This document shows, in pieces, positions 1 to 64,000 of a stretch of 64,000 nt of DNA; positions within the stretch are counted from its first letter, which is position 1; every line of letters begins with the position of its first letter. This stretch comes from Candidatus Parcubacteria bacterium. Lineage in GTDB: Bacteria > Patescibacteriota > Patescibacteriia > UBA1558 > GWA2-36-10. Both the position numbers and the translations under genes were made by a program. The notes beneath the pieces were generated by a model. It worked only from the letters and a program-made list of their open reading frames with translations. It ran no database searches and was not told where the DNA came from. Where the stretch lies: NCBI GenBank assembly GCA_018669975.1, contig JABHSK010000005.1:121132-185131 (forward strand), written 5' to 3'.

Positions 1-631
1 GTCAAAGCCAATTTTAGAATTGGTAAAAGCTTTGGATGAGTATATTCCAGAGCCAAAACGTGATACTGACCAAGCATTCTTAATGCCTATTGAAGATATT
101 TTTTCAATCGAAGGTCGTGGTACAGTTGTTACCGGACGTATCGATAGAGGTATTGTTAAATTGAATGAGGAAGTAGAAATGGTTGGTATTAAAGATACTA
201 CTAAGACTGTTATTACTGGAATCGAGATGTTTAATAAACAACTTGAAGAAGGTAGAGCTGGTGATAATGCCGGATTGCTTCTTCGTGGTACCAAGAAGGA
301 AGATGTAGAACGTGGTCAAGTTTTGGCCAAACCTGGTTCTATTACTCCTCATACAGAATATGAAGCTGAAACATATATCCTAAGTAAAGAAGAAGGCGGT
401 CGTCATACTCCATTCTTCAAGGGATATAAACCACAGTTTTATATCCGTACTACTGACATTACTGGTGAAGTAGAATTGCCAGAGGGTACAGAGATGGTTA
501 TGCCTGGTGATACAGTTAACTTGAAGATTAAGTTAATTGCTCCAGTAGCACTTGAAGAAAAATCAAAGTTCGCTATCCGTGAGGGTGGTCGTACTGTTGG
601 TGCAGGTGTAGTAACTAAGATTATCAAATAA
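1..631 (+). CDS. tuf: Elongation factor Tu, C-terminal ~200 aa (5'-truncated by the window edge)
   Basis: The translation (…[16 protein letters not shown]…[10 protein letters not shown]…[12 protein letters not shown]) is unmistakable EF-Tu domains 2 and 3. The reading frame is open from the window start. Confidence 0.95.
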
Positions 632-641
632 ATTTTCTTTT

Positions 642-661
642 CCCCCGGTGTATGCCGGGGG
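642..661 (+). terminator. GC hairpin after tuf (cccccgg-tgtatg-ccggggg). Possible terminator, but the downstream T-tract is weak.
   Basis: Perfect 7-bp G/C stem read directly from the sequence, 11 nt after the tuf stop. Confidence 0.4.
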
Positions 662-709
662 AATTAAAATATTTATAAATTAAGTAGATTAACAATCAAT
701 TTTAAATCC

Positions 710-1042
710 ATGCAAGAAAAAGTTGCAAAAGAAGAAGTTCAGTCAAGAATCAGGATTAAGATCCGAGCTTATGATCATAAGATTATTGATCAGTCTACCA
801 AGACTATCATTGAAACAGTAGATCGTACTGGAGCCACAGTTATTGGTCCTATTCCTTTACCTACTGAAAAGAAAAAGTTCACAGTGCTTAGATCTACCTT
901 TGTTCATAAAGATGCTCGTGATCAATACGAAATGAGGGTGCACAAGAGATTACTTGATATCATAAATCCTACTCCTCAGACAGTAGATGCTTTGCAAAAT
1001 TTGAATTTGCCAGCTGGTGTGGATTTGGAAATAAAAATGTAG
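710..1042 (+). CDS. rpsJ: 30S ribosomal protein S10
   Basis: [17 protein letters not shown]…RVHKRLLDI is the S10 signature. Confidence 0.95.
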
Positions 1043-1197
1043 TTCTTTTTTAGAAGAATAAAAATAAAAACTTTTTGTTGGTTTGTATAACCCTGGTCTG
1101 TATAGGCTATGGAAGTGTCAAATGAACAAAAGTGTTTTAGAAGGATAAAAATCGTCACAATTAAACCAACACAAGTTGCTAGAGTAATACTAGTAGT

Positions 1198-1242
1198 CGC
1201 GGTTTTGTCCTTAAAAAAGTTTTTTTTAAGAACAAAACCGCG
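1198..1242 (+). promoter_or_regulatory. Near-perfect ~20-bp inverted repeat / hairpin inside the unusually long rpsJ-rplC spacer, followed by ATTTTT
   Basis: The arm cgcggttttgt-c-cttaaaaaa pairs with ttttttaag-a-acaaaaccgcg around a 3-nt loop. Read directly from the sequence. Confidence 0.35.
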
Positions 1243-1266
1243 ATTTTTAATAAGATTAATAAATAT

Positions 1267-2073
1267 ATGGTCAAGTTTATTTTAGGAAAAAAACTGAATA
1301 TGACCCAAAAGTTTTTGGAAGACGGCAGAGTTGCTCCGGTAACTGTTGTTGCTGCTGGTCCTTGTACTGTTACTCAGGTAAAGGGTGATAAAGACGGATA
1401 TAGCGCAGTCCAGATTGGCTTTGGGTTGAAAAAGAAAGTAAATAAACCACTGACAGGTCATCTAAAAGGTCTGGAGAATTTTCGTTATTTGCGTGAATTT
1501 AGATTAGAGAGTACAGACAATATGACCAGAGGTAAGGTATTTGATGTTAGTAGCTTTCAGGCAGGTGATATTTTAACTGTAACAGCCACTTCTAAAGGTA
1601 AGGGTTTTCAAGGTGTAGTTAAGAGGCATGGTTTTCATGGTTCTCCAGCTAGCCATGGTCATAAAGATCAATTGAGAATGCCTGGATCTATTGGTGCTAC
1701 TGATGCAGCTAGAGTTTTTAAGGGTACTCGTATGGGTGGCCGCATGGGCGGTGACACAGTAACGGTTACTAATCTAGAATTGATTGAAGTAGACCAGGAA
1801 AAAGGTTTGCTGTATATCAAGGGAGCTGTACCAGGAGCTAGGAATTCTTTGGTGTCTGTTGTGACTGAAGGTGAGCTTACTTTTATAGAAAAAAAGAAAG
1901 AAGAGCCTAAGAAAGAAGAAAAAAAGACTGAAGAGAAACCAATTGAAGATAAGGTTGAGAAGAAAGAAGATAAAAAACCTGTAGCCAAAAAAGAGACTGT
2001 TAAAGTAGAAAAGCCAGCTAAGGAAGAAAAAAAAGAGGTAAAGAAAGAAGAGCCTAAGAAAGAAGAAAAATAA
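1267..2073 (+). CDS. rplC: 50S ribosomal protein L3 with a ~70-aa Lys/Glu-rich C-terminal extension
   Basis: The N-terminal and core regions match uL3 (…GHLKG…FQGVVKRHGF…). The C-terminal tail is KEEPKKEEK-type low complexity. Confidence 0.95.
   Translation: MVKFILGKKLNMTQKFLEDGRVAPVTVVAAGPCTVTQVKGDKDGYSAVQIGFGLKKKVNKPLTGHLKGLENFRYLREFRLESTDNMTRGKVFDVSSFQAGDILTVTATSKGKGFQGVVKRHGFHGSPASHGHKDQLRMPGSIGATDAARVFKGTRMGGRMGGDTVTVTNLELIEVDQEKGLLYIKGAVPGARNSLVSVVTEGELTFIEKKKEEPKKEEKKTEEKPIEDKVEKKEDKKPVAKKETVKVEKPAKEEKKEVKKEEPKKEEK
1948..1985 (+). repeat. 38-nt exact direct repeat (gataaggttgagaagaaagaagataaaaaacctgtagc), copy 1, in the rplC tail
   Basis: Identical to 2748-2785. Read directly from the sequence. 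Confidence 0.85.
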
Positions 2074-2077
2074 ATAT

Positions 2078-2713
2078 ATGGCAGATATAAAAGTAAAATT
2101 ATACGACTGGCAAGGTAAGGAAGTAGGTGTAGAAGCTCTAGATCCAGCTTTGTTTGGCGTTGAAGTAAAGCCTAACCTAGTCCATGAAGTTGTAGTAGCT
2201 CATCAAAAGAACACTCGTGAAGCTATTGCTCACACCAAGGGTAGGTCTGATGTACGTGGTGGTGGTAAAAAACCATGGCGTCAAAAGGGTACCGGTAGAG
2301 CTCGTCATGGATCTATCCGTTCTCCATTGTGGGTCGGTGGTGGTATCACTTTTGGTCCAACCTCTAAACGTAATTTTGCAGTTAAAGTAAACAAAAAAGT
2401 AAAAGCCTTAGCTTTAGCTATGGTATTAAGCGATAAGGTTAATGCTGAAAGAATGGTATTGGTTGATTCCTATAACATGCCAGAAGCTAAAACTAAATCA
2501 CTTAGAGAAACTTTAGATAAGTTACCAAATAAAAGTAAACCAACTTTGATTTTGACCAAGAGTGCCAGCGATAATATAGTTTTGGCAGCTAAAAACTTAC
2601 CTAGGGTAGAAACTTTACATTATGGTAGTTTGAACATATATGATTTATTGAAGTATGAGTATGTTTTGGTCAGTAAAGAACTTATTAAAAAAATAACAGA
2701 GATTTATTCATAA
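2078..2713 (+). CDS. rplD: 50S ribosomal protein L4
   Basis: uL4 motifs (KGRSDVRGGGKKPWRQKGTGRAR) are present, and the gene sits in the S10-operon position. Confidence 0.95.
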   Translation: MADIKVKLYDWQGKEVGVEALDPALFGVEVKPNLVHEVVVAHQKNTREAIAHTKGRSDVRGGGKKPWRQKGTGRARHGSIRSPLWVGGGITFGPTSKRNFAVKVNKKVKALALAMVLSDKVNAERMVLVDSYNMPEAKTKSLRETLDKLPNKSKPTLILTKSASDNIVLAAKNLPRVETLHYGSLNIYDLLKYEYVLVSKELIKKITEIYS

Positions 2714-2717
2714 AGAT

Positions 2718-3188
2718 ATGGGTATTTTTAACAAAAAAAATAAGACTGATAAGGTTGAGAAGAAAGAAGATAAAAAACCTGTAGCTAAAGTAACCAAGAA
2801 AGAGCTTAAGGAAGAGAAATCAACCACAAAGTCAGTTGCCAAGAAAAAAACCATAACCAAAAAAGTAGTTAAGACAACCAAGTCAGCTGCTACTAAAGGT
2901 GACGGGAAAGCTTATAAGGTATTATTGAGGCCTATTATTTCTGAAAAAGCTACTTTGGGCGCATCTTTGAATAAATATGTGTTTGAAGTTTCACCTAAAG
3001 CTAATAAGGTTGAAATTAAAAAAGCAATTAGTGAAGTATATAATGTTGTACCTGCTAACGTTAATATCTTAAACAAAAGAGGTAAGAACGTTCGTCGTGG
3101 TCGTAACTCGGGCACAACTAAGAGTATCAAAAAAGCCGTTGTCACATTGAAAAAGGGCGACAGTATTAAATTGTATGAAGGTATTTAA
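2718..3188 (+). CDS. rplW: 50S ribosomal protein L23 with a ~60-aa Lys-rich N-terminal extension
   Basis: The C-terminal core (…[13 protein letters not shown]…[11 protein letters not shown]) is uL23, and the gene lies between rplD and rplB. Confidence 0.9.
2748..2785 (+). repeat. 38-nt exact direct repeat, copy 2, in the rplW 5' extension
   Basis: Identical to 1948-1985. Confidence 0.85.
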
Positions 3189-3196
3189 TAAAAATT

Positions 3197-4042
3197 ATGC
3201 CGATTAAAGTATACAAACCAACCACACCAGCTCGTCGTAAGACTAGCGTATTGGTCAACAAGGATTTGAGCAAAGCACGCCCAAAGAAGTCTTTGATTAC
3301 TATCAAAAAGAAAAGAGCAGGTAGAAATAACAAAGGCAGAATTACTGTTAGACATCAAGGTGGTGGTGTAAAAAGATTCATCAGAAAAGTTGATTTCAAG
3401 AGACAAAAATTTGATATCACTGCTAAAGTTGAAGCTATTGAATATGATCCAAACCGTAATGCTAATATTGCATTAATAGTTTATGTTGATGGTGCTAGAA
3501 GTTATATTTTGGCTCCAGACAAACTTAAGACTGGTGATAAAATAAAATCTTCACAGGAAAAAATTAGCATCAAACTAGGTAATCGTTTGTTGTTGAAGAA
3601 TATGCCTACTGGTACAACTGTTTATAATGTAGAAATGGTACCAGGCAAAGGTGGTCAATTAGCTCGCGCAGCTGGTAATGGTCTAACATTGATGGCCTTG
3701 ACTGACGGTAAAGCTCAATTGAAGATGCCTAGTGGAGAGATTAGAATAGTATTTGATACTTGCGCTGCTAGTGTTGGAATGCCTAGTAATCCAGAATTCA
3801 GAAATATCCGTTGGGGCAAAGCTGGTCGTATGAGACATAAAAACATCAGACCAACTGTTCGTGGTAAAGCTATGAATCCAGTAGATCATCCTCATGGTGG
3901 TGGTGAAGGATCAAATCCAATTGGTTTGAAACATCCAAAGACGTTTAAGGGTAAACCTGCCTATGGTGTTAAGACTAGAAAGCAGAATAAAGCCTCAGAT
4001 AAGTTTATTATCAAGCGTCGTAAGACTAGAAGTAAGAAATAA
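3197..4042 (+). CDS. rplB: 50S ribosomal protein L2
   Basis: The uL2 signature (…[15 protein letters not shown]…, [17 protein letters not shown]) is present. Confidence 0.95.
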
Positions 4043-4051
4043 ATAAAATAT

Positions 4052-4333
4052 ATGTCAAGAAGTTTAAAAAAAGGCCCTTATACTGATCCCAAATTATTGA
4101 AGAAAATCATTAATTTGAAACCAGAACAAGCTAAAGTTATTAAGACTTGGTCTAGGTCTTCTACTATTAGTCCAGAAATGGTTGGTTTTACTTTCGGAGT
4201 GCATAATGGTAAAGATCATATTCCAGTGTATGTAGTTGAGAATATGGTTGGGCACAAATTAGGAGAATTTTCACCTACACGTAAGTTTGTCAGTCATGGT
4301 GGTAAAATGGCTAAAACACAGGCTAAGAAGTAA
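4052..4333 (+). CDS. rpsS: 30S ribosomal protein S19
   Basis: [10 protein letters not shown]…[11 protein letters not shown] matches uS19. Confidence 0.95.
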
Positions 4334-4361
4334 TTAATCTTGCAGTAAGTTTAAGATAAAT

Positions 4362-4892
4362 ATGATTGAAGCAAAAGCAAAATTGAAAAATGTAAGAATC
4401 TCATCAAAAAAGATGCGCTTGGTAGCTGATGCTATCAGAGGTTTAGAAGTGGCACCTGCTTTGGAGAGATTGCAAATTCTTTTCAAAAAATCATCTCCAG
4501 TCATTGAAAAATTGTTACGTAGTGCTGTTGCTAATGCCATGGATAGATTCAATGTTAAGGAAGAAGATTTAGTTATAAAGAGTATTATTGTTAATAAAGG
4601 TGCAGATTTAAAGCGTTGGAGACCAGCTGCTTTTGGTCGCGCCCATCCTTTTCGTAAACATTCTTCACATGTAGAGATTACTTTGACTACCAAAGAAGGT
4701 GTTAAAGCTACAGCTAAAGATAAGAAGAAAGAAGAGATTGAAACTGTTGATTTGACCAAGACAGATAAAAAAGCTCCTACTGGTACTAAAGCTGAGGGCA
4801 AATCTGTTAAACAAGATAAGAAAACACAAGCTCCGGCTCAACAAGCGTCTGCTGGAAAAAGCAAAGGTAATATTAATGTAAAAAAAGGTTAA
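4362..4892 (+). CDS. rplV: 50S ribosomal protein L22 with a Lys/Ala-rich C-terminal extension
   Basis: The uL22 core (AKLKNVRISSKKMRLVADAIRG) is present, and the gene is in the expected operon position. Confidence 0.9.
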   Translation: MIEAKAKLKNVRISSKKMRLVADAIRGLEVAPALERLQILFKKSSPVIEKLLRSAVANAMDRFNVKEEDLVIKSIIVNKGADLKRWRPAAFGRAHPFRKHSSHVEITLTTKEGVKATAKDKKKEEIETVDLTKTDKKAPTGTKAEGKSVKQDKKTQAPAQQASAGKSKGNINVKKG

Positions 4893-4893
4893 T

Positions 4894-5673
4894 ATGGGTA
4901 AAAAAGTAAATCCAAGAGTATTTCGTATCGGATTAAGTGAGAATTGGAGTTCTCGCTGGTATTCTGGTCATGATTTTCCAAAGCTTTTGCGGGAAGATAT
5001 TTTAATCAGAGGTCATTTAAAAAAAGCCTTGAGAGATGCTGGAATAGATAGAGTTCGTATTGAAAGAAGTCGTGGTAAAGTGACTATCAACATTGATGCT
5101 GCCAAGCCAGGTTTAATTATTGGTCGCGGTGGTAGCGGAATCGAAGAATTGAAAAAGGTAATTCAAAAGAAATTTTTAGGTAAAGATGTTAAATTGCAAA
5201 TAAATATTACTGAGGTTTCAGTACCAAACTTAGCCGCCAATGTTATTGTTCAGAGTATTAGAGATGATGTAGAGAAGAGAATTCCTTTTCGTCGCGTTAT
5301 GAAACAAAACATTGATAAGGTAATGAAGGCTGGTGGTCAAGGTGTAAAAATTATTTTGGCTGGACGTCTAAACGGTGTGGAAATTGCTCGTTCTGAAAAA
5401 TTGACTCAGGGCAAAGTACCACTGCAGACATTGCGTGCCAATATTGATTATAGTCGCGGAGTAGCTAACACTATTTACGGAGTCATTGGTATCAAAGTTT
5501 GGATTTACAAAGGAGAATATTTTGATAAGAAAAAGAAAGAAGACAAAGGTAAGATGAAAGCTCCTACCAAGACAGTTAAATTGTTTTCTAAAGATAAAGT
5601 TAACATTCAACCAATAGAACCAGCTGTTAAAAAACCAGCTAATACAGCAGACAAAAAGACCAGTAAAAAATAA
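4894..5673 (+). CDS. rpsC: 30S ribosomal protein S3 with a Lys-rich C-terminal tail
   Basis: The KH and uS3 core (GKKVNPRVFRIGL…IIGRGGSGIEELKK) is present. Confidence 0.95.
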   Translation: MGKKVNPRVFRIGLSENWSSRWYSGHDFPKLLREDILIRGHLKKALRDAGIDRVRIERSRGKVTINIDAAKPGLIIGRGGSGIEELKKVIQKKFLGKDVKLQINITEVSVPNLAANVIVQSIRDDVEKRIPFRRVMKQNIDKVMKAGGQGVKIILAGRLNGVEIARSEKLTQGKVPLQTLRANIDYSRGVANTIYGVIGIKVWIYKGEYFDKKKKEDKGKMKAPTKTVKLFSKDKVNIQPIEPAVKKPANTADKKTSKK

Positions 5674-5700
5674 TTTTCAATAGATTCAAGATAAAAATAT

Positions 5701-6117
5701 ATGTTAGCACCAAAGAAAGTAAAACATAGAAAATGGCACAGAGGTGATAAGATCAAGGGTAAAGCTACTCGTATGACTAAAGTTAGCTTTGGTGATTATG
5801 GCCTTAAGGGCTTGCAGGCTGGTTGGATTACAGCTAGACAAATTGAGTCAGCTCGTCGTGCTATTGTTGGTCATATTCAGAGAGGTGGAAAAGTATTTAT
5901 TAGAATTTTTCCAGACAAGCCCATTACTGCCAAAGGTAATGAAATGCCCATGGGTAAAGGTAAGGGTGCTGTTGACCATTATGTAGCAGTAGTCAAACCT
6001 GGTACGGTTCTATTTGAGATGAGTGGTGTTGATGAAGAGACAGCTAGAAGGTCTATGCAATTAGCAGGCTACAAGCTACCAGTTAAAACAAAATTCGTAA
6101 GCAAAGATTTAATTTAA
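5701..6117 (+). CDS. rplP: 50S ribosomal protein L16
   Basis: [11 protein letters not shown]…[13 protein letters not shown] matches uL16. Confidence 0.95.
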
Positions 6118-6121
6118 GCAT

Positions 6122-6364
6122 ATGAAAATAGCAGAAATCAGAAAATTAGACATACAAAAGCTAAATGAGGCCTTGGCTGATTTAAGAAATAAAAGCAGGG
6201 AGCTTAGATTTAGTATTGCCAATAATCAATTGAGTGCTGTCAGAGATTTGAGAAAAACTAAGAAGGATATTGCTAAAATTATTACTATTTTAAATGAAAA
6301 AAGGGTAGTTACGGAAGACAGTAAAGCAGAAAAGGTAAGTGAAGATAAAAAGGAAAAGAAATAA
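6122..6364 (+). CDS. rpmC: 50S ribosomal protein L29
   Basis: The size, operon position and ELRNKSRELRF motif fit uL29. Confidence 0.85.
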   Translation: MKIAEIRKLDIQKLNEALADLRNKSRELRFSIANNQLSAVRDLRKTKKDIAKIITILNEKRVVTEDSKAEKVSEDKKEKK

Positions 6365-6396
6365 TTTTTCCGCTACAGGCGGAGTAAACAAAGTAT

Positions 6397-6645
6397 ATGG
6401 AAAAACAAGTAATTAAGAAAAAATTAGAAGGAGAAGTCGTTAGTGACAAGATGGATAAAACTGTTGTTATTAGTGTTGTTAGTATTAAAACACACTCTAA
6501 GTACAAGAAGCAGTATAAGTCTTCAAAAAAGTATAAGGCTCACGACGAAAAAAATCAGTATAAAGAAGGTGATGTTGTAATTATTGAAGCATGTCGTCCA
6601 CTTTCTGCTGACAAGAGATGGAGAGTTATAAAAAAAGTAAAATAA
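6397..6645 (+). CDS. rpsQ: 30S ribosomal protein S17
   Basis: [18 protein letters not shown]…KYKAHDE matches uS17. Confidence 0.9.
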
Positions 6646-6655
6646 CCACAGATAT

Positions 6656-7027
6656 ATGATTCAACACAGGTCAATGTTAAAAGTCGCTGATAATTCAGGT
6701 GCAAAGCTAGTGCAATGCATCAGGGTTTTAGGTGGTTATAAAAAAAGATACGCCCGTGTCGGTGATTTGATTACTATTACTGTAAAGTCTGCTCAACCAC
6801 ACGCTGCTGTAAAGAAAGGGCAAGTTTTACACGCGGTTGTTGTTAGGCAGAGAAAAGAAACTAGAAGACCAAGTGGTGTATACGTTAGATTTGATGATAA
6901 TGCAGTGGTTATTGTTGATAGAAAGACTAAGGAAATCAAAGGTACACGTATCTTTGGACCAATCGCTAGAGAATTAAGGGTAAAGGGATACAATAAAATT
7001 GTCTCTTTGGCACCGGAGGTATTATAA
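6656..7027 (+). CDS. rplN: 50S ribosomal protein L14
   Basis: [17 protein letters not shown] is the uL14 N-terminus. Confidence 0.95.
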
Positions 7028-7030
7028 AAT

Positions 7031-7357
7031 ATGAAAGTCAATAAAATGAACATAAAAGTGAATGACAAAGTAGCAGTTATTACCGGAAAAAATAAAGGTA
7101 AAGACGGCAAGGTTGTTCAAATTTTACCGTCAATGAACAAGGTGGTTGTTGAAGGTGTTAATATTATGTATAAACACTTACGACCACAAAAAAGCGGTGA
7201 AAAAGGACAAAGAGTTCAGTTTAACGGACCAATTACTGTTAGTAATGTCATGTTGGTTTGTCCAAAGTGTAGTAAACAATCACGTATTGGAATTAAGGTT
7301 GGTGATAATAAGCAAAAAGCAAGATTTTGCAAAAAGTGTAAAGAAGTAATTGATTAA
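7031..7357 (+). CDS. rplX: 50S ribosomal protein L24 (KOW domain) carrying a C-terminal CxxC…CxxC motif
   Basis: The KOW region (VNDKVAVITGKNKGKDGKV) is uL24. The C-terminus contains CPKC…(19)…CKKC. Confidence 0.9.
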   Translation: MKVNKMNIKVNDKVAVITGKNKGKDGKVVQILPSMNKVVVEGVNIMYKHLRPQKSGEKGQRVQFNGPITVSNVMLVCPKCSKQSRIGIKVGDNKQKARFCKKCKEVID

Positions 7358-7385
7358 TACTTCAATAAATTCAGTATAAAAAAAT

Positions 7386-7937
7386 ATGAATAAATTAGCA
7401 GAACAGTATAAGAAAGAAATCAGACCAAGCCTGCAAAAGGAGCTAGGTTTAGACAATGTCATGGCCGTGCCAAAATTGGACAAGATCGTGATTAATATTG
7501 GTATTGGTAAAGCTACTCAAGACAAGCAGTGGATTGAATTATCCAAATCAATCTTGGAGAGAATTACTGGTCAAAAACCAATGGCTACTAAAGCTAGAAA
7601 GTCTATCTCTAATTTTAAAGTTCGTGAAGGCATGGTAGTCGGTTCAAAAGTCACACTACGTGGTGAACGTATGTATGATTTCTTATACAGATTAGTTAAT
7701 TCTACTATTCCTAGATTTAGAGATTTCTATGGCCTAGAACCAAAAAGAGGTTTTGATGGTAACGGAAACTATACTTTGGGCTTGAAAGAACATATTGTTT
7801 TCCCAGAAATAGGTATGGATGATGTAGAAAAAGTTCACGGTTTAGAAGTAACTATAGTAACTTCTGCTAAAGATAACCAACAAGCATTGGCTTTGCTCCG
7901 CGCTCTAGGTTTTCCTTTTAAAAAGAATAAGAAATAA
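7386..7937 (+). CDS. rplE: 50S ribosomal protein L5
   Basis: The uL5 core (…AVPKLDKIVINIG…) is present. Confidence 0.95.
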   Translation: MNKLAEQYKKEIRPSLQKELGLDNVMAVPKLDKIVINIGIGKATQDKQWIELSKSILERITGQKPMATKARKSISNFKVREGMVVGSKVTLRGERMYDFLYRLVNSTIPRFRDFYGLEPKRGFDGNGNYTLGLKEHIVFPEIGMDDVEKVHGLEVTIVTSAKDNQQALALLRALGFPFKKNKK

Positions 7938-7943
7938 AATATT

Positions 7944-8129
7944 ATGGCAACAACCGCACAAATCGCAAAATCAAACAAAAAGCCCAAGTATTCTACTCGT
8001 AGAGTACGTAGATGTTGGCGCTGTGGCAAACAACGTTCTTTCATGAGAAAGTTTGAATTATGCCGCATTTGTTTCAGGGAATTAGCAGACAAAGGAGAAA
8101 TTCCTGGAATTAAGAAATCAAGTTGGTAA
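7944..8129 (+). CDS. rpsN: 30S ribosomal protein S14, zinc-binding type Z (61 aa)
   Basis: [11 protein letters not shown]…CRICFRE is the C4 zinc ribbon. The 61-aa length is typical of type-Z uS14. Confidence 0.9.
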
Positions 8130-8178
8130 ATATTTATTTAAATATAATATAAGATATAGAATATAAAATAACATAAAT

Positions 8179-8568
8179 ATGACAGATCCTATCGCAGACA
8201 TGTTAACAAGAATACGTAATGCTGTGGCCGTTAAAAAGCCAGAGATAATTTTGCCTTTTTCTAAGGTTAAATTTAACATTGCCAAATTATTGGAAGATGA
8301 AAAATATGTAGGCAACGTATCCAAGGTTAAGACTGGTAAATTTGATGAAATCAAAATTAATTTGATATACAAAGCTGATAACTCAGTGATTCGACATATC
8401 AAGAGTGTTTCTACACCAGGACAACGTGTTTATGTATCCGGTAAAGAAATTCCTCGTGTATTAAACGGTTATGGAATGGCAGTTGTTTCAACATCTAAAG
8501 GTGTTATGACTGGCAAAGAAGCCTCTAGGCAGAACATCGGAGGAGAGTTAATGTGTGAAATCTGGTAA
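8179..8568 (+). CDS. rpsH: 30S ribosomal protein S8
   Basis: MTDPIADMLTRIRNA is the uS8 N-terminus. Confidence 0.95.
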   Translation: MTDPIADMLTRIRNAVAVKKPEIILPFSKVKFNIAKLLEDEKYVGNVSKVKTGKFDEIKINLIYKADNSVIRHIKSVSTPGQRVYVSGKEIPRVLNGYGMAVVSTSKGVMTGKEASRQNIGGELMCEIW

Positions 8569-8595
8569 GCAGTTTTAATTTAAAATAATAAATTT

Positions 8596-9150
8596 ATGTC
8601 AAGAATAGGTAAAAAACCAATTGAGATACCAAGCGGTGTAGAAATCAAGGTCGCTAAGAATGATCTAGATATTTTTGAGGTATCTGTAAAAGGTCCTAAA
8701 GGAACTTTGCTGGTTAATGTCCCAAAAGGTGTTTCTGTAGAACAAGCTGAAAATCAATTATCTTTTAAAGTAAAGAACGAAGAAGCTAAAAGTGATAAAG
8801 CTTTGTGGGGATTAAGTAGGACTCTAGTTAATAATGCTGTTTTGGGAGTAATGGAAGGTTTTAGTAAGGTTTTAGAGATCAATGGTGTTGGATATAAAGT
8901 TGCTCTGCAAGGAAAAAAATTAGTGCTTAATGTTGGTTTTTCACATCAGGTAGAATTTGCTATTCCAGAAGGTATTACTGCAGAGGTTGAAAAAAATAAG
9001 ATTACAATATCTGGCATTGACAAACAACAAGTTGGTCAGATTGCTGCTGAAATAAGAGCTATCAAAAAACCGGAACCGTATAAAGGTAAAGGTATCAAAT
9101 ATATTGATGAGCAGATTCGCAGAAAAGCAGGTAAGGTAGTCAAATCATAA
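8596..9150 (+). CDS. rplF: 50S ribosomal protein L6
   Basis: MSRIGKKPIEIPSGVEI is the uL6 N-terminus. Confidence 0.95.
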   Translation: MSRIGKKPIEIPSGVEIKVAKNDLDIFEVSVKGPKGTLLVNVPKGVSVEQAENQLSFKVKNEEAKSDKALWGLSRTLVNNAVLGVMEGFSKVLEINGVGYKVALQGKKLVLNVGFSHQVEFAIPEGITAEVEKNKITISGIDKQQVGQIAAEIRAIKKPEPYKGKGIKYIDEQIRRKAGKVVKS

Positions 9151-9174
9151 TAAGCATCTTTGTAAATAAAAAAT

Positions 9175-9531
9175 ATGAAAGATTTAAATAAAATAAAACA
9201 AGAAAAGTTTTTCCGCAGACAAAGAAGGACTAGAGCTCAGATAACTGGTACTACCAGTAAGCCTCGTTTGTCCGTCTTTAGAAGTTTGTTGCATATCTCT
9301 GCACAGGCTATTGATGATGTTGGTAAAAAAACTTTAGTAGCTGCTTCTGATAAGGAAATTAAAGCTAAAGGAAATAAATCTGAGATCGCTGCTTTAGTTG
9401 GAGAACTACTAGGTAAGAAGTTAACAGAGAAAAAGATTTCAAAAATAATCTTTGATAAAGGCGCTTATAAGTATCATGGCCGTGTTAAAGCCTTGGCTGA
9501 TGGTCTAAGAAAAAGTGGTATAAATTTTTAA
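9175..9531 (+). CDS. rplR: 50S ribosomal protein L18
   Basis: …KPRLSVFRS…AYKYHGRVKALADGLR matches uL18. Confidence 0.9.
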   Translation: MKDLNKIKQEKFFRRQRRTRAQITGTTSKPRLSVFRSLLHISAQAIDDVGKKTLVAASDKEIKAKGNKSEIAALVGELLGKKLTEKKISKIIFDKGAYKYHGRVKALADGLRKSGINF

Positions 9532-9539
9532 TCAATCAC

Positions 9540-10271
9540 ATGGAAGATAAAAAACCTAACACCCCTAACAAAGTTGAGGGGAACAAAAAACCAGAAGGAA
9601 CAAAACAGCCTTTCAAAAAGACTTTCAACAAGCCTTTTAACAAGCCTTTTAATAAAGGAGGCGGAGGTGGTCCACGACGTGGTCGCAAGCCTTTTAGAAG
9701 ACCAGATAGGCCAGTTGATGATTTTGAACAAAAGATTGTTGATTTAGCTAGGGTTACTAGAGTTATGGCTGGCGGTAAACGTATGAAGTTCAGAGCTTGT
9801 ATGGTTGTTGGAGATAAGAAAGGTAGAGTTGGTATTGGGCTTGCTAAAGGTGTAGATGTAGCTATGGCTATTTCTAAGTCTGTTAGTAAGGCTAAGAAGA
9901 AAACTATACTTGTTCCAATTATTGATGGCACTATACCCCACGAGGTAAATGTAAAGTTCAAAGCGGCTAGAATCATGATGAAGCCGGCTAGAAAGGGTAG
10001 TGGTATTAAAGCTGGTGGTGTAATGCGTATTATTTTAGAGTTAGCTGGTGTTAAAGATGTGGTTGCTAAAATTTTAGGTACTAACAACAAAGTTAATAAC
10101 GCTAAAGCAGTTTTAAAGGCCTTGGAGGGATTTGTACCAACTGCAGTTGAAGCAGCTAAAAAAGATGCACCAAAGAAAGTTGCACCAAAGAAAGTTGTTT
10201 TTGATAAACCAAAATTTAAGCCAGCTGGTAAAAAGCCAGTTAAGGCAGAAGATATCAAGAGTAAAAAATAA
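9540..10271 (+). CDS. rpsE: 30S ribosomal protein S5 with a ~70-aa N-terminal extension (FNKP repeats, Gly/Arg-rich) and a Lys-rich C-terminal tail
   Basis: The core (…VTRVMAGGKRMKFRACMVVGDKKGRVGIGLAKG…) is uS5. The gene is 243 aa versus about 165 aa for typical uS5. Confidence 0.9.
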   Translation: MEDKKPNTPNKVEGNKKPEGTKQPFKKTFNKPFNKPFNKGGGGGPRRGRKPFRRPDRPVDDFEQKIVDLARVTRVMAGGKRMKFRACMVVGDKKGRVGIGLAKGVDVAMAISKSVSKAKKKTILVPIIDGTIPHEVNVKFKAARIMMKPARKGSGIKAGGVMRIILELAGVKDVVAKILGTNNKVNNAKAVLKALEGFVPTAVEAAKKDAPKKVAPKKVVFDKPKFKPAGKKPVKAEDIKSKK

Positions 10272-10282
10272 GATATAAATTT

Positions 10283-10807
10283 ATGTTGAGTTTACATAAC
10301 CTAGAAAAAAATAAAGCATCTACACACCGTAAAAGGAGAGTTGGTCGTGGTGACGCTTCTGGTATGGGAAGTTATTCAACCAGAGGTATTAAGGGTCAAC
10401 GTTCTAGATCAGGTGGTAAATCAGGTTTAGCTGTTAGAAGTATTAAGAGCTACTTACTTCGTATTCCTAAAGTTAGAGGTTTTAAATCTTTGCAGCCAAA
10501 AATGGCAGTAGTTAATTTAGAGGATCTAGAAAAGAATTTTTCTGCTGGTTCTACTGTTAATGCTAGAGCCATGTTACGTGCTGACTTAGTTAGATCTATC
10601 ACTAAAGGTGTTAAAGTGTTGTCACTTGGTAAATTAACCAAAAATCTAAATGTAGAAGCTACCGCTTTTTCTAAAAAAGCTGCAGAAGCTATTGTTAAAG
10701 CTGGCGGTAAGGCTGTGGTAGTTGGTCCAAAAAAAATCGAAAAAGACAAACCAGTCAAAAAAGATGAGGTTAAAGCCAAAGAAGAGGTTAAATCAGAAGA
10801 CAAATAA
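10283..10807 (+). CDS. rplO: 50S ribosomal protein L15 with a Lys/Glu-rich tail
   Basis: …THRKRRVGRGDASGMGSYSTRGIKGQ matches uL15. It starts 12 nt after rpsE, leaving no room for rpmD. Confidence 0.9.
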   Translation: MLSLHNLEKNKASTHRKRRVGRGDASGMGSYSTRGIKGQRSRSGGKSGLAVRSIKSYLLRIPKVRGFKSLQPKMAVVNLEDLEKNFSAGSTVNARAMLRADLVRSITKGVKVLSLGKLTKNLNVEATAFSKKAAEAIVKAGGKAVVVGPKKIEKDKPVKKDEVKAKEEVKSEDK

Positions 10808-10819
10808 ATAAATATATAT

Positions 10820-12097
10820 ATGTTGGCCAAATTGCAACAAATATGGAAAGCTAAGGATGTACGAAATAGTATTTTGTATGTCGTAGCTTTATTAGTTGTT
10901 TTTAGGATTGCTGCTCATATTCCTATTCCCGGAATTAATGTTATAGAGTTAAAGCAGTATTTTGAAGGCAATCAAGTTCTAGGCATGCTTAATCTATTTT
11001 CTGGTGGCGCCATGCAGAACTTTTCAGTAGTAATGTTAGGCGTCGGTCCTTATATTACAGCTTCTATTATTTTCCAGTTATTGGTGATGATAGTGCCAAA
11101 ATTAGAGGCATTATCAAAAGAGGGTGACTATGGAAGACAGAAGATAAGTCAATATACTAGATTACTGACCGTACCATTGGCTGCTGTTCAAGGATATTCA
11201 TTTATTAAATTACTATCAAATCAAACTCAGGGTCGTTTATTAGCAGATGTCTCAACTTTTCAGTTGATTACTACTATCCTGGTTATTATAGCTGGAACCA
11301 TGTTCTTGGTCTGGCTAGGTGAATTAATCACCGAAAAAAATATTGGAAATGGTGTATCGTTATTAATTTTTGCTGGTATTGTCAGTGGTCTACCAAGATC
11401 TATTAGTAATACTATGTTATCAGTTGATAACACCATGGTTTTGAACCTAATTATTTTTGCTATAATTGCCCTAGTAACCATCGCAGTTATTGTTTTGATT
11501 ACAGAGGGTACTAGAAATATTCCAGTATCTTATGCTCGGCATATGGTCGGACAAAAAAGTGTGGGTGGAGTTAAAACACACCTGCCACTCAGAGTTAACC
11601 AAGCTGGCGTTATTCCTATCATCTTTGCTATTTCTGTTATTCTGTTTCCACCAATGGTCGCTCAATTTTTTGAAAGATCGGAAGTTGTTTGGATTGCCAC
11701 TTCAGCTGTTTGGGTTAAAGATATTTTTGCAAACCAAATATTTTATGGAGTTTTCTATTTTATAATGGTTGTCTTATTTACATATTTTTATACTTCCGTT
11801 ATTTTCAAACCACAGCAAATTGCTGATAATTTACAGAAGCAAGGTGGTTTTATACCGGGTATTAGACCAGGTAGGCACACAGCTGACTATCTTGGTAGGG
11901 TTGTAAATAGAATAATTTTTGCTGGAGCCATCTTCTTGGGTACTGTAGCTATCTTACCGATAGTGGTAGCACCGATTACTGGAGTAGCTACCATGTCTAT
12001 TGGTGGTACTAGTTTGTTAATCGTTGTAGCAGTAGTAATTGAAACAGTTAAACAGATAGACGCTCAGCTAGTGATGAGAGATTACGAAGGATTTTAA
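10820..12097 (+). CDS. secY: Preprotein translocase subunit SecY
   Basis: A 425-aa polytopic protein in the expected position with SecY motifs (…GGAMQNFSVVMLGVGPYITASII…). Confidence 0.95.
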   Translation: MLAKLQQIWKAKDVRNSILYVVALLVVFRIAAHIPIPGINVIELKQYFEGNQVLGMLNLFSGGAMQNFSVVMLGVGPYITASIIFQLLVMIVPKLEALSKEGDYGRQKISQYTRLLTVPLAAVQGYSFIKLLSNQTQGRLLADVSTFQLITTILVIIAGTMFLVWLGELITEKNIGNGVSLLIFAGIVSGLPRSISNTMLSVDNTMVLNLIIFAIIALVTIAVIVLITEGTRNIPVSYARHMVGQKSVGGVKTHLPLRVNQAGVIPIIFAISVILFPPMVAQFFERSEVVWIATSAVWVKDIFANQIFYGVFYFIMVVLFTYFYTSVIFKPQQIADNLQKQGGFIPGIRPGRHTADYLGRVVNRIIFAGAIFLGTVAILPIVVAPITGVATMSIGGTSLLIVVAVVIETVKQIDAQLVMRDYEGF

Positions 12098-12117
12098 ATA
12101 TATTTTTTATAAAAAGT

Positions 12118-12152
12118 ACCCCCAATGACCTAACAGGGGGTTCTTTTATTTT
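12118..12152 (+). terminator. Intrinsic terminator after secY (acccccaatgacctaacagggggt plus a T-rich tract)
   Basis: A hairpin followed by ttcttttatttt, read directly from the sequence. Confidence 0.5.
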
Positions 12153-12200
12153 ATTGGGTATTTTGTTATAATTTTATTAGTGGTTAATTAATCAAAAAAT

Positions 12201-12848
12201 ATGCCAGGAGGTATTAAGAGAGCAGTATTATTAGGCCCACAGGGCTCAGGAAAAAGCACCCAAAGTAGAATGATTGCGGAGGCTTTAGGCGTAGATGTTA
12301 TTTCAGCTAGCCGTATTTTAAAAGATATAGTCCAAAGAGAAACAGATATGGGCAAGAGGATTAAGAAGCTGATGGATGGGGGTTCAATGATTCCAGACAC
12401 CCATATGATCAATTTGATGTTAGAAGAATTAAGGGCGCCAGTCTGCCGAAGTGGTTTTTTGCTAGATGGTTTTCCTAGAAATATAGTGCAAGCTCACGCA
12501 CTCGAAGAGAGTTGTGGGGTAGAAAAAGTTTTTAGTATTGAGATTTCAGATGAAGAAGCTATTAAAAGAATGAAGGGTCGACGCATTTGTAATAATAGAC
12601 ATGTTTTTCATGTAGATTTCAAACCACCCCAAAAAGAAGGCGTGTGTGATATTTGCCAACTTCCTTTACATCAAAGGGAGGATGATAAGCCAGAAGCAGT
12701 GCGTAAGAGATTGGCTAACTATCATCAGGACACAGAAAAGCTGTTACAGTATTATGAAAAGCAAAATAAGCTAGTCGTTTTTGATGGGGAGCAACCCATT
12801 GAAGATGTGTCAAATACTATTTTAGATTATTTAAAGAATAATGCTTAG
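12201..12848 (+). CDS. adk: Adenylate kinase with a zinc-binding LID (Cys4)
   Basis: The P-loop is GPQGSGKST. The LID cysteines are CNNRH…CDIC. Confidence 0.9.
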   Translation: MPGGIKRAVLLGPQGSGKSTQSRMIAEALGVDVISASRILKDIVQRETDMGKRIKKLMDGGSMIPDTHMINLMLEELRAPVCRSGFLLDGFPRNIVQAHALEESCGVEKVFSIEISDEEAIKRMKGRRICNNRHVFHVDFKPPQKEGVCDICQLPLHQREDDKPEAVRKRLANYHQDTEKLLQYYEKQNKLVVFDGEQPIEDVSNTILDYLKNNA

Positions 12849-13587
12849 TCGAAAAACACCAAAAGATATTAAAATTTTAAGAGAGGGCGGTAAGTTGTTA
12901 GGTAGTATATTGAGGCAGTTGGCAGGTGAGGTTAAACCTGGGGTTACTGGTCAGGAGCTTAACAAGTTGGCTGAAGAGCTGATTAAAAAAGCCGGAGGCA
13001 CACCTTCTTTTAAGAATTACCGTGGCTTTCCATGTGGTCTTTGTGTTTCGGTTAATCAGACAGTAGTTCATGGCGTTCCTAATGATCAGCCTTTTAGAGA
13101 GGGAGATCTAGTTGGCCTAGACATTGGTATGAAGTACAAGAATCTACATACCGACACAGCTACCACTGTAGCTATTGGTAAATTAGATAAGAAAGTTCAA
13201 CAATTTTTGGATAGAACTAAGCAGGCATTGGAAATTGGCATACAAGAAGTTGGTCCAGACAAACATATTGGTGATATTGGTAAAGCCATAGAAAAATTTA
13301 TTAAGCCCTTTGGCTATGGCATAGTTAGGGATTTAGCTGGTCATGGAGTAGGTTATGATGTGCATGAGGATCCAATAGTGCCGAATTATAATCCTGGCTC
13401 TAAGATGGATAAAATGTTTCCTGGTATGGTTATTGCCATTGAACCAATGATAATTATTGGCGGTAGTCATAGTGTGGTTGTTGGAAAGAATAAATGGGAT
13501 ATAAAAGCCCAAGATGAAAGTCTAACAGCTCATTTTGAACACACTGTAGCAGTTACTGAAGATGGTTATTTAATAATTACTGAATAA
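12841..13587 (+). CDS. map: Type I methionine aminopeptidase
   Basis: A MAP fold with metal ligands in context (…HGVPNDQPF…DIGMKYKN…HFEHTV…). It has the canonical position after adk. Confidence 0.9.
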   Translation: MLSRKTPKDIKILREGGKLLGSILRQLAGEVKPGVTGQELNKLAEELIKKAGGTPSFKNYRGFPCGLCVSVNQTVVHGVPNDQPFREGDLVGLDIGMKYKNLHTDTATTVAIGKLDKKVQQFLDRTKQALEIGIQEVGPDKHIGDIGKAIEKFIKPFGYGIVRDLAGHGVGYDVHEDPIVPNYNPGSKMDKMFPGMVIAIEPMIIIGGSHSVVVGKNKWDIKAQDESLTAHFEHTVAVTEDGYLIITE

Positions 13588-13588
13588 T

Positions 13589-13984
13589 ATGGATAGGCCA
13601 AAGAGATTATTGGGGGTAGATTATGGAGATAAAAGAGTTGGAATAGCTCTGGCAGATATGGGTAGCATTGCTTTACCTTATAAAATTTTAGACAATAAGG
13701 GTAAACGGCCATTATTGGATGATTTGAACAATATTATTGAACAAGAGCTGGTTGATATCGTAGTGGTGGGGTTACCACATAGTTTGTCAGGCCAGAGTAA
13801 TGAGCGTTTGGAAGTAACTAAAAATTTTGTAGATTTCTTGTCCCAGAGTTTATCACTGCCAGTGCAAACAGTAGATGAACAAATGACCTCTAAAATGTTT
13901 AGTAAAATGGGAATAAACAAAAATATAGATAAGCATTCAGCTGCAGCTATATTAGATACTTTTATATCTCAAAATAATGCCTGA
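13589..13984 (+). CDS. ruvX: YqgF/RuvX-like putative Holliday junction resolvase / pre-16S rRNA nuclease
   Basis: LLGVDYGDKRVGIALAD is the RuvX N-terminal motif. The 131-aa length fits. Confidence 0.75.
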   Translation: MDRPKRLLGVDYGDKRVGIALADMGSIALPYKILDNKGKRPLLDDLNNIIEQELVDIVVVGLPHSLSGQSNERLEVTKNFVDFLSQSLSLPVQTVDEQMTSKMFSKMGINKNIDKHSAAAILDTFISQNNA

Positions 13985-15044
13985 TTATATAAAATTTATT
14001 TTAGTTTTTCTGATAGCTTTTGTCCTGTCTTTTGTGTTTACCAAGTTTATTATTTGGCTGGCTCATAGGCAGGGTATTTTAGATCATCCAGGTGCAGATA
14101 GAAAGATACATACTAAACCAGTGCCTTTATTAGGGGGTATAGCAGTCTATGCTTCTTTTTTTATTACCATCTTTATTTTGTGGCAGAGTCATCAGCTAAC
14201 AGACGAGCGGATTAGCTTGTCTATGCTAGCTTGGTTTTTATTAGCAGGGTTGGTATTGATTATCAACGGTGCTTTGGATGATAAATATTCACTGCCAGCT
14301 CAGGTGACTGTTTGGGGTCCTGTTTTAGCCTCCTTGATTATTATATTCGCTGGATTAAAGATAAGCTATATTACCCATCCAGAGGGTGGAGTTTTGCAAC
14401 TGGATAGCTTATTTTCTTCGTTGTCTGGTATGGCTGATTTTATTCCTATGCTACTCACCTTTGTTTGGTTGATGGGTATTACCTATACTACTAAATTATT
14501 GGATGGCATAGATGGGCTAACTTCTAGCATCGGATTGGTAGCTAGTGTGGTTATTTTTGTGGTCAGTCTTTCGTGGGATATACAAGGTTCTACTACATCG
14601 TTATTAGCGTTAGTTTTAGCCGGAGCAATTTTTGGTTTTTTATTGTTGAATTGGCATCCAGCTAAAGTTTTTCTAGGAGAGGGTGGTAGTACCTTTATTG
14701 GTTTTTCCCTAGGTGTTCTGTCGATTATATCGGGTAGTAAAATAGCCACAGCTTTATTAGTTATGGGTTTGCCAGTATTGGATATTATTTGGGTCATAAT
14801 AAGGCGTTTAAGGCAAAAAAAGGCCTTTTGGAGGGCTGATAAGCAACATTTGCACTTTAGACTGCTTTCAGCTGGATTATCACAAAAACAGGTCGTTATT
14901 TTCCTTAGTACAATTAGTTTATGTTTTGGTGTTATTTCTATACTATTTACTACCAAGGCTAAAATTGGTGCCCTGATTATCCTATTGGTTTTGATGTTGC
15001 TGTTGAGTAGTTGGTTGAATTATCGTTTAAAGCAAAAAAAATGA
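13977..15044 (+). CDS. MraY/WecA-family (polyprenyl-phosphate N-acetylhexosamine-1-phosphate transferase) integral membrane protein
   Basis: About 10 TM segments and the KLLDGIDGL motif, which is characteristic of the family. Confidence 0.7.
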   Translation: MPDYIKFILVFLIAFVLSFVFTKFIIWLAHRQGILDHPGADRKIHTKPVPLLGGIAVYASFFITIFILWQSHQLTDERISLSMLAWFLLAGLVLIINGALDDKYSLPAQVTVWGPVLASLIIIFAGLKISYITHPEGGVLQLDSLFSSLSGMADFIPMLLTFVWLMGITYTTKLLDGIDGLTSSIGLVASVVIFVVSLSWDIQGSTTSLLALVLAGAIFGFLLLNWHPAKVFLGEGGSTFIGFSLGVLSIISGSKIATALLVMGLPVLDIIWVIIRRLRQKKAFWRADKQHLHFRLLSAGLSQKQVVIFLSTISLCFGVISILFTTKAKIGALIILLVLMLLLSSWLNYRLKQKK

Positions 15045-15541
15045 GTATACCTAAAATAACTATCATTATTGTATCTGTAATTTTAGTACTTGCAGCTGTC
15101 TATTTTTGGCATACTCCAATAAAAATAGAAGAAGCCATTTGGCAACCAAATGTTACCATTAATGAACATAATTTTATTGTTGAGGTGTTATACTCAGATG
15201 AAGAAAAAAGGCAGGGCTTGGCAAATGAAGATTTTTTGTTAGAAGATAATGGTATATTGTTTTTATTCGACATAAAGAAGGTGCGCACTTTTTGGATGAA
15301 GGATATGAAATTTAACATTGATTTACTTTGGATAGATGATCAAGAGATAGTAGGTATTGAAAAATTGATGTTAGCACCCGAGTCAGATATTTTGTATAAG
15401 GATTTAATAAAATATGATTCACCGAAATTAATAAATAAGGTTTTAGAATTTCCAGCGGGCACAGTAGATAAGTATTCCATACAAGTTGGGGACACAATTA
15501 ATTTTGATATATATGACAGAAACAAAATGGAAGGAAATTAA
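15041..15541 (+). CDS. DUF192 (COG1430)-like protein with an N-terminal membrane anchor
   Basis: …RTFWMKDMKFNIDLLWID… resembles the DUF192 core. The probable start is the ATG overlapping the upstream stop (ATGA); the ORF-track start at 15011 is likely too early. Confidence 0.5.
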   Translation: MSIPKITIIIVSVILVLAAVYFWHTPIKIEEAIWQPNVTINEHNFIVEVLYSDEEKRQGLANEDFLLEDNGILFLFDIKKVRTFWMKDMKFNIDLLWIDDQEIVGIEKLMLAPESDILYKDLIKYDSPKLINKVLEFPAGTVDKYSIQVGDTINFDIYDRNKMEGN

Positions 15542-15830
15542 ACAACAGCTTCGAGATAATTTTGAGATAGAAGATGAGTATGAAGAGGATTTTAATCCAG
15601 GCGTATCAGAAGCGTTAGAATTTACTGGACCACAAGGCAAGATGAAGGTTAGGTTTGTTGTTAAGCCGAGGATGTTGGATAAAAAAACAGAATATTCCAA
15701 CAGAGCTGGTTCTAATGTTAAAGTAGAGTATGTCTATTCAGAGGACGAGTTTGTATCATACTTGGAGGCTTTTACTTGGTCTGATGCTAGCAATGATTGG
15801 CAGAAAATAGAGTCAGAGGCTTTATTTTAG
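15513..15830 (+). CDS. Hypothetical acidic cytoplasmic protein
   Basis: Open reading frame only; the start is ambiguous (15486 or 15513). Confidence 0.35.
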   Translation: MTETKWKEIKQQLRDNFEIEDEYEEDFNPGVSEALEFTGPQGKMKVRFVVKPRMLDKKTEYSNRAGSNVKVEYVYSEDEFVSYLEAFTWSDASNDWQKIESEALF

Positions 15831-15858
15831 GGTTGTTTACGGGTATAATATAACGGAT

Positions 15859-16293
15859 ATGAAATTAAACAGACAAAATAAGATTATTTTATCTATGCTT
15901 GGTTTTTTGGTGTTAGGAACCATAAGTGTTTCTTTAACGCATCAAAATAATAGGTCCATAGTAGAATATCAATCGGAGACTGAAATTATTGAGTTAATTG
16001 GTTATTCAGAATATATACAGCAGATTAGACCGTGGTTACAAACAGCTTTGAGTGACCAATCTGCAGAAACGATTAGTCGAGTTAGATCAAATCTGCTTAA
16101 CGTTAAAAGTTCTGAAAAAGAATTGGGGCCAGTTCATATGAATTTATTTTTAGCTTTTGAGTCTTGGGAGAATTTTTTGCACACTCAGCAAGAAAGTTAT
16201 AGGGCACAGGCGTCTGAGCAATTAGCTTTGGCGGCAAATTTATCCCCAGAGTTATCGGAGGATATTCAGCAATTAAAAAAGATTTTAAATTAA
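15859..16293 (+). CDS. Hypothetical protein with an N-terminal signal anchor
   Basis: An ORF with a hydrophobic N-terminus (ILSMLGFLVLGTISV). Confidence 0.4.
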   Translation: MKLNRQNKIILSMLGFLVLGTISVSLTHQNNRSIVEYQSETEIIELIGYSEYIQQIRPWLQTALSDQSAETISRVRSNLLNVKSSEKELGPVHMNLFLAFESWENFLHTQQESYRAQASEQLALAANLSPELSEDIQQLKKILN

Positions 16294-17016
16294 ATGTTTA
16301 GTTATTTAATACCATTTGTGAATCCATTGGTGATTTTGACAGGACTATTGTTGTTTTTTTATAATCAAGAAGGTATTTTTTGGTTGTTGGGCGTGTCTTT
16401 GTTGACTATCTTATTGAGTGGTAGGATAGTTTCCAAAAAACTTTTTTGGCGCCATAAATTATTGTGGGTAAATTTAATAACCGCCTATGTTTCACAGTTG
16501 TTATTTTTATTAGTGCTTACTTCTGGTAATATTAGATATTTACTAGCCTTTGCATTGAGTATTATTTGGGGAGTTATTTGGTGGTTGCTAGGGATATATT
16601 TTAAACGCATAGAAAACATCAACAGTAAAGAATATTTATCTTACAATATATTTTTTTATACGCTGTCTTTTTGGTTTTTATCATCCAGCCTTTATGCCTT
16701 GATTGTATTTTTAAACTGGCCAGTGGTGCTTACTTTACTGGTTTTATTGATTGTTGTTTTTTTATGGACTAAAGAGATATTTGATCAAACAGATGATGTT
16801 GGTCGACTGTATGTATTTTTTGCCATGTTTATCTTGGCACAATTAGTAGTGGTATTGTATTTTTTGCCTGCTAGTTTCTATATCGCAGGTGCTATTGCAA
16901 GTTTATGGTTTTTCTTTATAATAGATAGTACTATCAACAAGAGCAGAGATTTTAGGCTCTATTTAAGCTTATTCCTGGCTAGTTTTGCAGTATTAATAGC
17001 TATAGCCATTATTTAG
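16294..17016 (+). CDS. Hypothetical polytopic membrane protein (~6 TM)
   Basis: An ORF with multiple hydrophobic segments. Confidence 0.45.
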   Translation: MFSYLIPFVNPLVILTGLLLFFYNQEGIFWLLGVSLLTILLSGRIVSKKLFWRHKLLWVNLITAYVSQLLFLLVLTSGNIRYLLAFALSIIWGVIWWLLGIYFKRIENINSKEYLSYNIFFYTLSFWFLSSSLYALIVFLNWPVVLTLLVLLIVVFLWTKEIFDQTDDVGRLYVFFAMFILAQLVVVLYFLPASFYIAGAIASLWFFFIIDSTINKSRDFRLYLSLFLASFAVLIAIAII

Positions 17017-17023
17017 TAATTTT

Positions 17024-18115
17024 ATGGAAAGAAAAAAACATTTTGAGCGGCCTACTATGAAAAGGCCACCGTCAATGGTCAATTTGACCATATTGACCAT
17101 ATTAATAGGCGTACTAGCTGGTTTTTCCGGTTATCTACTAGCTCGGCAGGTTTTTCCTGTTTCAGGTATTGATTACTTTAACTTGGTTGACAGTAGAAAA
17201 GAAATCAAGATAGATTTGGAGCAACCGCTGACTAATGTGGCTGACAAATATCAAAAGAGTGTAGCGGGAGTTTATAAGTCAGTTAAATCTTTGCCGGCAG
17301 TGGGTCAACCACTTTTCTCTGAAGAAGATTTCCTGGGTTCAGCCGTAGTAGTAACTTCAGATGGTTGGTTGATGACTACTAATCAAGTTTTAAAGAATGA
17401 TTCAGTGGTAGTTATCTTGGGAGATAAGGTCTATGAAATATTAGAAATTAGTCAGGATGAATTTTCTGGAGCTGTATTTTTTAAGATTGATTCTAATTCT
17501 TTGCAGCCAGTTGATTTTCAGATGACGGACGATATTAAGGTAGGCGAGAGATTGTTTACCAACGTTGATTTGGCTAGGAGCTTAGATCATGTTTTTTATA
17601 CAAATTTTTTAATTAACACTCATTACGTCACTGATCAATATTTATCCAGCGATCAAGTTGATTATTATTTACAAATAGATAATAAGTTAACAGATGTTAA
17701 TTTATTAGCAGCACCATACTTTAATATTAACGGTGATTTAGTAGGCGTTGTTTATGACTATGATGGTCAGGTAGTATTATTACCAGCAGAGTATCTTAAA
17801 CAAGCTGTTAAGCACCTCTTAGCTGGCACTGAAAGATTTTCTTTAGGTGTTAGATATGTAGATATGGAAAACAACAGTGGTTTTATCCGTAAGGGTAATT
17901 TAATTTATCACCCTACTTTGAAAGCCATCGCTATTAATTCTTCAGCTTTGGATGCCGGGCTTAAAACGGGTGATCAGGTAGTCGCTGTTAATAATGATGT
18001 TATATCGGCTGATCGAACATTAACCTCTATTTTGCAAAATTATCGCTCAGGCGATAAAATTATTATGAAGATATTACGTAATGATATTGAACGGGATTTA
18101 GAAATTAAATTATAA
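17024..18115 (+). CDS. HtrA/DegP-like trypsin-fold protein with a C-terminal PDZ domain, apparently inactive (catalytic His and Ser replaced)
   Basis: GSAVVVTSDGWLMTTNQVL aligns with the DegP catalytic His region …TNNHVV (H->Q). The catalytic Ser motif GNSGG is replaced by NINGDLVGV. The PDZ-like C-terminus is GDQVVAVNNDVISAD. Confidence 0.5.
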   Translation: MERKKHFERPTMKRPPSMVNLTILTILIGVLAGFSGYLLARQVFPVSGIDYFNLVDSRKEIKIDLEQPLTNVADKYQKSVAGVYKSVKSLPAVGQPLFSEEDFLGSAVVVTSDGWLMTTNQVLKNDSVVVILGDKVYEILEISQDEFSGAVFFKIDSNSLQPVDFQMTDDIKVGERLFTNVDLARSLDHVFYTNFLINTHYVTDQYLSSDQVDYYLQIDNKLTDVNLLAAPYFNINGDLVGVVYDYDGQVVLLPAEYLKQAVKHLLAGTERFSLGVRYVDMENNSGFIRKGNLIYHPTLKAIAINSSALDAGLKTGDQVVAVNNDVISADRTLTSILQNYRSGDKIIMKILRNDIERDLEIKL

Positions 18116-18121
18116 AGATAT

Positions 18122-18150
18122 AAAAAATCAGCTCTAGGAGCTGATTTTTT
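18122..18150. terminator. Bidirectional intrinsic terminator between the convergent htrA-like and HTH genes
   Basis: Stem aatcagct/agctgatt flanked by aaaaaa and tttttt. The HTH stop codon lies in the loop. Confidence 0.5.
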
Positions 18151-18478
18151 GTTCGTTTTGATCCAGGTTGCTCTCCCTGTCTTCGTTATTCACCTTGTCT
18201 TTTTTATTTTGCAGTGCCAATTTTGGATTGGGGCTGTATTTTTTATTACTTATTTTCCATTTGTCTACGTATTGTCCCATACCTTGATCTTTTAATAAGT
18301 TGGATCTTCTAGTAGATTTCTGGGACCATTCCACTAAAGAAATAAAACTAATCTTATAGCGTCCATTAACCACTATATAGCGTAGTTCTTCACTTTTGAT
18401 GGCTTGGCGGATAGTTTTGGTAGAAACACCAAATAACCTGGCTGCCTCGGAAACTGATATGCGTATTATATTTTCCAT
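18134..18478 (-). CDS. Excisionase/MerR-family helix-turn-helix DNA-binding protein
   Basis: SVSEAARLFGVSTKTIRQAIKSEELRYIVVNGRYKI is a classic HTH_17 / excisionase-type DNA-binding domain. Confidence 0.7.
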   Translation of the reverse strand: MENIIRISVSEAARLFGVSTKTIRQAIKSEELRYIVVNGRYKISFISLVEWSQKSTRRSNLLKDQGMGQYVDKWKISNKKYSPNPKLALQNKKDKVNNEDRESNLDQNEQKISS

Positions 18479-18485
18479 ATAATTA

Positions 18486-18514
18486 TTGACATTTAATGGG
18501 GCTCATGTTAAATT
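18486..18514 (+). promoter_or_regulatory. Sigma70-like promoter (TTGACA-17nt-TAAATT) driving the GC-rich cassette
   Basis: Canonical -35 box, 17-nt spacer and -10-like hexamer. GAGAGGAG Shine-Dalgarno follows, then the ATG at 18571. Confidence 0.4.
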
Positions 18515-18570
18515 GACTCGTTATTTCGCACGTTTAAACCCTATAAACATTCTAAAGAGAGGAGACTTAA

Positions 18571-19230
18571 ATGTCAACCGAAAGTCCCAAAGTTCGTACA
18601 GCAGCAGACGTCGATTTACGGGTTGAGGAAATACTAGAAAAGGTAGAAACCGAACTTCAATATTGGGAGATTATCGAAAGTATTGGTGGTTTTGTCTGGC
18701 GCATGAATCATGACATGGGTCATGGTCGAATCGAGGATAAGGATGGCCAGGTTTCTGGTGACGTAGCTTTTATGCAACGAGTTATCGAAAAGCTGGTCAC
18801 TGGACTGTTTGAGAAGTATGGTGTTATCCATCCCAAGAATTGTCCAAAAGTTGAATTTGGTGAGACGCCGCCAGCAGCTCCCGAGGGCACGACCTACTAT
18901 TGGGATTGGTATGATCTTATGAAGCAGGAATCCTATAGTCAGGAATATAATGGCATGATTTGTGCCGCTTGTCCCTATAGTAAGGGTCTAGATTATTTCA
19001 AGGCTCTTGGTGGGAATATTCCCTGTGGCCTTTTTCCTGGCTCTTGCTTTCGTCTGCGCACTCCCTTTGCTTGTTGTATGATAGGTGAAGATCGCAGGTT
19101 CGAGTATACCATGGAGGAGTTTCTGGATAAGTTGCAAGCCGAACATGAACCGGCTGTATTAGCAGCTTTTACTGCTCATCACCTGAAATTGCAAGATCGC
19201 TTCGCTCAAAATCAACAGCAAAAGGGATAA
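18571..19230 (+). CDS. Hypothetical Cys-rich protein (7 Cys including CAAC, CC) in a compositionally foreign cassette
   Basis: A 219-codon ORF in markedly GC-richer DNA with a strong Shine-Dalgarno site (GAGAGGAG). No family recognised. Confidence 0.65.
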   Translation: MSTESPKVRTAADVDLRVEEILEKVETELQYWEIIESIGGFVWRMNHDMGHGRIEDKDGQVSGDVAFMQRVIEKLVTGLFEKYGVIHPKNCPKVEFGETPPAAPEGTTYYWDWYDLMKQESYSQEYNGMICAACPYSKGLDYFKALGGNIPCGLFPGSCFRLRTPFACCMIGEDRRFEYTMEEFLDKLQAEHEPAVLAAFTAHHLKLQDRFAQNQQQKG

Positions 19231-19269
19231 CCTCTTAAAACAATCCAATTCTCTAGAGAGGAGAAGATC

Positions 19270-19905
19270 ATGCATCTCGGTCTAAGTTTGAGTCCACAGC
19301 TAGCCTTGCGGCAGACTCAGCGTCTGAACCTGACACAGACTCAGCGTCTCGACCTACACCAACACTTGTTTGGCTTGCGTCTAGAGCTGGTCGGTCGTTT
19401 GCACGATGAACACTACACGCCCCAGGCCAAGTGTTCAGGCTGTAGCTACAATTTGAAACTTGTTGAAATTCTCCATGGATTTCGTGATGATCCGGATGAT
19501 ATTACTACTGAGTGTCCCAAGTGTCAGCGGCGTTTCACGCCTAGTCTGATTGCTCACGGACGTTTTGGTACCAAAGTTATCTTGAGCTTCTATTGTTCAG
19601 AGCAGACCCTGGCCCGGCTCGACGCCAACATCGACCCTGCTACCTACAAAAAGACACACCCGGCCATTTATCGGTCAGTACTGTTTCATTTTGGTAGCCT
19701 GCGTCAGGCTTTTGCTAGTCAGGGCAGGGAGTACTCTTTTAAGGAGTCCTTCGAATGGGCTGAAAAGGTTGAACCATTCCTGGGTCGTTTGCCTGATACC
19801 GAGATTGCTCGGTGTGCTAACGTTCCTGTGGGTAAGATTCGCCGTTTGCGGCGTAAGTTTGATATCCCTGTCTTTACCAAGCGCAGGACTTGGGATGAGT
19901 TATAA
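19270..19905 (+). CDS. Hypothetical protein with a CxxC…CxxC zinc ribbon and a C-terminal HTH-like segment
   Basis: CSGCSYN…(25)…CPKCQRRF forms the ribbon. The C-terminal IARCANVPVGKIRRLRRKF resembles a transposase/terminase-type HTH. A GAGAGGAG Shine-Dalgarno precedes it. Confidence 0.65.
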   Translation: MHLGLSLSPQLALRQTQRLNLTQTQRLDLHQHLFGLRLELVGRLHDEHYTPQAKCSGCSYNLKLVEILHGFRDDPDDITTECPKCQRRFTPSLIAHGRFGTKVILSFYCSEQTLARLDANIDPATYKKTHPAIYRSVLFHFGSLRQAFASQGREYSFKESFEWAEKVEPFLGRLPDTEIARCANVPVGKIRRLRRKFDIPVFTKRRTWDEL

Positions 19906-19920
19906 TATAATGTTTATTAG

Positions 19921-19945
19921 GAGGCTCTCCGGAGCCTCTTTTTTT
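19921..19945 (+). terminator. Intrinsic terminator (gaggctc-tccg-gagcctc then ttttttt)
   Basis: A perfect 7-bp stem plus a T7 run, 16 nt after the stop of the second cassette gene. Confidence 0.55.
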
Positions 19946-19946
19946 A

Positions 19947-19975
19947 TTGACTGCACAGGTAAAGTATTATATATT
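19947..19975 (+). promoter_or_regulatory. Sigma70-like promoter (TTGACT-17nt-TATATT) for the third cassette gene
   Basis: Read directly. An AAGGAGGA Shine-Dalgarno lies 7 nt upstream of the GTG start. Confidence 0.4.
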
Positions 19976-20016
19976 GGAAGTCGCACTTTTAAACCTAAAT
20001 CAAGGAGGATACTTCT

Positions 20017-20364
20017 GTGACACTAACACATCAACCTAACACCGAGTTGGAGTACTGGCAGGCCTTAGAGGGCTATGAAAAAACAGCCCTGAAGCTCAGA
20101 GATGGCCTAAGGAGAGGCCTAATACCCCGGGCTGAGATATCAGACACCAAACAGACCATTGAGCAGGCAGATACTGCCCTAACAGCTTTGTTCTTAGAGC
20201 TTGAGCGTAGATTTAATATTTTTTGTTATAAAAATCACCCGCAAGGCACTGCTCAACCCAAGGGTACGCAAAAACTCATCGATTGGTGGAATAAAATGGA
20301 CCATTTGGCCCAACAACAGATCATCGTGGGGGACGTAGCCACTAACCAGAAGAAGACTCCTTAA
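20017..20364 (+). CDS. Hypothetical 115-aa protein (GTG start)
   Basis: ORF with a strong Shine-Dalgarno site, its own promoter and its own terminator. No family recognised. Confidence 0.55.
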   Translation: MTLTHQPNTELEYWQALEGYEKTALKLRDGLRRGLIPRAEISDTKQTIEQADTALTALFLELERRFNIFCYKNHPQGTAQPKGTQKLIDWWNKMDHLAQQQIIVGDVATNQKKTP

Positions 20365-20373
20365 CTAGTACAC

Positions 20374-20398
20374 GAGGCTCCAATTGGGGCCTCTTTTT
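20374..20398 (+). terminator. Intrinsic terminator (gaggctcc-aatt-ggggcctc then ttttt)
   Basis: 8-bp stem with one G.U pair, followed by a T-run. Confidence 0.45.
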
Positions 20399-20406
20399 CT
20401 TAAATC

Positions 20407-20507
20407 TTATCCACAATTATAGATTTAATTACAGACCACTCTAAACATTTATATTATTCTGTGGATAAGTTATATTTTCTATTTTGGAAAATATTATCTG
20501 TGGATAA
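20407..20507. promoter_or_regulatory. Cluster of three perfect DnaA boxes (TTATCCACA at 20407-20415; reverse complement TGTGGATAA at 20460-20468 and 20499-20507) in an AT-rich spacer
   Basis: Exact 9-mer matches to the DnaA box consensus. The two reverse copies sit in a 13-nt repeat, tctgtggataagt. Confidence 0.5.
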
Positions 20508-20752
20508 GTATAAAAATCACCCTAAAATTGTAGTTCAAATTGGTCAAAAATCTAGGACAACTTTTTTAAAGTGTGATATAATTCGGTTCATCGATATATT
20601 GACCTAATCTTGGTGCTATAGTGTTTACAACATCGATTAAAAGTGTTATAATTCTGTCGACTTATTAATAAGTTACATAAACAAACCCCTAATTTGAAAG
20701 ATTTATTGGCTAATATTAGCCAAAAGAATAGACCTGAAAAAAGTGTAATATT

Positions 20753-21328
20753 TTGGGTTGTTTTTCGTCATTATTTATGAAAGGTTTTAAAGGTAATTTA
20801 CAAGAAAAAATCGTATTTTTGAGGCTCAAGTCTGGTGACTCAGATGCTTTTGCTTTTTTCTACGATAAATATGTTACTCGTATTTATCGTTTTGTTTTGA
20901 TAAAGGTATCAAACAAGCAGGTGGCCGAAGATCTAACTCAAGATATATTTCTCAAGACTTGGCAGCACTTAGTAGATAAAAGAAATGTAAAGAGCTTCCA
21001 GGCATTTATTTTCCGAGTAGCAAGAAATAGAGTTATTGATCATTATAGGCAGAGCAATAAACAAGAATTGCCATTAGAGTATGTGCCAGAGATTATCGAC
21101 ATGTCTGATAATATAGAGAAGGATCTAGATAAGGCCATAGATAAGGATAAGTTACTTCAAAAAATACAACAGTTAAAACCTACATATCAAGAAGTTTTAT
21201 TACTTAGATACTTAGAAGACCTATCTATAGATGATATAGCTAGAGTTATTCAAAAGGATAAAAATAACGTTCGAGTAATAATTCATAGAGCTTTAAATAA
21301 GCTCAAGCAAATAGCAGACGAAAAATAA
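20753..21328 (+). CDS. ECF-type (sigma-70 family) RNA polymerase sigma factor
   Basis: Region 2 (…GDSDAFAFFYDKY…EDLTQDIFLKTW…ARNRVIDHYR) and a region 4 HTH (LSIDDIARVIQKDKNNVRVIIHRALNKL) are present. The true start may be the internal ATG at 20777. Confidence 0.8.
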   Translation: MGCFSSLFMKGFKGNLQEKIVFLRLKSGDSDAFAFFYDKYVTRIYRFVLIKVSNKQVAEDLTQDIFLKTWQHLVDKRNVKSFQAFIFRVARNRVIDHYRQSNKQELPLEYVPEIIDMSDNIEKDLDKAIDKDKLLQKIQQLKPTYQEVLLLRYLEDLSIDDIARVIQKDKNNVRVIIHRALNKLKQIADEK

Positions 21329-21338
21329 TTTTAAATAC

Positions 21339-22703
21339 ATGAGTTTAAAGAAACAATTTTCCAAACTTAGAAAGTCAGAGGATCTACAACCTGACGAAGC
21401 TTGGAAAAATCAAACTAAATATGAATTGCTATCAGAAATTTCTTCTCAGAACAGACTGATGCAAGCACAAAAGCTGACAACTTCTGAAAAAGTAGATATG
21501 TTGGCCATGAATTTTTTTAATAAGGTGGCGCCATCATTTAGTAAGATGGTAGCCGGCTTTTTGATTGTTATCATGGGCTCCGGTGTAAACATGGCTGCAC
21601 AGGCATCTGTACCAGGTCAAGCATTGTGGCCAGTTAAAAGATCTATTGAAAGAGCTGAGTTGACTCTAACTTTTTCTCCAGTTAAAGAAACTGAAATTCA
21701 TATTAAACATGTTAATAAAAGATTAGATGAAATTGGTAAAATCTTAGAAAGTACAGAAAATGAAATTGAACCAACTGAGACTACTAAGAAAGAAAGAGCT
21801 ATTAAGCAGGCAGTTAGTCATTTAGAACAAGATATTAAATCAGCTGATAATTCTCTAAAAGTAGTTAAAGAAGAAAAAACGCCACTAGAAGTTGTTGAGT
21901 TAGCCAAGAAGGTGACTGATGCTACTAAAGAAGCGGTTGAAGATTTAGAAGAAAAAGCTGTAGATTTAGAGGATATGGCTATTGAAGAAGTTTTGGATGA
22001 TGCCAAGGTCACCCAACAAGAGGTTAATGATGCAGCTGTTAGCTTGGCATTAGAGGTGCATGAAGAAGTGGTAGCAGCCATTGAAGCTAATAAGGTAGTA
22101 GCAGAAAATATAGATATTACCACCACAACAGTACCAGAGATTTTAGAAATAGAAGATGTTGTAGCTGAAGCTGAGGCTAATGCTGTTAAGGCTGTGGTTG
22201 CAGAAATGATTGCTGTTGAAATAATGGAAACAGGAGTAGAAATAGAAGATATCAATGTAAAGGCTGGTGATGCAGCAGACGCAGAAGCAGTGGAAATAAA
22301 TTTAGAAGGTAATGAAGAAACAATAGAAGATATAGAGGATGTTAAAAAGACATCCGAGGAATCTGGAGTAGTCCTAGATGAGGCCAAAGTTTTATTAGAA
22401 GAGGGCTCACTAAAGGATGCTTTAGAAAAAGTTTCCGAAAGTAAAGAGATAAATGAAAAGAATGAGGTTACTTTGGAACAAATAGAAGAACAAAATGAGC
22501 AGGTGGTTAATGAAGGTGTTGAAACTCCAGTTGATGAAGATTTGGATAACACCACATCATCACCAGAAATCATCGAAAATACAGAAGATATAGAAGAGCC
22601 TGGTTCTGACTTAGAGATGACTACTGATGAGGAGGTTATTAAAGAAGAGGATGTAGAGATGGTAGATCCAAAAGATTTGATCTACGATCATCAATTATAT
22701 TAA
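21339..22703 (+). CDS. Membrane-anchored, highly acidic coiled-coil protein; possible cognate anti-sigma factor (assigned by position only)
   Basis: One TM segment (MVAGFLIVIMGSGVNMAAQA) after a ~65-aa N-terminal region, then an E/V/A-rich extracytoplasmic domain. It lies immediately downstream of the ECF sigma gene. Confidence 0.5.
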   Translation: MSLKKQFSKLRKSEDLQPDEAWKNQTKYELLSEISSQNRLMQAQKLTTSEKVDMLAMNFFNKVAPSFSKMVAGFLIVIMGSGVNMAAQASVPGQALWPVKRSIERAELTLTFSPVKETEIHIKHVNKRLDEIGKILESTENEIEPTETTKKERAIKQAVSHLEQDIKSADNSLKVVKEEKTPLEVVELAKKVTDATKEAVEDLEEKAVDLEDMAIEEVLDDAKVTQQEVNDAAVSLALEVHEEVVAAIEANKVVAENIDITTTTVPEILEIEDVVAEAEANAVKAVVAEMIAVEIMETGVEIEDINVKAGDAADAEAVEINLEGNEETIEDIEDVKKTSEESGVVLDEAKVLLEEGSLKDALEKVSESKEINEKNEVTLEQIEEQNEQVVNEGVETPVDEDLDNTTSSPEIIENTEDIEEPGSDLEMTTDEEVIKEEDVEMVDPKDLIYDHQLY

Positions 22704-23116
22704 GGTTATTTAAAAATTAATTATATAAACCTTTAGACAAGCACGGTATCCAACTTAGTCGAGTTGGGCAATAGGTTGAGGGTATTTAGCTTTTATTCCC
22801 ATGCATAGAAGAATAAAGGCTATTATCCCTAACTTATTCGCTAATCGCGCGCGACTTAGGGGTTTGTTTGTAGCTTTATAGCTACGCTAAAGTCCTAATG
22901 TGTTTTATCTAGAAAAGACAGATTAGGCAAATAATTCGTGTTCCTAGAAAAAGTATTTTTTCTATCAGAATTGTAGGCCTATTAATTTAGGTGGTCAGCA
23001 AGGTCGATCGCTGGAGAGCGAGGTACTAGGTTGATAGTTCGATCCCGTTTTTGCGGGGTGTTTACAAGGAAGAGGATAAAATAATTTCTAGCGAACTTAT
23101 TAAAGAAAAAAAATAA

Positions 23117-26100
23117 ATGAGTTTAGTAAAAAGACTTTTAGTGTTTTCTTTGGTAATTACCACTGTCCTATCATTTAGTCCAATAAATGTAGAGGCAGCC
23201 GGTAGTTACGGTGCAGGCTCTTTGCTTGCTAAAGAAGGTGTTGAAGGCGCAGCCGTTTATTACATCGGTTCTGATGACATGAAATATGTTTTCCCAGATA
23301 GTAAGACTTATTTCACATGGTATGAAGACTTCAGTGATGTTGTTAGAGTACCTGTTACAGAATTAGACATGTATGGTAATGGTGGCGCTGTGACTTATCG
23401 TCCTGGTACCTACCTCGTTACTCACGAGGACACAGCAAATGTGTATGGTATAGGTGCAGGCGGTATGTATCACTTAATTCCTTCTGAAGCTGTTGCAACA
23501 GACTTGTACGGAGCAGACTGGGGATCCATGGTAATGGATGTAATTCCTGGTTATTTTTCAACAAGCTATACCGAAGGTTCTGATCTATCAGACATGTACC
23601 CAACAGGTACTTTATTGTCTGATGGTACAGATACTTATTACGTTGATGGCACATCAAAGAGAATCTTTGTTGATGCTGACGCTTTCGAAGCCAATGGCTT
23701 GATGGCTGACAATGTATTAGAAGTTAGCGATCTTTCTGATTATTCCGACGGTAGTTCTATCGACGGTGAAGAGTCAGACATTGCAGGATTCATGCCGGGT
23801 GAAGGTACTCCTGGTGACCCAGTTATTTCTGGTAGCCTTTCATTATCACTAGCTAGTGATACTCCAAACCCAGGTATTTATCCATCTACAGCTTCTGGTT
23901 TAGAAATGTTAAAATTCAAAGCCAAAGCTGGTTCTGATGGTGCTGTCTTAGACGGTATCACAATTGGTCATGGCGGTGTTGGCGCCACTACAGAATTCAT
24001 CAAGATTTATCTGTATGAAGGCGAATCAAGATTGACCAGTGGTAAGACAATCAATTCAAGTACAAATGCTACAGAATTCAACAACTTGAATATTGATTTT
24101 TCTGCCAATGAGACTAAGTATTTGACTGTTGTAGCTGACGCTGGAGTAAGCAAATCTGGTACTCATCTTTTCTCAATCACAGCAGCTGAGCTAGAAGCAG
24201 GCACTGCTACTTTAGGTTCTATAGTAGGTAATGCTATTTCTCTAGGTACAGCTAACGCTGGTGAAGTAGTTATCACTGAAGGTAGTGATCCTTCCAATGG
24301 TAAAGTTGGTGAACAGGACGCAGAATTAACTTCTTTCACTTTGACTGTTGATAGTATTGAAGACTCTTCATTTGAGAGAATTTCACTATATCATGCTGGT
24401 GCTGTTTCACGTGGCGACTTAACTGACCTTGAACTTTACAAGAACAGTAAGTCTGCTGAGAACTTGGTTGCTAGTACTAGTGGCTTAGACAGTGAAGATT
24501 TAGCTGTTTTTGTATTAGATACTCCAGTAGACCTAGAAAAAGGTCAAGCAGTTAAGTTTTATGTATATGGTGACATTTCAGGCGATGCCAAATCTGGCTC
24601 AGCTGAAACTGTTAACTTTTACCTTGATGAAACTTCAGATCTTAAAGTAATGGGTAATAATTATAACGCCCCTCTAGGTGTTGATAATTATGATCAGAGT
24701 TTTAACTCATCAACTGGTTCAGGTACTTATAATGGTGGAGCAGCTGCTCGCTATACAACTATGTACTTGGAAGGTAGTGATGTAACTTTAACTACTGATG
24801 GCCCATCTGCAACAAACATTGATGCTGGTGGTAATTCAGCTGATGATATCAACCTTTTGAATTTCGCTATTGCTTTGACTCAAGAAGCAGACTTAAAGAG
24901 TATTCAGGTTGAGTTACATGCTGTTACTACTGATATGGATGCTAGTGATACTACTGTAACAAGTAATTATATCACTGACGTTAAGATCGTTAATACTGAT
25001 ACAGGTACAACTGTATGGGGTCCAACTGATATCTCAAGTTTCTCTGATATTGGCAATAGTGCTGGTGTTAGTAAGACTTGGACAGATACAGAGACTTTAG
25101 CAGCGGGTACTCATAACTATAAAGTTACAGCTGACTTTAAGAATTCTAGCTTGGACGCTGGTAGTAAAATATACGCTGTGTTAGGTGATAAAGCAGACGG
25201 TAATACACTTATCTCAACTGCTGTTAAATCTACTGGCAACAATACTTATTTAACTAGCATTGTTCCATCAAGCTATACTCAAGGTGCAAATATGACCTTG
25301 AAGGGACCAGCTTTGAAAGCAACTAGAGCAACCACTCCAAACTCTGACGACATCGTTAAGGGTGCTGATGGTGTAACTGTTGCTAACTTGATCTTCTCTG
25401 CAGAAGATAGTGGTGCTGACCTCAAAATAACATCTGTAAAATTCTCAGGTTATGTTGATGGTTGGTCACGTTCTGTCATTTTGACAAAAGATCAAACTGG
25501 TTCTACTTTAGCTATTACTGATTTAGTATCATATGTTCGTGCCTATGCTGAAGAAGCAGATGGTTCTGAAACATTGTTAGGTACTAAAGCATTTAATAGT
25601 TCAGGTGAAGTCACTTTCAGTAGTATAGCTTGGAACATCCCAGCTGGTGAAACCAGAAACTTGCGTGTCGCAGTTGACACCAATGCTGGTCATACAGCTA
25701 CTGTAGGTTTGACTACAATGGACGCTTTCGCTGTTGATATTACTGATTTCTCAGCTGACGTATCAGCCGAGACTTCAAGTGGTACAGCTTTGACAGCTGC
25801 TCAGATGGGTACTGCTACTTCTGACCTTCCAAATACTGCTACTACAGCAGCTACTGGTCCTAAGTTTGCTATGTATTCAGCTGGTACTATCACTGTACAA
25901 GACGGTGCTGACAAACCAGCTGTAACCTTAGTAACAACTGGTTCTTCAGATGTTTATTATCACCAATTAGAGGTGTATACTGCTTATGAAGACTTAGCAA
26001 TCAGCAAGATGAAGTTCTTAGCTAGTGAGAAAGCTGGTAACTTTGCTTCAGTCAAGTTGACTGGTAAGAATACAGCCGGTGATACAGTATCATATACCAC

Positions 26101-27037
26101 TGATGTTGATGGCAGCGGTTACGCTACCTTTACTGGTATGGATTTGAAAGCTGATGATGACGGTGAAAATATCGACATGTATGTAACATTAAACACTGTT
26201 ACTAACGGCGCTTTAGTCGGTAGTTCAGCTACTTGGGACTTACAAACTACTGGTTTTGAAGCCAACGGTGTAGGCGGAAGCAACACTAACGTTGCTAGCT
26301 TTACTAATAGTGATGCTGCTTCAGCTGCTTTGTATGTTGTTAAGTCAAAACCTGTCTTTGCTAATGCTGGTTCAAACGGTTCATTGGCTGACGGTGTAAA
26401 CACCTTGTACAAATTTACTGTCACCCCAGCTGGTGAAGGTAAGATTGCTATCAAGAAGTTGAAATTCAACGTTGACGCTAGTGATGCCAGTGGTTCAACT
26501 CTGAATCTACATAGTTTCAGATTGTACAAAGGCACATCTTGTGATACAGCTATCGATACTGCTTTCTTTACTGACGGCGTATACGGTACTACAACTTTGA
26601 GTTTGTTGAATACTACTACCGCCGATTACGGTGATGCTGCAGCTAGTGTTGCAGTGTACATGTTCTTCGAAGGTACAAGTGATTCTTCATACACTGATGC
26701 TTCTGATTACTATGGTGAATTAGTAGTTCCAACTAGTGGTGAAACTTATTGTTTGAAGGCCACTGTTGCTAACTCAGCTACAAACGACTCTGTCGTTGCA
26801 AGTATTGCTGAGGAAGGACAAGACACTTCAGGTCCTACCTATGGTGCTTTGGCTTATGATCTTGCTGATTATGATTCATTGATTACTATTGGTACTGATT
26901 CTGACATTATCTGGTCTGACTACTCTTCAACTACAAGTCATCAAGACAGTCTAGGTTCTGGTACATCTTCTGACTTCTTCGGAGGTCGTTATCTACCAGG
27001 CTTACAGTCTGATGCAACATCTTTGAGTAAGAGCTAA
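23117..27037 (+). CDS. Giant (1306 aa) secreted Ser/Thr/Gly/Asp/Ala-rich surface protein with an N-terminal signal peptide
   Basis: The signal peptide is MSLVKRLLVFSLVITTVLSFSPINVEA. The mature part is acidic, low-complexity and repetitive. No domain recognised. Confidence 0.6.
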   Translation: MSLVKRLLVFSLVITTVLSFSPINVEAAGSYGAGSLLAKEGVEGAAVYYIGSDDMKYVFPDSKTYFTWYEDFSDVVRVPVTELDMYGNGGAVTYRPGTYLVTHEDTANVYGIGAGGMYHLIPSEAVATDLYGADWGSMVMDVIPGYFSTSYTEGSDLSDMYPTGTLLSDGTDTYYVDGTSKRIFVDADAFEANGLMADNVLEVSDLSDYSDGSSIDGEESDIAGFMPGEGTPGDPVISGSLSLSLASDTPNPGIYPSTASGLEMLKFKAKAGSDGAVLDGITIGHGGVGATTEFIKIYLYEGESRLTSGKTINSSTNATEFNNLNIDFSANETKYLTVVADAGVSKSGTHLFSITAAELEAGTATLGSIVGNAISLGTANAGEVVITEGSDPSNGKVGEQDAELTSFTLTVDSIEDSSFERISLYHAGAVSRGDLTDLELYKNSKSAENLVASTSGLDSEDLAVFVLDTPVDLEKGQAVKFYVYGDISGDAKSGSAETVNFYLDETSDLKVMGNNYNAPLGVDNYDQSFNSSTGSGTYNGGAAARYTTMYLEGSDVTLTTDGPSATNIDAGGNSADDINLLNFAIALTQEADLKSIQVELHAVTTDMDASDTTVTSNYITDVKIVNTDTGTTVWGPTDISSFSDIGNSAGVSKTWTDTETLAAGTHNYKVTADFKNSSLDAGSKIYAVLGDKADGNTLISTAVKSTGNNTYLTSIVPSSYTQGANMTLKGPALKATRATTPNSDDIVKGADGVTVANLIFSAEDSGADLKITSVKFSGYVDGWSRSVILTKDQTGSTLAITDLVSYVRAYAEEADGSETLLGTKAFNSSGEVTFSSIAWNIPAGETRNLRVAVDTNAGHTATVGLTTMDAFAVDITDFSADVSAETSSGTALTAAQMGTATSDLPNTATTAATGPKFAMYSAGTITVQDGADKPAVTLVTTGSSDVYYHQLEVYTAYEDLAISKMKFLASEKAGNFASVKLTGKNTAGDTVSYTTDVDGSGYATFTGMDLKADDDGENIDMYVTLNTVTNGALVGSSATWDLQTTGFEANGVGGSNTNVASFTNSDAASAALYVVKSKPVFANAGSNGSLADGVNTLYKFTVTPAGEGKIAIKKLKFNVDASDASGSTLNLHSFRLYKGTSCDTAIDTAFFTDGVYGTTTLSLLNTTTADYGDAAASVAVYMFFEGTSDSSYTDASDYYGELVVPTSGETYCLKATVANSATNDSVVASIAEEGQDTSGPTYGALAYDLADYDSLITIGTDSDIIWSDYSSTTSHQDSLGSGTSSDFFGGRYLPGLQSDATSLSKS

Positions 27038-27064
27038 ATAGCTTTTTATCTAAGATATATAAGG

Positions 27065-27090
27065 AAAAGCCCCCTAACGGGGGCTTTTCT
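27065..27090. terminator. Strong bidirectional intrinsic terminator (aaaagccccc-taac-gggggctttt)
   Basis: Perfect G/C stem flanked by A4 and T4 runs. Confidence 0.65.
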
Positions 27091-27150
27091 GATTGGAAAA
27101 ATCGTGTTAAGATAAGCTCGAGAAAATAGTAATAATTAAGCAATAAAACA

Positions 27151-27762
27151 ATGAAAAAAATATTATCATTCCTTGTCTTAGTAGTCGTTATATTAGGTTT
27201 GGGTTGGTATTTTTCTAGTGATGATAGCCAAAAAGAAGTGGAACAATGCCTGGCTACCAAATCAGATGAAGATTGTTACAGGCAGTTTTTACAGGCTGGT
27301 ATTGATTTTTATGCCACTGAAAATCCTGATTATCAATCTGCGCTAGAGCAATTCAAACTATCTGCCCAATCTTATGCCAATGATAAGACCAAGGGTTATA
27401 CAGTTTGGAGAAATATGGCCAATGCTCATATGGAGTTGAAACAATATGATGAAGCAAAGGAAATATTTAATGATCTCTTGCAAATCAATCATGGTGATAT
27501 GAGTCTAGTTTATCTAGACTACATCCGTCTTTATGACATGCAAAAGGATTATGAAACAGCCCTACAGGTAGCCCAAGAAGGTTTTGATAAATTTTCTGAA
27601 GTTGTCTTTCTCTATAAGCAGGCCAATATTTTAGAAGACCTGGAGCGTTATGCTGAGGAGGTAGAAATATATGAGCAGATTCTAGAAATGACTGATTTGG
27701 AAAGAAGATCTTCAGTTGAATATAAAATAGAAAAATTAAAAGCAGTCCATAATTTAGATTAA
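27151..27762 (+). CDS. TPR-repeat protein with an N-terminal membrane anchor
   Basis: An N-terminal TM segment and TPR-like helical repeats (…YANDKTKGYTVWRNMANAHMELKQYDEAKEIF…). Confidence 0.55.
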   Translation: MKKILSFLVLVVVILGLGWYFSSDDSQKEVEQCLATKSDEDCYRQFLQAGIDFYATENPDYQSALEQFKLSAQSYANDKTKGYTVWRNMANAHMELKQYDEAKEIFNDLLQINHGDMSLVYLDYIRLYDMQKDYETALQVAQEGFDKFSEVVFLYKQANILEDLERYAEEVEIYEQILEMTDLERRSSVEYKIEKLKAVHNLD

Positions 27763-27766
27763 TCTT

Positions 27767-30001
27767 ATGATAGCCAAAGCCGAACAAAAATTACTGCTAG
27801 CCAATAAGGTTGTCATTGGTTTGATACTACTGACACCACTAATAGTACATAAATTGTTTGTTAATCCTTTTGAAGTGCCCAAGATTTTGTGGTTTAGAAT
27901 TTTAGTAGAGCTATTATTAGTCTTGTATGTTTTATTGTTGGCACAGAACAAGAAATATAAATTAAACTTTCGACATCCTTTAGTAATTAGCGTTCTAGCT
28001 TTTGTAGTAGCCTTATTCCTCAGTGGTATTTTTGGTGTGCAGTGGACTCGTAGTTGGTGGGGGACACTATCACGTAGTAGCGGACTTTTTAATTGGCTGC
28101 ATATACTAGCTTTCTTTTTGATAACCATCTCTATACTAAAAGAAAAAAAAGATTGGTTGCAATTTTGGAAATTTTTTAGCAGCGTTAGTCTATTGGTTTC
28201 TGTTTACGCAATTTTTCAGAAGATAGGCTGGAATGTATATGAGTCAGGTGTTTTTAGGTTGACTGGTACCATTGGTAATGCGGCTATGTTGGCTGGTTAT
28301 TTATTATTTGGTCTATTTGGCTTTGTTTATCTATTGATTAATTCCAAGAATAATTGGTTGCGTTGGTATTATTTATTTGGTGCAATTTTTAATACTATTA
28401 TTATATTTTTGTCTCAGACTCGTAGTGCTATGATTGGCCTGACGGCAGCAGTTTTATTTGCTCTGGTATTCCTGTCTTTTGGTAAAAATGTGACTAAGCA
28501 AGCCAAAAATTGGCTCAGAATAGCCCTTATTTTGTTAGTTTTGATAGTCGGTGGCTTGTTTGCTGCCAAAGATACAGAACTAGTCAAAAGCAATTATTTA
28601 TTGAGTAGATTTACCGATATTAGAATAGACGATACCACCTTGCAGACTCGTTTTTATTCTTGGCGCGGAGGCTTGGAAGCCTGGCAGGACAAGCCTATTT
28701 TTGGTTGGGGTGAAGCTAATTTTAATATTGCTTACAACAACTATTTTGAAGCTAGTTTTTATGACTATGTTAAGGGTGAGACCTGGTTTGATAAAGCTCA
28801 CAATAACCCAGTTGAATATTTGACGGTCAGTGGCGTAATCGGTTTGGTCACCTATCTGGCTATTTTTGTAATTTTAGTTTTGACTATTATCAAATTAAGG
28901 AAAAGAGATCGAATATCTTATATAGAAACGATTTTATTTTTGAGTTTGCTAATAGCTTACTTTATTCATAACTTGATTGTATTTGATTCTATTAGTACCT
29001 TGATTAGCTTTATGCTGTTTATTGGTCTAGTCTATGGATTGAGTCATCGACAAGATGAAGTGGAACCAAAGCAAGCTCAGTTGAAATTTGCTTTAGTTTA
29101 TATTATTGCTGCTGTGTTGATATTTTTATTTGTAAATATTCGTATTAATATTCCAGTTTGGCAATCTACTATGGAATCTCGAAATGTTATGCAATTGATG
29201 CAAGACAGAGATTATAACAACAATGAGTTATACAGTGATTTGCAAAGTAGTATTGATAGAGACCTACCTTGGGATTGGGAGTTGATTGATAATTACACCA
29301 AGCCAATGATGGATTTAATTAGGGATGAACGTATTCACACTAGCATTGATACAGTTGAGAGTACTTTAGAGGTTATGGCTAATCGTATAGAAGAGATAGA
29401 TCAACCTGAGCTTTTGGATGCCAAGATCTACGCTCGCTTTGCTAGAGTTTATACTTTATTATTAGAACTAAATCCTAACGATCCATATTATTCAGAACGA
29501 GCACAGCATTATTTGAATCGTAGTTTAGAATTGAGTGCCGAGAGAATTCCAACTATGTATATTTTGGCACAGGTACACGCTTTCCTGGGAGAGCAGGAAG
29601 AGGCAGTGGTTGTTTTGGATCAAGCTCGTGATCTTAATGACGAAATACCGCAAACCTATTGGTCATATGCTTTGATTTATAGTGCTCAGGAAGATCAAGG
29701 GGAGTTAGTTGTAGCCAATGTAAAAAAAGCCGTTGATTATGGTTTTGAGTTTACGGATATCAATGATGTAGCTAGTGTTTTACCTGTGTTCCAGGCTGAA
29801 AAAGACTATAAAACCCTAGAATATCTATACGTAGAAGCTATTCGTCTAGATTCAAAAAACCCGCAATGGTATGCGAGTTTAGCGGCTATTTATCAAGAGT
29901 TTGGTGATAAACAAAAAGCCATTGAAACAGTTAATAGGATATTAGAAATAGATTCTGCTTATTTTGAGCAGGTCCAGGAGTTTATAAATTCTTTAGAATA
30001 A
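27767..30001 (+). CDS. O-antigen ligase (Wzy_C)-like polytopic membrane protein fused to a C-terminal TPR domain
   Basis: About 12 TM helices with a large loop region, then about 300 aa of TPR repeats. It is a paralog of the gene at 59900-62089. Confidence 0.65.
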   Translation: MIAKAEQKLLLANKVVIGLILLTPLIVHKLFVNPFEVPKILWFRILVELLLVLYVLLLAQNKKYKLNFRHPLVISVLAFVVALFLSGIFGVQWTRSWWGTLSRSSGLFNWLHILAFFLITISILKEKKDWLQFWKFFSSVSLLVSVYAIFQKIGWNVYESGVFRLTGTIGNAAMLAGYLLFGLFGFVYLLINSKNNWLRWYYLFGAIFNTIIIFLSQTRSAMIGLTAAVLFALVFLSFGKNVTKQAKNWLRIALILLVLIVGGLFAAKDTELVKSNYLLSRFTDIRIDDTTLQTRFYSWRGGLEAWQDKPIFGWGEANFNIAYNNYFEASFYDYVKGETWFDKAHNNPVEYLTVSGVIGLVTYLAIFVILVLTIIKLRKRDRISYIETILFLSLLIAYFIHNLIVFDSISTLISFMLFIGLVYGLSHRQDEVEPKQAQLKFALVYIIAAVLIFLFVNIRINIPVWQSTMESRNVMQLMQDRDYNNNELYSDLQSSIDRDLPWDWELIDNYTKPMMDLIRDERIHTSIDTVESTLEVMANRIEEIDQPELLDAKIYARFARVYTLLLELNPNDPYYSERAQHYLNRSLELSAERIPTMYILAQVHAFLGEQEEAVVVLDQARDLNDEIPQTYWSYALIYSAQEDQGELVVANVKKAVDYGFEFTDINDVASVLPVFQAEKDYKTLEYLYVEAIRLDSKNPQWYASLAAIYQEFGDKQKAIETVNRILEIDSAYFEQVQEFINSLE

Positions 30002-31183
30002 TTTTAGATATAAATCTTCAGTCTCTTTGAGGGTCTTGCTCAGGCTGAAGTTTTCTTTTACATTTTTGTAATTGTTGTCTGCTAGTTGATTAGCTAAGTT
30101 TTGGTCTTTGCTTAGTCTACGCATAGCATTTACCAAAGACACAGGATTAGCTGGCGTAGTTAATAGGCCGGTTTTTTCGTTGCTTAAAACTTCGGGAATG
30201 CCACCTACTTTACTGGCGATGATTGGAATCTTGGCTAGTCCAGCTTCTAGGATAGTGTAAGGCAACCCTTCTTTAACAGAAGGTAGTATAAAATAATCAA
30301 AAGCTTGAAGGTATTTCCAATCGTTATCTTTTGGCTTAATGATTTTTATCAAATCTTCCAGTTGATATTTTTCAATCAACTTTTTAATATCAAACAACTC
30401 TATACCCTCACCAATTAAAAGCCACTGATGATTTCTTACCAATAAAGATTTGTTTTCTCTGAGCTGCTTGATAGCCTCTATTAAATATTGATGTCCTTTG
30501 GTATTGTAAAAACTAGCAATAGTGCCAAAATATTTTTTATTATTTGATAAGTCTAGTTTTTGTCTAGCGGTTTGACGATCATAAAAATCGTAGTCTTCAG
30601 CATTAATACCATTATGAACAGAAAATATTTTGCGGGGATCACAGATATTGTTGTCTAAAGCACTTTGTCTATCAAAATCAGAAACAGCAATTATTAAACT
30701 CTGTAGAGAAGTAGAAAATTGTTCGGAAAATTTATAAAGTTTTCGTTGTACTTTTGATCCCGGTTCATTAAAAACAAAACCGTGAGCAGTATAGACGACG
30801 CGAGGTTTTATATTCATAGGATTAAGAGAGAACATCATAGCACCTAAAGTTCCTAATAATCCAACTTTAGAACTATTTAGATGTATTAAATCATAACTTT
30901 CTTTGCTTAATAATCCACTGACACTGGCGATGGCAGAAAAATCTTTTATGATTTCGATATTGCGTACTAGCTTGGGCAGGGGAATAGTCTTTACTTTTAG
31001 CTCTTTGCAAGAGTCTATAAATTTTTGATTTTGCTTGTTTACTTCTCCAAAAGCTATATGTACTTCGTTGTGCTTTTTGAGATATTTTGCTAATTCCAAT
31101 ACATACTTTTGTGCTCCACCCCACTTAGTTTGAGTGACCAGGAGTAGTATTTTTTTGCCTTTTAGTTGTTTTTTATTTGTCAT
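29993..31183 (-). CDS. Glycosyltransferase family 4 (GT-B)
   Basis: The EGLPYTILEAGLAKIPIIASKVGGIPEV motif is the GT4 EX7E region. Confidence 0.8.
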   Translation of the reverse strand: MTNKKQLKGKKILLLVTQTKWGGAQKYVLELAKYLKKHNEVHIAFGEVNKQNQKFIDSCKELKVKTIPLPKLVRNIEIIKDFSAIASVSGLLSKESYDLIHLNSSKVGLLGTLGAMMFSLNPMNIKPRVVYTAHGFVFNEPGSKVQRKLYKFSEQFSTSLQSLIIAVSDFDRQSALDNNICDPRKIFSVHNGINAEDYDFYDRQTARQKLDLSNNKKYFGTIASFYNTKGHQYLIEAIKQLRENKSLLVRNHQWLLIGEGIELFDIKKLIEKYQLEDLIKIIKPKDNDWKYLQAFDYFILPSVKEGLPYTILEAGLAKIPIIASKVGGIPEVLSNEKTGLLTTPANPVSLVNAMRRLSKDQNLANQLADNNYKNVKENFSLSKTLKETEDLYLKLF

Positions 31184-31286
31184 ATTGGGGGTTTTTTACC
31201 TAAAATTAGCCAAATTGTTAATTGATTTATTTTGTAAATACTGGTATAATTTTATAGAATTTATAAATATTAAGCAAGTAGTAGAT

Positions 31287-32444
31287 ATGAAAAAAATAGT
31301 TATTTTTTCTATAGCCTACCATCCTTTCGTGGGTGGTGCAGAAGTGGCTATCAAAGAGATTACTGATCGTTTACCAGACTATGAATATTATTTGATTACT
31401 AACAAATTTAATGCTGAGTGGCCGGACGAAGAAAAAATTGGCAATATCAATGTTCGACGTCTTGGTAAAGGTAAAAAGTGGGATAAATATTTATATCCCT
31501 TTCGAGCTATTCTTTACACCATGAACTTGCACAAAGTAGTAAAGTTTGATTTTGCTTGGAGTATGATGGCTTTTTATGGAGGTCTTGCAGCCCTGTTTCT
31601 AAAATACAAGACAAAGATTCCATACCTGCTGACTTTGCAGAGCGGGGACAGCGATGAATTTTTACGTAAGCGAACTTGGTTTTGGAGCTATTGGTATAAA
31701 AGAATTTATCGTGAACCAAATATTACTCAGGCAATTAGTAAATTTTTGGCTAAACGTTCTCGTAAGATGGGAAACAGAGGTGAGATTGTCCTCATACCCA
31801 ACGGCGTTGATCTAGCAGTTTTTAAAGCTGGTATATCTGAGGAAGCCAAACAGTCAGTCCGTAAAGAATTAAACATTGCCGATGACGAAAAAATATTTAT
31901 CACTACTTCTAGGCTAGCTCTCAAAAATGGTATTGATGATTTGATCAAGTCTATGAATTTCTTGATTTATAAGAGCGGCATTAAAATAAAATTGCTTATT
32001 CTTGGATCTGGTCCTGACGAAGAAAAACTTAAAGCATTAGCTGAAGAGATGAGAGTAAAGGAGCAGATCTTATTTTTAGGACACCGAGATTACAAAGATT
32101 TACCCAAGTATGTAGAGACTGCTGATATTTTTTGCCGACCATCTTTGTCAGAAGGATTAGGTAATTCATTTTTAGAGTCAATGGCAGTTAATACTCCAAT
32201 TATTGGTACAGAGGTCGGTGGAATTCCTGATTTTCTTCATGATGGTGAGACTGGTTTGTTTTGTAAAGTTAGAAACCCAGTTAGCATTGCCCAGGCTGTA
32301 GAGCGTTATGTAAAAGACAAAGAGCTTTATAAAAAGATTCAAGATGCTGGCAGAGAACTAGTACTTGAGAAATATTCTTGGGATTCTGTAGCCAAACAGA
32401 TGAATCAGGTTTTTCAAGAGGTAGACACTAAGAAGGAAAAATAA
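31287..32444 (+). CDS. Glycosyltransferase family 4
   Basis: EGLGNSFLESMAVNTPIIGTEVGGIPD motif. The start was moved to the internal ATG (MKKIVIFS…), because the ORF-track N-terminal extension overlaps the divergent upstream gene. Confidence 0.8.
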   Translation: MKKIVIFSIAYHPFVGGAEVAIKEITDRLPDYEYYLITNKFNAEWPDEEKIGNINVRRLGKGKKWDKYLYPFRAILYTMNLHKVVKFDFAWSMMAFYGGLAALFLKYKTKIPYLLTLQSGDSDEFLRKRTWFWSYWYKRIYREPNITQAISKFLAKRSRKMGNRGEIVLIPNGVDLAVFKAGISEEAKQSVRKELNIADDEKIFITTSRLALKNGIDDLIKSMNFLIYKSGIKIKLLILGSGPDEEKLKALAEEMRVKEQILFLGHRDYKDLPKYVETADIFCRPSLSEGLGNSFLESMAVNTPIIGTEVGGIPDFLHDGETGLFCKVRNPVSIAQAVERYVKDKELYKKIQDAGRELVLEKYSWDSVAKQMNQVFQEVDTKKEK

Positions 32445-32459
32445 TTTTATTAGGCAGCT

Positions 32460-33491
32460 ATGAAAATATTAATCTTAACTCAAAAAGTTGATTATAATGA
32501 CGGAGTGCTAGGGTTTTTTCATAATTGGCTTAAAAAGTTAGCAGAGCGCTTTGAATATATTACTGTTATTTGTTTGGAAAAAGGCGATTGTGATTTACCA
32601 GCTAATGTTGAAGTCTTATCTCTAGGTAAAGAATCTGGCAATGGTCGTTTTACTTATATGCGTTTGTTTTATAAATATATTTTGCAAACCAAAAAGAATT
32701 ACGATGCAGTTTTAGTACACATGAACCCAGAATATGTAGTTTTAGGGGCTTGGCTATGGAAACTATGGGGTAAAAAGATTGCCTTGTGGTACAACCATTC
32801 TTATGGTGACACTAAAGCCACAGCAGCTATTAATTTAGCTCATAAAGTATTTTTTACATCACCCTATGCTTTTGCGACCGGTTTTGAAAAGGCTCAGGCC
32901 ATGCCAGTTGGTATTGATACTGAGCAGTTCAATCCGCAGGACATTAAGAGTGCATCGAGTAGTTTTAAAATTTTAAGCATTGGGCGCATTTCACCAGTAA
33001 AGAATGTTGACACTTTAATTAAGGCAGCGCATATTTTAGAGCAAGATAAATTTGATTTTGTAGTTCATATATATGGTGATGCACCTAGTCGAGATAAAAT
33101 GTATTTTAATACCGTTAAAGAGTCAGCGTCAGATTTAATTAAAAAGGGTAGAGTAGTTTTTCATAAGGGTATAGCTAACATTAAGACACCAGGTGTTTAT
33201 AATCAGCATGATCTATTTGTCAATCTAACGCCAAGCGGTAGTTTTGATAAGACTATTTTAGAATCTATGTCTTGCAAAGTGCCAATTTTAATTTGTAATA
33301 AGTCCCTAGGCAATTTTTTATCAAATGATTTTTTGTTTGAAGAAAACGACACTAAAGATTTGGTTAGGAAAATAAAACATTTAGCTGGAAAAGATTTGCA
33401 GAGCCAGCAAGACAATTTTAGAAAATATGTTATTGAGAAACATAGCCTCAGGGCTTTAATAGAGAAATTTTATCAGGCTTTTAAAAAATAA
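32460..33491 (+). CDS. Glycosyltransferase (GT4-like)
   Basis: GT-B C-terminal domain with …FDKTILESMSCKVPIL…. Confidence 0.6.
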   Translation: MKILILTQKVDYNDGVLGFFHNWLKKLAERFEYITVICLEKGDCDLPANVEVLSLGKESGNGRFTYMRLFYKYILQTKKNYDAVLVHMNPEYVVLGAWLWKLWGKKIALWYNHSYGDTKATAAINLAHKVFFTSPYAFATGFEKAQAMPVGIDTEQFNPQDIKSASSSFKILSIGRISPVKNVDTLIKAAHILEQDKFDFVVHIYGDAPSRDKMYFNTVKESASDLIKKGRVVFHKGIANIKTPGVYNQHDLFVNLTPSGSFDKTILESMSCKVPILICNKSLGNFLSNDFLFEENDTKDLVRKIKHLAGKDLQSQQDNFRKYVIEKHSLRALIEKFYQAFKK

Positions 33492-33494
33492 ATC

Positions 33495-34625
33495 ATGGCC
33501 AAAGATTTTAAAAAAATAGTTTTAGCAACTGGTATTGTGCCTCCGGACATAGGAGGTCCAGCTACCTATGTGACAAAATTAGGTCAGCAATTTGTGAAAT
33601 TTGGCTATCGAGTCAAAGTGATTAGCTATGGTGATAAAGAATCAGAGATTGATGAAATACTAAGTGTACATAGGATTAGTCGTAAAACAAATGCGCTAAG
33701 TCGCTATTGGCGATATTTTCAACAAGTAAGAAAGCTGGCCAAGTGGGGAGATGTTATCTATGCACAAGATTTGATTAGTGTTGGTTTACCGTGTGCTCTA
33801 GTTAAGGTGTTCAATCCAAAAATAAAAATTATAGTCAGATTGGGCGGAGATTTTTTATGGGAGAAGGCTTACAACAGTGGTTGGAGTAATCAGACTTTGA
33901 GTCAATACCATAGCCAGCCAAAAAATTTCAAAGAAAAAATATATTTAATAATTTATAAATTTTCTTTATCTAAGTTTGATCAGGTTATATTTTCTACTAA
34001 ATGGCAACAGGATATTTATGCTCAATATTTTCCAATAACAAAAAGTAAATCAGTGGTTATTAATAATGCCTTTCCCGAAGATTTGCAAGTGCCAGAAGTT
34101 AGTCAGACAGACAATGCTAGTATTTTATTTGCTGGTCGTTTGATAAAGTTAAAAAACTTAACCAGGGTAATAGAGGCTATTAAGGATATAGCTAATACAA
34201 AAATGACTATTGTTGGTAGTGGTCCAGAAAAAAAATACCTGTTGGAGCTGATTAAAAAACTAAACATGGGGAATAGGGTGCACTTTAAGAATCGTATGCC
34301 TCTGACAGAGTTAGCTAAAGAAATTTCCAGAAGTCATTTTACTATTGTGCCATCCATATCTGAAGTTAGTCCTAATATAGCCCTAGAGTCTATTAGGTTA
34401 AATAAGCCAGTGTTGTTGACCAAGGAATCTGGGTTTTATCCAGAATTTAAAGATAAATTAATGTTTATTGACCCATTAGATGTTGGTGATATTCAAAATA
34501 AAATTGTTACCTTATTTGATGAGGATAAATATAATAAGTATTTAGCTGTTGTTAAAGCAATAGATTCTAGTCGTGGTTGGCATAACCTAGCTGATGAACA
34601 TATTGATTTATTTAAAAAAGTTTAA
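33495..34625 (+). CDS. Glycosyltransferase family 4-like
   Basis: GT-B architecture with …SPNIALESIRLNKPVLLTK…. Confidence 0.65.
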   Translation: MAKDFKKIVLATGIVPPDIGGPATYVTKLGQQFVKFGYRVKVISYGDKESEIDEILSVHRISRKTNALSRYWRYFQQVRKLAKWGDVIYAQDLISVGLPCALVKVFNPKIKIIVRLGGDFLWEKAYNSGWSNQTLSQYHSQPKNFKEKIYLIIYKFSLSKFDQVIFSTKWQQDIYAQYFPITKSKSVVINNAFPEDLQVPEVSQTDNASILFAGRLIKLKNLTRVIEAIKDIANTKMTIVGSGPEKKYLLELIKKLNMGNRVHFKNRMPLTELAKEISRSHFTIVPSISEVSPNIALESIRLNKPVLLTKESGFYPEFKDKLMFIDPLDVGDIQNKIVTLFDEDKYNKYLAVVKAIDSSRGWHNLADEHIDLFKKV

Positions 34626-34627
34626 TA

Positions 34628-35701
34628 ATGAAAATTTTAGGACTTGGTTTAGACCAAACAATTTTAGATAAAAATTCAGCCTTAGCTCAACGAGCTAGGG
34701 AGTATAGTGATTTGGTAGAAAAATATGTAGTAATCGTACCAGCACAGTCAAATCAAAAAGTAGTTTTGTCCGACAAGGTTATGGTTTACGGAGTTAAAGC
34801 TAGTAATAAAATTTTTACACTCCTGGCCATTTGTAAGTTAGGTAGAAAAATTTTAAAGGGAGACAAGTTTGATGTCATCACTGCACAGGATCAATATTTT
34901 CTTGCTTGGGTTGCTTATCGTTTGGCTAGACAATTTAAGAATGGTTTAGAGATTCAGGTGCATGGTTTTGAAAAATTTTATGGTTTAAGAAAAATAATTG
35001 CTAAGTTTGTTTTGCCACGAGCCAATGTAGTGCGGGTAGTTAGTCAAAGATTAAAAAAACAATTGATAAAAGATTTTAGCGTAAAAGAAAATAACATAGT
35101 AGTAGTGCCCATTTATGTAGATACTAGTCATAATTTATCAAAAATAGACAGACAGGATGATAAATTTATTTTTATGACAGCTAGTCGCTTGGTGCCCGTA
35201 AAAAACATTGGTATGCAAATTGATGCTATGAATAAATTATCCAAAGAACACGATAATGTTGAGTTGCAGATTTTTGGGCAAGGTCCTGTGGAAGGTGAGT
35301 TAAGAGCTAAAGTTAAGTTATTAAAACTAGAAGATAAAGTTATATTTAAGGGTTGGGTTGATAATTTAGAAAAATATTATCAGCAAGCAGATGTTTTTGT
35401 GTTGAGCTCAAACGCGGAAGGTTGGGGCATGGTAATCGTTAAAGCAGCTAGTATTGGTTTGCCGATTATTATGACTGATGTTGGGTGTGCTGGAGAAGTC
35501 ATTAAAGATCAGGAGAGTGGATTGGTGGTGCCGGTTGGAGATACCGAGGTTTTATATCAAGCCATGAAAAATATAATTACCGATAATGACTTACGTAATA
35601 AGATAACAGAAGGGGGTAGACAAGCAGTTCAACAGTTACTAAATAAAGATCAAACCCTAGATTTATATAAGCAGAGTTGGAAGCAAACAATAAACGAATG
35701 A
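34628..35701 (+). CDS. Glycosyltransferase family 4
   Basis: EGWGMVIVKAASIGLPIIMTDVGCAGEVI motif. Confidence 0.8.
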   Translation: MKILGLGLDQTILDKNSALAQRAREYSDLVEKYVVIVPAQSNQKVVLSDKVMVYGVKASNKIFTLLAICKLGRKILKGDKFDVITAQDQYFLAWVAYRLARQFKNGLEIQVHGFEKFYGLRKIIAKFVLPRANVVRVVSQRLKKQLIKDFSVKENNIVVVPIYVDTSHNLSKIDRQDDKFIFMTASRLVPVKNIGMQIDAMNKLSKEHDNVELQIFGQGPVEGELRAKVKLLKLEDKVIFKGWVDNLEKYYQQADVFVLSSNAEGWGMVIVKAASIGLPIIMTDVGCAGEVIKDQESGLVVPVGDTEVLYQAMKNIITDNDLRNKITEGGRQAVQQLLNKDQTLDLYKQSWKQTINE

Positions 35702-36792
35702 AGAAAATACTTTTTATAACTAATTCATCATTAGATAATCCTAGGCGTGGCACACCATTGCGTATGCTTAGTGTAGCTAGGCAAATTGCCAAAGAGCATA
35801 AACTTGTTATTTGTACCAAAGATATCGCTGATGATGTTAAAGCTGAATTTGTAGCCTATCCAAAAGGTAATGCTATGCAACGTTTTTTATTTTTTAAAAA
35901 ACTTATCAAGAAACATAAAGTAGATATTGTTTTAGCACACACAGAAATGGAAGTACGTATGCCAGTATTTTTAAAGTTGTTTACCGGAGTTAAAATTGTT
36001 TTGGATATGCATGGTTTGTATGCAGAGGAGATGTACTATCATGGTTTGATGAATAATAGAAAAAGATGGCTGGTAGACAAGGTGGTCAGATTTTTTCTTA
36101 GGTTCTACAACATGCTTTTTATTTGTAATCTAAAACACAAACAATATTATTCACACGTAGCTAACAAGATGAGGTTAGTTTATAATGGTGTGGAAAGTAA
36201 ATTTTTAGAAGTTCAGAGTAATCAAGAGCCAGAAGTATTTACCATCGGCTATGCTGGTAACCTTAAACCATATCAAGGTTTTGATTATTTATTAACAGCT
36301 CTAGCGGAGATAAAAAAGAAAAAGCTATTTGATTTTAGATTAAATTTTGTGTTGAGCAGTGGTACCACGCATATAGAGGGCATGCTTAAGGAACATAATT
36401 TATTGGACAATGCGGATTTACATTTTAAAGTGCCACATGGAGAGGTAAGTAAGATAATTACTAAGTCTAGTGTTTTGGTAGTGCCACGTCCGAGTTTAAA
36501 AATGACCGAGTATGCCTACCCATCTAAACTACCTAGTGATTTACTGACTGGTATTCCCACTATAACAACTAACGTTGGCCCGATTGAACAGTTGTTTAAG
36601 CCAGCTGATTGTTGTGTAGTTATTGCTACAGATGATATAGCTAAAAATTTGGAGCAAGCTTTGGTCAAGGTGCATGGTATGAATAGTCAGGATAGACGAG
36701 ATTTGGGTCAAAGAGCGGTTAATTTTGTAAAAACTACTCTTAGCTGGGATATTTTAGGTAAAGATATTAATAAATACTTAGGTGAGCTATAG
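35677..36792 (+). CDS. Glycosyltransferase (GT4-like)
   Basis: GT-B-like fold with a weaker motif (…LTGIPTITTNVGPIEQL…). Confidence 0.55.
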   Translation: MEANNKRMKKILFITNSSLDNPRRGTPLRMLSVARQIAKEHKLVICTKDIADDVKAEFVAYPKGNAMQRFLFFKKLIKKHKVDIVLAHTEMEVRMPVFLKLFTGVKIVLDMHGLYAEEMYYHGLMNNRKRWLVDKVVRFFLRFYNMLFICNLKHKQYYSHVANKMRLVYNGVESKFLEVQSNQEPEVFTIGYAGNLKPYQGFDYLLTALAEIKKKKLFDFRLNFVLSSGTTHIEGMLKEHNLLDNADLHFKVPHGEVSKIITKSSVLVVPRPSLKMTEYAYPSKLPSDLLTGIPTITTNVGPIEQLFKPADCCVVIATDDIAKNLEQALVKVHGMNSQDRRDLGQRAVNFVKTTLSWDILGKDINKYLGEL

Positions 36793-36853
36793 TTGACTTT
36801 GTATAGTAAAACTAGTATTATTTTTAAATTAAGAATTAAGTAATAAATTATTT

Positions 36854-37438
36854 ATGCCAAAGGAAGATTGGGCTAAAAATACAGTTAAAAATATATTTAC
36901 TGAAGCTGGATTGTGGCCATGGAAAGAGGGGGAAATTGTATCTATTTTAGATGTAGCCTGCGGCTTATCACTCAAGTCAAAGTTTATCCCAGCTCAAATC
37001 AGAGTAGGGGTGGATATTTATGAAAAATATTTTGATCACATAGAAACAGATGTTCCCTATGTAGTAATGAAGTATGATGTCAGAAAATTAGACGAAATTT
37101 TTTTACCCAATAGTTTTGATATAGTATTAGCATTAGATATTATTGAACACATAGAAAAAGATGAGGCTCAGAGCCTAATCAAGCAATGTGAAAAAATTGC
37201 TAGGAAGGGTGTTATTTTAGAAACACCAAATGGATTGGTTGAACAAAACTTAGACATCACTGGACACGGTGGTCATGAATTTCAGACTCATCGTTGTTCC
37301 TGGACAGATAAAGAATTACAAGGCATGGGATATAAAACAGTGGTTAGAGATTATCAGATGGCGGACATTAAACGTCATACTGACAAAGAAGTTGATACCC
37401 ATATACAATTAATAGATGCAATAAAATTGATTAAATAA
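36854..37438 (+). CDS. Class I SAM-dependent methyltransferase (small)
   Basis: Motif I is ILDVACGLSLKS. Motif II/III is VLALDIIEHI. Confidence 0.6.
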   Translation: MPKEDWAKNTVKNIFTEAGLWPWKEGEIVSILDVACGLSLKSKFIPAQIRVGVDIYEKYFDHIETDVPYVVMKYDVRKLDEIFLPNSFDIVLALDIIEHIEKDEAQSLIKQCEKIARKGVILETPNGLVEQNLDITGHGGHEFQTHRCSWTDKELQGMGYKTVVRDYQMADIKRHTDKEVDTHIQLIDAIKLIK

Positions 37439-37443
37439 AACAT

Positions 37444-38400
37444 ATGGCAAAAATATTGATTACAGGCAGCAAAGGAGTAGTCGGTTCATGGCTAGAGAAG
37501 ATGCTCAAAGACAAAGGACATGAAGTCTTTGGTATTGATTTATATCATGCAGTTGGTGAAAAAGGCTGGGAACATGAAATGTCTCGTGGTGATTGGCACT
37601 ATGCTCGTTGTGATATTGGTAATTTTAGACAGATAGAAAGAATTTTTAGATTAGCTGGCCCTTTTGATTATGTTTATAATGCAGCAGCTGAATTTGGTAG
37701 ATGGAATGGCGAGGATTATTATGAGAAAGTTTGGCAATCAAATGCCATTGGTACCAAAAATATTATCAAATTACAAGAGCAGCTTGGATTTCGCTTGATT
37801 CATTTTTCTTCATCAGAAGTTTATGGTGATTATGATGATGTTATGCATGAAGATGTTATGAATAAAGTAGTAATTAGGCAGATGAATGATTATGCCATGA
37901 GTAAATGGGTTAATGAGACGCAGGTTAGAAATTCTATTATTCAACACGGCACAGAGACGGTTGTGGTTAGATTGTTTAATACCTATGGGCCAGGTGAGTG
38001 GTACCATCCGTATAGGAGTGTTAATTGTAAATTTTGTTATCATGCTTTACATAAAATGCCAGTGGTAGTTTATAAAGGACATTATCGTACCTCTACCTAT
38101 CTAGAAGACACTTGTCGCACTTTGTCTAATATTGTTGATAATTTTATGCCGGGTGAAATTTATAATATCGGTGGTCTAGAATATCATGACATTGAAACTT
38201 TGGTAGATACTATTTGGAAAGTGACAGGAGCAGATAGAAAATTAATTGATTATAAAGAATCTGAAATTTTAACTACCAAGAGCAAGAAAGTAGACGTGCA
38301 GAAAGCAGTTGATCAATTAGATCACAAACTAACAGTGAAGTTGGATGATGGGGTTAAAGCTACGATAGACTGGATGAAAGATTACTATAAAATAAAATAA
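37444..38400 (+). CDS. NAD-dependent epimerase/dehydratase (extended SDR)
   Basis: The Rossmann motif is ILITGSKGVVGSW. The YAMSK sequence supplies the catalytic YxxxK. Confidence 0.8.
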   Translation: MAKILITGSKGVVGSWLEKMLKDKGHEVFGIDLYHAVGEKGWEHEMSRGDWHYARCDIGNFRQIERIFRLAGPFDYVYNAAAEFGRWNGEDYYEKVWQSNAIGTKNIIKLQEQLGFRLIHFSSSEVYGDYDDVMHEDVMNKVVIRQMNDYAMSKWVNETQVRNSIIQHGTETVVVRLFNTYGPGEWYHPYRSVNCKFCYHALHKMPVVVYKGHYRTSTYLEDTCRTLSNIVDNFMPGEIYNIGGLEYHDIETLVDTIWKVTGADRKLIDYKESEILTTKSKKVDVQKAVDQLDHKLTVKLDDGVKATIDWMKDYYKIK

Positions 38401-38408
38401 GACAAATA

Positions 38409-38447
38409 AAATTCCCCGTCGAGTTTAACTCGACGGGGTTTTTGTTT
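38409..38447. terminator. Bidirectional intrinsic terminator with an 11-bp stem (ccccgtcgagt-tta-actcgacgggg)
   Basis: Perfect inverted repeat flanked by aaaatt and tttttgtttt. It separates two convergent genes. Confidence 0.6.
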
Positions 38448-38456
38448 TGGCAGTGA

Positions 38457-40415
38457 TTAATGAAAATCTTCCTGCCAACTAACATGCTCAACTATACGGC
38501 TATCACGGCGGCCGAACCAGATAATCTGACGTGCAAACTCAGCTTTGTCACCACCGAAGTTAGTTAACTCGACGGTTAGTATTTGCGGAGATTCCGGTCG
38601 GTGTTGGATAGCAATACTTTCATCTTTGAGCAAGGCATCGAAATATTCAGGAACATTGTGATTGAATAACTTGGGGGTTCTACTAGCTTTCTCAAATGTA
38701 GCCATTCGAGAGCTCTGATAGATCAAGATCTCAATCAACAATGATTGATTAAATACGATGTCATTAGCGTGTAGGAAATTGACAACTAGGCAGAGGAATT
38801 CATGATAGAATTCTCTGAGATGCCCAGATAGTCTAAGTAAACTAGCTTCTTCAATTTGCCAGGAGATATCTCCGAACTCATCCAAAAAGACACATTGTGC
38901 TTGTCCAGTCAGCACGTTTTTTAGGAATTGTTCGTAGTAGGCGATCTCTCCAGAGATGATTGGGAAGCGGTCTTCACGTCCATGTTCCAGAATGTACTGG
39001 TACAAGTCAGTGTATTTAACACCAAGTTGGTCAGATAGGTACAGGGACATAAAGAAGCTCAATTTATAGCCATGCAATACTTGGGTAATCCAAGCTAACT
39101 TGGCGGCTCGTTGCCAGTCTTCAGGGGGCATGGTATCGGTACCGATGCAGATATCCTCATATTCTTGCACTTCGCCAAGGCGAGGTGAGGCATGAGGTTC
39201 AATCAGAGCGATACGTTTGGCACGAATGCCGTGCATGGCCACATAGACTGGGTCAGACATGTCTGTGTTTGGCAGGATGGTACAGAGGAAAACTCCAATC
39301 TGATCATGTAGTCCAGCCTGTAGTATTTCTTCAATACCATTGGAGAAACTTGTGTAAGTTTCACCAGGTAAGCCCAGGATGAGCTCAGTGTAGACGGGGA
39401 CATTGGCTTGATGGTATCTGGTCTGTAGACTACGATAGGTGTCGAGTTTAATATTACGTCGACCGATGTTTTGCAAGGTTTGTGAGTTTGTACTTTGAAA
39501 GGACAGTGTCACACCTTTAGATAAACCAGCTTTTTCCAGTAGCGTGGCAATTTCGAAGATTCTGTCTTCAGCATTTTTGCCGTAGCAACAGCGGAAGGCT
39601 TGTGGGTAACCAAAGGCTGATTTGGCAGCTACCATCATCTGAGCCGTAGCTAGATCCCATTGGTACATACCAAAGTTAGCGTCAGCACTAAAGACAAAAG
39701 CAATTCGGTTGTCACCAAACCACATAACTTCGTCTTGCAGTCTTTGACTGGGAAAACGTCGTACTTTGCGTACAGCATTGCCCCAATAGCAAAAGGAACA
39801 TCCAAAAGGACAGCCGCGGTTACTTTCAAAGATAGCTTGGTATTCAATGTCGTCTGACACATCTCGAATTAGATAGTCATAGAGCCCAGTTAGATAGGGG
39901 GAAGGCAAGAGGTCAAGGTCTTCGATCATAGGACGATCAGGAGTCTGGACTACCTTGTCTTCACCTAAATCACGGTAGGAAACACCTTTGACCGAGGAGA
40001 AGTCGCGACCCATGAGATGAGCATTTAGCACTTTAGCAAAAGTGACTTCACCCTCACCACGGACGACTACATCGATAAAAGGATTGGCTGTGAGGAATCG
40101 CTCAGCATCATGTGGTACATGAGCACCACCAAAGATAATCAGTGCATCGGGATGCATGATTCTGGCAGCCTTAGCTACAGCTAGGTTGAGTTCGTGATTC
40201 CACAGCGACGAAGAGAAAGCTAACACTTCTGGCTCTTCATAACTACCGACAATATTATCTACAGTGTCTCGGCGGAAGATAAAAGGCATGAATTCAAAGT
40301 TATGCCTGATTTCTGACCAAGTCTCTGCACTAGCCCTGAGCATGCCCGAGGCTATTGGCAGGTAGATTTTGTTGCCCATTAGGATGTTGAATTCGTGTAA
40401 ATAGATCTTTTTCAC
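38457..40415 (-). CDS. B12-binding-domain radical SAM protein (class B radical SAM), GC-rich
   Basis: CPFGCSFCYW is the CxxxCxxC motif. An N-terminal cobalamin-binding-like domain is present. G+C is visibly higher than in neighbouring genes. Confidence 0.8.
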   Translation of the reverse strand: MKKIYLHEFNILMGNKIYLPIASGMLRASAETWSEIRHNFEFMPFIFRRDTVDNIVGSYEEPEVLAFSSSLWNHELNLAVAKAARIMHPDALIIFGGAHVPHDAERFLTANPFIDVVVRGEGEVTFAKVLNAHLMGRDFSSVKGVSYRDLGEDKVVQTPDRPMIEDLDLLPSPYLTGLYDYLIRDVSDDIEYQAIFESNRGCPFGCSFCYWGNAVRKVRRFPSQRLQDEVMWFGDNRIAFVFSADANFGMYQWDLATAQMMVAAKSAFGYPQAFRCCYGKNAEDRIFEIATLLEKAGLSKGVTLSFQSTNSQTLQNIGRRNIKLDTYRSLQTRYHQANVPVYTELILGLPGETYTSFSNGIEEILQAGLHDQIGVFLCTILPNTDMSDPVYVAMHGIRAKRIALIEPHASPRLGEVQEYEDICIGTDTMPPEDWQRAAKLAWITQVLHGYKLSFFMSLYLSDQLGVKYTDLYQYILEHGREDRFPIISGEIAYYEQFLKNVLTGQAQCVFLDEFGDISWQIEEASLLRLSGHLREFYHEFLCLVVNFLHANDIVFNQSLLIEILIYQSSRMATFEKASRTPKLFNHNVPEYFDALLKDESIAIQHRPESPQILTVELTNFGGDKAEFARQIIWFGRRDSRIVEHVSWQEDFH

Positions 40416-40572
40416 AGTTTTACCTCCTTGACTCGCTAGTTGCGAATCCTACAAGTTTTAAGGTTCAAAGTTTACGTCTCAAATTACCATTTTTGGCTAA
40501 TATCGTCAAGTTGGAAATATTGACTAAAGGCATTGAAATATTTGATAATATAGTATATTATGGTAGTAATCT

Positions 40573-41661
40573 ATGATACCAAAAAAACACCAAAATATAG
40601 CAGTAATTTTAGGGACTAGGCCGAACTTTGTGAAGGCTGCTCCTTTTTTTCGTCAGGCTAAAAATCATCCAGAATTCAAGATTACCCTAATACATACTGG
40701 GCAGCATTTTGATAAGAATATGTCCAAGATTTTCTTTGAAGAAATGCAGATTCCTAAGCCCGATGTACAATTAGATGTTAAGGGTGAATTTCATACTGAG
40801 AAGATCGGTAAGATGTTTAATGCTCTCAAACATGTATTAAAGAGTGATAATTTTGATTCCGTTGTACTTTTTGGTGATGTTAATTCTACTTTAGCTGGAG
40901 CCATTGCCGCTATCAGTAATCAATACAAAGTTGTTCATATTGAAGCTGGTTTGCGTAGCCATGATCGTCGTATGCCCGAAGAAATCAATAGAGCTATAGT
41001 TGATCATCTTTCCCATATGTTGTTTACCACTGAGCCTTCTGCAAATGAGAATTTGCTTCGTGAGGGTGTAGATAAAGATAAAATCAGATACGTCGGTAAT
41101 ATTATGATAGAGAGCTTAATCATGTTTAGGGACAACATAGATAAATCAGATATTTTACAGAGGTTACAGTTGCAAGCCAAGTCATATGCTCTGGTGACTA
41201 TCCATCGTCAAGAAAATACAGATAGTGCTCAGAGCATGAAGACTATTTTAGAAATTTTACAAAACGTAAACAAACAAATACCAATTTTAATTCCATTACA
41301 TCCGGGTACTCAGCAGAAAATTATTGAGTATAAGTTAGAAGATTTATTGACGGGCATAAATATTATTGAGCCGTTAGGTTATTTTGATTTTGTAAAATTA
41401 ATGGCTGAGAGCAAAGGTGTAATTACTGATTCGGGAGGTATCCAGGAAGAGACTACTCACCTGGGAGTGCCTTGTTGCACTTTGCGTTATAATACAGAAA
41501 GGCCTATTACTATAGAGAGGGGTACCAATAAATTATTTACTATGGATTTAGATCAGGCTGAGGCCATGGTCAAACACATACACACTGGCGCTTCCCAGGC
41601 CGTCCAGATTCCTTTGTGGGATGACAGTGTTAGTCGTAGGATATTTAAGTGTTTAAAATAA
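40573..41661 (+). CDS. wecB: UDP-N-acetylglucosamine 2-epimerase (non-hydrolysing)
   Basis: …IAVILGTRPNFVKAAPF…HTGQHFD… is the UDP-GlcNAc 2-epimerase family signature. Confidence 0.85.
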   Translation: MIPKKHQNIAVILGTRPNFVKAAPFFRQAKNHPEFKITLIHTGQHFDKNMSKIFFEEMQIPKPDVQLDVKGEFHTEKIGKMFNALKHVLKSDNFDSVVLFGDVNSTLAGAIAAISNQYKVVHIEAGLRSHDRRMPEEINRAIVDHLSHMLFTTEPSANENLLREGVDKDKIRYVGNIMIESLIMFRDNIDKSDILQRLQLQAKSYALVTIHRQENTDSAQSMKTILEILQNVNKQIPILIPLHPGTQQKIIEYKLEDLLTGINIIEPLGYFDFVKLMAESKGVITDSGGIQEETTHLGVPCCTLRYNTERPITIERGTNKLFTMDLDQAEAMVKHIHTGASQAVQIPLWDDSVSRRIFKCLK

Positions 41662-41670
41662 AAATAAAAA

Positions 41671-42117
41671 ATGAAAATTCCTTTTTTGAAAAGAGAGCAT
41701 AGATATTATCCTTTTAAGAAAGAATTTATCAGAAAGTTTAAGCGTTATCCGCATTTTATAATGATTGGGTTAACTGGATTTGTGATTAATCTTGTTCTGA
41801 CTGCTGTTTTTACAGAATTTTTTGACCTGTGGTATTTGTTATCATACATTATGGCAGCCTTATTAAGTTGGGTATTTAATTTTTATATGAACTCCCGCTT
41901 TACGTTTAGGGGACACAACAGTGAGCATAGTTTAAAGCGTTATATTTTTTATTTACAAACCTATGGCATGATGGGATTAGCTAGCTTGGCCCTTGTCTAT
42001 ATATTGACTTCTATTGCAGGTATGTATTATTTGTTATCTATATTTATAGTTTCAGCTATAATGTCGTTGGCTACTTTTGTTTTTAATAAGAAAGTAGTTT
42101 TTAAATATTTTGATTAA
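41671..42117 (+). CDS. GtrA-family small membrane protein (4 TM)
   Basis: About 140 aa with 4 TM segments and the …NFYMNSRFTF… motif typical of GtrA. Confidence 0.7.
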   Translation: MKIPFLKREHRYYPFKKEFIRKFKRYPHFIMIGLTGFVINLVLTAVFTEFFDLWYLLSYIMAALLSWVFNFYMNSRFTFRGHNSEHSLKRYIFYLQTYGMMGLASLALVYILTSIAGMYYLLSIFIVSAIMSLATFVFNKKVVFKYFD

Positions 42118-42119
42118 AG

Positions 42120-43943
42120 ATGTGTGGTATTGTTGGACAATTTGCAGATAAACTGAATGATAAAGAGCAGTTTATTGGTAGACGAGATAAGCTACACCAC
42201 AGGGGGCCGGATTCTTCCGGTGTCTTTATTTCTGAAGATAAAAAGCTAAAATTAGGACATAAACGTTTATCTATTCTAGATTTATCTGATAAAGCTAATC
42301 AGCCAATGACTAGGGATGGCTGTCAGATAGTTTATAATGGCGAAGTATATAATTTTCAGACACTAAAGAAAGATTTAGAGTTAAAAGGATATTCATTTGA
42401 AAGTAGTTCAGATACAGAAGTCATATTAAATGCTTACTTAGAGTATGGCGCAGACGTTTTTGTAAAATTAGATGGAATGTTTGCATTAGCTATCTATGAT
42501 AGCCGTAGTCAACAATTGTTGTTAGCTAGAGACCGTATGGGCGTTAAGCCATTGTACTATCATTGGGATAACAATAGTTTTTATTTTGCTTCTGAGATTC
42601 AAGCTATAGATGCTGCCAAGAAAGTGAATCTTAAGTCAGTCCAAAAATTTTTGCAGCAAAACTATATTTACGGCACAGATACTATTTTAGAAAATGTATT
42701 CAAATTACCGCCAGCTAATTTCGCTGTTTATGATATCAATACTAATAGTCTAGAAGTAAAAGAATATTGGCGGGCAAAGTTTAGCGCTAAACATAAAGAA
42801 ATAGAAAGTGCTGTTGATGGTGTGCAGGGAACATTATCCAAGTCAGTTAAGCAATCCATGATTTCTGATGTACCATTAGGAGTGTTTTTATCTTCAGGGG
42901 TTGATTCTAGCTTAATTGCCGCTTTAGCTAAAGAACACAGCAAGCAGGTTGATACTTTTACAGTTGGTTTTGAGCTTGATTCTTTTGATGAATCAAAGAG
43001 TTCAGCTAAGATAGCAGAAATTTTGGGAGTGAATCATCATTCCATAAATTTAGACAAACAAGAGGTAATGGATGAAATCCCAAAGATCTTAGATTTATTT
43101 CATGAACCCTTTGGTGATAGTAGTGCTATACCAATGTATTTTTTATCAAAGTTTGCTAGACAAAAAGTGAAGGTATGTTTATCTGGTGATGGTGCTGATG
43201 AGTTATTTGGCGGTTATCCAATTTATTATTTACCACGTATTAATAATATTTATCGATATTTACCTTTTAAGTCTTTAATCGAAAAGGGTGTGGCTAGATT
43301 GCCATCTTCTTCTGATAAGATGAGCTTGGATTATAAGCTACGACGTTTTGTTCATGCTGCTAAGTACGATTCTAAGCAGGCACATTTTTATTATCGAGCC
43401 ATGCATAACAGCGGTGTACTTAAAAAAGATTTTGGTGCAAGTGATAATTTTGAAAGTTATTTTAAAAATGTAGCAGATGAAAATATTCTTAATCAACTTT
43501 TGTACGTAGATCAGCAGACAGTTTTAGAAGGGGATTATTTGGTCAAGGTAGATAGAGCTAGCATGGCTCATAGCTTAGAGGTTCGTGTACCTTTTTTAAA
43601 TAACGATGTGGTTGATTTTGCTAACAACTTGGATTCTAAGCTAAAAATAAAAGGCACTACTACTAAATATATTTTAAAAAAGCTGTTAGAAAAATATTTA
43701 CCAAAAGATTTAATTTATACAGAGAAAAAGGGTTTCAATTTCCCTATAGCTGACTGGCTCAGGCATGAATTAAAGGATTTTATGTTGGATTCTCTAGCTA
43801 AGGAAAAGGTTGAAAAAATAAGCTTTTTAAGCTATTCTAAAGTAGATGAGCTGATTAAAGAGCACCTAAAAGGTAGTCGTGATCATAATCGGGAAATTTG
43901 GGGATTAATCTCCTTGGTAAATTATTTTCATAAAAATTTTTAA
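42120..43943 (+). CDS. asnB: Asparagine synthase (glutamine-hydrolysing) family amidotransferase
   Basis: The N-terminal nucleophile is MCGIVGQ. The PP-loop is FLSSGVDSS. Confidence 0.85.
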   Translation: MCGIVGQFADKLNDKEQFIGRRDKLHHRGPDSSGVFISEDKKLKLGHKRLSILDLSDKANQPMTRDGCQIVYNGEVYNFQTLKKDLELKGYSFESSSDTEVILNAYLEYGADVFVKLDGMFALAIYDSRSQQLLLARDRMGVKPLYYHWDNNSFYFASEIQAIDAAKKVNLKSVQKFLQQNYIYGTDTILENVFKLPPANFAVYDINTNSLEVKEYWRAKFSAKHKEIESAVDGVQGTLSKSVKQSMISDVPLGVFLSSGVDSSLIAALAKEHSKQVDTFTVGFELDSFDESKSSAKIAEILGVNHHSINLDKQEVMDEIPKILDLFHEPFGDSSAIPMYFLSKFARQKVKVCLSGDGADELFGGYPIYYLPRINNIYRYLPFKSLIEKGVARLPSSSDKMSLDYKLRRFVHAAKYDSKQAHFYYRAMHNSGVLKKDFGASDNFESYFKNVADENILNQLLYVDQQTVLEGDYLVKVDRASMAHSLEVRVPFLNNDVVDFANNLDSKLKIKGTTTKYILKKLLEKYLPKDLIYTEKKGFNFPIADWLRHELKDFMLDSLAKEKVEKISFLSYSKVDELIKEHLKGSRDHNREIWGLISLVNYFHKNF

Positions 43944-43947
43944 GATA

Positions 43948-44373
43948 ATGTTAAGATCTCTATATAAGGCAATTATAAAAAAATTTGGTAGGTACTTTAA
44001 TTTTGTTCTGGTAGGTGTTAGTGGTACAGCCTTGGTTTTTCTTATGACTTTTGTACTAACTGAATATTTACATCTTTGGTATTTATTAGCTTATATTATT
44101 TCTACCTTATGTGGTTGGACTTACGGTTTCATCATGAACTCTAAATTTACTTTTAATGATCATGATGGTGAAAATTTAATTAAACGATATGTTTTTTATA
44201 TACAAGGTTATATTCTGTTGAGTCTGATAAGCTTTAGCTCAGTTTATGTATTAACGTCTATTCTAAACTTACATTATTTAGTTTCTATGTCTATAATTAC
44301 TGTTATTATGTCTATAATAACTTTCAATTTTAATCGTAAGTTTATATTTCAAAGTTCTCAAAAAATAAGTTGA
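43948..44373 (+). CDS. GtrA-family small membrane protein (second copy)
   Basis: Same architecture, with the …FIMNSKFTF… motif. Paralog of the gene at 41671-42117. Confidence 0.7.
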   Translation: MLRSLYKAIIKKFGRYFNFVLVGVSGTALVFLMTFVLTEYLHLWYLLAYIISTLCGWTYGFIMNSKFTFNDHDGENLIKRYVFYIQGYILLSLISFSSVYVLTSILNLHYLVSMSIITVIMSIITFNFNRKFIFQSSQKIS

Positions 44374-44392
44374 TTAATTAATTTATACGGTC

Positions 44393-45274
44393 ATGAAAGA
44401 TGTTTCAATAATTATTCCAGTATACAATGAAGGCAAGGTAATTAGGAGGGTCGTCCAGGAGATTTTAAATTTTAAATTTAGTTTTCAAATAGATGTTATC
44501 ATTGTTAATGATGGTTCTACTGATAATTCTTTAGAAGAGGTGGGTCATTTTAAAGATTTAGAAAATGTTAAAATTATTTCTAACTACCACAATAGAGGGT
44601 ATGGTGCTAGTTTAAAAATTGGCATCAGGAAAGCAGATAGTAAATATGTTTGTTCCTATGATGGTGACGGTCAGTTTTTTCCAGAAGATGTAGAAAATTT
44701 TTATAATAAAATTAAAGACGGTTCTCTTGATGCGGTTATTGGGCAGAGAGAAAAATTGTCTAGCGGAAGCCCTTTGTGGAGGACACCGGGTAAATTATTT
44801 ATTAGATTTTTAATTAATAATCTAATTAAGGTTCGTTTGAAAGATTTTAATTGTGGTTTACGAATGATGCGTAGGGATGTAATTAAAAAATACCTTCATT
44901 TATGTTCTGATGCTTTTTCTTTTTCCACCACCTCAACCATGATTATTATTAATAGGGGTTATAATTATATTTTTCTTCCTATTAAATTAAAGAAACGCGA
45001 TGGTGGAAGTAGTAGAGTTAGGTTGTCATCCGGCTTGAGCACAATATATTTAGTTTTAAAAATGATAATGTTATTTAATCCTTTAAAGATATTTTTTACT
45101 ACAGGATTAGCCTCTATTATTCTTGGATTCTTCTGGGGCTTAAAATATTTCTTAGCTGGCAATGGCCTAAGTATAGGTTCATTACTTTTTTTCATCGTTG
45201 GTATACTATTGATATTTTTAGGTTTGATAGCAGATCAGATTTCAGAAATTAGAAAGACACAGTACGAAAAATAA
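44393..45274 (+). CDS. Family 2 glycosyltransferase (GtrB / Dpm1-like polyprenyl-phosphate sugar transferase) with C-terminal TM helices
   Basis: SIIIPVYNEGKVI and the DxD motif (YDGDGQ) are present, with two C-terminal TM segments. Confidence 0.8.
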   Translation: MKDVSIIIPVYNEGKVIRRVVQEILNFKFSFQIDVIIVNDGSTDNSLEEVGHFKDLENVKIISNYHNRGYGASLKIGIRKADSKYVCSYDGDGQFFPEDVENFYNKIKDGSLDAVIGQREKLSSGSPLWRTPGKLFIRFLINNLIKVRLKDFNCGLRMMRRDVIKKYLHLCSDAFSFSTTSTMIIINRGYNYIFLPIKLKKRDGGSSRVRLSSGLSTIYLVLKMIMLFNPLKIFFTTGLASIILGFFWGLKYFLAGNGLSIGSLLFFIVGILLIFLGLIADQISEIRKTQYEK

Positions 45275-45283
45275 TTTTTAAGT

Positions 45284-45910
45284 ATGCATAAAATAAATAA
45301 AAAAATATTAGATACAATTTTTTTCCCATTGAGATGTCTCTTTCCAAATAATGAAAATATTTCCTGGCTTGGTGTTACGCCACTGGCAGATGATAGGTTT
45401 AATATTATTGAGAAGAAATTAAAACCCAATAAAAACCTACTTGATATTGGTTGTGGAGATAATCGTTTAGCTAAAAAGTATAGAAAAAATGGTGGTAATG
45501 CCACCGGTATTGATATTGCACCAAATCAAGAGGCGGATATCGAAGTGCAAGGATCTGACAATCTAGATTTTAAGGATGAGGAATTTAACTATATAACTAT
45601 CATTGCTTCTCTTAATCATATTCCTACCAGAGAGAAAACTATAAAAGAGGCCTATAGATGCCTAAAACCAGGTGGTACCATTTTTATTACTAATTTATCA
45701 CCCATTGTAGGTGCTGTAGGACATAAGATTTGGCACTTGTTTAAAAGTGATTTAGATATGGATCATAGAGGTCACATGGAAGAAGGTGAAGAGTTCGGTT
45801 TAAAAAATACTTATATTAAAAAATTGTTGGAAGAAAAAGGTTTTAAAAATATTAAAGTTATAAGATTTAGTTTTGGATTAAACAATCTAATTGTTGCTAC
45901 AAAATCTTAG
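45284..45910 (+). CDS. Class I SAM-dependent methyltransferase
   Basis: Motif I (LLDIGCGDNRL) is present. Confidence 0.65.
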   Translation: MHKINKKILDTIFFPLRCLFPNNENISWLGVTPLADDRFNIIEKKLKPNKNLLDIGCGDNRLAKKYRKNGGNATGIDIAPNQEADIEVQGSDNLDFKDEEFNYITIIASLNHIPTREKTIKEAYRCLKPGGTIFITNLSPIVGAVGHKIWHLFKSDLDMDHRGHMEEGEEFGLKNTYIKKLLEEKGFKNIKVIRFSFGLNNLIVATKS

Positions 45911-45921
45911 AGTACGTATTT

Positions 45922-46728
45922 ATGCCTAAAGATAAAAAGTTAGAGACAGTGTCAGATTTTAACAAACAATGGATTTCTTTCCAGAAGCAACAAGGAGTGT
46001 ATGCTGATGAAAGTTTCTTTTTTGATTACTTTGGTCATTTATTAAATAAAGATGATCTTCAGGACAAAATTGTTGCAGAGATTGGTTGTGGTAATGGTAG
46101 ATTTGTAAAAACAATGGCCAATTATGCTAAAGAGGCCAGTGGCTTTGAACCGTCTGGTGCTGTTGAGATAGCCAAAAAATATTGTGAAGATTGTAACAAT
46201 GCCAATTTTTATCATCAAAGTATTTACGATGTTGAAATAAAAGACAAGTATGATGCAGTATTTTGTCTAGGAGTATTACATCATCTGCCAGACCCGTTGC
46301 TAGCTTTGCAAAAAATGTTCGTGATGTTAAAAAAAGGTGGCTCTTGTTATGTTTGGGTGTATGGTAGCGAAAATAACTCTTTATACCTTAAAATTTTTAA
46401 GCCAATCATACAAATGACATCACGTTTTCCACATTGGTTATTAAATGTTATTTCCTTTATCTTAGCTATACTACTTAAAGTTTATATTGTGTTAGTTTCT
46501 CTCTTTAGGTTTCTACCATGGCCAATGAAAACATACATGTTAAAAGTATTAAAAAAATTAGGATTTTATTATTTGAAATTGGTAATCTACGATCAATTAA
46601 ATCCAAAGATCGCCAACTATTATTCTAAAGAAGAAATATCTAGCCTAGTCGAAAAGGCTGGTTTTGGAAACATAAAAACATACCATAGGCATAATTATAG
46701 TTGGACTATCAAAGCTGTGAAGGAATAA
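45922..46728 (+). CDS. Class I SAM-dependent methyltransferase with a C-terminal TM segment
   Basis: VAEIGCGNGRF and FCLGVLHHL motifs are present, followed by a hydrophobic C-terminus. Confidence 0.65.
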   Translation: MPKDKKLETVSDFNKQWISFQKQQGVYADESFFFDYFGHLLNKDDLQDKIVAEIGCGNGRFVKTMANYAKEASGFEPSGAVEIAKKYCEDCNNANFYHQSIYDVEIKDKYDAVFCLGVLHHLPDPLLALQKMFVMLKKGGSCYVWVYGSENNSLYLKIFKPIIQMTSRFPHWLLNVISFILAILLKVYIVLVSLFRFLPWPMKTYMLKVLKKLGFYYLKLVIYDQLNPKIANYYSKEEISSLVEKAGFGNIKTYHRHNYSWTIKAVKE

Positions 46729-46732
46729 ATTT

Positions 46733-48424
46733 ATGAGTATGAATTTTTTTAAAAAATTATTATCTTTTACGAATACAAAATATTTCTTCTTTTTAGTTTT
46801 GGTTGTTTATTTATTACTATATTTATTTCTAAATTATGATAAAGGTCTAGAGGCAGTTAGCAGCGATGCTTGGATGAATAATTTTGTGATGATTCAGCAG
46901 CAAGAAGGGCAACCTTGGGCTTATATGCCACAGGTTTATAGTCAGCAGGATTTATATATAGCCTTTCCTTTGCTTTATTATATTAGCCCAGGCTTCATTA
47001 ATGGGGTTTTCGGTTATCATATATTAGGTGTCTTAATTATCACTTTAACTTATGTAATTAGTGGTTTGGTAATTAAAAAGATATTTAATAATTGGGCATT
47101 GGCGTCTCTAGGAGCATTGTTATGTGTTATACCTAGATTTATACTACCAACTAGGATTGGCTTGTTGGGCCTCGGTAATGTTAGAGGAAATGCATTTGTT
47201 TACCCGCTTTACCTATTATTGAGTTATTACTGGATAATTTATGGCCTTCAAGATAGACGGAAAAATATTTGGTTGGCTGTGGTCGCTGGTCTATCAGTGT
47301 ATTTGTATCCGCCAGTGGGTACTATTATTATAGCTTTATTTGTATTAACTGCTTTTTTAGTCAGAGGCAGAAAATATTTTAAAGAGATATTTATTTTTGG
47401 AGTAGTTTATCTTTTGGTAGCTATGCCTTTTTTAGTGAATCATTTTATAAATCCAAGTACCGGCATGTTGGATGTCACTGGCGAGCTAACAGCTCAAGAT
47501 TTAAGCTTGCAGAATGAAATTATTCGTTATCGTTTTCAGGCCAATGCTTTTTTGACTAGCATTGATTTAGCTAGAATAAAGCGAGGTATTTGGGATGGGT
47601 TCATTCTAGGCGTTTCATTTGTAGGCTCTTTAGTTTTTTATACAAAATATCGATATAAGATAAGAGAAAAATATAAATTACTTTTTAAAACATCAATAAT
47701 TTTTGTAATCCTAATGCTACTGTTTATTTTGGCAGTAGAGTTTGTAAATCATATTGCTAACTTAGACGGCAAGCCGCCATTATTCATAGAGCACTTACGT
47801 TTGATGCGAGTAGTTGGTTTTATTATGATTATGCAGTTTGTATTTTCTATATATTTATTATATTTTAAATTTAATAAACAATTATTGGCAATAATTATAT
47901 CAATAGCCATAGTTTTAACACCCTTAACTTTTTTTGCATCAGCTATTAGGCCGGTTATTAGAATTGTTGTTCCAGAGAGCATTAGAATAAAATATAATCT
48001 TGCACCAGTAGTACAGGAAGAGGATGTTAGGAGTTTTGATAATCTGAAAGATATTTCGGATTGGACTAAGGATAACGTTCAAGCTGGTAAGACAAAGTTT
48101 TTTGTCTTTGATGATTTTCAAAATGAATTTAAGTTTAAAATTTTAAGTCGGCATGAAACAAATTTGACCAGTAAAGAAGGAAATATTTATGTTACTTCCA
48201 ATTTTGAGAATAGTGCTCGCTGGTATGATGAAAGACTAAGATATAATGAGCAAGTACAAGGTGCTGAGGACTTTGGTCAAATAGTTGATTTTGCTAAAGA
48301 ATTAGAATGCACTCATATTTTATTGCCGCGTGGGGAACTTAGTATTTTATATAAAGAGTCCGAATCTACTGGTACTTCAGTACTATATTTTAATGATGAC
48401 TATAAAGTAATTAAGATAGATTAA
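46733..48424 (+). CDS. Large polytopic membrane protein; putative GT-C-fold glycosyltransferase (ArnT/PMT/GtrC-like)
   Basis: About 11 TM helices followed by a ~150-aa soluble C-terminus. Its position after GtrA/GtrB-like genes supports the guess. No motif confirmed. Confidence 0.4.
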   Translation: MSMNFFKKLLSFTNTKYFFFLVLVVYLLLYLFLNYDKGLEAVSSDAWMNNFVMIQQQEGQPWAYMPQVYSQQDLYIAFPLLYYISPGFINGVFGYHILGVLIITLTYVISGLVIKKIFNNWALASLGALLCVIPRFILPTRIGLLGLGNVRGNAFVYPLYLLLSYYWIIYGLQDRRKNIWLAVVAGLSVYLYPPVGTIIIALFVLTAFLVRGRKYFKEIFIFGVVYLLVAMPFLVNHFINPSTGMLDVTGELTAQDLSLQNEIIRYRFQANAFLTSIDLARIKRGIWDGFILGVSFVGSLVFYTKYRYKIREKYKLLFKTSIIFVILMLLFILAVEFVNHIANLDGKPPLFIEHLRLMRVVGFIMIMQFVFSIYLLYFKFNKQLLAIIISIAIVLTPLTFFASAIRPVIRIVVPESIRIKYNLAPVVQEEDVRSFDNLKDISDWTKDNVQAGKTKFFVFDDFQNEFKFKILSRHETNLTSKEGNIYVTSNFENSARWYDERLRYNEQVQGAEDFGQIVDFAKELECTHILLPRGELSILYKESESTGTSVLYFNDDYKVIKID

Positions 48425-49836
48425 TGAAGATTTTGTTATTACAACCTATTGTGCCCGTTGAAATTCTTTGGGGAGAATATGTCAAAGGTGAGGGTTTTGT
48501 CCCACCAATTGGCCTGATTTGCATTGGCGGCTATTTGAAAGAAAAAAACTATGAAGTTAAAATAAAGGATTCGCAAGTTGATAAGATGACAGAAGAGGAT
48601 CTAGTTAAATATTTAGAAGAGAATCAGTTTGATGTTATCGGTATACCTACTTTTACTAATTCCGTGTCCTTTTCTTATAATACAGCTAAAATTTGCAAGA
48701 GAGTTTTACCAAATTGTAAAATTATTTTTGGGGGAGTGCATGGCACTATTATGCCAGAGAGGACTTTAAAAGAATGTCCAGAGGCAGATTTTATTGTTTT
48801 ACGTGAAGGAGAATATAGGTTAGAGGCCCTATTAAAATATTTTAAAGGTGAGATAGATGATTTAAAAGCGATAGAAGGAATTGCCTATCGTCAAGATGGT
48901 AAAACCATAGTGCAGCCAGCAGAAAAATTAGTAGATATAGATGAATTACCATTACCAGCTTATGATTTATTGGATATGTCTAAGTATGTTCCTCACCCAA
49001 CTCAATATAAAGTGTTACCTAATTATCCTTTAGTCATTCAAAGGGGTTGTCCCTATAACTGTGCTTTTTGTGATGCTTGGGCTGTGCATGGGCGTCAAAT
49101 ACGTCATCGTTCAGTAGATAATGTTATGAAAGAATTAACATTGCTTAAGGAAAAATATAATGCCAAAGGAGTCTATTTTCAAGACAGTACTTTTTTGATA
49201 AACAAAGTTTACATCAAAGAACTTCTAAATAGGATGATAGACGAAAAGCTAAATTTAACTTGGGCTTGTAACACCAGAGTTAATACAGTAGATAGAGAAA
49301 TTCTAGATTTAATGAAAAAAGCTGGTTGTTGGATGGTGGTCTATGGTATTGAATCTGGTAATCAAAAGTCGCTTGATCTAATGCGTAAACGAGTGACAGT
49401 AGAGCAAAATGAAGAGGCTGTTAGGATAACAGAGGATGCTGGTCTAGTAGCTTGCTGCTCTTATATTTTAGCTTTACCCGGTGAAGATTATGATGATGCA
49501 ATGAATACTATTAATTTTTCACTTAAGCTAAAAGGAACTGTTGGTATGTTTTATTTACCAGTTCCTTATCCAGGTACAGACTTGATTGATATTTGCAAAG
49601 AGCATGGTGGTTTACGAGAAGATGTTAAGTGGGAAGATTATAGTGCAGTAGACTTTTCTAATCCAGTTTACATTAATCCATTAATTGGTAAAGAGAAAAT
49701 GCAAAAGCTATTAGGTTTGGCTATGAGGAAGTATTATACTAGTCCAATTATTATATGGAAGAATTTAAAAACGATCCAAAATTTTACAGATGTTAAAAGA
49801 TATTTTAAAGCCTTTAGAGCGTTGTTTAATATCTAG
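48424..49836 (+). CDS. B12-binding-domain radical SAM protein
   Basis: CPYNCAFCDAW is the CxxxCxxC motif. An N-terminal B12-binding-like domain is present. Confidence 0.8.
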   Translation: MKILLLQPIVPVEILWGEYVKGEGFVPPIGLICIGGYLKEKNYEVKIKDSQVDKMTEEDLVKYLEENQFDVIGIPTFTNSVSFSYNTAKICKRVLPNCKIIFGGVHGTIMPERTLKECPEADFIVLREGEYRLEALLKYFKGEIDDLKAIEGIAYRQDGKTIVQPAEKLVDIDELPLPAYDLLDMSKYVPHPTQYKVLPNYPLVIQRGCPYNCAFCDAWAVHGRQIRHRSVDNVMKELTLLKEKYNAKGVYFQDSTFLINKVYIKELLNRMIDEKLNLTWACNTRVNTVDREILDLMKKAGCWMVVYGIESGNQKSLDLMRKRVTVEQNEEAVRITEDAGLVACCSYILALPGEDYDDAMNTINFSLKLKGTVGMFYLPVPYPGTDLIDICKEHGGLREDVKWEDYSAVDFSNPVYINPLIGKEKMQKLLGLAMRKYYTSPIIIWKNLKTIQNFTDVKRYFKAFRALFNI

Positions 49837-49897
49837 AATATTGATAAAAATAGAATTTTGTGTTCTAATAAGGACTACATAACGTTAAAATTTACTA

Positions 49898-50995
49898 ATG
49901 AAATTCCTATTCATAGCACCCAGATATCACATGAATTTGCACTATCGGCTGCAAGCTTTAACCAAAAACAGCCAAAAAGTGCATTTTTTAGCTATGTATA
50001 GGGGAAAATCAGAGGATTATAGTATTGTTGAACCGGAGATTTTAGGCTATTCTTGGTGCTTTAAAGTAATCAATAAATTATTTAATAAAAACAAAGGCCG
50101 TTTGATGAAAAACGATTTTGAGCTTCGTTATAGTCATCCAGGTTTTTTTAAATTATTCTGGAAGATCAAGCAAGCTAAGGCCGATGTTTTAGTGATTAAA
50201 AATATCCAAAGTATTATGTCTATTTTTGCTTTGGTGATTGGTCGTTTGATGAGAAAGAAAATTATTGTTTTGTTGCAGATAGATAAATATCGACCAAAAG
50301 CGAAGAGTTACTCTATTGATATGGTTGGAAAATTATTTGGTGCTAAGGTAGTTACACCTAGGTTAGGTGATAGACAATATAAAAATAAAAATAGGAATTT
50401 GTTTTATATTCCTTTTGCAGTTAATACAGATGATTTTAATAAAAGTTATTTTGTTGGAGATAAAATAAACATAATGTCTATTGGTAAATTACAAGAGAGA
50501 AAGGGGCATTTAGTTTTGGCGCAAGCCATTAATGTTTTAAAAAATAAATTTGATTTCAAGGTGACCATTATTGGTGAGGAAGATGAAGATGTTTATACTA
50601 GGCAATTGATGGATTATATTAAGGAGAATAATTTATCAGGTATTATTGATATAAAATTGAATTTATCACATCAACGAGTGACGGAAGAATACAAAAAGCA
50701 AGATTTATATATTTTACCTAGTTGGAGTGAGGCTGCTTCTATTACCATTGCGGAAGGCATGAGTTTTAAACTGCCAGTGATAAGTTCAGATGATAATGGT
50801 ACGCAGTGTTATGTAGAAGATGGGGTTAATGGTTATATATTTAAAAATAGAAACACAGATGATTTGATAGCTAAAATTGAAGCTATTGTAAGCGATAAGG
50901 ATAATTTACAGAAAATGGGTCAGGCTAGTTTTGATATAGCTAAAAGTAATCACAGTTTGGATAAGTTTTATGAAAGTTTTATGAAATTGATATGA
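49898..50995 (+). CDS. Glycosyltransferase family 4
   Basis: …SWSEAASITIAEGMSFKLPVISSD… is a GT-B motif. Confidence 0.7.
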   Translation: MKFLFIAPRYHMNLHYRLQALTKNSQKVHFLAMYRGKSEDYSIVEPEILGYSWCFKVINKLFNKNKGRLMKNDFELRYSHPGFFKLFWKIKQAKADVLVIKNIQSIMSIFALVIGRLMRKKIIVLLQIDKYRPKAKSYSIDMVGKLFGAKVVTPRLGDRQYKNKNRNLFYIPFAVNTDDFNKSYFVGDKINIMSIGKLQERKGHLVLAQAINVLKNKFDFKVTIIGEEDEDVYTRQLMDYIKENNLSGIIDIKLNLSHQRVTEEYKKQDLYILPSWSEAASITIAEGMSFKLPVISSDDNGTQCYVEDGVNGYIFKNRNTDDLIAKIEAIVSDKDNLQKMGQASFDIAKSNHSLDKFYESFMKLI

Positions 50996-51903
50996 GCCTA
51001 GGTTTTAGTAAAAAATTAATAGATTCTTTGGTTTGTCAGCAAGACGGAGCTCCTCTGGTGGTTCTTGAGATTCAGCAAGAAAATGAGTTTGTTATTTTTT
51101 CTGCTAAGCTAAAATGTCAGCAGTGTGATAAAATTTATAATATACAGCAAGGCATTTTAAATTGTTTGCTTGAACAGGGAAAAATGAAACAGTTAATGCA
51201 AGATGAGGTAGAGGCTCGTGATAAAGAGGCAGAACAATATGATCAAAGATTGTCGGTCAGATACCATAAAGAAATTCCATCTACCATGAAAACAATCGGC
51301 AACTTGTCAGGGCGTAAAGTGTTAGAATATGGTTGTGGTACGGGTAGGCTAACGACAGTAATAGCACCAGAGTGCAGAGCTGTTTTAGCTACTGATTTTT
51401 CGCTAATTTCATTGCAAATATTAGCTAAAAAGTTAGATAATTATAAAAACGTTGGTTTGGTGTTGTCTAATGCTGTGCAATTCAAAGCTAAATCAAAATA
51501 TTTTGATTTAGCCACTTCTTTTCAGTTTTTAGAACATGTGCCAAGCAAAGAGCAAAGACTGACCTGGTTAGGTCTAGTTAAGAAAACACTTAAGAGTTCC
51601 GGAGAATTTGTTAGCACTGTTTATCATTATGACTGGAGAAAACAAAAAGATAATCAAAATCGAGAAGGGAAACACGGTTCAGGTATATTTTTTCACTATT
51701 TTACCCAAGAAGAGTTAGCTAATGAAGTAACAGGATATTTTCAAGTACAAGATTTACACCCGATAGATATTACCTTGCCGTTAGAAGCCAAATTAAAATT
51801 ACCAGCAAAAATCGCTGGTCAACTATCAAGGGTTTTTGAAAAAATATCAATAGCTAATAAGTTTGGGCACCTCTTGATTGTTAAAGCAATAAAAAATAAA
51901 TGA
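50992..51903 (+). CDS. SAM-dependent methyltransferase with an N-terminal Trm112-like zinc-ribbon domain
   Basis: Cys-containing N-terminal region LVCQQDG…CQQCDK…ILNCL, then motif I (VLEYGCGTGRL). Confidence 0.6.
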   Translation: MSLGFSKKLIDSLVCQQDGAPLVVLEIQQENEFVIFSAKLKCQQCDKIYNIQQGILNCLLEQGKMKQLMQDEVEARDKEAEQYDQRLSVRYHKEIPSTMKTIGNLSGRKVLEYGCGTGRLTTVIAPECRAVLATDFSLISLQILAKKLDNYKNVGLVLSNAVQFKAKSKYFDLATSFQFLEHVPSKEQRLTWLGLVKKTLKSSGEFVSTVYHYDWRKQKDNQNREGKHGSGIFFHYFTQEELANEVTGYFQVQDLHPIDITLPLEAKLKLPAKIAGQLSRVFEKISIANKFGHLLIVKAIKNK

Positions 51904-52652
51904 ATCAATCAAAAGAAGAAATAAAACAATATTCCTACGGATTTATATTTCCTTTTCTATTAAAGAAATATTGGTTTTGGTTTACCAGGCCTCTTGATGT
52001 AGCTGGAGCCGCCATGGTCAATTTCTTTTCTTATGAAAAATATGATATTCCAGGGTTCAAACGTACAGATGGTTTAACTACAGTGATAGACCTGAATCAG
52101 GGTTTGGAAGAAATTTGGTTAGAAACTAGGAAGAAATTTATTAGAAAACAAATTAAGAGAGGCGAACGCAATGGGATTTTAGTTAAACAGGATCCTAATT
52201 TTGGAGAGTTTAAAAAAATATACGAAGTTTTTAGAAAGAATAGCCAATTACCAAGGGATAATATTAGTGTTTACAAAAAAAATACTATTTTATTGGCAGC
52301 TTACCATCAAGGAAAAATGATTGCTGGTGGAATTTTTATTTCCAACGGTATTTATTATCGTGCTTTGGTTTTAGCTTCTTTGCATAAGGTCAGCGGTAAT
52401 CGTAGCCGAGAAATAATTGGGCAAGCTAACCGTATGATTATTTGGGAGGCTATTAAAAATGCTAAACAAACAAAACATAAGCTTTTTGATTTAGGGGGGA
52501 TTTCTCCTGACTCCAGTAACAAACACCTAGTTTCTTTAGCGGAATTCAAAGAAGCCTTTGGTGGTCAACGCCAAGCCTGTTATTATTATTTTAAAATTTA
52601 TTCTCCTTTGATAAAAATGTGGATGAGGTTTAGGGGATTTAAAAATATTTAG
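51900..52652 (+). CDS. GNAT/FemAB-like acyl-/aminoacyl-transferase domain protein (weak)
   Basis: Weak resemblance to FemAB/GNAT-fold proteins (…LFDLGGISP…AEFKEAFGG…). Confidence 0.3.
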   Translation: MNQSKEEIKQYSYGFIFPFLLKKYWFWFTRPLDVAGAAMVNFFSYEKYDIPGFKRTDGLTTVIDLNQGLEEIWLETRKKFIRKQIKRGERNGILVKQDPNFGEFKKIYEVFRKNSQLPRDNISVYKKNTILLAAYHQGKMIAGGIFISNGIYYRALVLASLHKVSGNRSREIIGQANRMIIWEAIKNAKQTKHKLFDLGGISPDSSNKHLVSLAEFKEAFGGQRQACYYYFKIYSPLIKMWMRFRGFKNI

Positions 52653-52655
52653 TTT

Positions 52656-53633
52656 ATGAAATTTATTATTACCGTAGATACAGAGGCTGACAATGAGTGG
52701 CAGCGCTTAGATAAAATTAAAGTAGAAAATATTAAGTTTCTACCTCGTTTTCAAGCACTGTGCGAAAAATATGAGTTTAAACCTACTTATTTATTGACCT
52801 ATGATGTAGCGAGCGACAAGGAGTCTGTGTCAATTTTAAAGCCTTGGCAAGACAGCGGACAGGCTGAAATAGGGGCTCATTTGCATCCCTGGTCTAATCC
52901 ACCGATGACCAAAGAAAGGAGTTGGGAGACGAAACATCACCGATTTCCGCATGATTTAAGTGAGGATGAATTAAAGTCTAAAATGGAGACCTTGACTAAC
53001 GTCATTAAAGATAATTTTCAAATTATGCCTAAAAGTTTTCGAGCTGGACGTTGGGGCTTTGATAAGCGGGTAGCTAAAGAGATTACCCGATTAAATTATT
53101 TAGTTGATTGTTCAATCACACCCAAGATAGATTGGACTAGAACCAAAGGGGATCCAAATGGTCAGGGTGGAAAAAATTTCAAGCATTATCAGGTGGCACC
53201 ATATTTTTTAGATATTGATAATATTTCTAAGGTGGGTAAAAATAATTTATTAGAAGTGCCAATGACTGTTTTATTTACCTTGCTTTTTAAAAAGGAAGAT
53301 ACATCATTGAGTAATTTTTTTCTAGGTTTACCAGATAGTTTTTTCAAGAAAGTAATTAACAAATTATTTTTTGGACAAAAATGGTTGAGGGTTTTTCCTA
53401 ATTCCAAAATGAAAGATTGGCAAAGAATTTATGAGTCTGCCAAGAAAAATAATTTACCAGTGATGGAATTCATGATTCATTCTAGTGAATTAATGCCAGG
53501 TGGTAGTCCCTATGCCAAAGATCATCAGTCGGTCGAGTTTGTTTATCAGCAAATAGAGGATTTGTTCAAATTTTTGAAGAAGCAGGGCTTACAGGGGAGA
53601 ACCTTAAGTGAATTTTATTATGATTTTAAATAA
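52656..53633 (+). CDS. Putative polysaccharide deacetylase-like (divergent CE4-type) protein (weak)
   Basis: The N-terminal FIITVDTEAD resembles the NodB motif TFDDG. Low confidence. Confidence 0.3.
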   Translation: MKFIITVDTEADNEWQRLDKIKVENIKFLPRFQALCEKYEFKPTYLLTYDVASDKESVSILKPWQDSGQAEIGAHLHPWSNPPMTKERSWETKHHRFPHDLSEDELKSKMETLTNVIKDNFQIMPKSFRAGRWGFDKRVAKEITRLNYLVDCSITPKIDWTRTKGDPNGQGGKNFKHYQVAPYFLDIDNISKVGKNNLLEVPMTVLFTLLFKKEDTSLSNFFLGLPDSFFKKVINKLFFGQKWLRVFPNSKMKDWQRIYESAKKNNLPVMEFMIHSSELMPGGSPYAKDHQSVEFVYQQIEDLFKFLKKQGLQGRTLSEFYYDFK

Positions 53634-54309
53634 TATGAGAGACAAACTTAGAAAATTTATCAAAGACAATAGAGGGATTAGTAAATTTTTGTTAGCTAAG
53701 TTTATCAAATTGCATAATTATTCTTACCATAAAATTTCTGAGTATGCAGGCTACCTTAATAACGATATTCATCCCAAACATGACATTATAAAATACCACC
53801 AATTTTATGTAGATAATTTGTCAGCTGATGATATTGTATTAGATCTTGGTTGTGGTAATGGATTCCTAAGTTACGACATGGCTAAGAAAGCCAAGGAAGT
53901 TGTTGGTATTGAGATTAAGGATTATAATATTAAATATGCTAAAGAACATTATCAGCGTGATAATTTAAAATTTATAGTTGCTGATGCTACAGAGTATGAG
54001 TGGCAAAAAAAGTTTGATAAAATTGCCCTGTCTAATGTTTTAGAGCATATAGAGGATAGAATTACTTTTCTTAAGAAAATAAAAAAGATTAGTGATACTA
54101 TTATATTACGGGTACCGATGATAAATAGGGAGTGGTTAGCTGTTTATAAAAAAGAGAATGGCTTTGAATACAAATTAGATAATACACATTATATAGAGTA
54201 TACTCTAGATTCACTGCAGACTGAGTTAAAACAGGCTGGTTGGCAGATTGAGTCCTATCAAGTTAATTGGGGCGAATTTTGGGGTGTTTTAAAGGTAAAA
54301 AATGACTAA
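53608..54309 (+). CDS. Class I SAM-dependent methyltransferase
   Basis: Motif I is VLDLGCGNGFL. The start is ambiguous (overlaps the upstream gene; internal ATGs exist at about 53620 and 53635). Confidence 0.7.
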   Translation: MNFIMILNNMRDKLRKFIKDNRGISKFLLAKFIKLHNYSYHKISEYAGYLNNDIHPKHDIIKYHQFYVDNLSADDIVLDLGCGNGFLSYDMAKKAKEVVGIEIKDYNIKYAKEHYQRDNLKFIVADATEYEWQKKFDKIALSNVLEHIEDRITFLKKIKKISDTIILRVPMINREWLAVYKKENGFEYKLDNTHYIEYTLDSLQTELKQAGWQIESYQVNWGEFWGVLKVKND

Positions 54310-55411
54310 ACAGAATCGAAAAAAAGTATTATTTTTGGTAAATAGTCTACAAATTGGTGGGGCAGAAAATGCTTTTGTGAAGCAGGCTAATTACTTTTCT
54401 AAACAGGGCATCAAGGTTTATTTTGGTGTTTTGTCTACGAGTAATAAAAAGAATTTTCAAGATCAATTGCAGGTTAAAATTAGAGATTTTGGCTTTCAAG
54501 GCATTTTTGATGTTCAGGCTTATCAAAAATTAAAAGCATATATCAAGAAGCATGATATTGATATTGTTTATTCTACTCTAGACAATGCTAATATTGTTGC
54601 TCGTGTAGCTAAGTTGTTTTGCCCAGGTTTATTTGTAGTTATCAGAGAATCGGGCATGGCCAATAGGAAGTCTTGGAAGATTAAATTGAGCGATCTTATT
54701 TTGAATTTTTTAGCTAACAAGGTAATCGCTGTTTCTAGCCACGTTAAAGATAGCCTCAAGGCTTATCAATTTTTGCATAGTGGACGGATAGTGGTCCTAG
54801 CTAATGGTATAGAGGTTTTTTCTGGTCAAAAAGAGTTAGCATTGAAGTTTGATCAGCACAAAGAGAGCTTTGATATGCTCAATGTTGGCTCTATGAAAAA
54901 TAATAACAAAGGTCAGGGTAACTTGATAAAAATATTACGACAGTTAAGACAGGAGCAGCCAAAGTTAAATATTAGATTAATATTAGTTGGCGATGGCAAG
55001 CTTAGACAAGACTTTCAAGATTTAGTTGAAAAATATAAACTTAATAAATACGTTATTTTTACTGGTATGCTGGATAAAGAAAAATTAAATCATTTTTATT
55101 CTGCAGCTGATATTTTTATTCTTAACTCAAACAATGAAGGTTGTCCAAATGTTGTTTTGGAGGCCATGTCGTTTGGATTACCGGTTATTTCTACTAAAGT
55201 TGGTGGTACTACTGAGATGATTGACGAAGGTGAGTCTGGTTATTTAGTTAATTCCGGAGATCATGATACAATAAAAACTAGAATACTCGATCTGTACAAT
55301 GACAAAGCATTGCGACAAAGTATGGGTCAGCAGTCAATTGATAGGGTGTCTAAACGTTTTTTATTTGATGGACAGATGAAAAAATTAATTAATATTTTAG
55401 GTTTAAAATAA
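54302..55411 (+). CDS. Glycosyltransferase family 4
   Basis: EGCPNVVLEAMSFGLPVISTKVGGTTE motif. Confidence 0.8.
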   Translation: MTKQNRKKVLFLVNSLQIGGAENAFVKQANYFSKQGIKVYFGVLSTSNKKNFQDQLQVKIRDFGFQGIFDVQAYQKLKAYIKKHDIDIVYSTLDNANIVARVAKLFCPGLFVVIRESGMANRKSWKIKLSDLILNFLANKVIAVSSHVKDSLKAYQFLHSGRIVVLANGIEVFSGQKELALKFDQHKESFDMLNVGSMKNNNKGQGNLIKILRQLRQEQPKLNIRLILVGDGKLRQDFQDLVEKYKLNKYVIFTGMLDKEKLNHFYSAADIFILNSNNEGCPNVVLEAMSFGLPVISTKVGGTTEMIDEGESGYLVNSGDHDTIKTRILDLYNDKALRQSMGQQSIDRVSKRFLFDGQMKKLINILGLK

Positions 55412-55412
55412 A

Positions 55413-56201
55413 ATGAATTTTAATGAATTTAGAACTAAGGCTCAAGCGGGCAAAGAAGGTAAGATAAAATCTAGTAGCATCATGTATAGGTGGCAGCGTT
55501 ATCTTTCTATTCGTATTTCATGGCTATTAATAAAAGTATTTCCTAAGATTAGAGCCAATCATGTTTCTTTATTTAATATTTTATTCTTGTTAGCTATATT
55601 TTTATTTAGCTTTTTTGCTTTAAAAGTAGGGGTTATAATGACCGTGTTTATCCAGCTGATTTTACTTAACTTTACTTCTGTATTAGATAAAATCGATGGC
55701 GAAATAGCTCGACATCAAGAGTATTTTACTCAACGTGGAGTTTATTATGATTTAGTTTATCATTTTTTCTATACGTTTGTATTTTATTTTGTAGTTGGTT
55801 TTTATTTCTTTCTTAATACAGCCAATATATTTATTTGGTTGCCGACATTATTTTTAGCTATCATTGCTACCAACCACAAAATGTTAGGTAAACTACGACA
55901 TCATGTGGGTTACAAGGTGTTGTTAGAACATCATGGTCAAATTATTAAAGATTTTGTTCCAGAGAGAGTTAAGCCAAAAAGAAAAGCAAGACTTTGGCGA
56001 GTCTTGGGTTATCTTATTTTTATGATGTATGACTGGACCTGGACTTTTTATTTTTTATTGATTGTTCTGTCTTATTTCCATTTTTCTCTAGCAGCCTTCT
56101 TATTCTTTGTTCACGTCATCGTATCTATAATAATGTTTTTATATCAGATATTGTCTTCTTTTCCAAAAAAAGGTTTATATACTAGAGATGAATTGAATTA
56201 A
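55413..56201 (+). CDS. CDP-alcohol phosphatidyltransferase-family membrane protein
   Basis: DKIDGEIARHQEYFTQRGVYYD fits D-x2-D-G-x2-A-R…G…D. Polytopic. Confidence 0.55.
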   Translation: MNFNEFRTKAQAGKEGKIKSSSIMYRWQRYLSIRISWLLIKVFPKIRANHVSLFNILFLLAIFLFSFFALKVGVIMTVFIQLILLNFTSVLDKIDGEIARHQEYFTQRGVYYDLVYHFFYTFVFYFVVGFYFFLNTANIFIWLPTLFLAIIATNHKMLGKLRHHVGYKVLLEHHGQIIKDFVPERVKPKRKARLWRVLGYLIFMMYDWTWTFYFLLIVLSYFHFSLAAFLFFVHVIVSIIMFLYQILSSFPKKGLYTRDELN

Positions 56202-57454
56202 GAGAAAGCTTTTTTATAGTAAGTGCGGTAGAGAGCGAATAACACAGCCTCTGAAATTATCGTACCAATAATCATTCCCCATAAACCATAAAATTTTAGA
56301 GCTACAAATAATATAACAATTCTAAAGATAGGGCTTATTATTCTAATCGAATAGAGCTCTTTTTGTTTCATTTTAGCTACTAGTACTGTAGATAAAAAAG
56401 TTCTAGGAAAGAATAGTAGAGTTAATACATAGACTTGGGAATATCGTGCAGACTCTATATATTGCGGGAATACAAATTTGTATAGCAATGGTGCCAAGGC
56501 AGCATAAAGTATGATGATAAGGATAACTACTATTTCTAATTTTCTTACCTTTTGTAAAAAAGAATCTTTAATATCTTTTTCGTCTACTTCACTTAGCTTT
56601 GGCAGAGCTAGTGACTTGAGATTCAGCAATACACTTTTGATTTGACTGACTGGTGCGGTAGTAAAAGCATAGATAGCTAATTGAGCAGCACCTAAGTAAT
56701 GGAAAATTAATATTTTATCTACCTGTCCAGCGATAGTCTTCAGTAATTCCATGGCACTTAGATTGAGGCCATAGGAGACTGTTTTAGGATCGTTATCTTT
56801 ATTGAGTGGATGTTTTTTGATATACACCCAAGTAAAGATGAATTGCATGATACTGTCAGGGATCAGAAAGGCTGCTAGTATAAAGAATATGTTATCAGTA
56901 AAAAATAGTGTGCTCAGCATAACGAGGCTGGCAACGATGCGTACCAGGCTATTGTAGGTAGCAGATAGCTTAAAGTCTTTACGACCGTTTAAAACAGCTA
57001 TATATAGGCCAGAAGCCCTTAGTAATGGCAGGAAAACAGCTACCATTACAAAAGATATGGTTAATGTTAGATTAGCACCCATATAATAATAAGATGCAAT
57101 ACCTAAACTACCTAAACTGGCCAATAGGGACCAGCGTAGTTTAGCTACGAAACTAGGCCAATAAACAGCCTCATATTTCCTAGCTACAGCTTGAATAACA
57201 GCCGTATTGATGCCACTCAAGGTAAAAACATTCAACACACCCACCAAAGATAATACGTATCTATAGGTACCGTAGGTTTCTTTAGGGAGTAGATTAGCAA
57301 AAGCGATGGCTAATAAAAAAGCAGCCCCAGAAGAAATAAATTGTCCTAGAGTCAACCAAAAACCACCCTTGGCTAGATAGACCATGTCGGTCTTTGTGTA
57401 TTCCTCACTTTTACGTAGCAAGTGATAAATTTTGTTTTGTAGTTTATCAAGCAT
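56198..57454 (-). CDS. Polysaccharide biosynthesis protein / Wzx-type oligosaccharide flippase (MOP superfamily)
   Basis: About 12-14 TM helices with the typical size (418 aa) and composition, in a glycan-locus context. Confidence 0.65.
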   Translation of the reverse strand: MLDKLQNKIYHLLRKSEEYTKTDMVYLAKGGFWLTLGQFISSGAAFLLAIAFANLLPKETYGTYRYVLSLVGVLNVFTLSGINTAVIQAVARKYEAVYWPSFVAKLRWSLLASLGSLGIASYYYMGANLTLTISFVMVAVFLPLLRASGLYIAVLNGRKDFKLSATYNSLVRIVASLVMLSTLFFTDNIFFILAAFLIPDSIMQFIFTWVYIKKHPLNKDNDPKTVSYGLNLSAMELLKTIAGQVDKILIFHYLGAAQLAIYAFTTAPVSQIKSVLLNLKSLALPKLSEVDEKDIKDSFLQKVRKLEIVVILIIILYAALAPLLYKFVFPQYIESARYSQVYVLTLLFFPRTFLSTVLVAKMKQKELYSIRIISPIFRIVILFVALKFYGLWGMIIGTIISEAVLFALYRTYYKKAFS

Positions 57455-58391
57455 TATCTTTTATCCAAGTGATTGTTTGTCGAAGTCCTCCCTCAAAATC
57501 TATACCTGGTTGGTATCCTAATAATTCAGTAGCTTTACTGATATCGGCTAGTGAGTGTTTAATGTCACCTTGTCGTGGTTCAGAAAATTTGCTAGTGATA
57601 TTTTTTCCTAAAATTTTATTAATAGTAGCTACTAATTCATTTAGCGTATATGCTTTACCACAGGCAATATTAATAGCTTCGCCATGTCCAGCTTTATCAG
57701 AATGCATAGCTAGGATATTAGCTTCAACATTATTTTTTACAAAAGTAAAATCACGACTGTGTTCACCGTCACCAAAAATAGTTGGTGATTCATCTTTTAG
57801 TATAGCTTTTATAAAGAGAGGAATGACAGCAGCATAATCTGATTGCGGATCTTGATTTGGACCAAAGACATTAAAGTATCTTAGGGAGACTGTTTCTAAT
57901 CCGTATAGATTGTAAAATACCTTGCAATAATATTCACCCATCAGTTTGGCGATTGCATAAGGAGAAAGTGGATCATTTTGTAAATCTTCTGATTTATATT
58001 CTTCTTTAGCATCACCATAGACTGATGATGATGAAGCATAGACGACTCTTTTGACTTTAGCATCTCTGGCAGCCTGTAAAATATTTAATATGCCAGTAGC
58101 ATTATTAAAGTGGCTATCCATTGGGGATTCAATTGATCTAGGTACTGACGGCAGAGCTGCTTGATGCAATACAAAATCTACATCAGCAAATTCTTGTTGT
58201 AGTAGTTTAGTGTCATTAATGTCGCCCTCAATAAACTTTATTTTATCTTTGATGGAATCTAGATTGATCAAGCGTCCAGTGCTGAGGTTGTCTAGCACCT
58301 TGACGTTATAGTCTCTGGCCAGTAATTCGCTGGCGATATTAGACCCAATAAAACCGGCACCACCGGTTATTAATACAGTTTGTTTAGCCAT
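57447..58391 (-). CDS. NAD-dependent epimerase/dehydratase (UDP-hexose 4-epimerase-like)
   Basis: The Rossmann motif is VLITGGAGFIGSNI. YAIAK supplies YxxxK. Confidence 0.85.
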   Translation of the reverse strand: MAKQTVLITGGAGFIGSNIASELLARDYNVKVLDNLSTGRLINLDSIKDKIKFIEGDINDTKLLQQEFADVDFVLHQAALPSVPRSIESPMDSHFNNATGILNILQAARDAKVKRVVYASSSSVYGDAKEEYKSEDLQNDPLSPYAIAKLMGEYYCKVFYNLYGLETVSLRYFNVFGPNQDPQSDYAAVIPLFIKAILKDESPTIFGDGEHSRDFTFVKNNVEANILAMHSDKAGHGEAINIACGKAYTLNELVATINKILGKNITSKFSEPRQGDIKHSLADISKATELLGYQPGIDFEGGLRQTITWIKDNA

Positions 58392-58392
58392 T

Positions 58393-59757
58393 TTATCTTC
58401 CTAAAGTTATATTAAATACAGTATTTATAGTTTTGAGGATAATTGAAATATCCAAAGCAATTGAACGATTTTTGATGTAAAAAAGGTCATATTGCAGCTT
58501 TTCTAGGGCATCTTCTACAGAAGAGCCGTAGGGGAAATTGATTTGTGCCCAACCACTTAAGCCGGGTTTTACTAGATGTCTTTCGTTGTAAAAAGATATT
58601 TTTTCTTTTAGTTGGTCTACAAACTCTGGTCTTTCTGGTCGAGGACCAACAAAGCTCATATTGCCTTTAACAATATTCCAGAACTGAGGTATTTCATCAA
58701 TTCTTGCTTTACGTATGAATTTGCCGATGCCAGTAACGCGAGCATCATTTTTACTAGCCCATTGAGCTCCACTTTTTTCAGCATCTTGAACCATGGAGCG
58801 GAATTTATAAACTGTAAAGATTTTTCCATTAAGTCCAACTCTTTTTTGTTTATAGATAAGAGGTCCTTTTGAGCCAGTCTTTATCAGGATAGCTATGATT
58901 GGTATAAAGAGTAGTGAAATTAAACCAAATAAAGAAGCAAAAAAGATATCAATTACTCTTTTAACTATCGCAAACCATTGCTCATTTTTTTGAGTAAAGT
59001 TTTCTAGAAACCAATTTCTTTCCAGTGAGGTGACTGGCACCTTGCCAGTGAGCTTTTCATAAAAGTCTGTTAGATTGAAATACTGTATTTTTAAATCAAT
59101 GCTTTCAAATAAGTATTTAGCTACCTCAGGACCATAGCGTGTATCGTTGACAGCTACCACGGTATTTATTTTGTGCTTGATGAGTTGATTTTTAAGATCA
59201 GCAATGTCTTTGCTCATGGTGACCACTTGAAATTTTTCAGGGATAACTGCATGATCAGGGTTTATAATTAACTTTAGCTTATAACCAAGTTGTGGTTTGG
59301 TGATAGTTTCTTCAGCTAATAAGAGTGATTCAGGTGTGACACCAATGATAGCTAGGTTAGCGCCCATTGTAGAACTGGAAATAATTTTGTAAAAAAGTTT
59401 CCGCCATAACAGGAACAGGACAGTAAATACTACTAAAAGTATCAATAGTATAGTTTGAGGCTTTAAATAGCTAAAGCGTCCTAGGATCAAGTAAAAAAAC
59501 AGCACTGCCAGTAGTGCATTGATGGCTAGGTTTTGTATTAGGTGACCAAAAAATTTAAAGTCATTTTCTGCTTTACGTATCTCATATAGTCCATTGATAA
59601 AGAATACGATAACCCATATACTAAATACCAACGAAAAAGGTCCAAGGTGTTCCTGCCATAATTGACTATCAAGACGTCCATATCTGAGTAATAGGGTTAG
59701 GGCGAGACTAGTATACAGCAAGGCAACGTCGACCAGGAATAAGACAAATTTTTTCAT
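58393..59757 (-). CDS. Polyprenyl-phosphate hexose-1-phosphate transferase (WbaP/bacterial sugar transferase family); priming enzyme
   Basis: N-terminal TM helices, then the conserved C-terminal domain …KRVIDIFFASLFGL…YKFRSM…DEIPQFWNIVKGNMSFVGPRPERPEF. Confidence 0.85.
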   Translation of the reverse strand: MKKFVLFLVDVALLYTSLALTLLLRYGRLDSQLWQEHLGPFSLVFSIWVIVFFINGLYEIRKAENDFKFFGHLIQNLAINALLAVLFFYLILGRFSYLKPQTILLILLVVFTVLFLLWRKLFYKIISSSTMGANLAIIGVTPESLLLAEETITKPQLGYKLKLIINPDHAVIPEKFQVVTMSKDIADLKNQLIKHKINTVVAVNDTRYGPEVAKYLFESIDLKIQYFNLTDFYEKLTGKVPVTSLERNWFLENFTQKNEQWFAIVKRVIDIFFASLFGLISLLFIPIIAILIKTGSKGPLIYKQKRVGLNGKIFTVYKFRSMVQDAEKSGAQWASKNDARVTGIGKFIRKARIDEIPQFWNIVKGNMSFVGPRPERPEFVDQLKEKISFYNERHLVKPGLSGWAQINFPYGSSVEDALEKLQYDLFYIKNRSIALDISIILKTINTVFNITLGR

Positions 59758-59899
59758 TCGATTGAATTAAATGATATTTTATATTATAATAACAATTGCC
59801 CTATTTTGTCAATAAAATTAGCTAAAAATAAGAGAAAAGCAAAGAAGTGGGTTTTATTGGTATACTAGGTCTATTTTTAAATATTTATCAATCTAATAC

Positions 59900-62089
59900 T
59901 TGTATATGATAAACAAGATTATCACTGCTAACCAAGATAAGGATATCAATTTTTATCTTAGAATTTTGATTAAACTTGGTTTAGCTTTAATTCTATTTTT
60001 GCCGTTGGTGACTAATAGTGATTTTTATTTCCCCTTTATAGTGCCTAGAAATTTATTATTCAGATTTATTCTGATTGTAATTCTAGCATTATATACTTAC
60101 TTATTTTTGAAGGATAAACAATTTAGACCAAAATTCAACAAGGCTTTTATTATATTCTGCGCGTTTATTTTCTCTCTAACAGTTTCCAGCTTGTTAGGAG
60201 GAAATTTTCCTTTTAGTTTTTGGAGTAATTATGAGAGGATGGATGGTTTATCAAATTGGTATTTTTTGATTGTTTATGTAGTGATAATGTTGGGCACCCT
60301 TCGTAATAGGCAGGATTGGAAACAATTTTTTAATATTAGTATAGTAGCGGCCTGGTTAATTAGTTGGTATGGTTTAGCTCAAAAACTTGGCTGGGACCAA
60401 AATCTAAACTTTATTATGGCTTCTACTGGAGGTTCTAGGATTGCTTCCACTCTTGGTAATGCAGCCTATGTTGGTTCCTATATGTTTATGCATATTATAC
60501 TTTCTTTGTACCTGCTTATTATTACCATTATGAAAAAGCAGTTAATTTCTTTCAAGACTTTTTGGTATGTTCTGAGTTTGATGTTGTTTACAGCCGTGTT
60601 GATATTAACTCAAACACGTGGGGCATTTTTAGGCTTAGCTTTATTCTTATTCTTATTGGTTATATTTTATTTGTGGTTTAACAGAAATAAAATAAATGCC
60701 TGGTATTATGTAGTAGCAGCCTTACTAATTAGCGGGGTTTTATTTACTGGATTATTGTTTCAGCAAAAAGAGAGCGCCTGGGTTAACAACGTGTTGTTGT
60801 TCCAAAAAATAACAGATGTATCCTTATCGGATACTACTGTGGAGTCACGTTTATCTATCTGGCAAAATAGTTTTAAAGGTTATTTGGATAAACCTGTGTT
60901 GGGTTGGGGAGATGAAAATTTTCAATATGTATTTAATAAATATTTTCCTGTAGAGATTTATCATAGTATTAACTCAGAAGTATGGTTTGACCGTCCTCAC
61001 AATATTTTAATTCAACACCTGATACACGGCGGATCTATTGGCTTGGGGTTATATTTAGGTATGTTTGCTTATCTAATATATGCGCTAATTAAAAAATATA
61101 AGAAAGACAAGCAATGGTTTTTCAGTTTTTTCTGGATAGCATTTTTGGTAAGCTTCTTACTTCATGATATGTTTATTTTTGATAGTATAAACACCAATGT
61201 TACTCTTTATTTAATGCTAGCCTTCCTCTTTAAAATAGGGGTTTCTGATGGTTATAAGCACATTAATCTGCCTATAAAAAAGAAAGATTATTACCGTGCG
61301 GGAGGTGTAGTTATCTTGGGTGTTATCTTGACTGTATTTATGGTCTGGCGACCAATGCAAGGTAATCTATTGTTAATGAGTTCCCTGCAAAAGGTGTCAC
61401 AGTTACGACCAACAAACAACAGTGTGATGATAGAGCAGTCTAATTCAGGATTTTTTAGAGAGGCTATAGACGACTGGAAGCGTTCACGTGATATTAGCTT
61501 CTTAGGTGATAAAGAAAAAGGTGAGGTTCTACTAAGGATTTTCCAGGGCACTACTAGGGCCACTTATCTTAAGCCTGAAAATCAAGAGGAGATATTTGAA
61601 TTAACGCAAGAATATCTAGAAACTATATCGGATCGTTATCCCAAAGACGTTAGGCAAAATTTATTCTTATCATATTTTTATAATGTGCTCAGTGGTACAA
61701 ATTTAAATTTCTCTATTAAGAATGTCGAGTTACTGGAAGGATTGAAAGATTGGGCAACACAACGACCAGATGTCTACACACAACTTTCACATGCTTATTT
61801 GATGGTGGGTGATTTTGATGCTGGTCTAGAAACAGCCTTGCAAGCTCAGGAGCTTGTACCAGAAACAAAATTTGTCTATTGGAATTTACTCAATGCATAT
61901 GTAGTGACTGGGGATATAGGAAATATCCAAAATACTTTAGAAAAAATTATTATTATTAACTTGAGGGATAATGGGCGACCATTTGAATTGCCAGAAATGC
62001 AACAGTTACAGGTTTTGATGTCTCAAGCAGAGAAAAATAATCAACCAGAAATAAAACAAGCTATAGAAGCCTATCTTCTACAGGAATAA
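59900..62089 (+). CDS. O-antigen ligase (Wzy_C)-like membrane protein fused to a C-terminal TPR domain (paralog of 27767-30001)
   Basis: Same architecture and length class as the first copy; the N-terminal regions align. Confidence 0.65.
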   Translation: MYMINKIITANQDKDINFYLRILIKLGLALILFLPLVTNSDFYFPFIVPRNLLFRFILIVILALYTYLFLKDKQFRPKFNKAFIIFCAFIFSLTVSSLLGGNFPFSFWSNYERMDGLSNWYFLIVYVVIMLGTLRNRQDWKQFFNISIVAAWLISWYGLAQKLGWDQNLNFIMASTGGSRIASTLGNAAYVGSYMFMHIILSLYLLIITIMKKQLISFKTFWYVLSLMLFTAVLILTQTRGAFLGLALFLFLLVIFYLWFNRNKINAWYYVVAALLISGVLFTGLLFQQKESAWVNNVLLFQKITDVSLSDTTVESRLSIWQNSFKGYLDKPVLGWGDENFQYVFNKYFPVEIYHSINSEVWFDRPHNILIQHLIHGGSIGLGLYLGMFAYLIYALIKKYKKDKQWFFSFFWIAFLVSFLLHDMFIFDSINTNVTLYLMLAFLFKIGVSDGYKHINLPIKKKDYYRAGGVVILGVILTVFMVWRPMQGNLLLMSSLQKVSQLRPTNNSVMIEQSNSGFFREAIDDWKRSRDISFLGDKEKGEVLLRIFQGTTRATYLKPENQEEIFELTQEYLETISDRYPKDVRQNLFLSYFYNVLSGTNLNFSIKNVELLEGLKDWATQRPDVYTQLSHAYLMVGDFDAGLETALQAQELVPETKFVYWNLLNAYVVTGDIGNIQNTLEKIIIINLRDNGRPFELPEMQQLQVLMSQAEKNNQPEIKQAIEAYLLQE

Positions 62090-62113
62090 TTTATAGGTAA
62101 TAATATAGAAAAT

Positions 62114-62150
62114 AAGTAATCCATTGCGGTGGGTTACTTATTTTGTTTTA
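62114..62150 (+). terminator. Intrinsic terminator (aagtaatcc-attgcggt-gggttactt then attttgtttt)
   Basis: 9-bp stem plus a T-rich tract, 25 nt after the stop. Confidence 0.45.
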
Positions 62151-62213
62151 AGTAGCGATTTATGTTATAATTTAATCGTAAACAATATAAAAAAACCAAA
62201 ATAAACAGGTGCC

Positions 62214-63356
62214 GTGAAAGTAGCTGAAACTAAAATCTATCTCAAATTTATTTCCTGGTTTGTAGCAGTATCTTTGCTACCAATTGCTTTATTATTTTTG
62301 ATAATTTATACCTTTAGTCCAGACAGTTCAGTTTTATTAGATCCAGAATTGCAAAAAATTATACTGGTAAGTGTTTTTATATCTATTGCACTTATTTTTA
62401 TATTGTCACTAGCTGCTACTAGGCACTTGTCTCGCTTGATTACTAAGCCAATTCAAGGCTCTATGGGAGAGCTTTCTAAAGTCGTTGATGAATTGTTTAA
62501 ATCTATTCAAGACTTGTCTGATGTTAGTCAAAATAATAGTGAATTATCGCAATTCTTAATACATAGTAGTCAAGCTCAACAGAAGGGTCTCAAAACAGGC
62601 ACTAAAGTAGTATCAGAAATGGTGCAATCTCTTGATCAGATTGCCAGAAAAACCAAGGTTTCAGCTAGAAATACTAAGAAAATAGCAGATTTAGCCAATG
62701 AAGGTGGGGTTAAATCAAATGTAGCCCTGGATAGTCTAGTGGTAGTTAAGCAGTTATCAACAGAGAATCAGAAGCTAAGCCAGGCTTTGGATGCCTACGC
62801 TTTTAAGGTTAAGGATATAGCCAAGCGAGTAGGAATATTAGCTGAAACAGCTAAATTTTTAAGCCTCAATGTATCCATTGAAGCCAACAAAACTTCTTTT
62901 AGTGAAAATTTTTCTAGTCTAATATCACAAATTAGAGAGTTAAATGTTACCAGTGAACAAGCTGCTAATAGCATTCAGGGTTTAGCTGGAGACATGCAAC
63001 GACAAATAGAGCAGTCTAAACAATCTTCTATACATGAGTGGCAGCAAACAAACAAAACTATCAAGGTGATTGGGCAAACTATAAATTTTTTGAGTGGTAT
63101 AGTTGGCAATGTCAGCAATGTTTCTAAAAGTACACAGGTCATTAGTCAGGAAGCTGAAGAAACACATAGAGAGGCGGATAATATAAATTCCATGATTGGA
63201 GGATTAAATAAAGAAGCAAAGTCTTTGGTTAAATATATTGATGACATTACCAAGACAATTTACAAGCAACTAACTGTCACCAAGTCACTTCATAAATCAT
63301 CTGCTGCTTTAAATAAAGTGACAGATACCTTAAATGATTTAGTCGGTAAAAAATAA
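62214..63356 (+). CDS. Methyl-accepting chemotaxis protein-like transducer with two TM segments and essentially no periplasmic sensor domain
   Basis: MCP signalling-domain remnants (…ETAKFLSLNVSIEANKT…) are present. GTG start is assumed. Confidence 0.65.
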   Translation: MKVAETKIYLKFISWFVAVSLLPIALLFLIIYTFSPDSSVLLDPELQKIILVSVFISIALIFILSLAATRHLSRLITKPIQGSMGELSKVVDELFKSIQDLSDVSQNNSELSQFLIHSSQAQQKGLKTGTKVVSEMVQSLDQIARKTKVSARNTKKIADLANEGGVKSNVALDSLVVVKQLSTENQKLSQALDAYAFKVKDIAKRVGILAETAKFLSLNVSIEANKTSFSENFSSLISQIRELNVTSEQAANSIQGLAGDMQRQIEQSKQSSIHEWQQTNKTIKVIGQTINFLSGIVGNVSNVSKSTQVISQEAEETHREADNINSMIGGLNKEAKSLVKYIDDITKTIYKQLTVTKSLHKSSAALNKVTDTLNDLVGKK

Positions 63357-63772
63357 TGGCTGCCAAAACACAAAAATTTATTTTATTTTTCATCAATGAC
63401 GAAATGTGGGCTACGCCATTGACTTTTGGCAATCAATTTATTAGTTATGATCAACCAGTGCCACTACCCGATGTATCCAAAGAAGTTACTGGTCTTATCT
63501 ATGGAGGTGGGCATATTGTGACTTTATTGGACACAGCTAAAATATTAGCTATCCGTTCACATAGTAAGCAATATGAGACTTGTTTACGATTTGATTTTAA
63601 TAGTGATCATTATGGACTGTTAGTAGACGCTGGAGGTGAAACAGTCAAAGTTAATCGTGTTTTGACTGACCGCAACAAGAAAGAATTTAAAAAATATATA
63701 AAATTTAAAAACAATAAGATTTATATTTTATATCCAGAGGATATCTGGAACAAATTAAGTATTTATGATTAG
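63356..63772 (+). CDS. cheW: CheW-like coupling protein
   Basis: A 138-aa protein with CheW-like features (…FILFFINDEMWATPL…GLIYGGGHIVTLLDTAKIL…). Confidence 0.65.
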   Translation: MAAKTQKFILFFINDEMWATPLTFGNQFISYDQPVPLPDVSKEVTGLIYGGGHIVTLLDTAKILAIRSHSKQYETCLRFDFNSDHYGLLVDAGGETVKVNRVLTDRNKKEFKKYIKFKNNKIYILYPEDIWNKLSIYD

Positions 63773-64000
63773 CGCCAAGTACAAAGATTTATATTTATCA
63801 AGTAGCAAGAGCCAGATGAAAAAGTTCTCTAGCTTGTTATTGTCTTTGGAAAAAAGTCCTCAAAATCAAAATTTGGCAGAAAATATATTTCGTTTGGTGC
63901 ATTCCATGAAAGGTGCAGCGGCTACCATGGGTTATAAAAAAACAGTCAATCTTTTTCACGCTATAGAAAATGTTATTGATGCTGTTTACAACCAAACCCT
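63765..64000 (+). CDS. cheA: Histidine kinase CheA, N-terminal HPt domain (3'-truncated by the window edge)
   Basis: The open frame MISAKYKDLYLSS…ENIFRLVHSMKGAAATMGYKK contains the HPt phospho-His motif HxxKG. It overlaps the cheW stop. It is absent from the ORF track because there is no stop codon before the window end. Confidence 0.55.
   Translation, partial: MISAKYKDLYLSSSKSQMKKFSSLLLSLEKSPQNQNLAENIFRLVHSMKGAAATMGYKKTVNLFHAIENVIDAVYNQT

Follow-up and report, generated by a model that had tools for sequence, protein, structure and literature searches.

The window, i.e. the whole 64,000-nt stretch of DNA analysed, contains in its left part a ribosomal-protein/SecY/Adk/Map operon, followed by genes for RuvX and a glycosyltransferase and by small genes of no known function. 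Next to these were an HtrA-like protease gene (17024-18115) and, on the minus strand, a gene for an HTH_17/excisionase-family DNA-binding protein (18134-18478; PF12728, 4.6e-8; TIGR01764, 29 bits); in relatives, its orthologs and the sigma gene are transcribed divergently. Three plus-strand genes, coding for proteins of 219, 211 and 115 aa (18571-20364), then separate the HTH_17 gene from the module of DnaA boxes described below; their GC content was 0.44, as against approximately 0.35 in the flanks. The intrinsic terminator of the 115-aa gene (20374-20393, plus strand) forms the right edge of this three-gene cassette and lies 13 nt before the first DnaA box. On the other side of the spacer, the gene that the initial annotation had taken for an ECF sigma factor (20777-21328, plus strand, 183 aa) indeed encodes Sigma70_r2 and r4_2 domains, its best NCBIfam match being a BldN-family ECF model, under the cutoff of that model. 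It is followed in the same operon by a gene for a 454-aa DUF5667 protein (21339-22703, plus strand; PF18915, 1.8e-8), which is syntenic in the relative L006 and whose product is a candidate anti-sigma or partner protein of the sigma factor. Further downstream were a gene for a 1306-aa protein and a glycan-biosynthesis cluster of approximately 35 kb.

Searching the three cassette proteins against Pfam, PHROG and NCBIfam profiles gave no family match, and no relatives were found in viral contigs scanned with the 219-aa and 211-aa proteins. Direct or inverted repeats that could serve as attachment sites were looked for near the cassette, with no convincing result, and a 13-mer repeat of the ATAAAAATCACCC type was not kept in L006. 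A tRNA scan and an Rfam scan at gathering thresholds, both covering the whole window, gave no match, indicating that the spacer is not a known RNA gene and that the window has no tRNA-linked integration site.

DnaA boxes upstream of the sigma gene

With the sigma gene starting at ATG 20777, the position chosen by the gene callers and shared by all orthologs, the spacer upstream of it is 412 nt long; the 388 nt given in the initial annotation holds only for an open reading frame starting at TTG 20753. Within this spacer, three exact copies of TTATCCACA were found where they had been reported, namely 1) box 1 on the plus strand (20407-20415), 2) box 2 on the minus strand (20460-20468), and 3) box 3, also on the minus strand (20499-20507). 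They were the only exact copies in the 64 kb, for which dinucleotide-preserving shuffles gave a mean of 0.63 copies per window, and according to a Poisson estimate only about 3e-7 clusters of three boxes in 101 bp would be expected in the window, in agreement with the earlier statement that the clustering is far above chance. A 10-mer, CTTATCCACA, was common to all three boxes, and boxes 2 and 3 were enclosed, as had been described, by a repeated 13-mer (TCTGTGGATAAGT, at 20458-20470 and 20497-20509), box 3 being a local duplicate of box 2 located 39 bp away. The box starts were 53 and 39 bp apart, with a total span of 101 bp and the orientation + - -, and no further boxes with one mismatch were detected in the spacer. 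The DnaA box consensus is TTATNCACA, in which position 5 is degenerate (N) (PMC4447404). Since domain IV of DnaA is generally conserved, the DnaA of this clade was assumed to have the same box specificity.

Replication-origin features

Three perfect boxes in AT-rich, non-coding DNA adjoining DNA of foreign composition could be expected of a replication origin, and the initial annotation had proposed either a chromosomal oriC located away from dnaA or the import of an origin with the adjacent cassette. The comparison of the spacer with an AT-rich unwinding element was overstated, however, since its GC content of 0.284 is ordinary for the window, whose other intergenic regions have values of 0.218-0.361. 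Moreover, neither in-phase DnaA-trio-like repeats nor additional weak boxes were found in the spacer. The GC skew was positive on both sides of the boxes (+0.225 for 1-18000, +0.166 for 20777-40000, and +0.201 for 40001-56000), and the cumulative skew climbed monotonically, with its sole local dip coinciding with the GC-rich insertion. Gene orientation showed no switch either: the plus strand carries 30 of the 31 genes lying left of the site and 31 of the 36 lying right of it, so that the ribosomal-protein/SecY operon would run head-on into any origin placed here. The reported lack of dnaA and dnaN nearby was found to hold across the whole window, in that neither gene was present among the scanned window genes and no DnaA signature was found in the six-frame translation; rep, integrase and partition genes were likewise absent among the scanned window genes. 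The DnaA domain-IV signature, (R/K)DH(S/T)T(V/I), had no match in any of the 175 sequences searched.

The relatives provided further evidence against both versions of an origin. At the orthologous site the box cluster was not kept, most relatives having one box and some none, which disagrees with a chromosomal oriC at this position. As for an imported origin, relatives devoid of the cassette already carry a box in the homologous spacer, usually a single one, and homologs of the 219-aa cassette protein found in other places are not accompanied by boxes, which refutes this proposal. Hence, the three-box locus is almost certainly not a replication origin, and to regard it as one, whether as an oriC away from dnaA or as an origin brought by the neighbouring cassette, is extremely improbable. 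For annotation, this means that three perfect DnaA boxes in AT-rich DNA do not suffice for calling an origin.

Conservation of the boxes in relatives

Relatives were found via the sigma factor (61-72% aa identity) and consisted of Komeilibacteria, Parcubacteria and Patescibacteria MAGs together with metagenome contigs. The clade comparison was based on 17 distinct orthologous loci, with 6,145 bp of spacers and 135,285 bp of flanks. Matches to TTATNCACA numbered 18 in the spacers, including 14 exact copies of TTATCCACA, versus 6 in the flanks, including 2 exact ones, the exact boxes of these 17 loci thus being approximately 150-fold denser in the sigma-upstream spacers than in the flanks. An exact box was present in 11 of the 17 loci, as compared with a mean of 0.07 loci and a maximum of 4 for 500 control 9-mers of the same composition, and the only box variants occurring in the 17 spacers were TTATCCACA and TTATACACA. 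In the relatives, a minus-strand TTATCCACA is situated 240-410 bp upstream of the sigma gene, also in those without the cassette; box 2 of the window is the ortholog of this clade-wide box, and its homologs were identified in L014, L016, L017, L020, L021, L022, L024, L096, L098, L100 and L102.

Comparison of the window with L006 gave identities in the sigma gene of 49% for 4-fold degenerate sites and 59% for third codon positions, with nucleotide identities of 80.6% in the spacer and 69-84% in the neighbouring genes. Within 20394-20553, 26 of the 27 box positions were identical, versus 69% of the other columns (binomial P = 6e-4). The sole change in a box was seen in box 1, which in L006 reads TTATACACA, with a C to A replacement at position 5, the N of TTATNCACA; boxes 2 and 3 were exact in L006 and the 53- and 39-bp spacings were unchanged, and the bases immediately flanking the 9-mers differed. 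Extra boxes have arisen independently in L022 (17 bp apart), in L024 (51 bp), in L098 (50 bp apart, the boxes flanking the promoter) and in the lineage of the window and L006, to which box 1 is specific; distances of 39-53 bp are frequent among them.

These results show that the boxes are under selection, being selectively conserved versus their flanks. The conservation pattern fits the DnaA consensus exactly, the degenerate position included. The boxes are regarded as a non-origin regulatory site. One might instead consider them functionless, as undecayed leftovers of a displaced HTH_17 promoter, in line with the decay of the adjoining ancestral promoter and palindrome (see below). Such a relic is very improbable, given box positions that are 26/27 identical, as against 69% around them and approximately 49% at 4-fold sites, and a box number that rose rather than fell while the spacing was conserved.

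Ancestral promoter module and insertion of the cassette

In most of the relatives, the minus-strand box belongs to a leftward module upstream of the HTH_17 ATG, consisting of TTATCCACA, 2-7 nt, TTGnnn, 17 nt and TATACT, with the HTH_17 start codon approximately 25-60 nt beyond it. All promoters mentioned here, in the window as well as in the relatives, are consensus predictions. In L020, for example, a consensus scan predicted the promoter TTGTAA-17-TATACT, and as an alternative the box itself could supply the -35 hexamer in a predicted TCCACA-16-TAGAAT promoter (TCCACA-16/17-TAGAAT among the relatives). A palindrome of approximately 20 bp (AGTATAGAATATTCTATACT) extends over the spacer and the -10 of the leftward module, with exactly one copy of GTATAGAATATTCTATAC per locus in the relatives. 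Box and palindrome are mostly separated by 13-14 nt, the exceptions being L021 and L016 with 11-17 nt. Conservation of the module was confined to the 9-mer and to the promoter and palindrome positions. The palindrome is probably the operator of a dimeric HTH_17 protein, i.e. an auto-operator.

The presence of a local regulator raises the question of whether the 9-mer is the site of another protein, HTH_17 or some other factor, with its identity to the DnaA box being coincidental. Divergent intergenic regions are commonly bound by local regulators, and the box co-occurs with the HTH_17 gene, L015 and L095 lacking the gene, the palindrome and the box. However, this joint absence looks like one deletion of the whole segment and therefore does not constitute independent evidence for a site of this kind. 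Furthermore, the 20-bp palindrome, the sequence of which is unrelated to the box, is the obvious candidate operator of a dimeric HTH protein; in the window the palindrome has decayed and the boxes have remained exact; and the conserved stretch coincides with the 9-bp DnaA consensus, with variation only at position 5. Recognition by a protein other than DnaA is thus considered unlikely.

Exceptions to the arrangement were also observed: L018 has kept the HTH gene and the palindrome and is without a box, and L019 and L023 have only a shifted or degenerate box. These loci count against the model of transcription control presented below.

The distance from the box to the sigma promoter, designated P2 below, varies by more than 100 bp among the relatives, which indicates that the ancestral partner of the box was the leftward promoter rather than P2. 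The third proposal of the initial annotation, a DnaA-regulated promoter, is supported in a modified form, namely for the leftward HTH_17 promoter, to which the box is ancestrally locked, whereas a link to the promoter of the sigma gene was not demonstrable. The wide variation in distance counts against a direct ancestral role of the box at the sigma promoter.

Homologs of the 219-aa cassette protein were few. One with 69% identity (L006-L008) occurs in a relative having the gene order of the window, and the others (L009-L013) are found in unrelated contexts, one of them phage-like, without boxes. The three-gene cassette is absent in L014-L023, L096, L098 and L100, and the order in cassette-less relatives is HtrA-like (plus), HTH_17 (minus), spacer and sigma (plus). 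An intermediate was seen in L024, in which only a homolog of the 115-aa gene (E = 2e-29) with its terminator separates the HTH_17 gene from an intact module; in both L006 and L024, this terminator is conserved directly before the ancestral module. The three GC-rich genes have thus been inserted into a divergent regulatory region that already existed, and it follows that the boxes belong to that region and not to the cassette.

Promoters around the boxes in the window

The segment between boxes 1 and 2 (20416-20459, minus strand) was recognized by inspection as homologous to the module of the relatives, with the best agreement to L024, and represents a degenerate remnant of the leftward promoter and palindrome, in which TTGnnn has been lost and TATACT has become TGTAAT. 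A search of the window for GTATAGAATATTCTATAC with up to 3 mismatches allowed did not find the palindrome. Two weak leftward candidates, both shared with L006, were predicted: TCCACA (20465-20460)-16-TAGAGT (20443-20438) and TTTAGA (20445-20440)-18-TATAAT (20421-20416). Box 2 is located on or upstream of the -35 of these candidates and box 1 just downstream of their -10. Transcripts starting from them would cross the terminator and the 115-aa gene in antisense direction. For the HTH_17 gene, a strong separate promoter was predicted (18577-18549, minus strand; TTGACA-17-TAGAAT), situated in a symmetric divergent promoter region bordering the insertion.

In the rightward direction, two sigma-70-type promoters with extended -10 elements were predicted on the plus strand. 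P2 (20624-20652; TTTACA-17-TGnTATAAT, 11/12 matches) is the clade-wide predicted promoter of the ECF sigma operon, as a TTTACA-N17-TATAAT-like element was seen by inspection in almost all relatives, with TTGACA-N17-TACAAT instead in L021. P1 (20554-20582; AGGACA-17-TGnTATAAT) is an extra copy of P2, the two together forming a 31-nt direct repeat; its -35 is 46 nt downstream of box 3, and it is conserved in L006, a similar element being present in L016. Closer to the sigma gene were a palindrome or hairpin, TTGGCTAATATTAGCCAA (20706-20723), and an ECF-type promoter-like element (20744-20769, plus strand; TGTAAT-N16-CGTC), which ends 7 nt before the sigma ATG and is conserved in the relatives as GTGTAATATTT...CGTCTATAT(AT)ATG. 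The latter is a putative autoregulated, near-leaderless sigma promoter. Together with P2 and TTGGCTAATATTAGCCAA, it makes the sigma-proximal half of the spacer a separate conserved unit. The ECF-type motif was also tried as a regulon marker and rejected, since in the window it was found only upstream of the sigma gene itself.

Proposed role of DnaA at the locus

On balance, we consider it fairly probable that the three boxes constitute a non-origin element bound by DnaA, the main function of which would be transcription control by DnaA. In the ancestral state, as seen in the relatives, the HTH_17 gene (minus) and the ECF sigma gene (plus) are divergent, with one high-affinity box 2-7 nt upstream of the leftward -35 or, in a variant of the model, with the box itself supplying the -35 of the HTH_17 promoter. 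DnaA bound at this box would touch or occlude RNA polymerase, such that HTH_17 might be either activated or occluded at the -35, and expression of the regulator would become coupled to the level or the nucleotide state of DnaA. In the lineage of the window, the cassette was then inserted between the HTH_17 gene and the module, leaving the HTH gene with another predicted promoter beside the cassette. Decay of the palindrome and of the TTGnnn -35 followed, whereas the box was kept and duplicated (boxes 2 and 3) and the inverted box 1 was added.

At present, DnaA would probably occupy all three sites and control the residual leftward promoter and/or P1 and P2, which are 46-120 bp away; as a by-product, some DnaA would inevitably be sequestered (titrated) at the boxes. 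The position of the HTH_17 gene, now 2 kb away behind three genes on the opposite strand, counts against the model as far as the present regulatory target is concerned. The boxes themselves have persisted in the window despite the loss of the palindrome. We infer DnaA binding, promoter activity, the direction of regulation and the present target promoter from the DNA sequence and its comparison among relatives.

Most CPR/Patescibacteria are uncultured, their transcription factors are very few in number, and to our knowledge almost nothing is known about gene regulation and cell-cycle control in them. The clade-wide occurrence of a box at a regulator promoter beside an ECF sigma operon suggests that the replication initiator is used here as a transcription factor. 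Through the sigma operon and the glycan cluster of approximately 35 kb, the replication status could possibly be linked to envelope or surface-glycan functions.

Comparison with known DnaA-box elements

In Bacillus subtilis, DnaA acts on TTATNCACA sites outside oriC, where it activates sda and represses ywlC, yydA and others, and six non-oriC DnaA-box clusters (DBCs) are present (PMC4447404, PMC3245932). The locus resembles the sda, ywlC, yydA, vpr and trmE sites of that organism in having intergenic TTATNCACA sequences away from oriC and adjacent to promoters; at those sites DnaA activates or represses transcription, and the sites also buffer DnaA (PMC3245932, PMC4447404). Variation of the target genes between species is a further property in common. 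Unlike the B. subtilis clusters, the element has one to three boxes instead of a larger array and belongs to a CPR/Parcubacteria host, and the genes associated with it encode an ECF sigma factor and an HTH regulator of the excisionase family.

A second likeness is to the E. coli dnaA and nrdAB and the Pseudomonas aeruginosa oriCII-gidA promoters, in which boxes lie just upstream of or overlap the promoter hexamers (PMC3245932; for P. aeruginosa, PMC13438810). According to the same sources, occupancy by the initiator sets the level of transcription at promoters of the E. coli dnaA/nrdAB type and at that of P. aeruginosa gidA, and in P. aeruginosa DnaA boxes before a promoter regulate gidAB-parAB (PMC13438810). 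The genes concerned are replication-related or origin-proximal, whereas here they are a small HTH regulator and an ECF sigma operon, without origin features.

The elements controlling the DnaA pool had to be considered as well, since the primary role of the locus might be replication control, as a DnaA-titrating or nucleotide-state-modulating site of the datA, DBC or DARS type exapted from a promoter box. The DARS core consists of three boxes, with box I opposite to II and III (PMC5742627). For comparison, DARS1 of E. coli MG1655 was recognized from the three boxes lying between bioD and uvrB, since only one of the published deletion-primer arms matched, and was read as + - -, with box starts 14 and 12 bp apart and a span of 35 bp. 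The window thus has the same orientation pattern as the DARS1 core (PMC5742627). In addition, a genome of approximately 0.84 Mb (carrier contig, 844,504 bp) would have few DnaA sinks stronger than these three perfect boxes within 101 bp; the boxes have outlasted the ancestral promoter and palindrome, with their spacing conserved between lineages, and the DBCs of B. subtilis are known both to regulate and to titrate (PMC3245932). Nevertheless, with starts 53 and 39 bp apart, the boxes are too distant from one another for the DARS-type head-to-head contact of neighbouring DnaA protomers; DARS boxes include imperfect sites, whereas those of the window are all perfect, and the ancestral state here was a single promoter-linked box, which is the condition of most relatives and would allow little titration. 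With datA the locus shares a chromosomal cluster of high-affinity boxes outside oriC, but datA has five such boxes over approximately 1 kb and a required IHF site, as compared with three boxes in the window (PMC3245932, PMC5742627), and the DBCs are larger arrays (PMC3245932, PMC4447404). A primary role in replication control therefore seems rather unlikely. The more specific idea that a promoter box orphaned by the cassette insertion was amplified into an element of DARS-like orientation (+ - -), whose main job would be to set the DnaA pool or its nucleotide state and hence the timing of replication, is decidedly unlikely; if true, a control locus of the datA/DARS type whose evolutionary origin can be traced would exist in a group other than Proteobacteria and Firmicutes.

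All in all, the element is best classed as a DnaA-regulated promoter or a small non-oriC DnaA-box cluster. No paper on DnaA boxes in Patescibacteria was found, searches combining CPR, oriC and DnaA having led to generic statements only; the kind of element is known, and none has been described for this phylum in the literature searched. The locus also shows stepwise, through the cassette-less relatives, L024 and the window, how a cis-element survives and multiplies once an insertion has removed its original target.

Predicted promoter elements upstream of the ECF sigma factor gene

Just ahead of the ECF sigma factor gene (20777-21328, + strand), within 20744-20779, lay a conserved motif resembling an ECF-type promoter, GTGTAATATTT-N12-14-CGTC, which occurred only once in the window. 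The motif was kept at the same position in the homologous loci L014-L024 and L095-L102, and only about 7 nt lay between its end and the sigma start codon, with relatives reading CGTCTATATATATG. This arrangement suggests that the sigma mRNA would be autoregulated and essentially leaderless. Further upstream, a 31-nt repeat with copies 70 bp apart (20557-20587 and 20627-20657) represented a tandem duplication of an extended -10 promoter, thus giving the predicted promoters P1 and P2, and a perfect palindrome, ACTTATTAATAAGT (20660-20673), coincided with the predicted P2 start site.

Repeats surrounding the sigma-DUF5667 pair

The sigma 5′ leader contained a perfect palindrome or hairpin, TTGGCTAATATTAGCCAA (20706-20723), which was conserved in most relatives and in which symmetry was preserved by changes in both arms; L016, for instance, reads CCTAATATTAGG, and L017 reads GGCTAAGGTTAGCC. 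The element may serve as an operator for a protein or form a hairpin in the RNA, and it had no match in Rfam. In addition, the sigma gene and the adjacent DUF5667 gene were flanked on both sides by a perfect 14-nt inverted repeat, AAACAAACCCCTAA / TTAGGGGTTTGTTT (20679-20692 and 22856-22869), the downstream copy of which was adjoined by CGCGCGCG. In several relatives, AAACCCAATCGCGCGC was situated directly upstream of the sigma-proximal promoter.

GC-rich cassette and its border

The GC-rich insertion at 18571-20364 carried genes for proteins of 219, 211 and 115 aa, none of which had a family match, and related loci were L006-L008, L024 and L012. The 115-aa protein resembled the N-terminal part of the 219-aa protein (pairwise E = 2e-5), and the 211-aa protein contained two CxxC pairs and, as judged by eye, an apparent HTH at its C-terminal end. 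A homolog of the 219-aa protein (40% identical) was found on L012, a phage-like contig that also has HNH, RtcB and numerous small ORFs. Within the cassette (18571-20364), no integrase, transposase or flanking repeats were detected. At its border, the ancestral upstream region of the HTH_17 gene was replaced by a divergent-promoter region with an 11-nt inverted repeat, TTGACATTTAA / TTAAATGTCAA (18486-18496 and 18567-18577), the arms of which formed two mirror-image TTGACA -35 boxes serving predicted divergent promoters, one for the HTH_17 gene and the other for the first gene of the cassette.

Other regions

Two more patches of raised GC (about 0.40-0.43) may be acquired DNA: 23117-27037, directly downstream of the sigma operon, with a 1306-aa protein lacking a family match, and 38457-40415, with a B12-binding radical-SAM protein on the minus strand. 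At the end of the glycan-biosynthesis cluster, a 380-aa protein (62214-63356) matched PF00015, the signalling domain of methyl-accepting chemotaxis proteins, at 40.7 bits (cutoff 34.6), which seems unusual for so small a genome.

What the first reader, a model, noticed from the sequence alone, without database searches (positions are those of the whole stretch)
27767..62089. Glycan locus bracketed by two Wzy_C-TPR fusion paralogs, next to a giant Ser/Thr-rich secreted protein: possible protein O-glycosylation system
The roughly 32-kb glycan locus is bracketed by two diverged paralogs (27767-30001 and 59900-62089). Each combines an O-antigen-ligase-like polytopic domain with a C-terminal TPR array of about 300 aa. 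Wzy_C-domain enzymes include the PglL/PilO protein O-oligosaccharyltransferases, and TPR arrays are protein-recognition modules. Immediately upstream is a 1306-aa signal-peptide-bearing S/T/G/D-rich protein, which is a plausible acceptor. A separate membrane-anchored TPR protein (27151-27762) sits between them. This looks like a dedicated surface-protein glycosylation system rather than an LPS pathway, which Gram-positive-like CPR cells lack.
Basis: inference. Interest (0 to 1): 0.55.

Follow-up and report, generated by a model that had tools for sequence, protein, structure and literature searches.

The report
Candidate surface-protein glycosylation locus in Parcubacteria
In this ultra-small (CPR/Parcubacteria) bacterium, a 133-kDa secreted surface protein is encoded next to two ligase-like membrane enzymes and a large sugar-building gene cluster. 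This gene order recurs across many related genomes and most likely marks a system that attaches a complex glycan to the cell's main surface protein, although no experiment shows this yet.

Summary
Proteins A (27767-30001) and B (59900-62089) are 26%-identical paralogues. Each has a Wzy_C/WaaL-fold domain of 13 transmembrane (TM) helices and a 250-280 aa TPR domain outside the cell. They bracket a glycan locus with a phosphoglycosyltransferase (PGT), a Wzx flippase, 8 GT4 and 1 GT2 glycosyltransferases, and methylases.

The key new result is synteny. In 17 of 20 evaluable species-representative genomes, plus three metagenome contexts, the order is ECF sigma, DUF5667, ~1250-aa "giant" protein, small membrane-anchored TPR protein, 1-3 Wzy_C-TPR genes, conserved GT4. 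Seventeen shorter paralogues that share only the giant's N-terminal domain have no such neighbours.

All 32 Wzy_C-TPR proteins keep the Arg/Arg/His active-site residues. The giant is an acidic Sec-secreted chain of Ig-like domains with its own terminator.

The layout mirrors Gram-positive S-layer glycosylation clusters (sgsE-wsaA-wsaB; WsfB). My best reading is dedicated O-glycosylation of an S-layer-like protein (confidence about 0.5). The main rival is ligation or polymerisation of an envelope glycopolymer that anchors that protein (about 0.3).

In passing, I found an unannotated, covariation-supported structured RNA leader of about 350 nt upstream of the giant gene. Overall this is a new variant of a known kind.

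The parts
20753..21328 (+). ECF-type sigma factor, the first gene of the conserved module
   Evidence: Pfam Sigma70_r2, r4_2 and ECF. Orthologues at 56-71% identity sit directly upstream in 19 loci with close giant orthologues, and at 40-45% identity in the more distant ones.
21339..22703 (+). DUF5667 single-pass membrane protein with a very acidic 366-aa outside domain; inferred anti-sigma factor
   Evidence: Pfam DUF5667. One TM helix at about aa 63-88. Always follows the sigma gene.
22757..23116 (+). Conserved structured RNA leader of the giant gene. It comprises the P1 hairpin at about 22772-22838, the invariant palindrome AATCGCGCGCGA, and further helices in 22979-23062.
   Evidence: Nucleotide conservation across 19 loci. 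P1 has 22 pairs, 98.9% of cells paired, 9 compensatory pairs, and is reached by 0 of 500 shuffles. Covariation is also seen in the 3' half. There is no Rfam hit at E<=1. The covariance model finds one + strand hit per locus, always upstream of the giant gene.
23117..27037 (+). Giant secreted surface protein: 1306 aa, mature mass 133 kDa, pI 4.1. It has a signal peptide, an N-terminal alpha/beta domain of about 190 aa shared with other surface proteins, and then tandem Ig-like beta-sandwich domains. It is the proposed glycan acceptor and a candidate S-layer-like protein.
   Evidence: Translation and composition. No Pfam or NCBIfam hit. It belongs to a family of 1100-1600-aa proteins: 236 clusters at E<=1e-30. 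AF2 pLDDT is 85, with Foldseek hits to Gram-positive adhesin Ig-like domains.
27064..27089 (.). Strong GC-rich hairpin (GAAAAGCCCCC-TAAC-GGGGGCTTTTC) acting as a terminator after the giant gene, which makes the gene its own transcription unit
   Evidence: Terminator scan and sequence.
27151..27762 (+). Membrane-anchored TPR protein (203 aa): N-terminal TM helix, TPR domain outside the cell
   Evidence: Pfam TPR_14, TPR_2 and TPR_12. TM helix at aa 4-22. An equivalent protein of 194-258 aa occupies this position in most loci, and 8 of 10 tested have TPR hits. WsaA is a published analogue (PMC2943079).
27767..30001 (+). Wzy_C-TPR protein A: WaaL-fold domain of 13 TM helices with R219/R295/H345, plus an outside TPR domain (aa 486-743). 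It is the proposed O-oligosaccharyltransferase for the giant protein.
   Evidence: Pfam. AF2 pLDDT 93.4. Foldseek top hit is WaaL 7tpg_B at TMt 0.68. Invariant residues. Topology. Synteny.
29993..31183 (-). Divergently transcribed GT4 glycosyltransferase, among the best-conserved proteins of the module (51-67% identity across close loci, similar to the sigma factor)
   Evidence: Pfam GT4. Orthologues flank the Wzy_C-TPR genes in nearly all loci. No NCBIfam hit reaches its cut-off.
31134..38400 (+). Five GT4 glycosyltransferases (31134-32444, 32460-33491, 33495-34625, 34628-35701, 35677-36792), a methyltransferase (36854-37438) and an NAD-dependent epimerase/dehydratase (37444-38400)
   Evidence: Pfam.
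38457..40415 (-). B12-binding radical-SAM enzyme resembling KedN5-type C-methyltransferases; a compositional outlier
   Evidence: Pfam and NCBIfam. GC 0.45 and CAI 0.46, against about 0.34 and 0.6 for its neighbours.
40573..56201 (+). Central glycan-building block:
- UDP-GlcNAc 2-epimerase
- GtrA x2
- AsnB-type amidotransferase
- polyprenyl-P-sugar-synthase-like GT2 (44393-45274)
- 4 methyltransferases
- unknown 563-aa membrane protein with about 10 TM helices (46733-48424)
- second B12-rSAM enzyme
- 2 GT4
- FemAB-like protein
- deacetylase-like protein
- CDP-alcohol-phosphatidyltransferase-like protein
   Evidence: Pfam and NCBIfam. The 563-aa ORF has only 21 homologues, none with a Pfam domain, and no PDB match.
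56198..59757 (-). Wzx-type flippase (56198-57454), TviC/GalE-like epimerase (57447-58391) and the initiating polyprenyl-phosphate glycosylphosphotransferase (58393-59757)
   Evidence: Pfam Polysacc_synt, Epimerase and Bac_transf. The PGT passes the TIGR03025 cut-off at 374.5 bits against 295.6.
59900..62089 (+). Wzy_C-TPR protein B, a paralogue of A that is divergent from the PGT gene. It is either a second en-bloc transferase or the polymerase of the pathway.
   Evidence: Pfam Wzy_C. TPR. 26% identity to A. Active-site residues are kept. The same PGT(-)|Wzy_C-TPR(+) layout is seen in L048 and L051.

Best explanation
This is a dedicated O-glycosylation module for the cell's major surface protein, in a Candidatus Parcubacteria bacterium.

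**Steps shown by domain and family assignment:**
- A Bac_transf phosphoglycosyltransferase starts a glycan on a polyprenyl phosphate.
- Eight GT4 and one GT2 glycosyltransferases extend it.
- Five SAM methyltransferases, two B12-radical-SAM enzymes, an amidotransferase and epimerases decorate it.
- A Wzx-type flippase moves the lipid-linked glycan to the outer face of the membrane.

**Inferred steps:**
- Wzy_C-TPR protein A, a WaaL-fold enzyme with Arg/Arg/His facing outward, transfers the glycan en bloc to Ser, Thr or Tyr of the 133-kDa giant protein as it leaves the Sec channel.
- The acceptor is recognised by A's extracellular TPR superhelix, helped by the separate membrane-anchored TPR protein.
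- B is either a second transferase with different specificity or the Wzy polymerase that lengthens the glycan first.
- The giant protein is an S-layer-like coat protein, held on the wall by its N-terminal domain.
- Its expression is controlled by the adjacent ECF sigma/anti-sigma pair and a structured RNA leader.
For: 1. **Enzyme.** A and B are Wzy_C proteins. A's AF2 model (pLDDT 93.4) has WaaL 7TPG as its best and only membrane-protein match.
2. **Active site.** R103, R295, D342 and H345 are invariant, and R219 and D/E407 nearly so, in all 32 locus proteins. This matches the Arg/His active site described for WaaL and PglS (PMC12800693).
3. **Topology.** K/R-rich loops lie inside. A 13th TM helix places the 250-280 aa TPR domain outside, next to the catalytic loop. 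This is the 13-TM plus C-terminal periplasmic domain plan of the O-OTase PglS (PMC12800693). TacL (397 aa) and WaaL (about 400 aa), which use lipid acceptors, are far shorter and carry no TPR tail (PMC5727136).
4. **Synteny.** The order sigma, DUF5667, giant, small TPR protein, Wzy_C-TPR x1-3, GT4 is found in:
   - L001 and the P0003 contig;
   - L002/L003 at 35% identity, with three tandem copies and no adjacent glycan locus;
   - 17 of 20 evaluable GTDB-representative loci;
   - L049.

   None of 17 shorter paralogues with the same N-terminal domain has such neighbours.
5. **Substrate adjacency.** Dedicated O-OTases are typically encoded next to their substrates (PMC12645811).
6. **Direct precedent.** WsfB is Wzy_C plus TPR. 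wsaA (a TPR protein) lies just upstream of wsaB and near the S-layer gene sgsE. Both systems also have Bac_transf initiators and an Asn-synthase homologue (PMC2943079).
7. **Acceptor.** The giant has a signal peptide, pI 4.1, 23% S+T and 2 Cys, and Ig-like domain arrays resembling Gram-positive adhesins. It has its own terminator and one of the two highest CAI values among the non-ribosomal genes scored in the window.
8. **No competing machinery.** No chain-length regulator (Wzz/CpsCD) or LCP ligase is found among the ORFs scanned in the window.
Against: - There is no direct evidence that the giant protein is glycosylated.
- The Wzy_C family includes ligases to lipids (WaaL, TacL) and Wzy polymerases, and sequence cannot separate them (PMC12645811).
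- The PglL_A and Wzy_C_2 domains that mark PglL/PglS are not detected.
- TPR domains are also scaffolds in polysaccharide export.
- Up to three paralogues sit beside a single putative substrate.
- Three of 20 loci (L018, L024, L041) have the giant gene without an adjacent Wzy_C-TPR.
- Wzy_C-TPR genes also occur away from any giant gene.
- A GT4 is among the best-conserved proteins of the module, as conserved as the sigma factor, and the Wzy_C-TPR transferase is much less conserved.
- The GtrA/GT2/563-aa membrane protein set could be a different extracytoplasmic glycosylation route.
Confidence: 0.5

Rival explanations
1. Envelope-glycopolymer ligase or polymerase model. The locus makes a secondary cell-wall polymer or lipoglycan. 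The Wzy_C-TPR proteins polymerise it and/or ligate it to a membrane glycolipid or wall acceptor, as TacL does for pneumococcal lipoteichoic acid. The giant protein is not glycosylated. Instead it binds this polymer non-covalently through its conserved N-terminal domain. That would explain the linkage in the same way that S-layer genes sit next to genes for their anchoring polymer in Firmicutes.
For: - TacL is a Wzy_C enzyme in a Gram-positive that ligates a Und-PP-linked polymer to Glc-diacylglycerol (PMC5727136).
- The giant's N-terminal domain of about 190 aa is shared by several shorter surface proteins per genome, for example 4 loci on CAZEWH01 contigs. This is typical of wall-binding modules.
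- A GT4 is among the best-conserved module proteins (51-67% identity). Its neighbour, 31134-32444, has sub-threshold similarity to monoglucosyl-diacylglycerol and LTA-anchor synthases.
- B sits at the edge of the glycan locus, divergent from the PGT, as in L051. Any pathway-terminal enzyme would be expected there.
Against: - TacL (397 aa) and WaaL (about 400 aa) have no extracytoplasmic TPR tail (PMC5727136). All 32 proteins here carry one (apart from one ORF cut by the locus end), and there is also a separate TPR protein.
- The linkage is to the full-length giant gene only. It is not seen with the other proteins that carry the presumed wall-binding domain.
- In L002/L003 three copies sit by the giant gene with no glycan genes nearby.
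- The GT4 similarities to glycolipid synthases are far below the family cut-offs.
Confidence: 0.3
2. Division-of-labour model. B, next to PGT and Wzx, is the Wzy repeat-unit polymerase of a Wzx/Wzy pathway. Only A, next to the giant gene, is the terminal transferase. The two paralogues therefore do different chemistry. This is a refinement that is compatible with either acceptor.
For: - Wzx and PGT are present, and no other candidate polymerase with a known domain exists in the locus.
- A has a weak NCBIfam hit to 'oligosaccharide repeat unit polymerase', below its cut-off.
- At least two deep paralogue clades co-occur in fixed order in L007, L013, L031 and L035.
- The PGT|Wzy_C-TPR adjacency recurs.
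Against: - No chain-length regulator is present in the window.
- Nine glycosyltransferases fit a long non-repeating oligosaccharide that would need no polymerase.
- A and B share the same active-site residues and the same TPR tail.
- The NJ tree does not resolve B with the other PGT-adjacent copies.
Confidence: 0.3
3. The protein glycosyltransferase is instead the GtrA / polyprenyl-P-sugar synthase (GT2) / 563-aa polytopic membrane protein set. This would work like the three-component PgfS/GT-C or PMT-type systems. The Wzy_C-TPR proteins would then serve a separate polysaccharide.
For: - GT2 44393-45274 resembles AglJ, ArnC, PgfS and PpgS polyprenyl-phosphate sugar synthases, though below their cut-offs.
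- Two GtrA genes flank it.
- The 563-aa ORF has about 10 TM helices plus a 160-aa tail.
- Similar unknown membrane proteins follow GtrA in L001.
Against: - The 563-aa family has no recognisable GT-C signature, Pfam domain or PDB relative.
- This gene set is not part of the conserved neighbourhood of the giant gene.
- Such three-component systems usually add single side-branch sugars.
Confidence: 0.1

Closest known systems
S-layer glycosylation (slg) clusters of Geobacillus stearothermophilus NRS 2004/3a (sgsE, wsaA, wsaB ... wsaP) and Paenibacillus alvei (wsfB, wsfP, wsfA)
   Same: - A Wzy_C-domain transferase, either with a C-terminal TPR (WsfB) or with a small TPR protein encoded just upstream (WsaA/WsaB).
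- The surface-protein gene lies nearby and is transcribed on its own.
- A Bac_transf initiating enzyme.
- An asparagine-synthase homologue and methyltransferases in the cluster.

These features are described in PMC2943079. Here.
   Different: - Both arrangements are present at once here: a TPR fusion and a separate TPR protein.
- There are 1-3 paralogous transferases.
- The TPR domain is much longer, about 280 aa in 7 repeat pairs.
- Export uses a Wzx flippase, not the Wzm/Wzt ABC transporter.
- The acceptor has no SLH domains and belongs to an unannotated CPR family.
- An ECF sigma/anti-sigma pair and a structured RNA leader belong to the conserved unit.
- Sequence relatedness to WsaB or WsfB themselves was not tested.
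PglL / PglS / TfpO O-oligosaccharyltransferases of Gram-negative bacteria
   Same: - WaaL-like core with outward-facing Arg and catalytic His.
- 13 TM helices followed by a C-terminal extracytoplasmic domain (PglS, PMC12800693).
- En-bloc transfer from Und-PP-glycan made by a PGT, glycosyltransferases and a Wzx-like flippase.
- Dedicated members are encoded next to their substrate (PMC12645811).
   Different: - The PglL_A and Wzy_C_2 domains are not detected.
- The C-terminal domain is a long canonical TPR array.
- The organism is a monoderm-like CPR bacterium with no periplasm or pilin substrate.
- Identity to any solved or characterised member is very low: 16% to WaaL in the structural alignment.
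WaaL O-antigen ligase (PDB 7TPG/7TPJ)
   Same: It is the best structural match to A's membrane domain: Foldseek E 1.9e-6, TMt 0.68 over 443 columns. It also shares the Wzy_C domain.
   Different: - WaaL is about 400 aa with no TPR tail.
- Its acceptor is lipid A-core. Parcubacteria are reported not to make it (PMC5220378, a different genome), and no LPS genes occur in this window.
TacL, the lipoteichoic-acid ligase of Streptococcus pneumoniae
   Same: It is a Wzy_C enzyme in a bacterium without LPS, and it ends a Und-PP-linked, flippase-dependent glycopolymer pathway (PMC5727136).
   Different: - It is 397 aa with no TPR.
- Its acceptor is a glycolipid.
- It is not reported to be linked to a surface-protein gene.
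TPR-bearing protein glycosyltransferases (OGT/SPINDLY; eukaryotic TMTC O-mannosyltransferases)
   Same: A TPR superhelix is fused to a glycosyltransferase and used to select protein acceptors. A's TPR region matches OGT and SPY TPR structures in Foldseek and in the profile search.
   Different: - The catalytic folds are unrelated (GT-B, or GT-C with DUF1736).
- The TPR match is generic to the repeat.
- Knowledge of TMTC function is from my own memory, not from a paper read here.

Membership tests
Wzy_C / O-antigen-ligase-like superfamily (PF04932, WaaL fold) | Significant match to the Wzy_C profile | tested here: met
   A scores 78.4 bits and B 76.8 bits, against a cut-off of 31.7.
Wzy_C / O-antigen-ligase-like superfamily (PF04932, WaaL fold) | WaaL-like polytopic fold | tested here: met
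   A's AF2 model has pLDDT 93.4. The Foldseek top hit is 7tpg_B at TMt 0.68. B was not modelled.
Wzy_C / O-antigen-ligase-like superfamily (PF04932, WaaL fold) | Conserved Arg residues and a catalytic His in extracytoplasmic loops | tested here: met
   R295 and H345 are invariant, and R219 is R in 29 of 32 proteins (K in 2, S in 1). Their outside location is inferred from the positive-inside rule.
WaaL (LPS O-antigen ligase) | Protein of about 400 aa without an extra extracytoplasmic domain | tested here: not met
   A is 744 aa and B 729 aa, each with a 13th TM helix and a TPR tail of 283 or 246 aa.
WaaL (LPS O-antigen ligase) | Lipid A-core acceptor present in the organism | not testable with these tools
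   Only 64 kb of the genome was seen, and it contains no LPS genes. Absence of lpxC and kdsA is reported for another Parcubacterium (PMC5220378).
PglL/PglS-class O-oligosaccharyltransferases | PglL_A and Wzy_C_2 domains alongside the Wzy_C core (PMC12645811) | tested here: not met
   Neither family appears in the Pfam scan at E<=0.01.
PglL/PglS-class O-oligosaccharyltransferases | 13 TM helices plus a C-terminal extracytoplasmic domain (PMC12800693) | tested here: met
   13 TM helices, then aa 463-744 outside. The domain type (TPR) differs.
PglL/PglS-class O-oligosaccharyltransferases | Acidic residue about 55 aa after the catalytic His (PglL E404 / PglS E379) | tested here: inconclusive
   D/E is present at A position 407, which is H345+62, in 31 of 32 proteins. 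Structural equivalence was not checked.
PglL/PglS-class O-oligosaccharyltransferases | Demonstrated transfer of glycan to Ser/Thr of a protein | not testable with these tools
   This needs glycoproteomics or reconstitution.
Gram-positive slg (S-layer glycosylation) cluster with WsaB/WsfB-type O-OTase | Wzy_C transferase with a C-terminal TPR, or an adjacent small TPR protein | tested here: met
   Both are present: the A/B TPR tails and the 203-aa TPR protein 4 nt upstream of A. The family features are from PMC2943079.
Gram-positive slg (S-layer glycosylation) cluster with WsaB/WsfB-type O-OTase | Target S-layer gene nearby and monocistronic | tested here: inconclusive
   The giant gene is adjacent and has its own terminator. 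That it forms an S-layer is unproven.
Gram-positive slg (S-layer glycosylation) cluster with WsaB/WsfB-type O-OTase | Bac_transf (WsaP/WsfP-type) initiating enzyme | tested here: met
   Bac_transf E 6.5e-67. TIGR03025 is passed above its cut-off.
Gram-positive slg (S-layer glycosylation) cluster with WsaB/WsfB-type O-OTase | Wzm/Wzt ABC-transporter export (a general feature of slg clusters per PMC2943079) | tested here: not met
   No ABC-transporter genes are present. A Wzx-type Polysacc_synt flippase is present instead.
Gram-positive slg (S-layer glycosylation) cluster with WsaB/WsfB-type O-OTase | Sequence homology to WsaB or WsfB closer than to other Wzy_C proteins | not tested
Wzy repeat-unit polymerase (Wzx/Wzy pathway) | Encoded with Wzx and a PGT in a glycan locus | tested here: met
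   B is divergent from the PGT, with Wzx 2.4 kb away. L048 and L051 show the same layout.
Wzy repeat-unit polymerase (Wzx/Wzy pathway) | Partner chain-length regulator (Wzz/PCP, CpsC/D) | tested here: not met
   None was found among the ORFs scanned in the window. One could be encoded elsewhere in the genome.
TacL-type lipoteichoic-acid ligase | Wzy_C protein of about 400 aa acting on a glycolipid anchor | tested here: inconclusive
   The Wzy_C domain is present but the architecture differs (TPR tail). Nearby GT4s show only sub-threshold similarity to glycolipid synthases: 101.6 bits against a cut-off of 400.
Bacterial S-layer protein (for the giant protein) | Sec signal peptide, mass of 40-200 kDa, acidic pI, few or no Cys, modular anchor plus assembly domains | tested here: met
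   133 kDa, pI 4.1, 2 Cys, signal peptide. An N-terminal shared domain is followed by Ig-like arrays. General S-layer properties are from PMC12175726.
Bacterial S-layer protein (for the giant protein) | Forms a 2D lattice and is the most abundant envelope protein | not testable with these tools
   The only indirect evidence is CAI: 0.66 for the giant against 0.69 for ribosomal proteins.

The most novel reading that the evidence does not exclude
The conserved unit is ECF sigma/anti-sigma, structured RNA leader, ~1250-aa Ig-like protein, membrane TPR protein and Wzy_C-TPR enzymes. On the most novel reading, this unit encodes the so-far unidentified S-layer of Parcubacteria and related Patescibacteria, together with its own O-glycosylation machine. 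The Wzy_C-long-TPR proteins would then form a new class of protein O-oligosaccharyltransferases, in which an extracellular TPR superhelix selects the acceptor. The leader would be a new cis-regulatory RNA controlling coat-protein output.
Probability: 0.3. Interest if true: 0.75.

Novelty: new variant of a known kind. Interest (0 to 1): 0.58.

Why it matters
The cell envelope of CPR/Patescibacteria is a recognised gap. One genome paper states that its formation and structure 'remain unclear' and only speculates about a glycosylated S-layer (PMC5220378).

This analysis makes the question testable in three ways:
- **A candidate coat protein.** It names a concrete, widespread family: 236 clusters at 50% identity with E<=1e-30, none annotated.
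- **A candidate modification machine.** It ties that protein by conserved gene order to a specific set of enzymes with intact active sites.
- **Defined mutants and assays.** H345A and R295A substitutions, giant-protein fragments, and a ΔwaaL E. coli host.

If the enzymes are O-OTases, they would broaden the toolbox for bioconjugate engineering. They would also show how episymbiotic ultra-small bacteria decorate the surface that contacts their hosts. The structured leader RNA is a separate new regulatory element worth describing.

Tried and rejected
- **Locus scan with the full-length giant alignment (A1).** I used an N-terminal-domain alignment (A2) instead.
- **Sequence search of PDB with A's membrane domain alone.** It found nothing. 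Only the full-length query gave a weak WaaL hit, E 0.006, so the fold assignment rests on AF2 plus Foldseek.
- **NCBIfam.** It gave only sub-threshold hits for A (IctB and the repeat-unit polymerase family) and only a sub-threshold TPR hit for B. It could not separate ligase, polymerase and OTase roles.
- **Tracing B's orthologues.** Among the homologues of A, none is closer than about 30% to B. The metagenome scan returned only one near-identical relative, L048. The NJ tree is star-like at depth and does not place B reliably. Whether B is an ancient functional class is therefore unresolved.
- **The 563-aa membrane protein (46733-48424).** Its only Pfam hit is a sub-threshold match to DUF6057 (E 0.006, 16 bits against a cut-off of 29.8). 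It has no NCBIfam hit, only 21 CPR homologues without domains, and no PDB profile hit. I cannot say whether it is a GT-C enzyme or a polymerase.
- **Rfam and ARAGORN.** They found nothing in the window.
- **Codon adaptation.** It gives only weak support for high expression of the giant gene.
- **Rejected: chance adjacency.** The count is 17 of 20 against 0 of 17.
- **Rejected: LPS O-antigen ligation.** The architecture is wrong and the acceptor is presumably absent.
- **Rejected: the IctB-like 'bicarbonate transporter' label.** The score is 33.8 bits against a cut-off of 366.

Full report

Yes. The ORF list contains A (27767-30001, +, 744 aa) and B (59900-62089, +, 729 aa).
- Both hit Pfam Wzy_C at 78.4 and 76.8 bits, against a cut-off of 31.7.
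- A has several Pfam TPR hits between aa 577 and 735.
- B has no Pfam TPR hit, but aa 621-684 match designed consensus TPR proteins (E 2.6e-20).
- A profile of the family matches TPR structures at E 2e-120 and the TPR domains of OGT.
- A and B align end to end at 26% identity, E 3e-65.

The upstream genes also match the description.
- The ORF at 23117-27037 encodes a 1306-aa protein with a typical Sec signal peptide. It has 23% Ser+Thr, pI 4.1 and two Cys.
- The ORF at 27151-27762 encodes a 203-aa protein with one N-terminal TM helix and TPR repeats.

An identical protein is deposited as HOB10_03170 from a Candidatus Parcubacteria bacterium, on a contig of up to 844 kb. The first 13.6 kb of the window holds the EF-Tu / S10 / spc ribosomal operon with SecY, Adk and Map.

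**2. What lies between and around A and B?**

Between A and B are the following genes:
- eight GT4 and one GT2 glycosyltransferases;
- five SAM methyltransferases and two B12-binding radical-SAM enzymes;
- an AsnB-type amidotransferase and a UDP-GlcNAc 2-epimerase;
- two NAD-dependent epimerase/dehydratases;
- two GtrA proteins;
- a FemAB-like protein and a deacetylase-like protein;
- a CDP-alcohol-phosphatidyltransferase-like protein;
- an unknown 563-aa polytopic membrane protein;
- on the minus strand next to B, a Wzx-type flippase, a TviC/GalE-like epimerase and a Bac_transf phosphoglycosyltransferase that passes the TIGR03025 cut-off.

This is a lipid-linked, flippase-dependent pathway for a complex, heavily methylated glycan. 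No chain-length regulator (Wzz/CpsCD) and no LCP ligase was found among the ORFs scanned in the window.

Upstream of the giant gene are an ECF sigma factor (20753-21328) and a DUF5667 single-pass membrane protein with a very acidic 366-aa outside domain (21339-22703). The latter sits where an anti-sigma factor would be expected.

**3. The enzymes**

I aligned A with 47 homologues and B (alignment A3).
- G106, R295, G313, G315, H345 and G356 are invariant.
- R103, R219, N318, D342, N346 and F406 are conserved in at least 90% of sequences.

In a second set of 32 Wzy_C-TPR proteins taken from the related loci, R103, R295, D342 and H345 are present in all. R219 is R in 29 and K in 2. Position 407 is D or E in 31. 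Every paralogue therefore looks catalytically competent.

AlphaFold2 on A3 gave a very confident model, with pLDDT 93.4 and pTM 0.89. It has 13 transmembrane helices, several short helices in the loop at 267-346, and 14 C-terminal helices at 486-743.

Foldseek against the PDB put the WaaL O-antigen ligase 7TPG first (E 1.9e-6, TMt 0.68, 443 columns, 16% identity). WaaL was the only membrane protein among the hits listed. The remaining listed hits were TPR and related helical-repeat proteins, including OGT and SPINDLY.

The short K/R-rich loops (aa 61-70, 124-126, 238-243, 376-384) mark the cytoplasmic side. This places the 267-346 loop, with R295 and H345, outside. The 13th helix (442-462) then carries the acidic TPR tail outside as well. 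This topology is an inference from the positive-inside rule.

Two papers read here frame the interpretation.
- The O-OTase PglS is described as a WaaL-like protein with 13 TM helices, a C-terminal periplasmic domain, Arg residues and a catalytic His (PMC12800693).
- TacL and WaaL, which use lipid acceptors, are about 400 aa with no such tail (PMC5727136).

**4. The key new evidence: conserved gene order**

*Close relatives.* Homologues of A at 52-53% identity lie in the same order: sigma, DUF5667, ~1300-aa protein, ~200-aa TPR protein, Wzy_C-TPR, divergent GT4, more GT4s.

*A 35% homologue.* L002/L003 has sigma, DUF5667, a 1322-aa protein, an fn3-like protein, a TPR protein, a methyltransferase and then three tandem Wzy_C-TPR genes. 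No glycan locus is adjacent.

*Systematic scan.* I scanned one genome per GTDB species with the giant's N-terminal domain (41 loci). I then compared the window's proteins with all ORFs of those loci by BLAST.
- Of 20 loci with a full-length giant orthologue and enough downstream sequence, 17 have one or two Wzy_C-TPR genes within 1.4 kb of its stop codon. Most of these are followed by the orthologue of the divergent GT4.
- Wherever upstream sequence was available, the loci have the sigma/DUF5667 pair upstream.
- The three exceptions are L018, L024 and L041.
- Seventeen other ORFs in these loci carry only the N-terminal domain, in shorter proteins of 234-777 aa, several per genome. None has a Wzy_C neighbour within the flanks, and none has the sigma/DUF5667 pair; three have only a distantly related ECF sigma gene nearby.

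*The gap between the giant and the first Wzy_C-TPR.* It usually holds a 194-258-aa protein with an N-terminal TM helix. Eight of ten tested have Pfam TPR hits.

*A more distant lineage.* L049, whose Wzy_C-TPR cluster (P0025) includes a Candidatus Magasanikbacteria entry, has the same module.

*Where the linkage is absent.* The Wzy_C-TPR family is wider than this linkage.
- Some copies are not next to a giant gene (L004, L006).
- One locus has three tandem copies among cohesin/dockerin-like surface proteins (L050).
- One copy sits divergent from the PGT at the edge of a glycan locus (L051). This is exactly B's position here and in a close relative (L048).

*Consequence for the 'bracketing'.* It is not the conserved feature. 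There are two recurrent contexts, beside the giant gene and beside the PGT, and this genome joins them. An NJ tree shows several deep paralogue clades, two of which co-occur in fixed order in four genomes. It does not place B reliably.

**5. The giant protein**

It has no Pfam or NCBIfam match. It nevertheless belongs to a large family of collinear proteins.
- The word-indexed search returned 119 hits, mostly 1170-1350 aa. Three distant members carry SLH domains.
- The body alone (aa 231-1306) finds 236 representative clusters at E<=1e-30 and 479 at E<=1e-10, in proteins of mostly 1100-1600 aa.

AF2 of aa 1-620 (pLDDT 85) shows an alpha/beta domain at aa 36-225 followed by tandem beta-sandwich domains. 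Foldseek matches these to Ig-like domains of Gram-positive surface adhesins (SdrC, PrgB, antigen I/II, Srr2, FnBPA) and to integrin legs.

The gene ends in a strong GC hairpin terminator at 27064-27089. Its CAI is 0.66, measured against the window's ribosomal genes (mean 0.69). That is second only to the DUF5667 gene among the other genes, which is weak evidence.

Size, acidity, low Cys content, modularity and monocistronic expression all fit an S-layer-like coat protein (general properties from PMC12175726). That CPR cells show a surface layer by cryo-EM is my recollection of Luef et al. 2015, not something read here.

**6. Comparison with known systems**

The closest match is the Gram-positive S-layer glycosylation cluster. 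The review PMC2943079 states the following:
- WsaB and WsfB, the predicted O-OTases for S-layer proteins, carry Wzy_C.
- WsfB and PglL have a C-terminal TPR motif.
- WsaB lacks one, but wsaA, just upstream, encodes a 168-aa TPR protein.
- sgsE, the S-layer gene, lies close to the cluster and is transcribed alone.
- The clusters contain Bac_transf initiators and an Asn-synthase homologue.

WsfB is cited as the enzyme that links the glycan to tyrosines of SpaA (bioRxiv 10.1101/2020.05.20.105809).

The review PMC12645811 adds two points. The Wzy_C/WaaL-like domains alone cannot identify an O-OTase. Dedicated O-OTases (TfpO, TfpM, PglS) are usually encoded next to their substrates. The present module meets the adjacency criterion strongly. 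It lacks the PglL_A and Wzy_C_2 domains, so it is not a member of the PglL/PglS class.

It differs from the slg clusters in six ways:
- it uses Wzx rather than an ABC transporter;
- it has both a TPR fusion and a separate TPR protein;
- its TPR domain is much longer;
- it has 1-3 paralogous enzymes;
- the acceptor family is different;
- it includes the sigma/anti-sigma pair and the leader RNA.

**7. Verdict on mechanism**

The best-supported reading, at about 0.5, is en-bloc O-glycosylation of the giant surface protein by A. Acceptor recognition would be through the extracellular TPR domain and the small TPR protein. B would be either a second transferase or the polymerase.

The main rival, at about 0.3, is that these enzymes ligate or polymerise an envelope glycopolymer that the giant protein binds through its shared N-terminal domain.
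- In favour: TacL shows that Wzy_C enzymes do this in bacteria without LPS (PMC5727136). Both the conserved GT4 and the multi-copy N-terminal domain fit the idea.
- Against: the TPR tail, which TacL lacks; the specific linkage to the full-length giant gene only; and the L002 arrangement without glycan genes.

A minor rival is that the GtrA / polyprenyl-P-sugar-synthase-like GT2 / 563-aa membrane protein set is the protein-modifying route. That gene set is not part of the conserved neighbourhood, and the 563-aa protein has no recognisable fold relatives.

None of these can be settled by sequence analysis alone.

**8. Side finding: a structured RNA leader**

The 413-nt spacer between the DUF5667 gene and the giant gene is conserved at nucleotide level in 19 loci whose giant proteins are only 30-68% identical.
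- RNAalifold predicts a 22-pair hairpin at about window 22772-22838. On 16 sequences, 98.9% of cells are paired, against at most 51% when the partner is slid by 1-3 columns.
- Nine pairs show compensatory changes, and none of 500 shuffles reaches the observed values.
- An invariant G-U pair fixes the strand as +.
- An invariant palindrome, AATCGCGCGCGA, follows the hairpin.
- The 3' half has further covarying helices.
- Rfam has no match even at E<=1.
- A covariance model built from the hairpin region finds one + strand hit per locus, always just upstream of a full-length giant gene. It also finds loci that were not in the seed: L012 (105 bits), L013, L025, L024 and L014. It finds nothing near the shorter paralogues, and nothing in L002, L041 or L049.

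I read this as an undescribed 5' leader, regulatory or stabilising, of the coat-protein mRNA. A semi-conserved GCG(A/C)-N~15-TAGTC sequence just upstream of the hairpin could be the promoter for the adjacent ECF sigma. That last point is inference only.

**9. Novelty and score**

The enzyme architecture (Wzy_C plus TPR) and the idea of S-layer O-glycosylation are known. Three things are new: the conserved CPR-wide module, the identification of a candidate coat-protein family, and the leader RNA. I rate this a new variant of a known kind, with interest of about 0.58. It turns an open question, what covers CPR cells and how it is made, into specific experiments. The central functional claim remains inferred.

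Noticed in passing
window 22757-23116 (+); also L001 5053-5372, and about 9640-10000 in L007-L023: A conserved structured RNA leader of about 350 nt lies upstream of the giant gene. It has a 22-pair hairpin with 9 compensatory pairs, the invariant palindrome AATCGCGCGCGA, and further covarying helices. Rfam has no match at E<=1. The covariance model finds exactly one + strand copy per locus, always before a full-length giant gene.
   Followed up: partly
window 23200-23800 (giant aa 30-225); L026-L046: The giant's N-terminal alpha/beta domain of about 190 aa contains three similar sub-repeats with a VYY..G.....F motif. It is shared by several shorter secreted proteins per genome, for example four loci on CAZEWH01 contigs and three each on JABJNO01 and JAQUKX01. 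It has no Pfam family. It looks like a CPR-specific wall- or envelope-anchoring module.
   Followed up: partly
window 38457-40415 (-): The B12-binding radical-SAM gene, which resembles KedN5-type C-methyltransferases, is a compositional outlier. Its GC is 0.45, GC3 0.43 and CAI 0.46, against about 0.34, 0.27 and 0.6 for its neighbours. It is one of the few minus-strand genes inside the locus, the others being the divergent GT4 and the Wzx-epimerase-PGT block. It was probably acquired recently.
   Followed up: no
window 41671-48424 (+): This block holds GtrA, an AsnB-like amidotransferase, a second GtrA, a GT2 resembling polyprenyl-P-sugar synthases (AglJ/ArnC/PgfS-like), two methyltransferases and a 563-aa membrane protein with about 10 TM helices. 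That protein belongs to a small CPR-only family: 21 hits, no Pfam domain and no PDB relative. The set may be a three-component extracytoplasmic glycosylation system with a new type of membrane transferase.
   Followed up: partly
window 62214-63772 (+): Immediately downstream of B are a protein with an MCP signalling domain (380 aa) and a CheW-like protein (138 aa). These are chemotaxis-type signalling genes in a reduced CPR genome.
   Followed up: no
window 13977-15044 (+): A Glycos_transf_4 (MraY/WecA-type) polyprenyl-phosphate sugar-1-P transferase is encoded about 0.4 kb downstream of map, at the end of the ribosomal-protein/SecY/Adk/Map operon. It could be a second initiating enzyme for envelope glycans.
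   Followed up: no
L050 9001-16299 (NCBI GCA_964643365.1; the P0033 cluster also includes a Candidatus Nealsonbacteria entry): Three tandem Wzy_C-TPR genes of about 800 aa each lie among cohesin- and dockerin-like surface proteins and a 3859-aa protein. This is a different surface-protein context for the same enzyme family.
   Followed up: no
window 18001-20400: A local GC rise to 0.43 covers three ORFs (18571-19230, 19270-19905, 20017-20364). None has a Pfam match. They are followed by a terminator-like hairpin at 20374-20393.
   Followed up: no
L014 9049-9600: The spacer upstream of the giant gene in this locus has been expanded by several hundred bases of repetitive GC-rich sequence (repeated GGCAGAGACAATGGTAGATTCTATCGCTCG-like units). 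The repeats are inserted inside and before the leader hairpin.
   Followed up: no

Follow-up and report, generated by a model that had tools for sequence, protein, structure and literature searches.

The glycan locus described here covers ~34 kb (27.2-62.1 kb) of the window, the whole 64,000-nucleotide stretch of DNA that was analysed, and is chromosomal in Candidatus Parcubacteria bacterium, an organism with a small genome. Gene families were assigned with Pfam and NCBIfam profiles against curated cut-offs. The intergenic gaps range from -26 to +61 nt throughout the locus, except around the inverted gene rSAM1, and this tight packing represents true clustering, with chance excluded. The locus is modular, with two cassettes accompanying a Wzx/Wzy-type core. 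Cassette A contains MT1_194, the Mth373-like SDR318, rSAM1 and WecB, and cassette B contains GtrA1, AsnB, GtrA2, GT2_293, MT2, MT3, the GT-C protein TM563 and rSAM2. These assignments uphold the core of an earlier sequence-only reading, which had described a heavily tailored glycan locus with eight GT4 genes and one GT2 gene, wecB, an AsnB-type amidotransferase, a CDP-alcohol phosphatidyltransferase, Wzx, a WbaP-like priming enzyme, a WecA/MraY-family enzyme and two B12-binding radical SAM proteins, all of which were recovered. Two Wzy_C+TPR genes sit just beyond the borders it had drawn (29993-59757), and its gene list lacked the two GtrA genes, the GT-C-fold TM563 and the FemAB-like/CE4-like pair.

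Within the core, a WbaP-type polyprenyl-phosphate hexose-1-phosphate transferase (58393-59757, minus strand; TIGR03025, 374 bits versus a cut-off of 295), an extended SDR and a Wzx flippase (56198-57454, minus strand; PF01943, 71.7 bits) lie side by side. The extended SDR, SDR314 (57447-58391, minus strand), is a TviC/GalE-like 4-epimerase that scores 253 bits with TviC and 196 bits with GalE, both below cut-off. All eight GT4 glycosyltransferases are matched by Glycos_transf_1, including the divergently transcribed GT4_a (29993-31183, minus strand; PF00534, 115.6 bits), five genes in a row, GT4_b to GT4_f (31134-32444, 32460-33491, 33495-34625, 34628-35701 and 35677-36792, plus strand; PF00534, 43-141 bits), GT4_g (49898-50995, plus strand; PF00534, 96.8 bits), which has an orthologue in the related locus L169, and GT4_h (54302-55411, plus strand). 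In loci L001, L009 and L010, rSAM1 is found together with orthologues of GT4_c and GT4_f. The locus is flanked by two polytopic proteins that combine Wzy_C and C-terminal TPR regions, one on the left with ~12 TM segments (27767-30001, plus strand; PF04932, 78.4 bits) and one on the right (59900-62089, plus strand; PF04932, 76.8 bits), whose position is also filled in L169. They are paralogues (26% identity, E 1e-64), and for the left-hand protein the roles of polymerase, ligase and O-oligosaccharyltransferase are all conceivable. The WecA/MraY-family gene lies apart at 13977-15044 (PF00953, 93.7 bits). Homology shows that the WbaP-type phosphoglycosyltransferase primes polyprenyl phosphate, the eight GT4 enzymes assemble the unit in the cytoplasm and Wzx flips it, after which the flanking Wzy_C+TPR pair serves for its polymerisation, its ligation to an acceptor, or both.

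The six class-I methyltransferases listed earlier come down to five, MT1_194 (36854-37438), MT2_208 (45284-45910), MT3_268 (45922-46728), MT4_303 (50992-51903) and MT5_233 (53608-54309), all on the plus strand, with no sixth detected in the locus by Pfam or NCBIfam profiles. The proposed fusion of MT4_303 to a Trm112-like Zn ribbon stands insofar as its N-terminus does match, at a weak 24 bits, and the C-terminal TM segment ascribed to MT3_268 turns out to be hydrophobic sequence spanning residues 169-201 of its 268. MT4_303 is followed by the FemAB/GNAT-like FemAB250 (51900-52652, plus strand); the two form one fused 541-aa protein in L169 and constitute a functional pair. Downstream lies PDA325 (52656-53633, plus strand), a putative CE4/NodB-like deacetylase with a PF01522 match below cut-off (E 0.0013, 19.1 bits) and an orthologue of 48% identity in L169. 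The order of MT5_233, GT4_h and the CDP-alcohol phosphatidyltransferase-family membrane protein (55413-56201, plus strand; 23.9 bits, a weak match against a cut-off of 22) is also retained in L169. The glycan would be decorated further by the products of this stretch: MT4 with its FemAB-like partner, the deacetylase of CE4-like type, MT5 and the CDP-alcohol transferase.

Cassette A opens with the small methyltransferase MT1_194 (PF13649 and PF08241 at threshold), orthologues of which (309-319 bits) lie directly 3' of rSAM1 in L008, L009 and L010; its absence from some rSAM1 loci (L003 and L011) counts against our preferred reading. SDR318 (37444-38400, plus strand) belongs among the Mth373-type (UXS/ArnA-decarboxylase-like) extended SDRs; it matches PDB 8w3u/9ar1 over its full length (E 2e-95) and keeps the EFGRW, SSE, YAMSK and TTKSK motifs. 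Two SDR epimerases had been claimed for this locus; two extended SDRs are indeed present, but SDR318 is a close full-length homologue of Mth373 (322 bits) rather than a generic epimerase, and Mth373 has been proposed to be a UDP-xylose synthase/decarboxylase. Orthologues of SDR318 (530-590 bits) adjoin rSAM1 in L003, L008, L010 and L011. WecB (40573-41661, plus strand; TIGR00236, 293 bits versus a cut-off of 210) is a non-hydrolysing UDP-GlcNAc 2-epimerase that makes UDP-ManNAc, and its gene is the first of a long right-hand operon preceded by promoter-like sites at 40520-40561. Orthologues of SDR318, WecB and MT1 adjoin rSAM1 in several CPR genomes, and in L008 and L010 rSAM1, MT1, SDR318 and WecB form a co-directional operon. 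Cassette A would make a ManNAc-derived or decarboxylated nucleotide sugar.

The 652-aa rSAM1 (38457-40415, minus strand; PF02310 and PF04055 above cut-off) is a cobalamin-dependent radical SAM protein of the TokK/CysS/KedN5-like type. Its gene sits between the SDR318 gene and wecB as an insertion in inverted orientation that is rich in GC (0.448, versus 0.348 across the remainder of the window). A promoter-like gap borders it on one side; on the other, where the SDR318 and rSAM1 genes converge, lies a hairpin resembling a bidirectional intrinsic terminator (38414-38438; 11-bp stem, 8 GC pairs, T-runs on both strands). The protein matches TokK (7kdx) with an E of 1e-93 and CysS with an E of 6e-49, and scores 307 bits with the KedN5 model, whose cut-off is 700. 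The cofactor motifs of TokK/CysS, namely W72, corresponding to the Trp under cobalamin, C202x3C206x2C209xW211 and D245-A-N247, are all conserved; a Trp under cobalamin, a CxxxCxxCxW loop and a D-A-N motif have been described for iterative methylases (PMC9204698). We propose that rSAM1 is probably a C-methyltransferase, which would act once, or possibly repeatedly, on an unactivated carbon. It might, for example, build on a methyl that the small methyltransferase has put in place, just as CysS extends an existing methyl group. Further out in the rSAM1 family, members form tandem arrays in Clostridia and also occur in Streptomyces.

Cassette B begins with two paralogous GtrA-family small membrane proteins (46% identity), GtrA1 (41671-42117, plus strand; PF04138, 67.8 bits) and GtrA2 (43948-44373, plus strand; PF04138, 64.8 bits), and GtrA1 is probably a flippase for a polyprenyl-phosphate-linked sugar. 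The following GT2_293 (44393-45274, plus strand; PF00535, 113.5 bits) is of the ArnC/GtrB/DPMS type: its best NCBIfam models are AglJ, ArnC, PgfS and PpgS, all below cut-off, and its full-length PDB matches are ArnC (9hwj), GtrB (5ekp) and DPMS (5mlz). With a C-terminal TM segment and a DGD motif at 90-92, it is probably a polyprenyl-phosphate sugar synthase that partners GtrA and the GT-C enzyme TM563. Two methyltransferases matched by Pfam Methyltransf_23/_11 come next, MT2_208 and MT3_268, the latter with orthologues adjoining rSAM2 in L005 and L006. TM563 (46733-48424, plus strand) is a polytopic protein of 563 residues that belongs to no sequence family and has only 20-21 known homologues. 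Its AlphaFold2 model, a confident one (pLDDT 84.7, pTM 0.86), predicts a GT-C-fold transferase, as the best eight PDB matches from Foldseek are all GT-C enzymes (PglB, DPY19, ArnT, AftD and AftB), yet TM-scores of only 0.35-0.47 count against this assignment. The S44-D45-x-W47 motif after TM1 is invariant, including the Asp, which lies in the first outer loop.

Between the two GtrA genes lies an AsnB-family glutamine amidotransferase (42120-43943, plus strand; PF00733, 334 bits) that starts with MCG and has Cys2 in place. Its catalytic Cys2 and a score of 485 bits with the generic asparagine synthase model TIGR01536 (cut-off 267) would also suit a housekeeping asparagine synthetase, a reading that we consider improbable given the position of the gene within a glycan-gene operon and its greater proximity to the EPS-locus amidotransferase TIGR03108 (492 bits) than to AsnB PRK09431 (336 bits). 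Moreover, its homologues are tied to rSAM2 (L005, L006, L007 and L167) and GT2 genes across four further phyla, one such arrangement being a compact four-gene unit, and an asparagine synthase homologue is also found in the slg clusters of P. alvei (PMC2943079). As a glycan amidotransferase, AsnB may amidate a uronic acid. No UDP-sugar dehydrogenase is encoded within the window, and hence the uronic acid needed by a UXS-like SDR or a uronamide-forming AsnB lacks a source there, a point against our preferred reading.

Overall, cassette B resembles a three-component system of the Arn/Gtr/CsbB-YfhO type. GT2_293 would load a sugar onto polyprenyl phosphate, AsnB (by amide formation), the methyltransferases and rSAM2 would tailor it on the cytoplasmic face, GtrA would flip the tailored sugar, and TM563 would then move it onto an exported glycan or protein.

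The last gene of this cassette, rSAM2 (48424-49836, plus strand), encodes a 470-aa cobalamin-binding radical SAM protein (PF02310, 81 bits; PF04055, 89 bits) of the BchE/HpnJ/MoeK5-type main cluster, with the motif C209x3C213x2C216. In Magasanikbacteria, Syntrophales and Elusimicrobia its homologues have AsnB, GT2, methyltransferase and polytopic-protein genes as neighbours, and in a Thermodesulfobacteriota genome they form the compact four-gene unit; a GT2_293-like gene also occurs at 18 of 42 loci with distant rSAM2 paralogues. Against such linkage, the homologue in L168 has no glycan genes on its visible side. The best matches of rSAM2 include the non-methylases BchE (225 bits) and HpnJ (195 bits) among NCBIfam models and AprD4 in the PDB, which weighs against C-methylation. 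HpnJ, whose substrate is a hopanoid-linked glucosamine, and AprD4, which acts on an aminoglycoside sugar, are precedents for non-methylase chemistry, and rSAM2, possibly with rSAM1, might likewise use cobalamin and a 5'-deoxyadenosyl radical for rearrangement, ring contraction, dehydration or cyclisation of the lipid-linked sugar, in a locus whose five class-I methyltransferases already provide methylation capacity. HpnJ and BchE are counted as non-methylases in PMC9204698, where the sequence network also groups HpnJ with Fom3 and with MoeK5, a sugar C-methylase. We regard such chemistry as the less likely option: the BchE and HpnJ scores fall far under the family cut-offs, characterised class-B enzymes are mostly methylases (PMC9204698), and rSAM1 specifically retains the TokK methylase motifs. 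The two radical enzymes probably put carbon-linked methyl groups onto the sugars.

Both proteins carry the CxxxCxxC motif, and neither reaches any curated NCBIfam family cut-off, including the tRNA/rRNA, BchE, HpnJ and KedN5 models; that both fall far short of all of them also counts against our preferred reading. The sequence-only reading had made the two class-B genes part of the glycan chemistry; neither a non-glycan family nor a lack of conserved linkage to glycosyltransferase genes was found, because no curated cut-off is reached and sugar-pathway neighbours occur in most contexts. Its description of such genes as uncommon is wrong at the family level: members of the rSAM1 family are present in 584 GTDB species or more, and each of the two families comprises more than 2,000 database clusters. 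In syntenic relatives, SDR318 (73.5% identity) directly abuts WecB in L170, with no rSAM1 between, and the same locus carries GtrA-AsnB-MT-MT-GT2-TM563 and no radical SAM gene; L169 keeps TM563 through Wzx, also without rSAM2. Both genes are therefore optional add-ons to a conserved CPR scaffold. Their absence there would also fit an ordinary surface-polysaccharide cluster in which both are unrelated passengers acting on lipid, RiPP, cofactor or RNA, as would the foreign composition, inversion and monocistronic state of rSAM1 and its Clostridia arrays and Streptomyces occurrences, which suggest natural-product roles there. This is very unlikely, however, as in most independent genomes examined, across several phyla, the closest homologues of both again adjoin glycan or sugar-nucleotide genes (GT, SDR, WecB, AsnB or GT2), the Saccharibacteria rSAM1 lies in a co-directional operon with MT1, SDR318 and WecB, and no tRNA, rRNA, RiPP or cofactor family is confidently matched.

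Upstream of the core lie a small TPR protein whose N-terminus carries a hydrophobic signal (27151-27762, plus strand; TPR_14 and TPR_2), comparable to WsaA of the slg precedent (PMC2943079), and a secreted Thr/Ser/Ala/Gly-rich protein of 1306 residues (23117-27037, plus strand; signal peptide, 11.7% Thr, 11.3% Ser). The latter is a candidate S-layer-like surface protein and possible glycosylation target, in which a Pfam search found no family and no recognised S-layer domain. Over 1155 residues it is 25% identical (E 7e-31) to a 1220-aa protein in L003 that adjoins TPR, SDR318 and rSAM1. S-layer slg clusters contain an S-layer gene, a TPR protein, a Wzy_C+TPR O-oligosaccharyltransferase, WbaP and AsnB homologues, and ManNAc (PMC2943079), and share with our locus the order of large secreted Ser/Thr-rich protein, small TPR protein and Wzy_C+TPR protein. 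By analogy, the adjacent 1306-aa protein may be the glycan acceptor, a tentative proposal to which we give somewhat less than an even chance. The odds are about even that the product is instead a heteropolysaccharide, free or anchored to the wall (a capsule or a secondary cell-wall polymer), with no protein-linked glycan; polymerase and ligase roles would then fall to the Wzy_C+TPR proteins, and the 1306-aa protein would be unrelated. Wzx, WbaP and Wzy_C together constitute the classical heteropolysaccharide pathway, the CDP-alcohol transferase and the WecA-like enzyme suggest teichoic-acid-like chemistry, and the S-layer domain is lacking; against it, the gene order parallels that of slg clusters, whose Wzy_C+TPR proteins act as O-oligosaccharyltransferases (PMC2943079), and the homologue of the 1306-aa protein again adjoins an rSAM1 cassette.

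Altogether, we propose, with a probability of roughly 70%, that the two cassettes and the flanked Wzx/WbaP core constitute a modular locus for a heavily decorated cell-surface glycan, in which a conserved CPR scaffold carries both radical SAM genes as optional plug-ins. The two radical SAM families are uncharacterised yet widespread and linked to sugar genes.

The first part of the window (nucleotide 1 to 13.6 kb) is occupied by a ribosomal-protein/SecY/Adk/Map operon, which places the glycan locus on the core chromosome of a small CPR genome; the GC content of the whole window is ~0.35. ORF listing together with Pfam and NCBIfam scans recovered the enzymes that a sequence-only reading had assigned to this locus: eight GT4 and one GT2 glycosyltransferases, two extended SDRs, WecB (TIGR00236, 293 bits against a cut-off of 210), an AsnB-family amidotransferase (TIGR01536, 485 bits against a cut-off of 267), two B12-binding radical SAM proteins, a weakly matching CDP-alcohol phosphatidyltransferase, Wzx (PF01943 71.7 bits, PF13440 63.8 bits, ~12 TM segments), a WbaP-type priming enzyme (TIGR03025 374.5 bits against a cut-off of 295.55, PF02397 225 bits) and a WecA/MraY-family gene at 13977-15044. 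The exception is the class-I methyltransferases, five of which were found in place of the proposed six; neither the Pfam/NCBIfam scans of all ORFs nor a SAM-motif search yielded a sixth.

Several genes had been missed in that reading. These are two GtrA genes (41671-42117 and 43948-44373; PF04138 67.8 and 64.8 bits, cut-off 26.1), a 563-residue polytopic protein without a sequence family (TM563, 46733-48424), a FemAB-like gene (51900-52652), a CE4-like gene (PDA325, 52656-53633), and two Wzy_C+TPR paralogues (27767-30001 and 59900-62089; 26% identity, E 1e-64) that bracket the whole. With these flanking and other unlisted genes, the functional locus extends over ~27.2-62.1 kb. PDA325 matches no NCBIfam model, and its Pfam CE4 match is sub-threshold only. 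The two flanking Wzy_C domains are of a kind common to polymerases, ligases and O-oligosaccharyltransferases alike, and no chain-length regulator (Wzz/PCP) domain was detected in scans of the ORFs from 27 to 63 kb. The plus strand is read in two stretches, 31134-38400 and 40573-56201, with intergenic gaps of -26 to +61 nt, followed by a convergent minus-strand unit of Wzx, the second SDR (SDR314, 57447-58391) and WbaP. Rfam and tRNA scans of the window, covering for example cobalamin and SAM riboswitches, found nothing. Directly past the glycan locus (62214-63772) lie genes for a 380-residue protein with N-terminal TM segments and an MCP signalling domain and then for a CheW-like protein, chemotaxis parts that are unexpected in a streamlined CPR genome.

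The two radical SAM proteins, rSAM1 (652 residues, 38457-40415 on the minus strand) and rSAM2 (470 residues, 48424-49836 on the plus strand), are assigned to class B by their B12-binding domain and CxxxCxxC core, and are predicted to bind cobalamin and a [4Fe-4S] cluster. rSAM1 matches PF02310 with 44.1 bits (cut-off 32.1) and PF04055 with 38.3 bits (cut-off 29.5). Its best solved relatives are TokK (E 1e-93 over residues 16-478) and CysS (E 6e-49). The segment A66-F-S68-S-S70-L-W72 of rSAM1 matches A70...W76 of TokK, following the motif A-x-S-x-Y-x-W with Tyr replaced by Ser; W72, which is invariant in the rSAM1 family alignment, corresponds to TokK W76, the tryptophan beneath cobalamin at the lower axial position. 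In addition, the equally invariant cysteines of C202x3C206x2C209 are followed by Y-W211, in which W211 is equivalent to TokK W215, and D245-A246-N247 stands in place of GGE, corresponding to D250-A251-N252 of TokK. The best curated model, KedN5 (NF033712), covers residues 19-389 only and scores 307.5 bits against a cut-off of 700. rSAM1 is therefore predicted to work like the TokK/CysS group, yet it falls outside the KedN5 family by the curated threshold.

Compared to the TokK/ThnK/CysS/KedN5 group of the carbapenem, cystobactamid and kedarcidin pathways, rSAM1 has the same B12-binding and radical SAM domains but differs in the C-terminal ~170 residues, which are specific to its own family. 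The context also differs, for that group is found in antibiotic clusters, whereas rSAM1 sits with WecB, SDR and glycosyltransferase genes in a surface-glycan locus of a CPR bacterium. Characterized members of the group add several methyls serially; CysS lengthens a methyl to ethyl, isopropyl and butyl (PMC9204698). A small class-I methyltransferase is paired with rSAM1 both in the window and in three loci from other genomes (L008-L010), and by analogy this pair may mirror CysS in extending a pre-installed methyl. We propose that rSAM1 would C-methylate, possibly iteratively, the sugar made by its cassette, which comprises this methyltransferase (MT1_194), SDR318 (37444-38400) and WecB (40573-41661).

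rSAM2 scores higher on the two domains (PF02310 81.1 bits, cut-off 32.1; PF04055 89.3 bits, cut-off 29.5), and its C209/C213/C216 triad is invariant in the rSAM2 family alignment. It remains below the curated cut-offs of HpnJ (195.4 against 577.6 bits) and BchE (224.6 against 481.35 bits), and in the PDB it comes closest to AprD4 and an unnamed protein. By these family scores rSAM2 appears generic, and the matches do not fix its reaction type. It shares its domain set with MoeK5 of moenomycin, GenK/GenD1 of gentamicin and HpnJ of hopanoid glucosamine ring contraction, and is nearest to the BchE/HpnJ-type models. Similar to MoeK5 and HpnJ, rSAM2 is associated with a glycosyltransferase predicted to load a sugar onto a lipid carrier, MoeK5 and GenK being compared here by description. 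Its pathway, like that of moenomycin with MoeH5, includes an amidotransferase that would act on sugar carboxylates; the moenomycin amidotransferases are of the AsnB type. The pathway of rSAM2 is, however, one of the cell envelope rather than of secondary metabolism.

Both radical SAM genes had been tied to glycan synthesis, and comparison with other genomes bears this out: the linkage recurs in most of the contexts examined, and neither protein classifies confidently into a non-glycan family. A homologue of rSAM1 with 82% identity lies in a fully syntenic locus. Homologues of 52-55% identity from other CPR genomes (Taylorbacteria, Saccharibacteria and an unclassified bacterium) sit amid GT4, GT2 and methyltransferase genes, and beside most of them lie clear orthologues of window genes: SDR318 at 530-590 bits, WecB at 498-519 bits and MT1_194 at 309-319 bits; in L008 and L010 they form a co-directional operon in the order rSAM1-MT1-SDR318-WecB. 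At 37-43% identity, three contexts (Planctomycetales, Vicinamibacterales and a Beggiatoa relative) contain GMD-like SDR, DegT, GT4, GT61 and GHMP-kinase genes. In the Taylorbacteria locus L001, bAvd and reverse-transcriptase genes (347-1774) are located ~8 kb upstream of the rSAM1 homologue; such a pair is the hallmark of a diversity-generating retroelement.

Homologues of rSAM2 with 46-67% identity adjoin AsnB and GT2 genes in Magasanikbacteria, Syntrophales, Elusimicrobia and Thermodesulfobacteriota. A polytopic protein of 557-601 residues is encoded nearby in all four groups except for the Elusimicrobia locus (L007), and methyltransferases are also present in the Magasanikbacteria and Syntrophales loci. 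As BLAST found no mutual similarity among these ~560-600-residue membrane proteins, their equivalence is one of position and topology alone. In a Thermodesulfobacteriota locus (L167, 2307-8622), a 557-residue polytopic protein, GT2, the rSAM2 homologue and AsnB make up a compact four-gene unit that adjoins resolvase/recombinase genes and has no further glycan genes near it; it looks like a self-contained, possibly mobile glycan-modification cassette. One alphaproteobacterial rSAM2 homologue has no glycan genes on the single visible side. A metagenome scan from the rSAM2 alignment, whose back-translated patterns were overly general and brought up only distant paralogues of 27-36% identity, serves as a loose control, with a GT2_293-like gene in 18 of the 42 loci.

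The suggestion that two radical SAM enzymes in a polysaccharide cluster are uncommon did not hold in so far as the families themselves are not rare: the rSAM1 family occurs in at least 584 GTDB species, and each family exceeds 2,000 database clusters at E ≤ 1e-20. In nine loci of Clostridia/Acutalibacteraceae (L043, L051, L052, L057, L066, L067, L069, L074 and L080), three to six rSAM1-family paralogues (~33-35% identical to rSAM1) are arranged in tandem. Three further Acutalibacteraceae loci (L064, L072 and L079) have a WbaP-like gene beside an rSAM1-family gene, and another locus, L089, has six rSAM2-like genes in an array, of which five form a co-directional run, with an adjoining GT2 gene.

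Two syntenic relatives, both 17.7-kb loci, lack any radical SAM gene by tblastn. One of them, L170, encodes SDR318 (73.5% identity) followed after 12 bp by WecB (60%), as well as the series GtrA-AsnB(55%)-MT-MT-GT2-TM563(44%)-GT4_f; the other, L169, retains TM563-GT4_g-MT4/FemAB-PDA325-MT5-GT4_h-CDP-OH-Wzx-Wzy_C. Both rSAM genes are optional add-ons to the locus. In the window, rSAM1 is the sole inverted gene within the plus-strand run from 31134 to 56201. It is separated from SDR318 by a hairpin with an 11-bp stem (38414-38438) resembling a bidirectional terminator, and 157 nt containing promoter-like sites lie ahead of wecB. Moreover, its GC content reaches 0.448, with a GC3 of 0.43 compared to 0.24-0.33 in the neighboring genes. 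Amino-acid composition alone was considered as the source of this excess and rejected, given the difference in GC3 and the smaller overall excess of the rSAM1 gene in other CPR loci, only ~1.5-7 points. Base composition, inverse orientation and a terminator and promoter of its own together mark rSAM1 as a discrete insertion between the SDR gene and wecB that was probably horizontally replaced, and its outlier status suggests that the replacement or insertion was recent.

A second GC-rich patch of the window (18001-20000, GC 0.426) contains the ORFs 18134-18478 (minus strand), 18571-19230 and 19270-19905, the latter two without a Pfam family; its composition is not accounted for by any Rfam or tRNA match. 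The relatives are also informative on two other genes, as a single 541-residue protein of L169 (10781-12406) fuses homologues of the methyltransferase MT4_303 (42% identity) and the FemAB-like protein (54% identity), which in the window are encoded by separate, overlapping genes (MT4_303 at 50992-51903). This Rosetta-stone fusion indicates that the two proteins probably act jointly, and the CE4-like gene lies 3' of MT4/FemAB in both genomes.

The second cassette runs GtrA1, AsnB, GtrA2, GT2_293, MT2, MT3, TM563 and rSAM2. A word index yielded only 21 homologues of TM563, and no more than 20 profile matches were found among 1.84 billion representatives. A confident AlphaFold2 model from the 20-sequence alignment has a pLDDT of 84.7 and a pTM of 0.86, and the top eight PDB matches by Foldseek are all GT-C enzymes (PglB, DPY19, ArnT, AftD and AftB), with a probability of 1.00, E-values of 8e-5 to 3e-2 and TM-scores of 0.35-0.47. 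An invariant S44-D45-x-W47 is located just past TM1; in GT-C enzymes the catalytic acidic residue sits just after TM1, in the first outer loop. On the basis of this model, TM563 is predicted to be a GT-C glycosyltransferase. GT2_293 matches ArnC, GtrB and Dol-P-Man synthase (DPMS) in the PDB over its full length, possesses a DGD motif and a C-terminal TM segment, and scores best among NCBIfam models with AglJ, ArnC, PgfS and PpgS, all under the curated cut-offs.

In the three-component systems GtrA/GtrB/GtrC, ArnC/ArnD/ArnE-F/ArnT and CsbB/GtcA/YfhO, a sugar is loaded onto polyprenyl phosphate, flipped and transferred outside the membrane. By analogy with this established scheme, GT2_293, the two GtrA proteins and TM563 would be the parts of an Arn/Gtr/CsbB-YfhO-type system. 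The CE4-like gene and the UXS/ArnA-decarboxylase-like SDR further recall ArnD and ArnA, respectively; however, the locus lacks the ArnB-type aminotransferase and the formyltransferase of the Arn system. Compared to the Gtr, Arn and CsbB systems, the cassette adds AsnB, two methyltransferases and a B12 radical SAM enzyme, and its GT-C belongs to no known sequence family. We propose that AsnB, MT2, MT3 and rSAM2 tailor the polyprenyl-phosphate-linked sugar, which would then be flipped and transferred by TM563.

Structural relatives hint at the chemistry of the sugar. SDR318 is a full-length homologue of Methanothermobacter Mth373 (322 bits, E 2e-95) with conserved signature motifs. A crystal structure of Mth373 contains UDP-xylose, and a UDP-xylose synthase function was proposed from this complex and modelling rather than from an assay on the native substrate (PMC12820599). 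Within the Mth370-378 cluster of M. thermautotrophicus, Mth373 adjoins Dol-P-Man synthase-like GT2 and RgtA/B/C/D-like (GT-C) genes, a setting similar to the present one except that the host is an archaeon and the cluster is not reported to include a radical SAM gene (PMC12820599). AsnB starts with MCG, which provides an N-terminal Cys nucleophile, and by this residue and its domains (PF13537 147.9 bits, PF00733 333.9 bits) is predicted to be a class II (Ntn) glutamine amidotransferase. The likeness of SDR318 to Mth373 hints at uronic-acid chemistry, in which AsnB would fit as the uronamide-forming enzyme. As no UDP-sugar 6-dehydrogenase signature occurs anywhere in the 64-kb window, this role of the two enzymes has no in-window support and stays inferential. 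A UXS-like SDR and an AsnB-type amidotransferase are expected to need uronic acids, yet the window encodes no such dehydrogenase.

The acceptor may be encoded next to the locus. Immediately 5' of it, the stretch 20753-27762 contains an ECF sigma factor (20753-21328), a DUF5667 protein (21339-22703), a 1306-residue secreted Thr/Ser-rich protein without a family and a small TPR protein, which may constitute a regulated surface-protein unit. A homologue of the 1306-residue protein is found by the rSAM1 cassette of another locus (L003), and no recognized S-layer or SLH domain was detected in the protein itself. The arrangement resembles the slg clusters of Geobacillus stearothermophilus and Paenibacillus alvei, where a large secreted-protein gene likewise adjoins the cluster (PMC2943079), and the order large secreted protein, TPR protein, Wzy_C+TPR protein runs parallel. 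The small TPR protein resembles WsaA, the Wzy_C protein with C-terminal TPR resembles WsfB and PglL, the WbaP homologue WsaP/WsfP, and the asparagine synthase homologue WsfA; both kinds of locus also share ManNAc supply and methyltransferases (PMC2943079). They differ in export, which involves Wzx here and a Wzm/Wzt ABC transporter in G. stearothermophilus, and in the radical SAM genes, which are not in the slg clusters as described (PMC2943079). Furthermore, the present locus has two Wzy_C+TPR paralogues, unlike slg. The slg Wzy_C(+TPR) proteins are predicted O-oligosaccharyltransferases (PMC2943079), and this parallel would point to protein O-glycosylation; we rate the chances of that and of a polysaccharide linked to the wall as roughly equal.

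Altogether, homology or fold shows a locus in which priming is by a PHPT, assembly by GT4 enzymes and export by Wzx, with Wzy_C proteins and a supply of UDP-ManNAc; added to these are a set of GT2, GtrA and GT-C proteins, five SAM methyltransferases and the two cobalamin-dependent radical SAM enzymes. Our joint reading, a tentative one to which we give a probability of roughly 0.3, is that the two large radical SAM families are exchangeable plug-in tailoring genes for surface glycans across many phyla, among them CPR, Planctomycetota, Elusimicrobiota and Desulfobacterota. On a sugar derived from ManNAc, or on the methyl added by its partner methyltransferase, rSAM1 would form branches that are C-methyl or a larger alkyl (ethyl or isopropyl), and rSAM2 would modify an AsnB-amidated polyprenyl-phosphate sugar before the novel GT-C attaches it outside the cell. 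Characterized sugar C-methylation by radical SAM enzymes belongs to antibiotic pathways such as gentamicin, moenomycin and similar ones (PMC9204698). Searches of the literature for B12 radical SAM enzymes with polysaccharide, O-antigen, CPR or Patescibacteria returned no account of them as routine envelope-glycan components, and the MoeK5/MoeF5 literature offers indirect support only. The locus type is already known; what is new are the radical SAM tailoring cassettes in an envelope-glycan locus and a GT-C lineage unrecognized by sequence, neither of which is described in the literature searched.

If true, the joint reading would represent a new class of envelope-glycan chemistry. It would also leave a streamlined symbiont in need of external cobamide for decorating its surface; CPR bacteria are generally considered to lack a cobamide synthesis pathway. 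The natural plus/minus variants, the window type on one side and L169 and L170 on the other, make the question of glycan alkylation directly testable. Alkylated surface glycans would mean new sugar structures with a possible bearing on phage or host recognition and on CPR episymbiotic attachment, would give functions to thousands of genes annotated as "B12-binding radical SAM", and would imply that a genome of ~0.85 Mb (inferred size) invests in cobamide-dependent surface chemistry.
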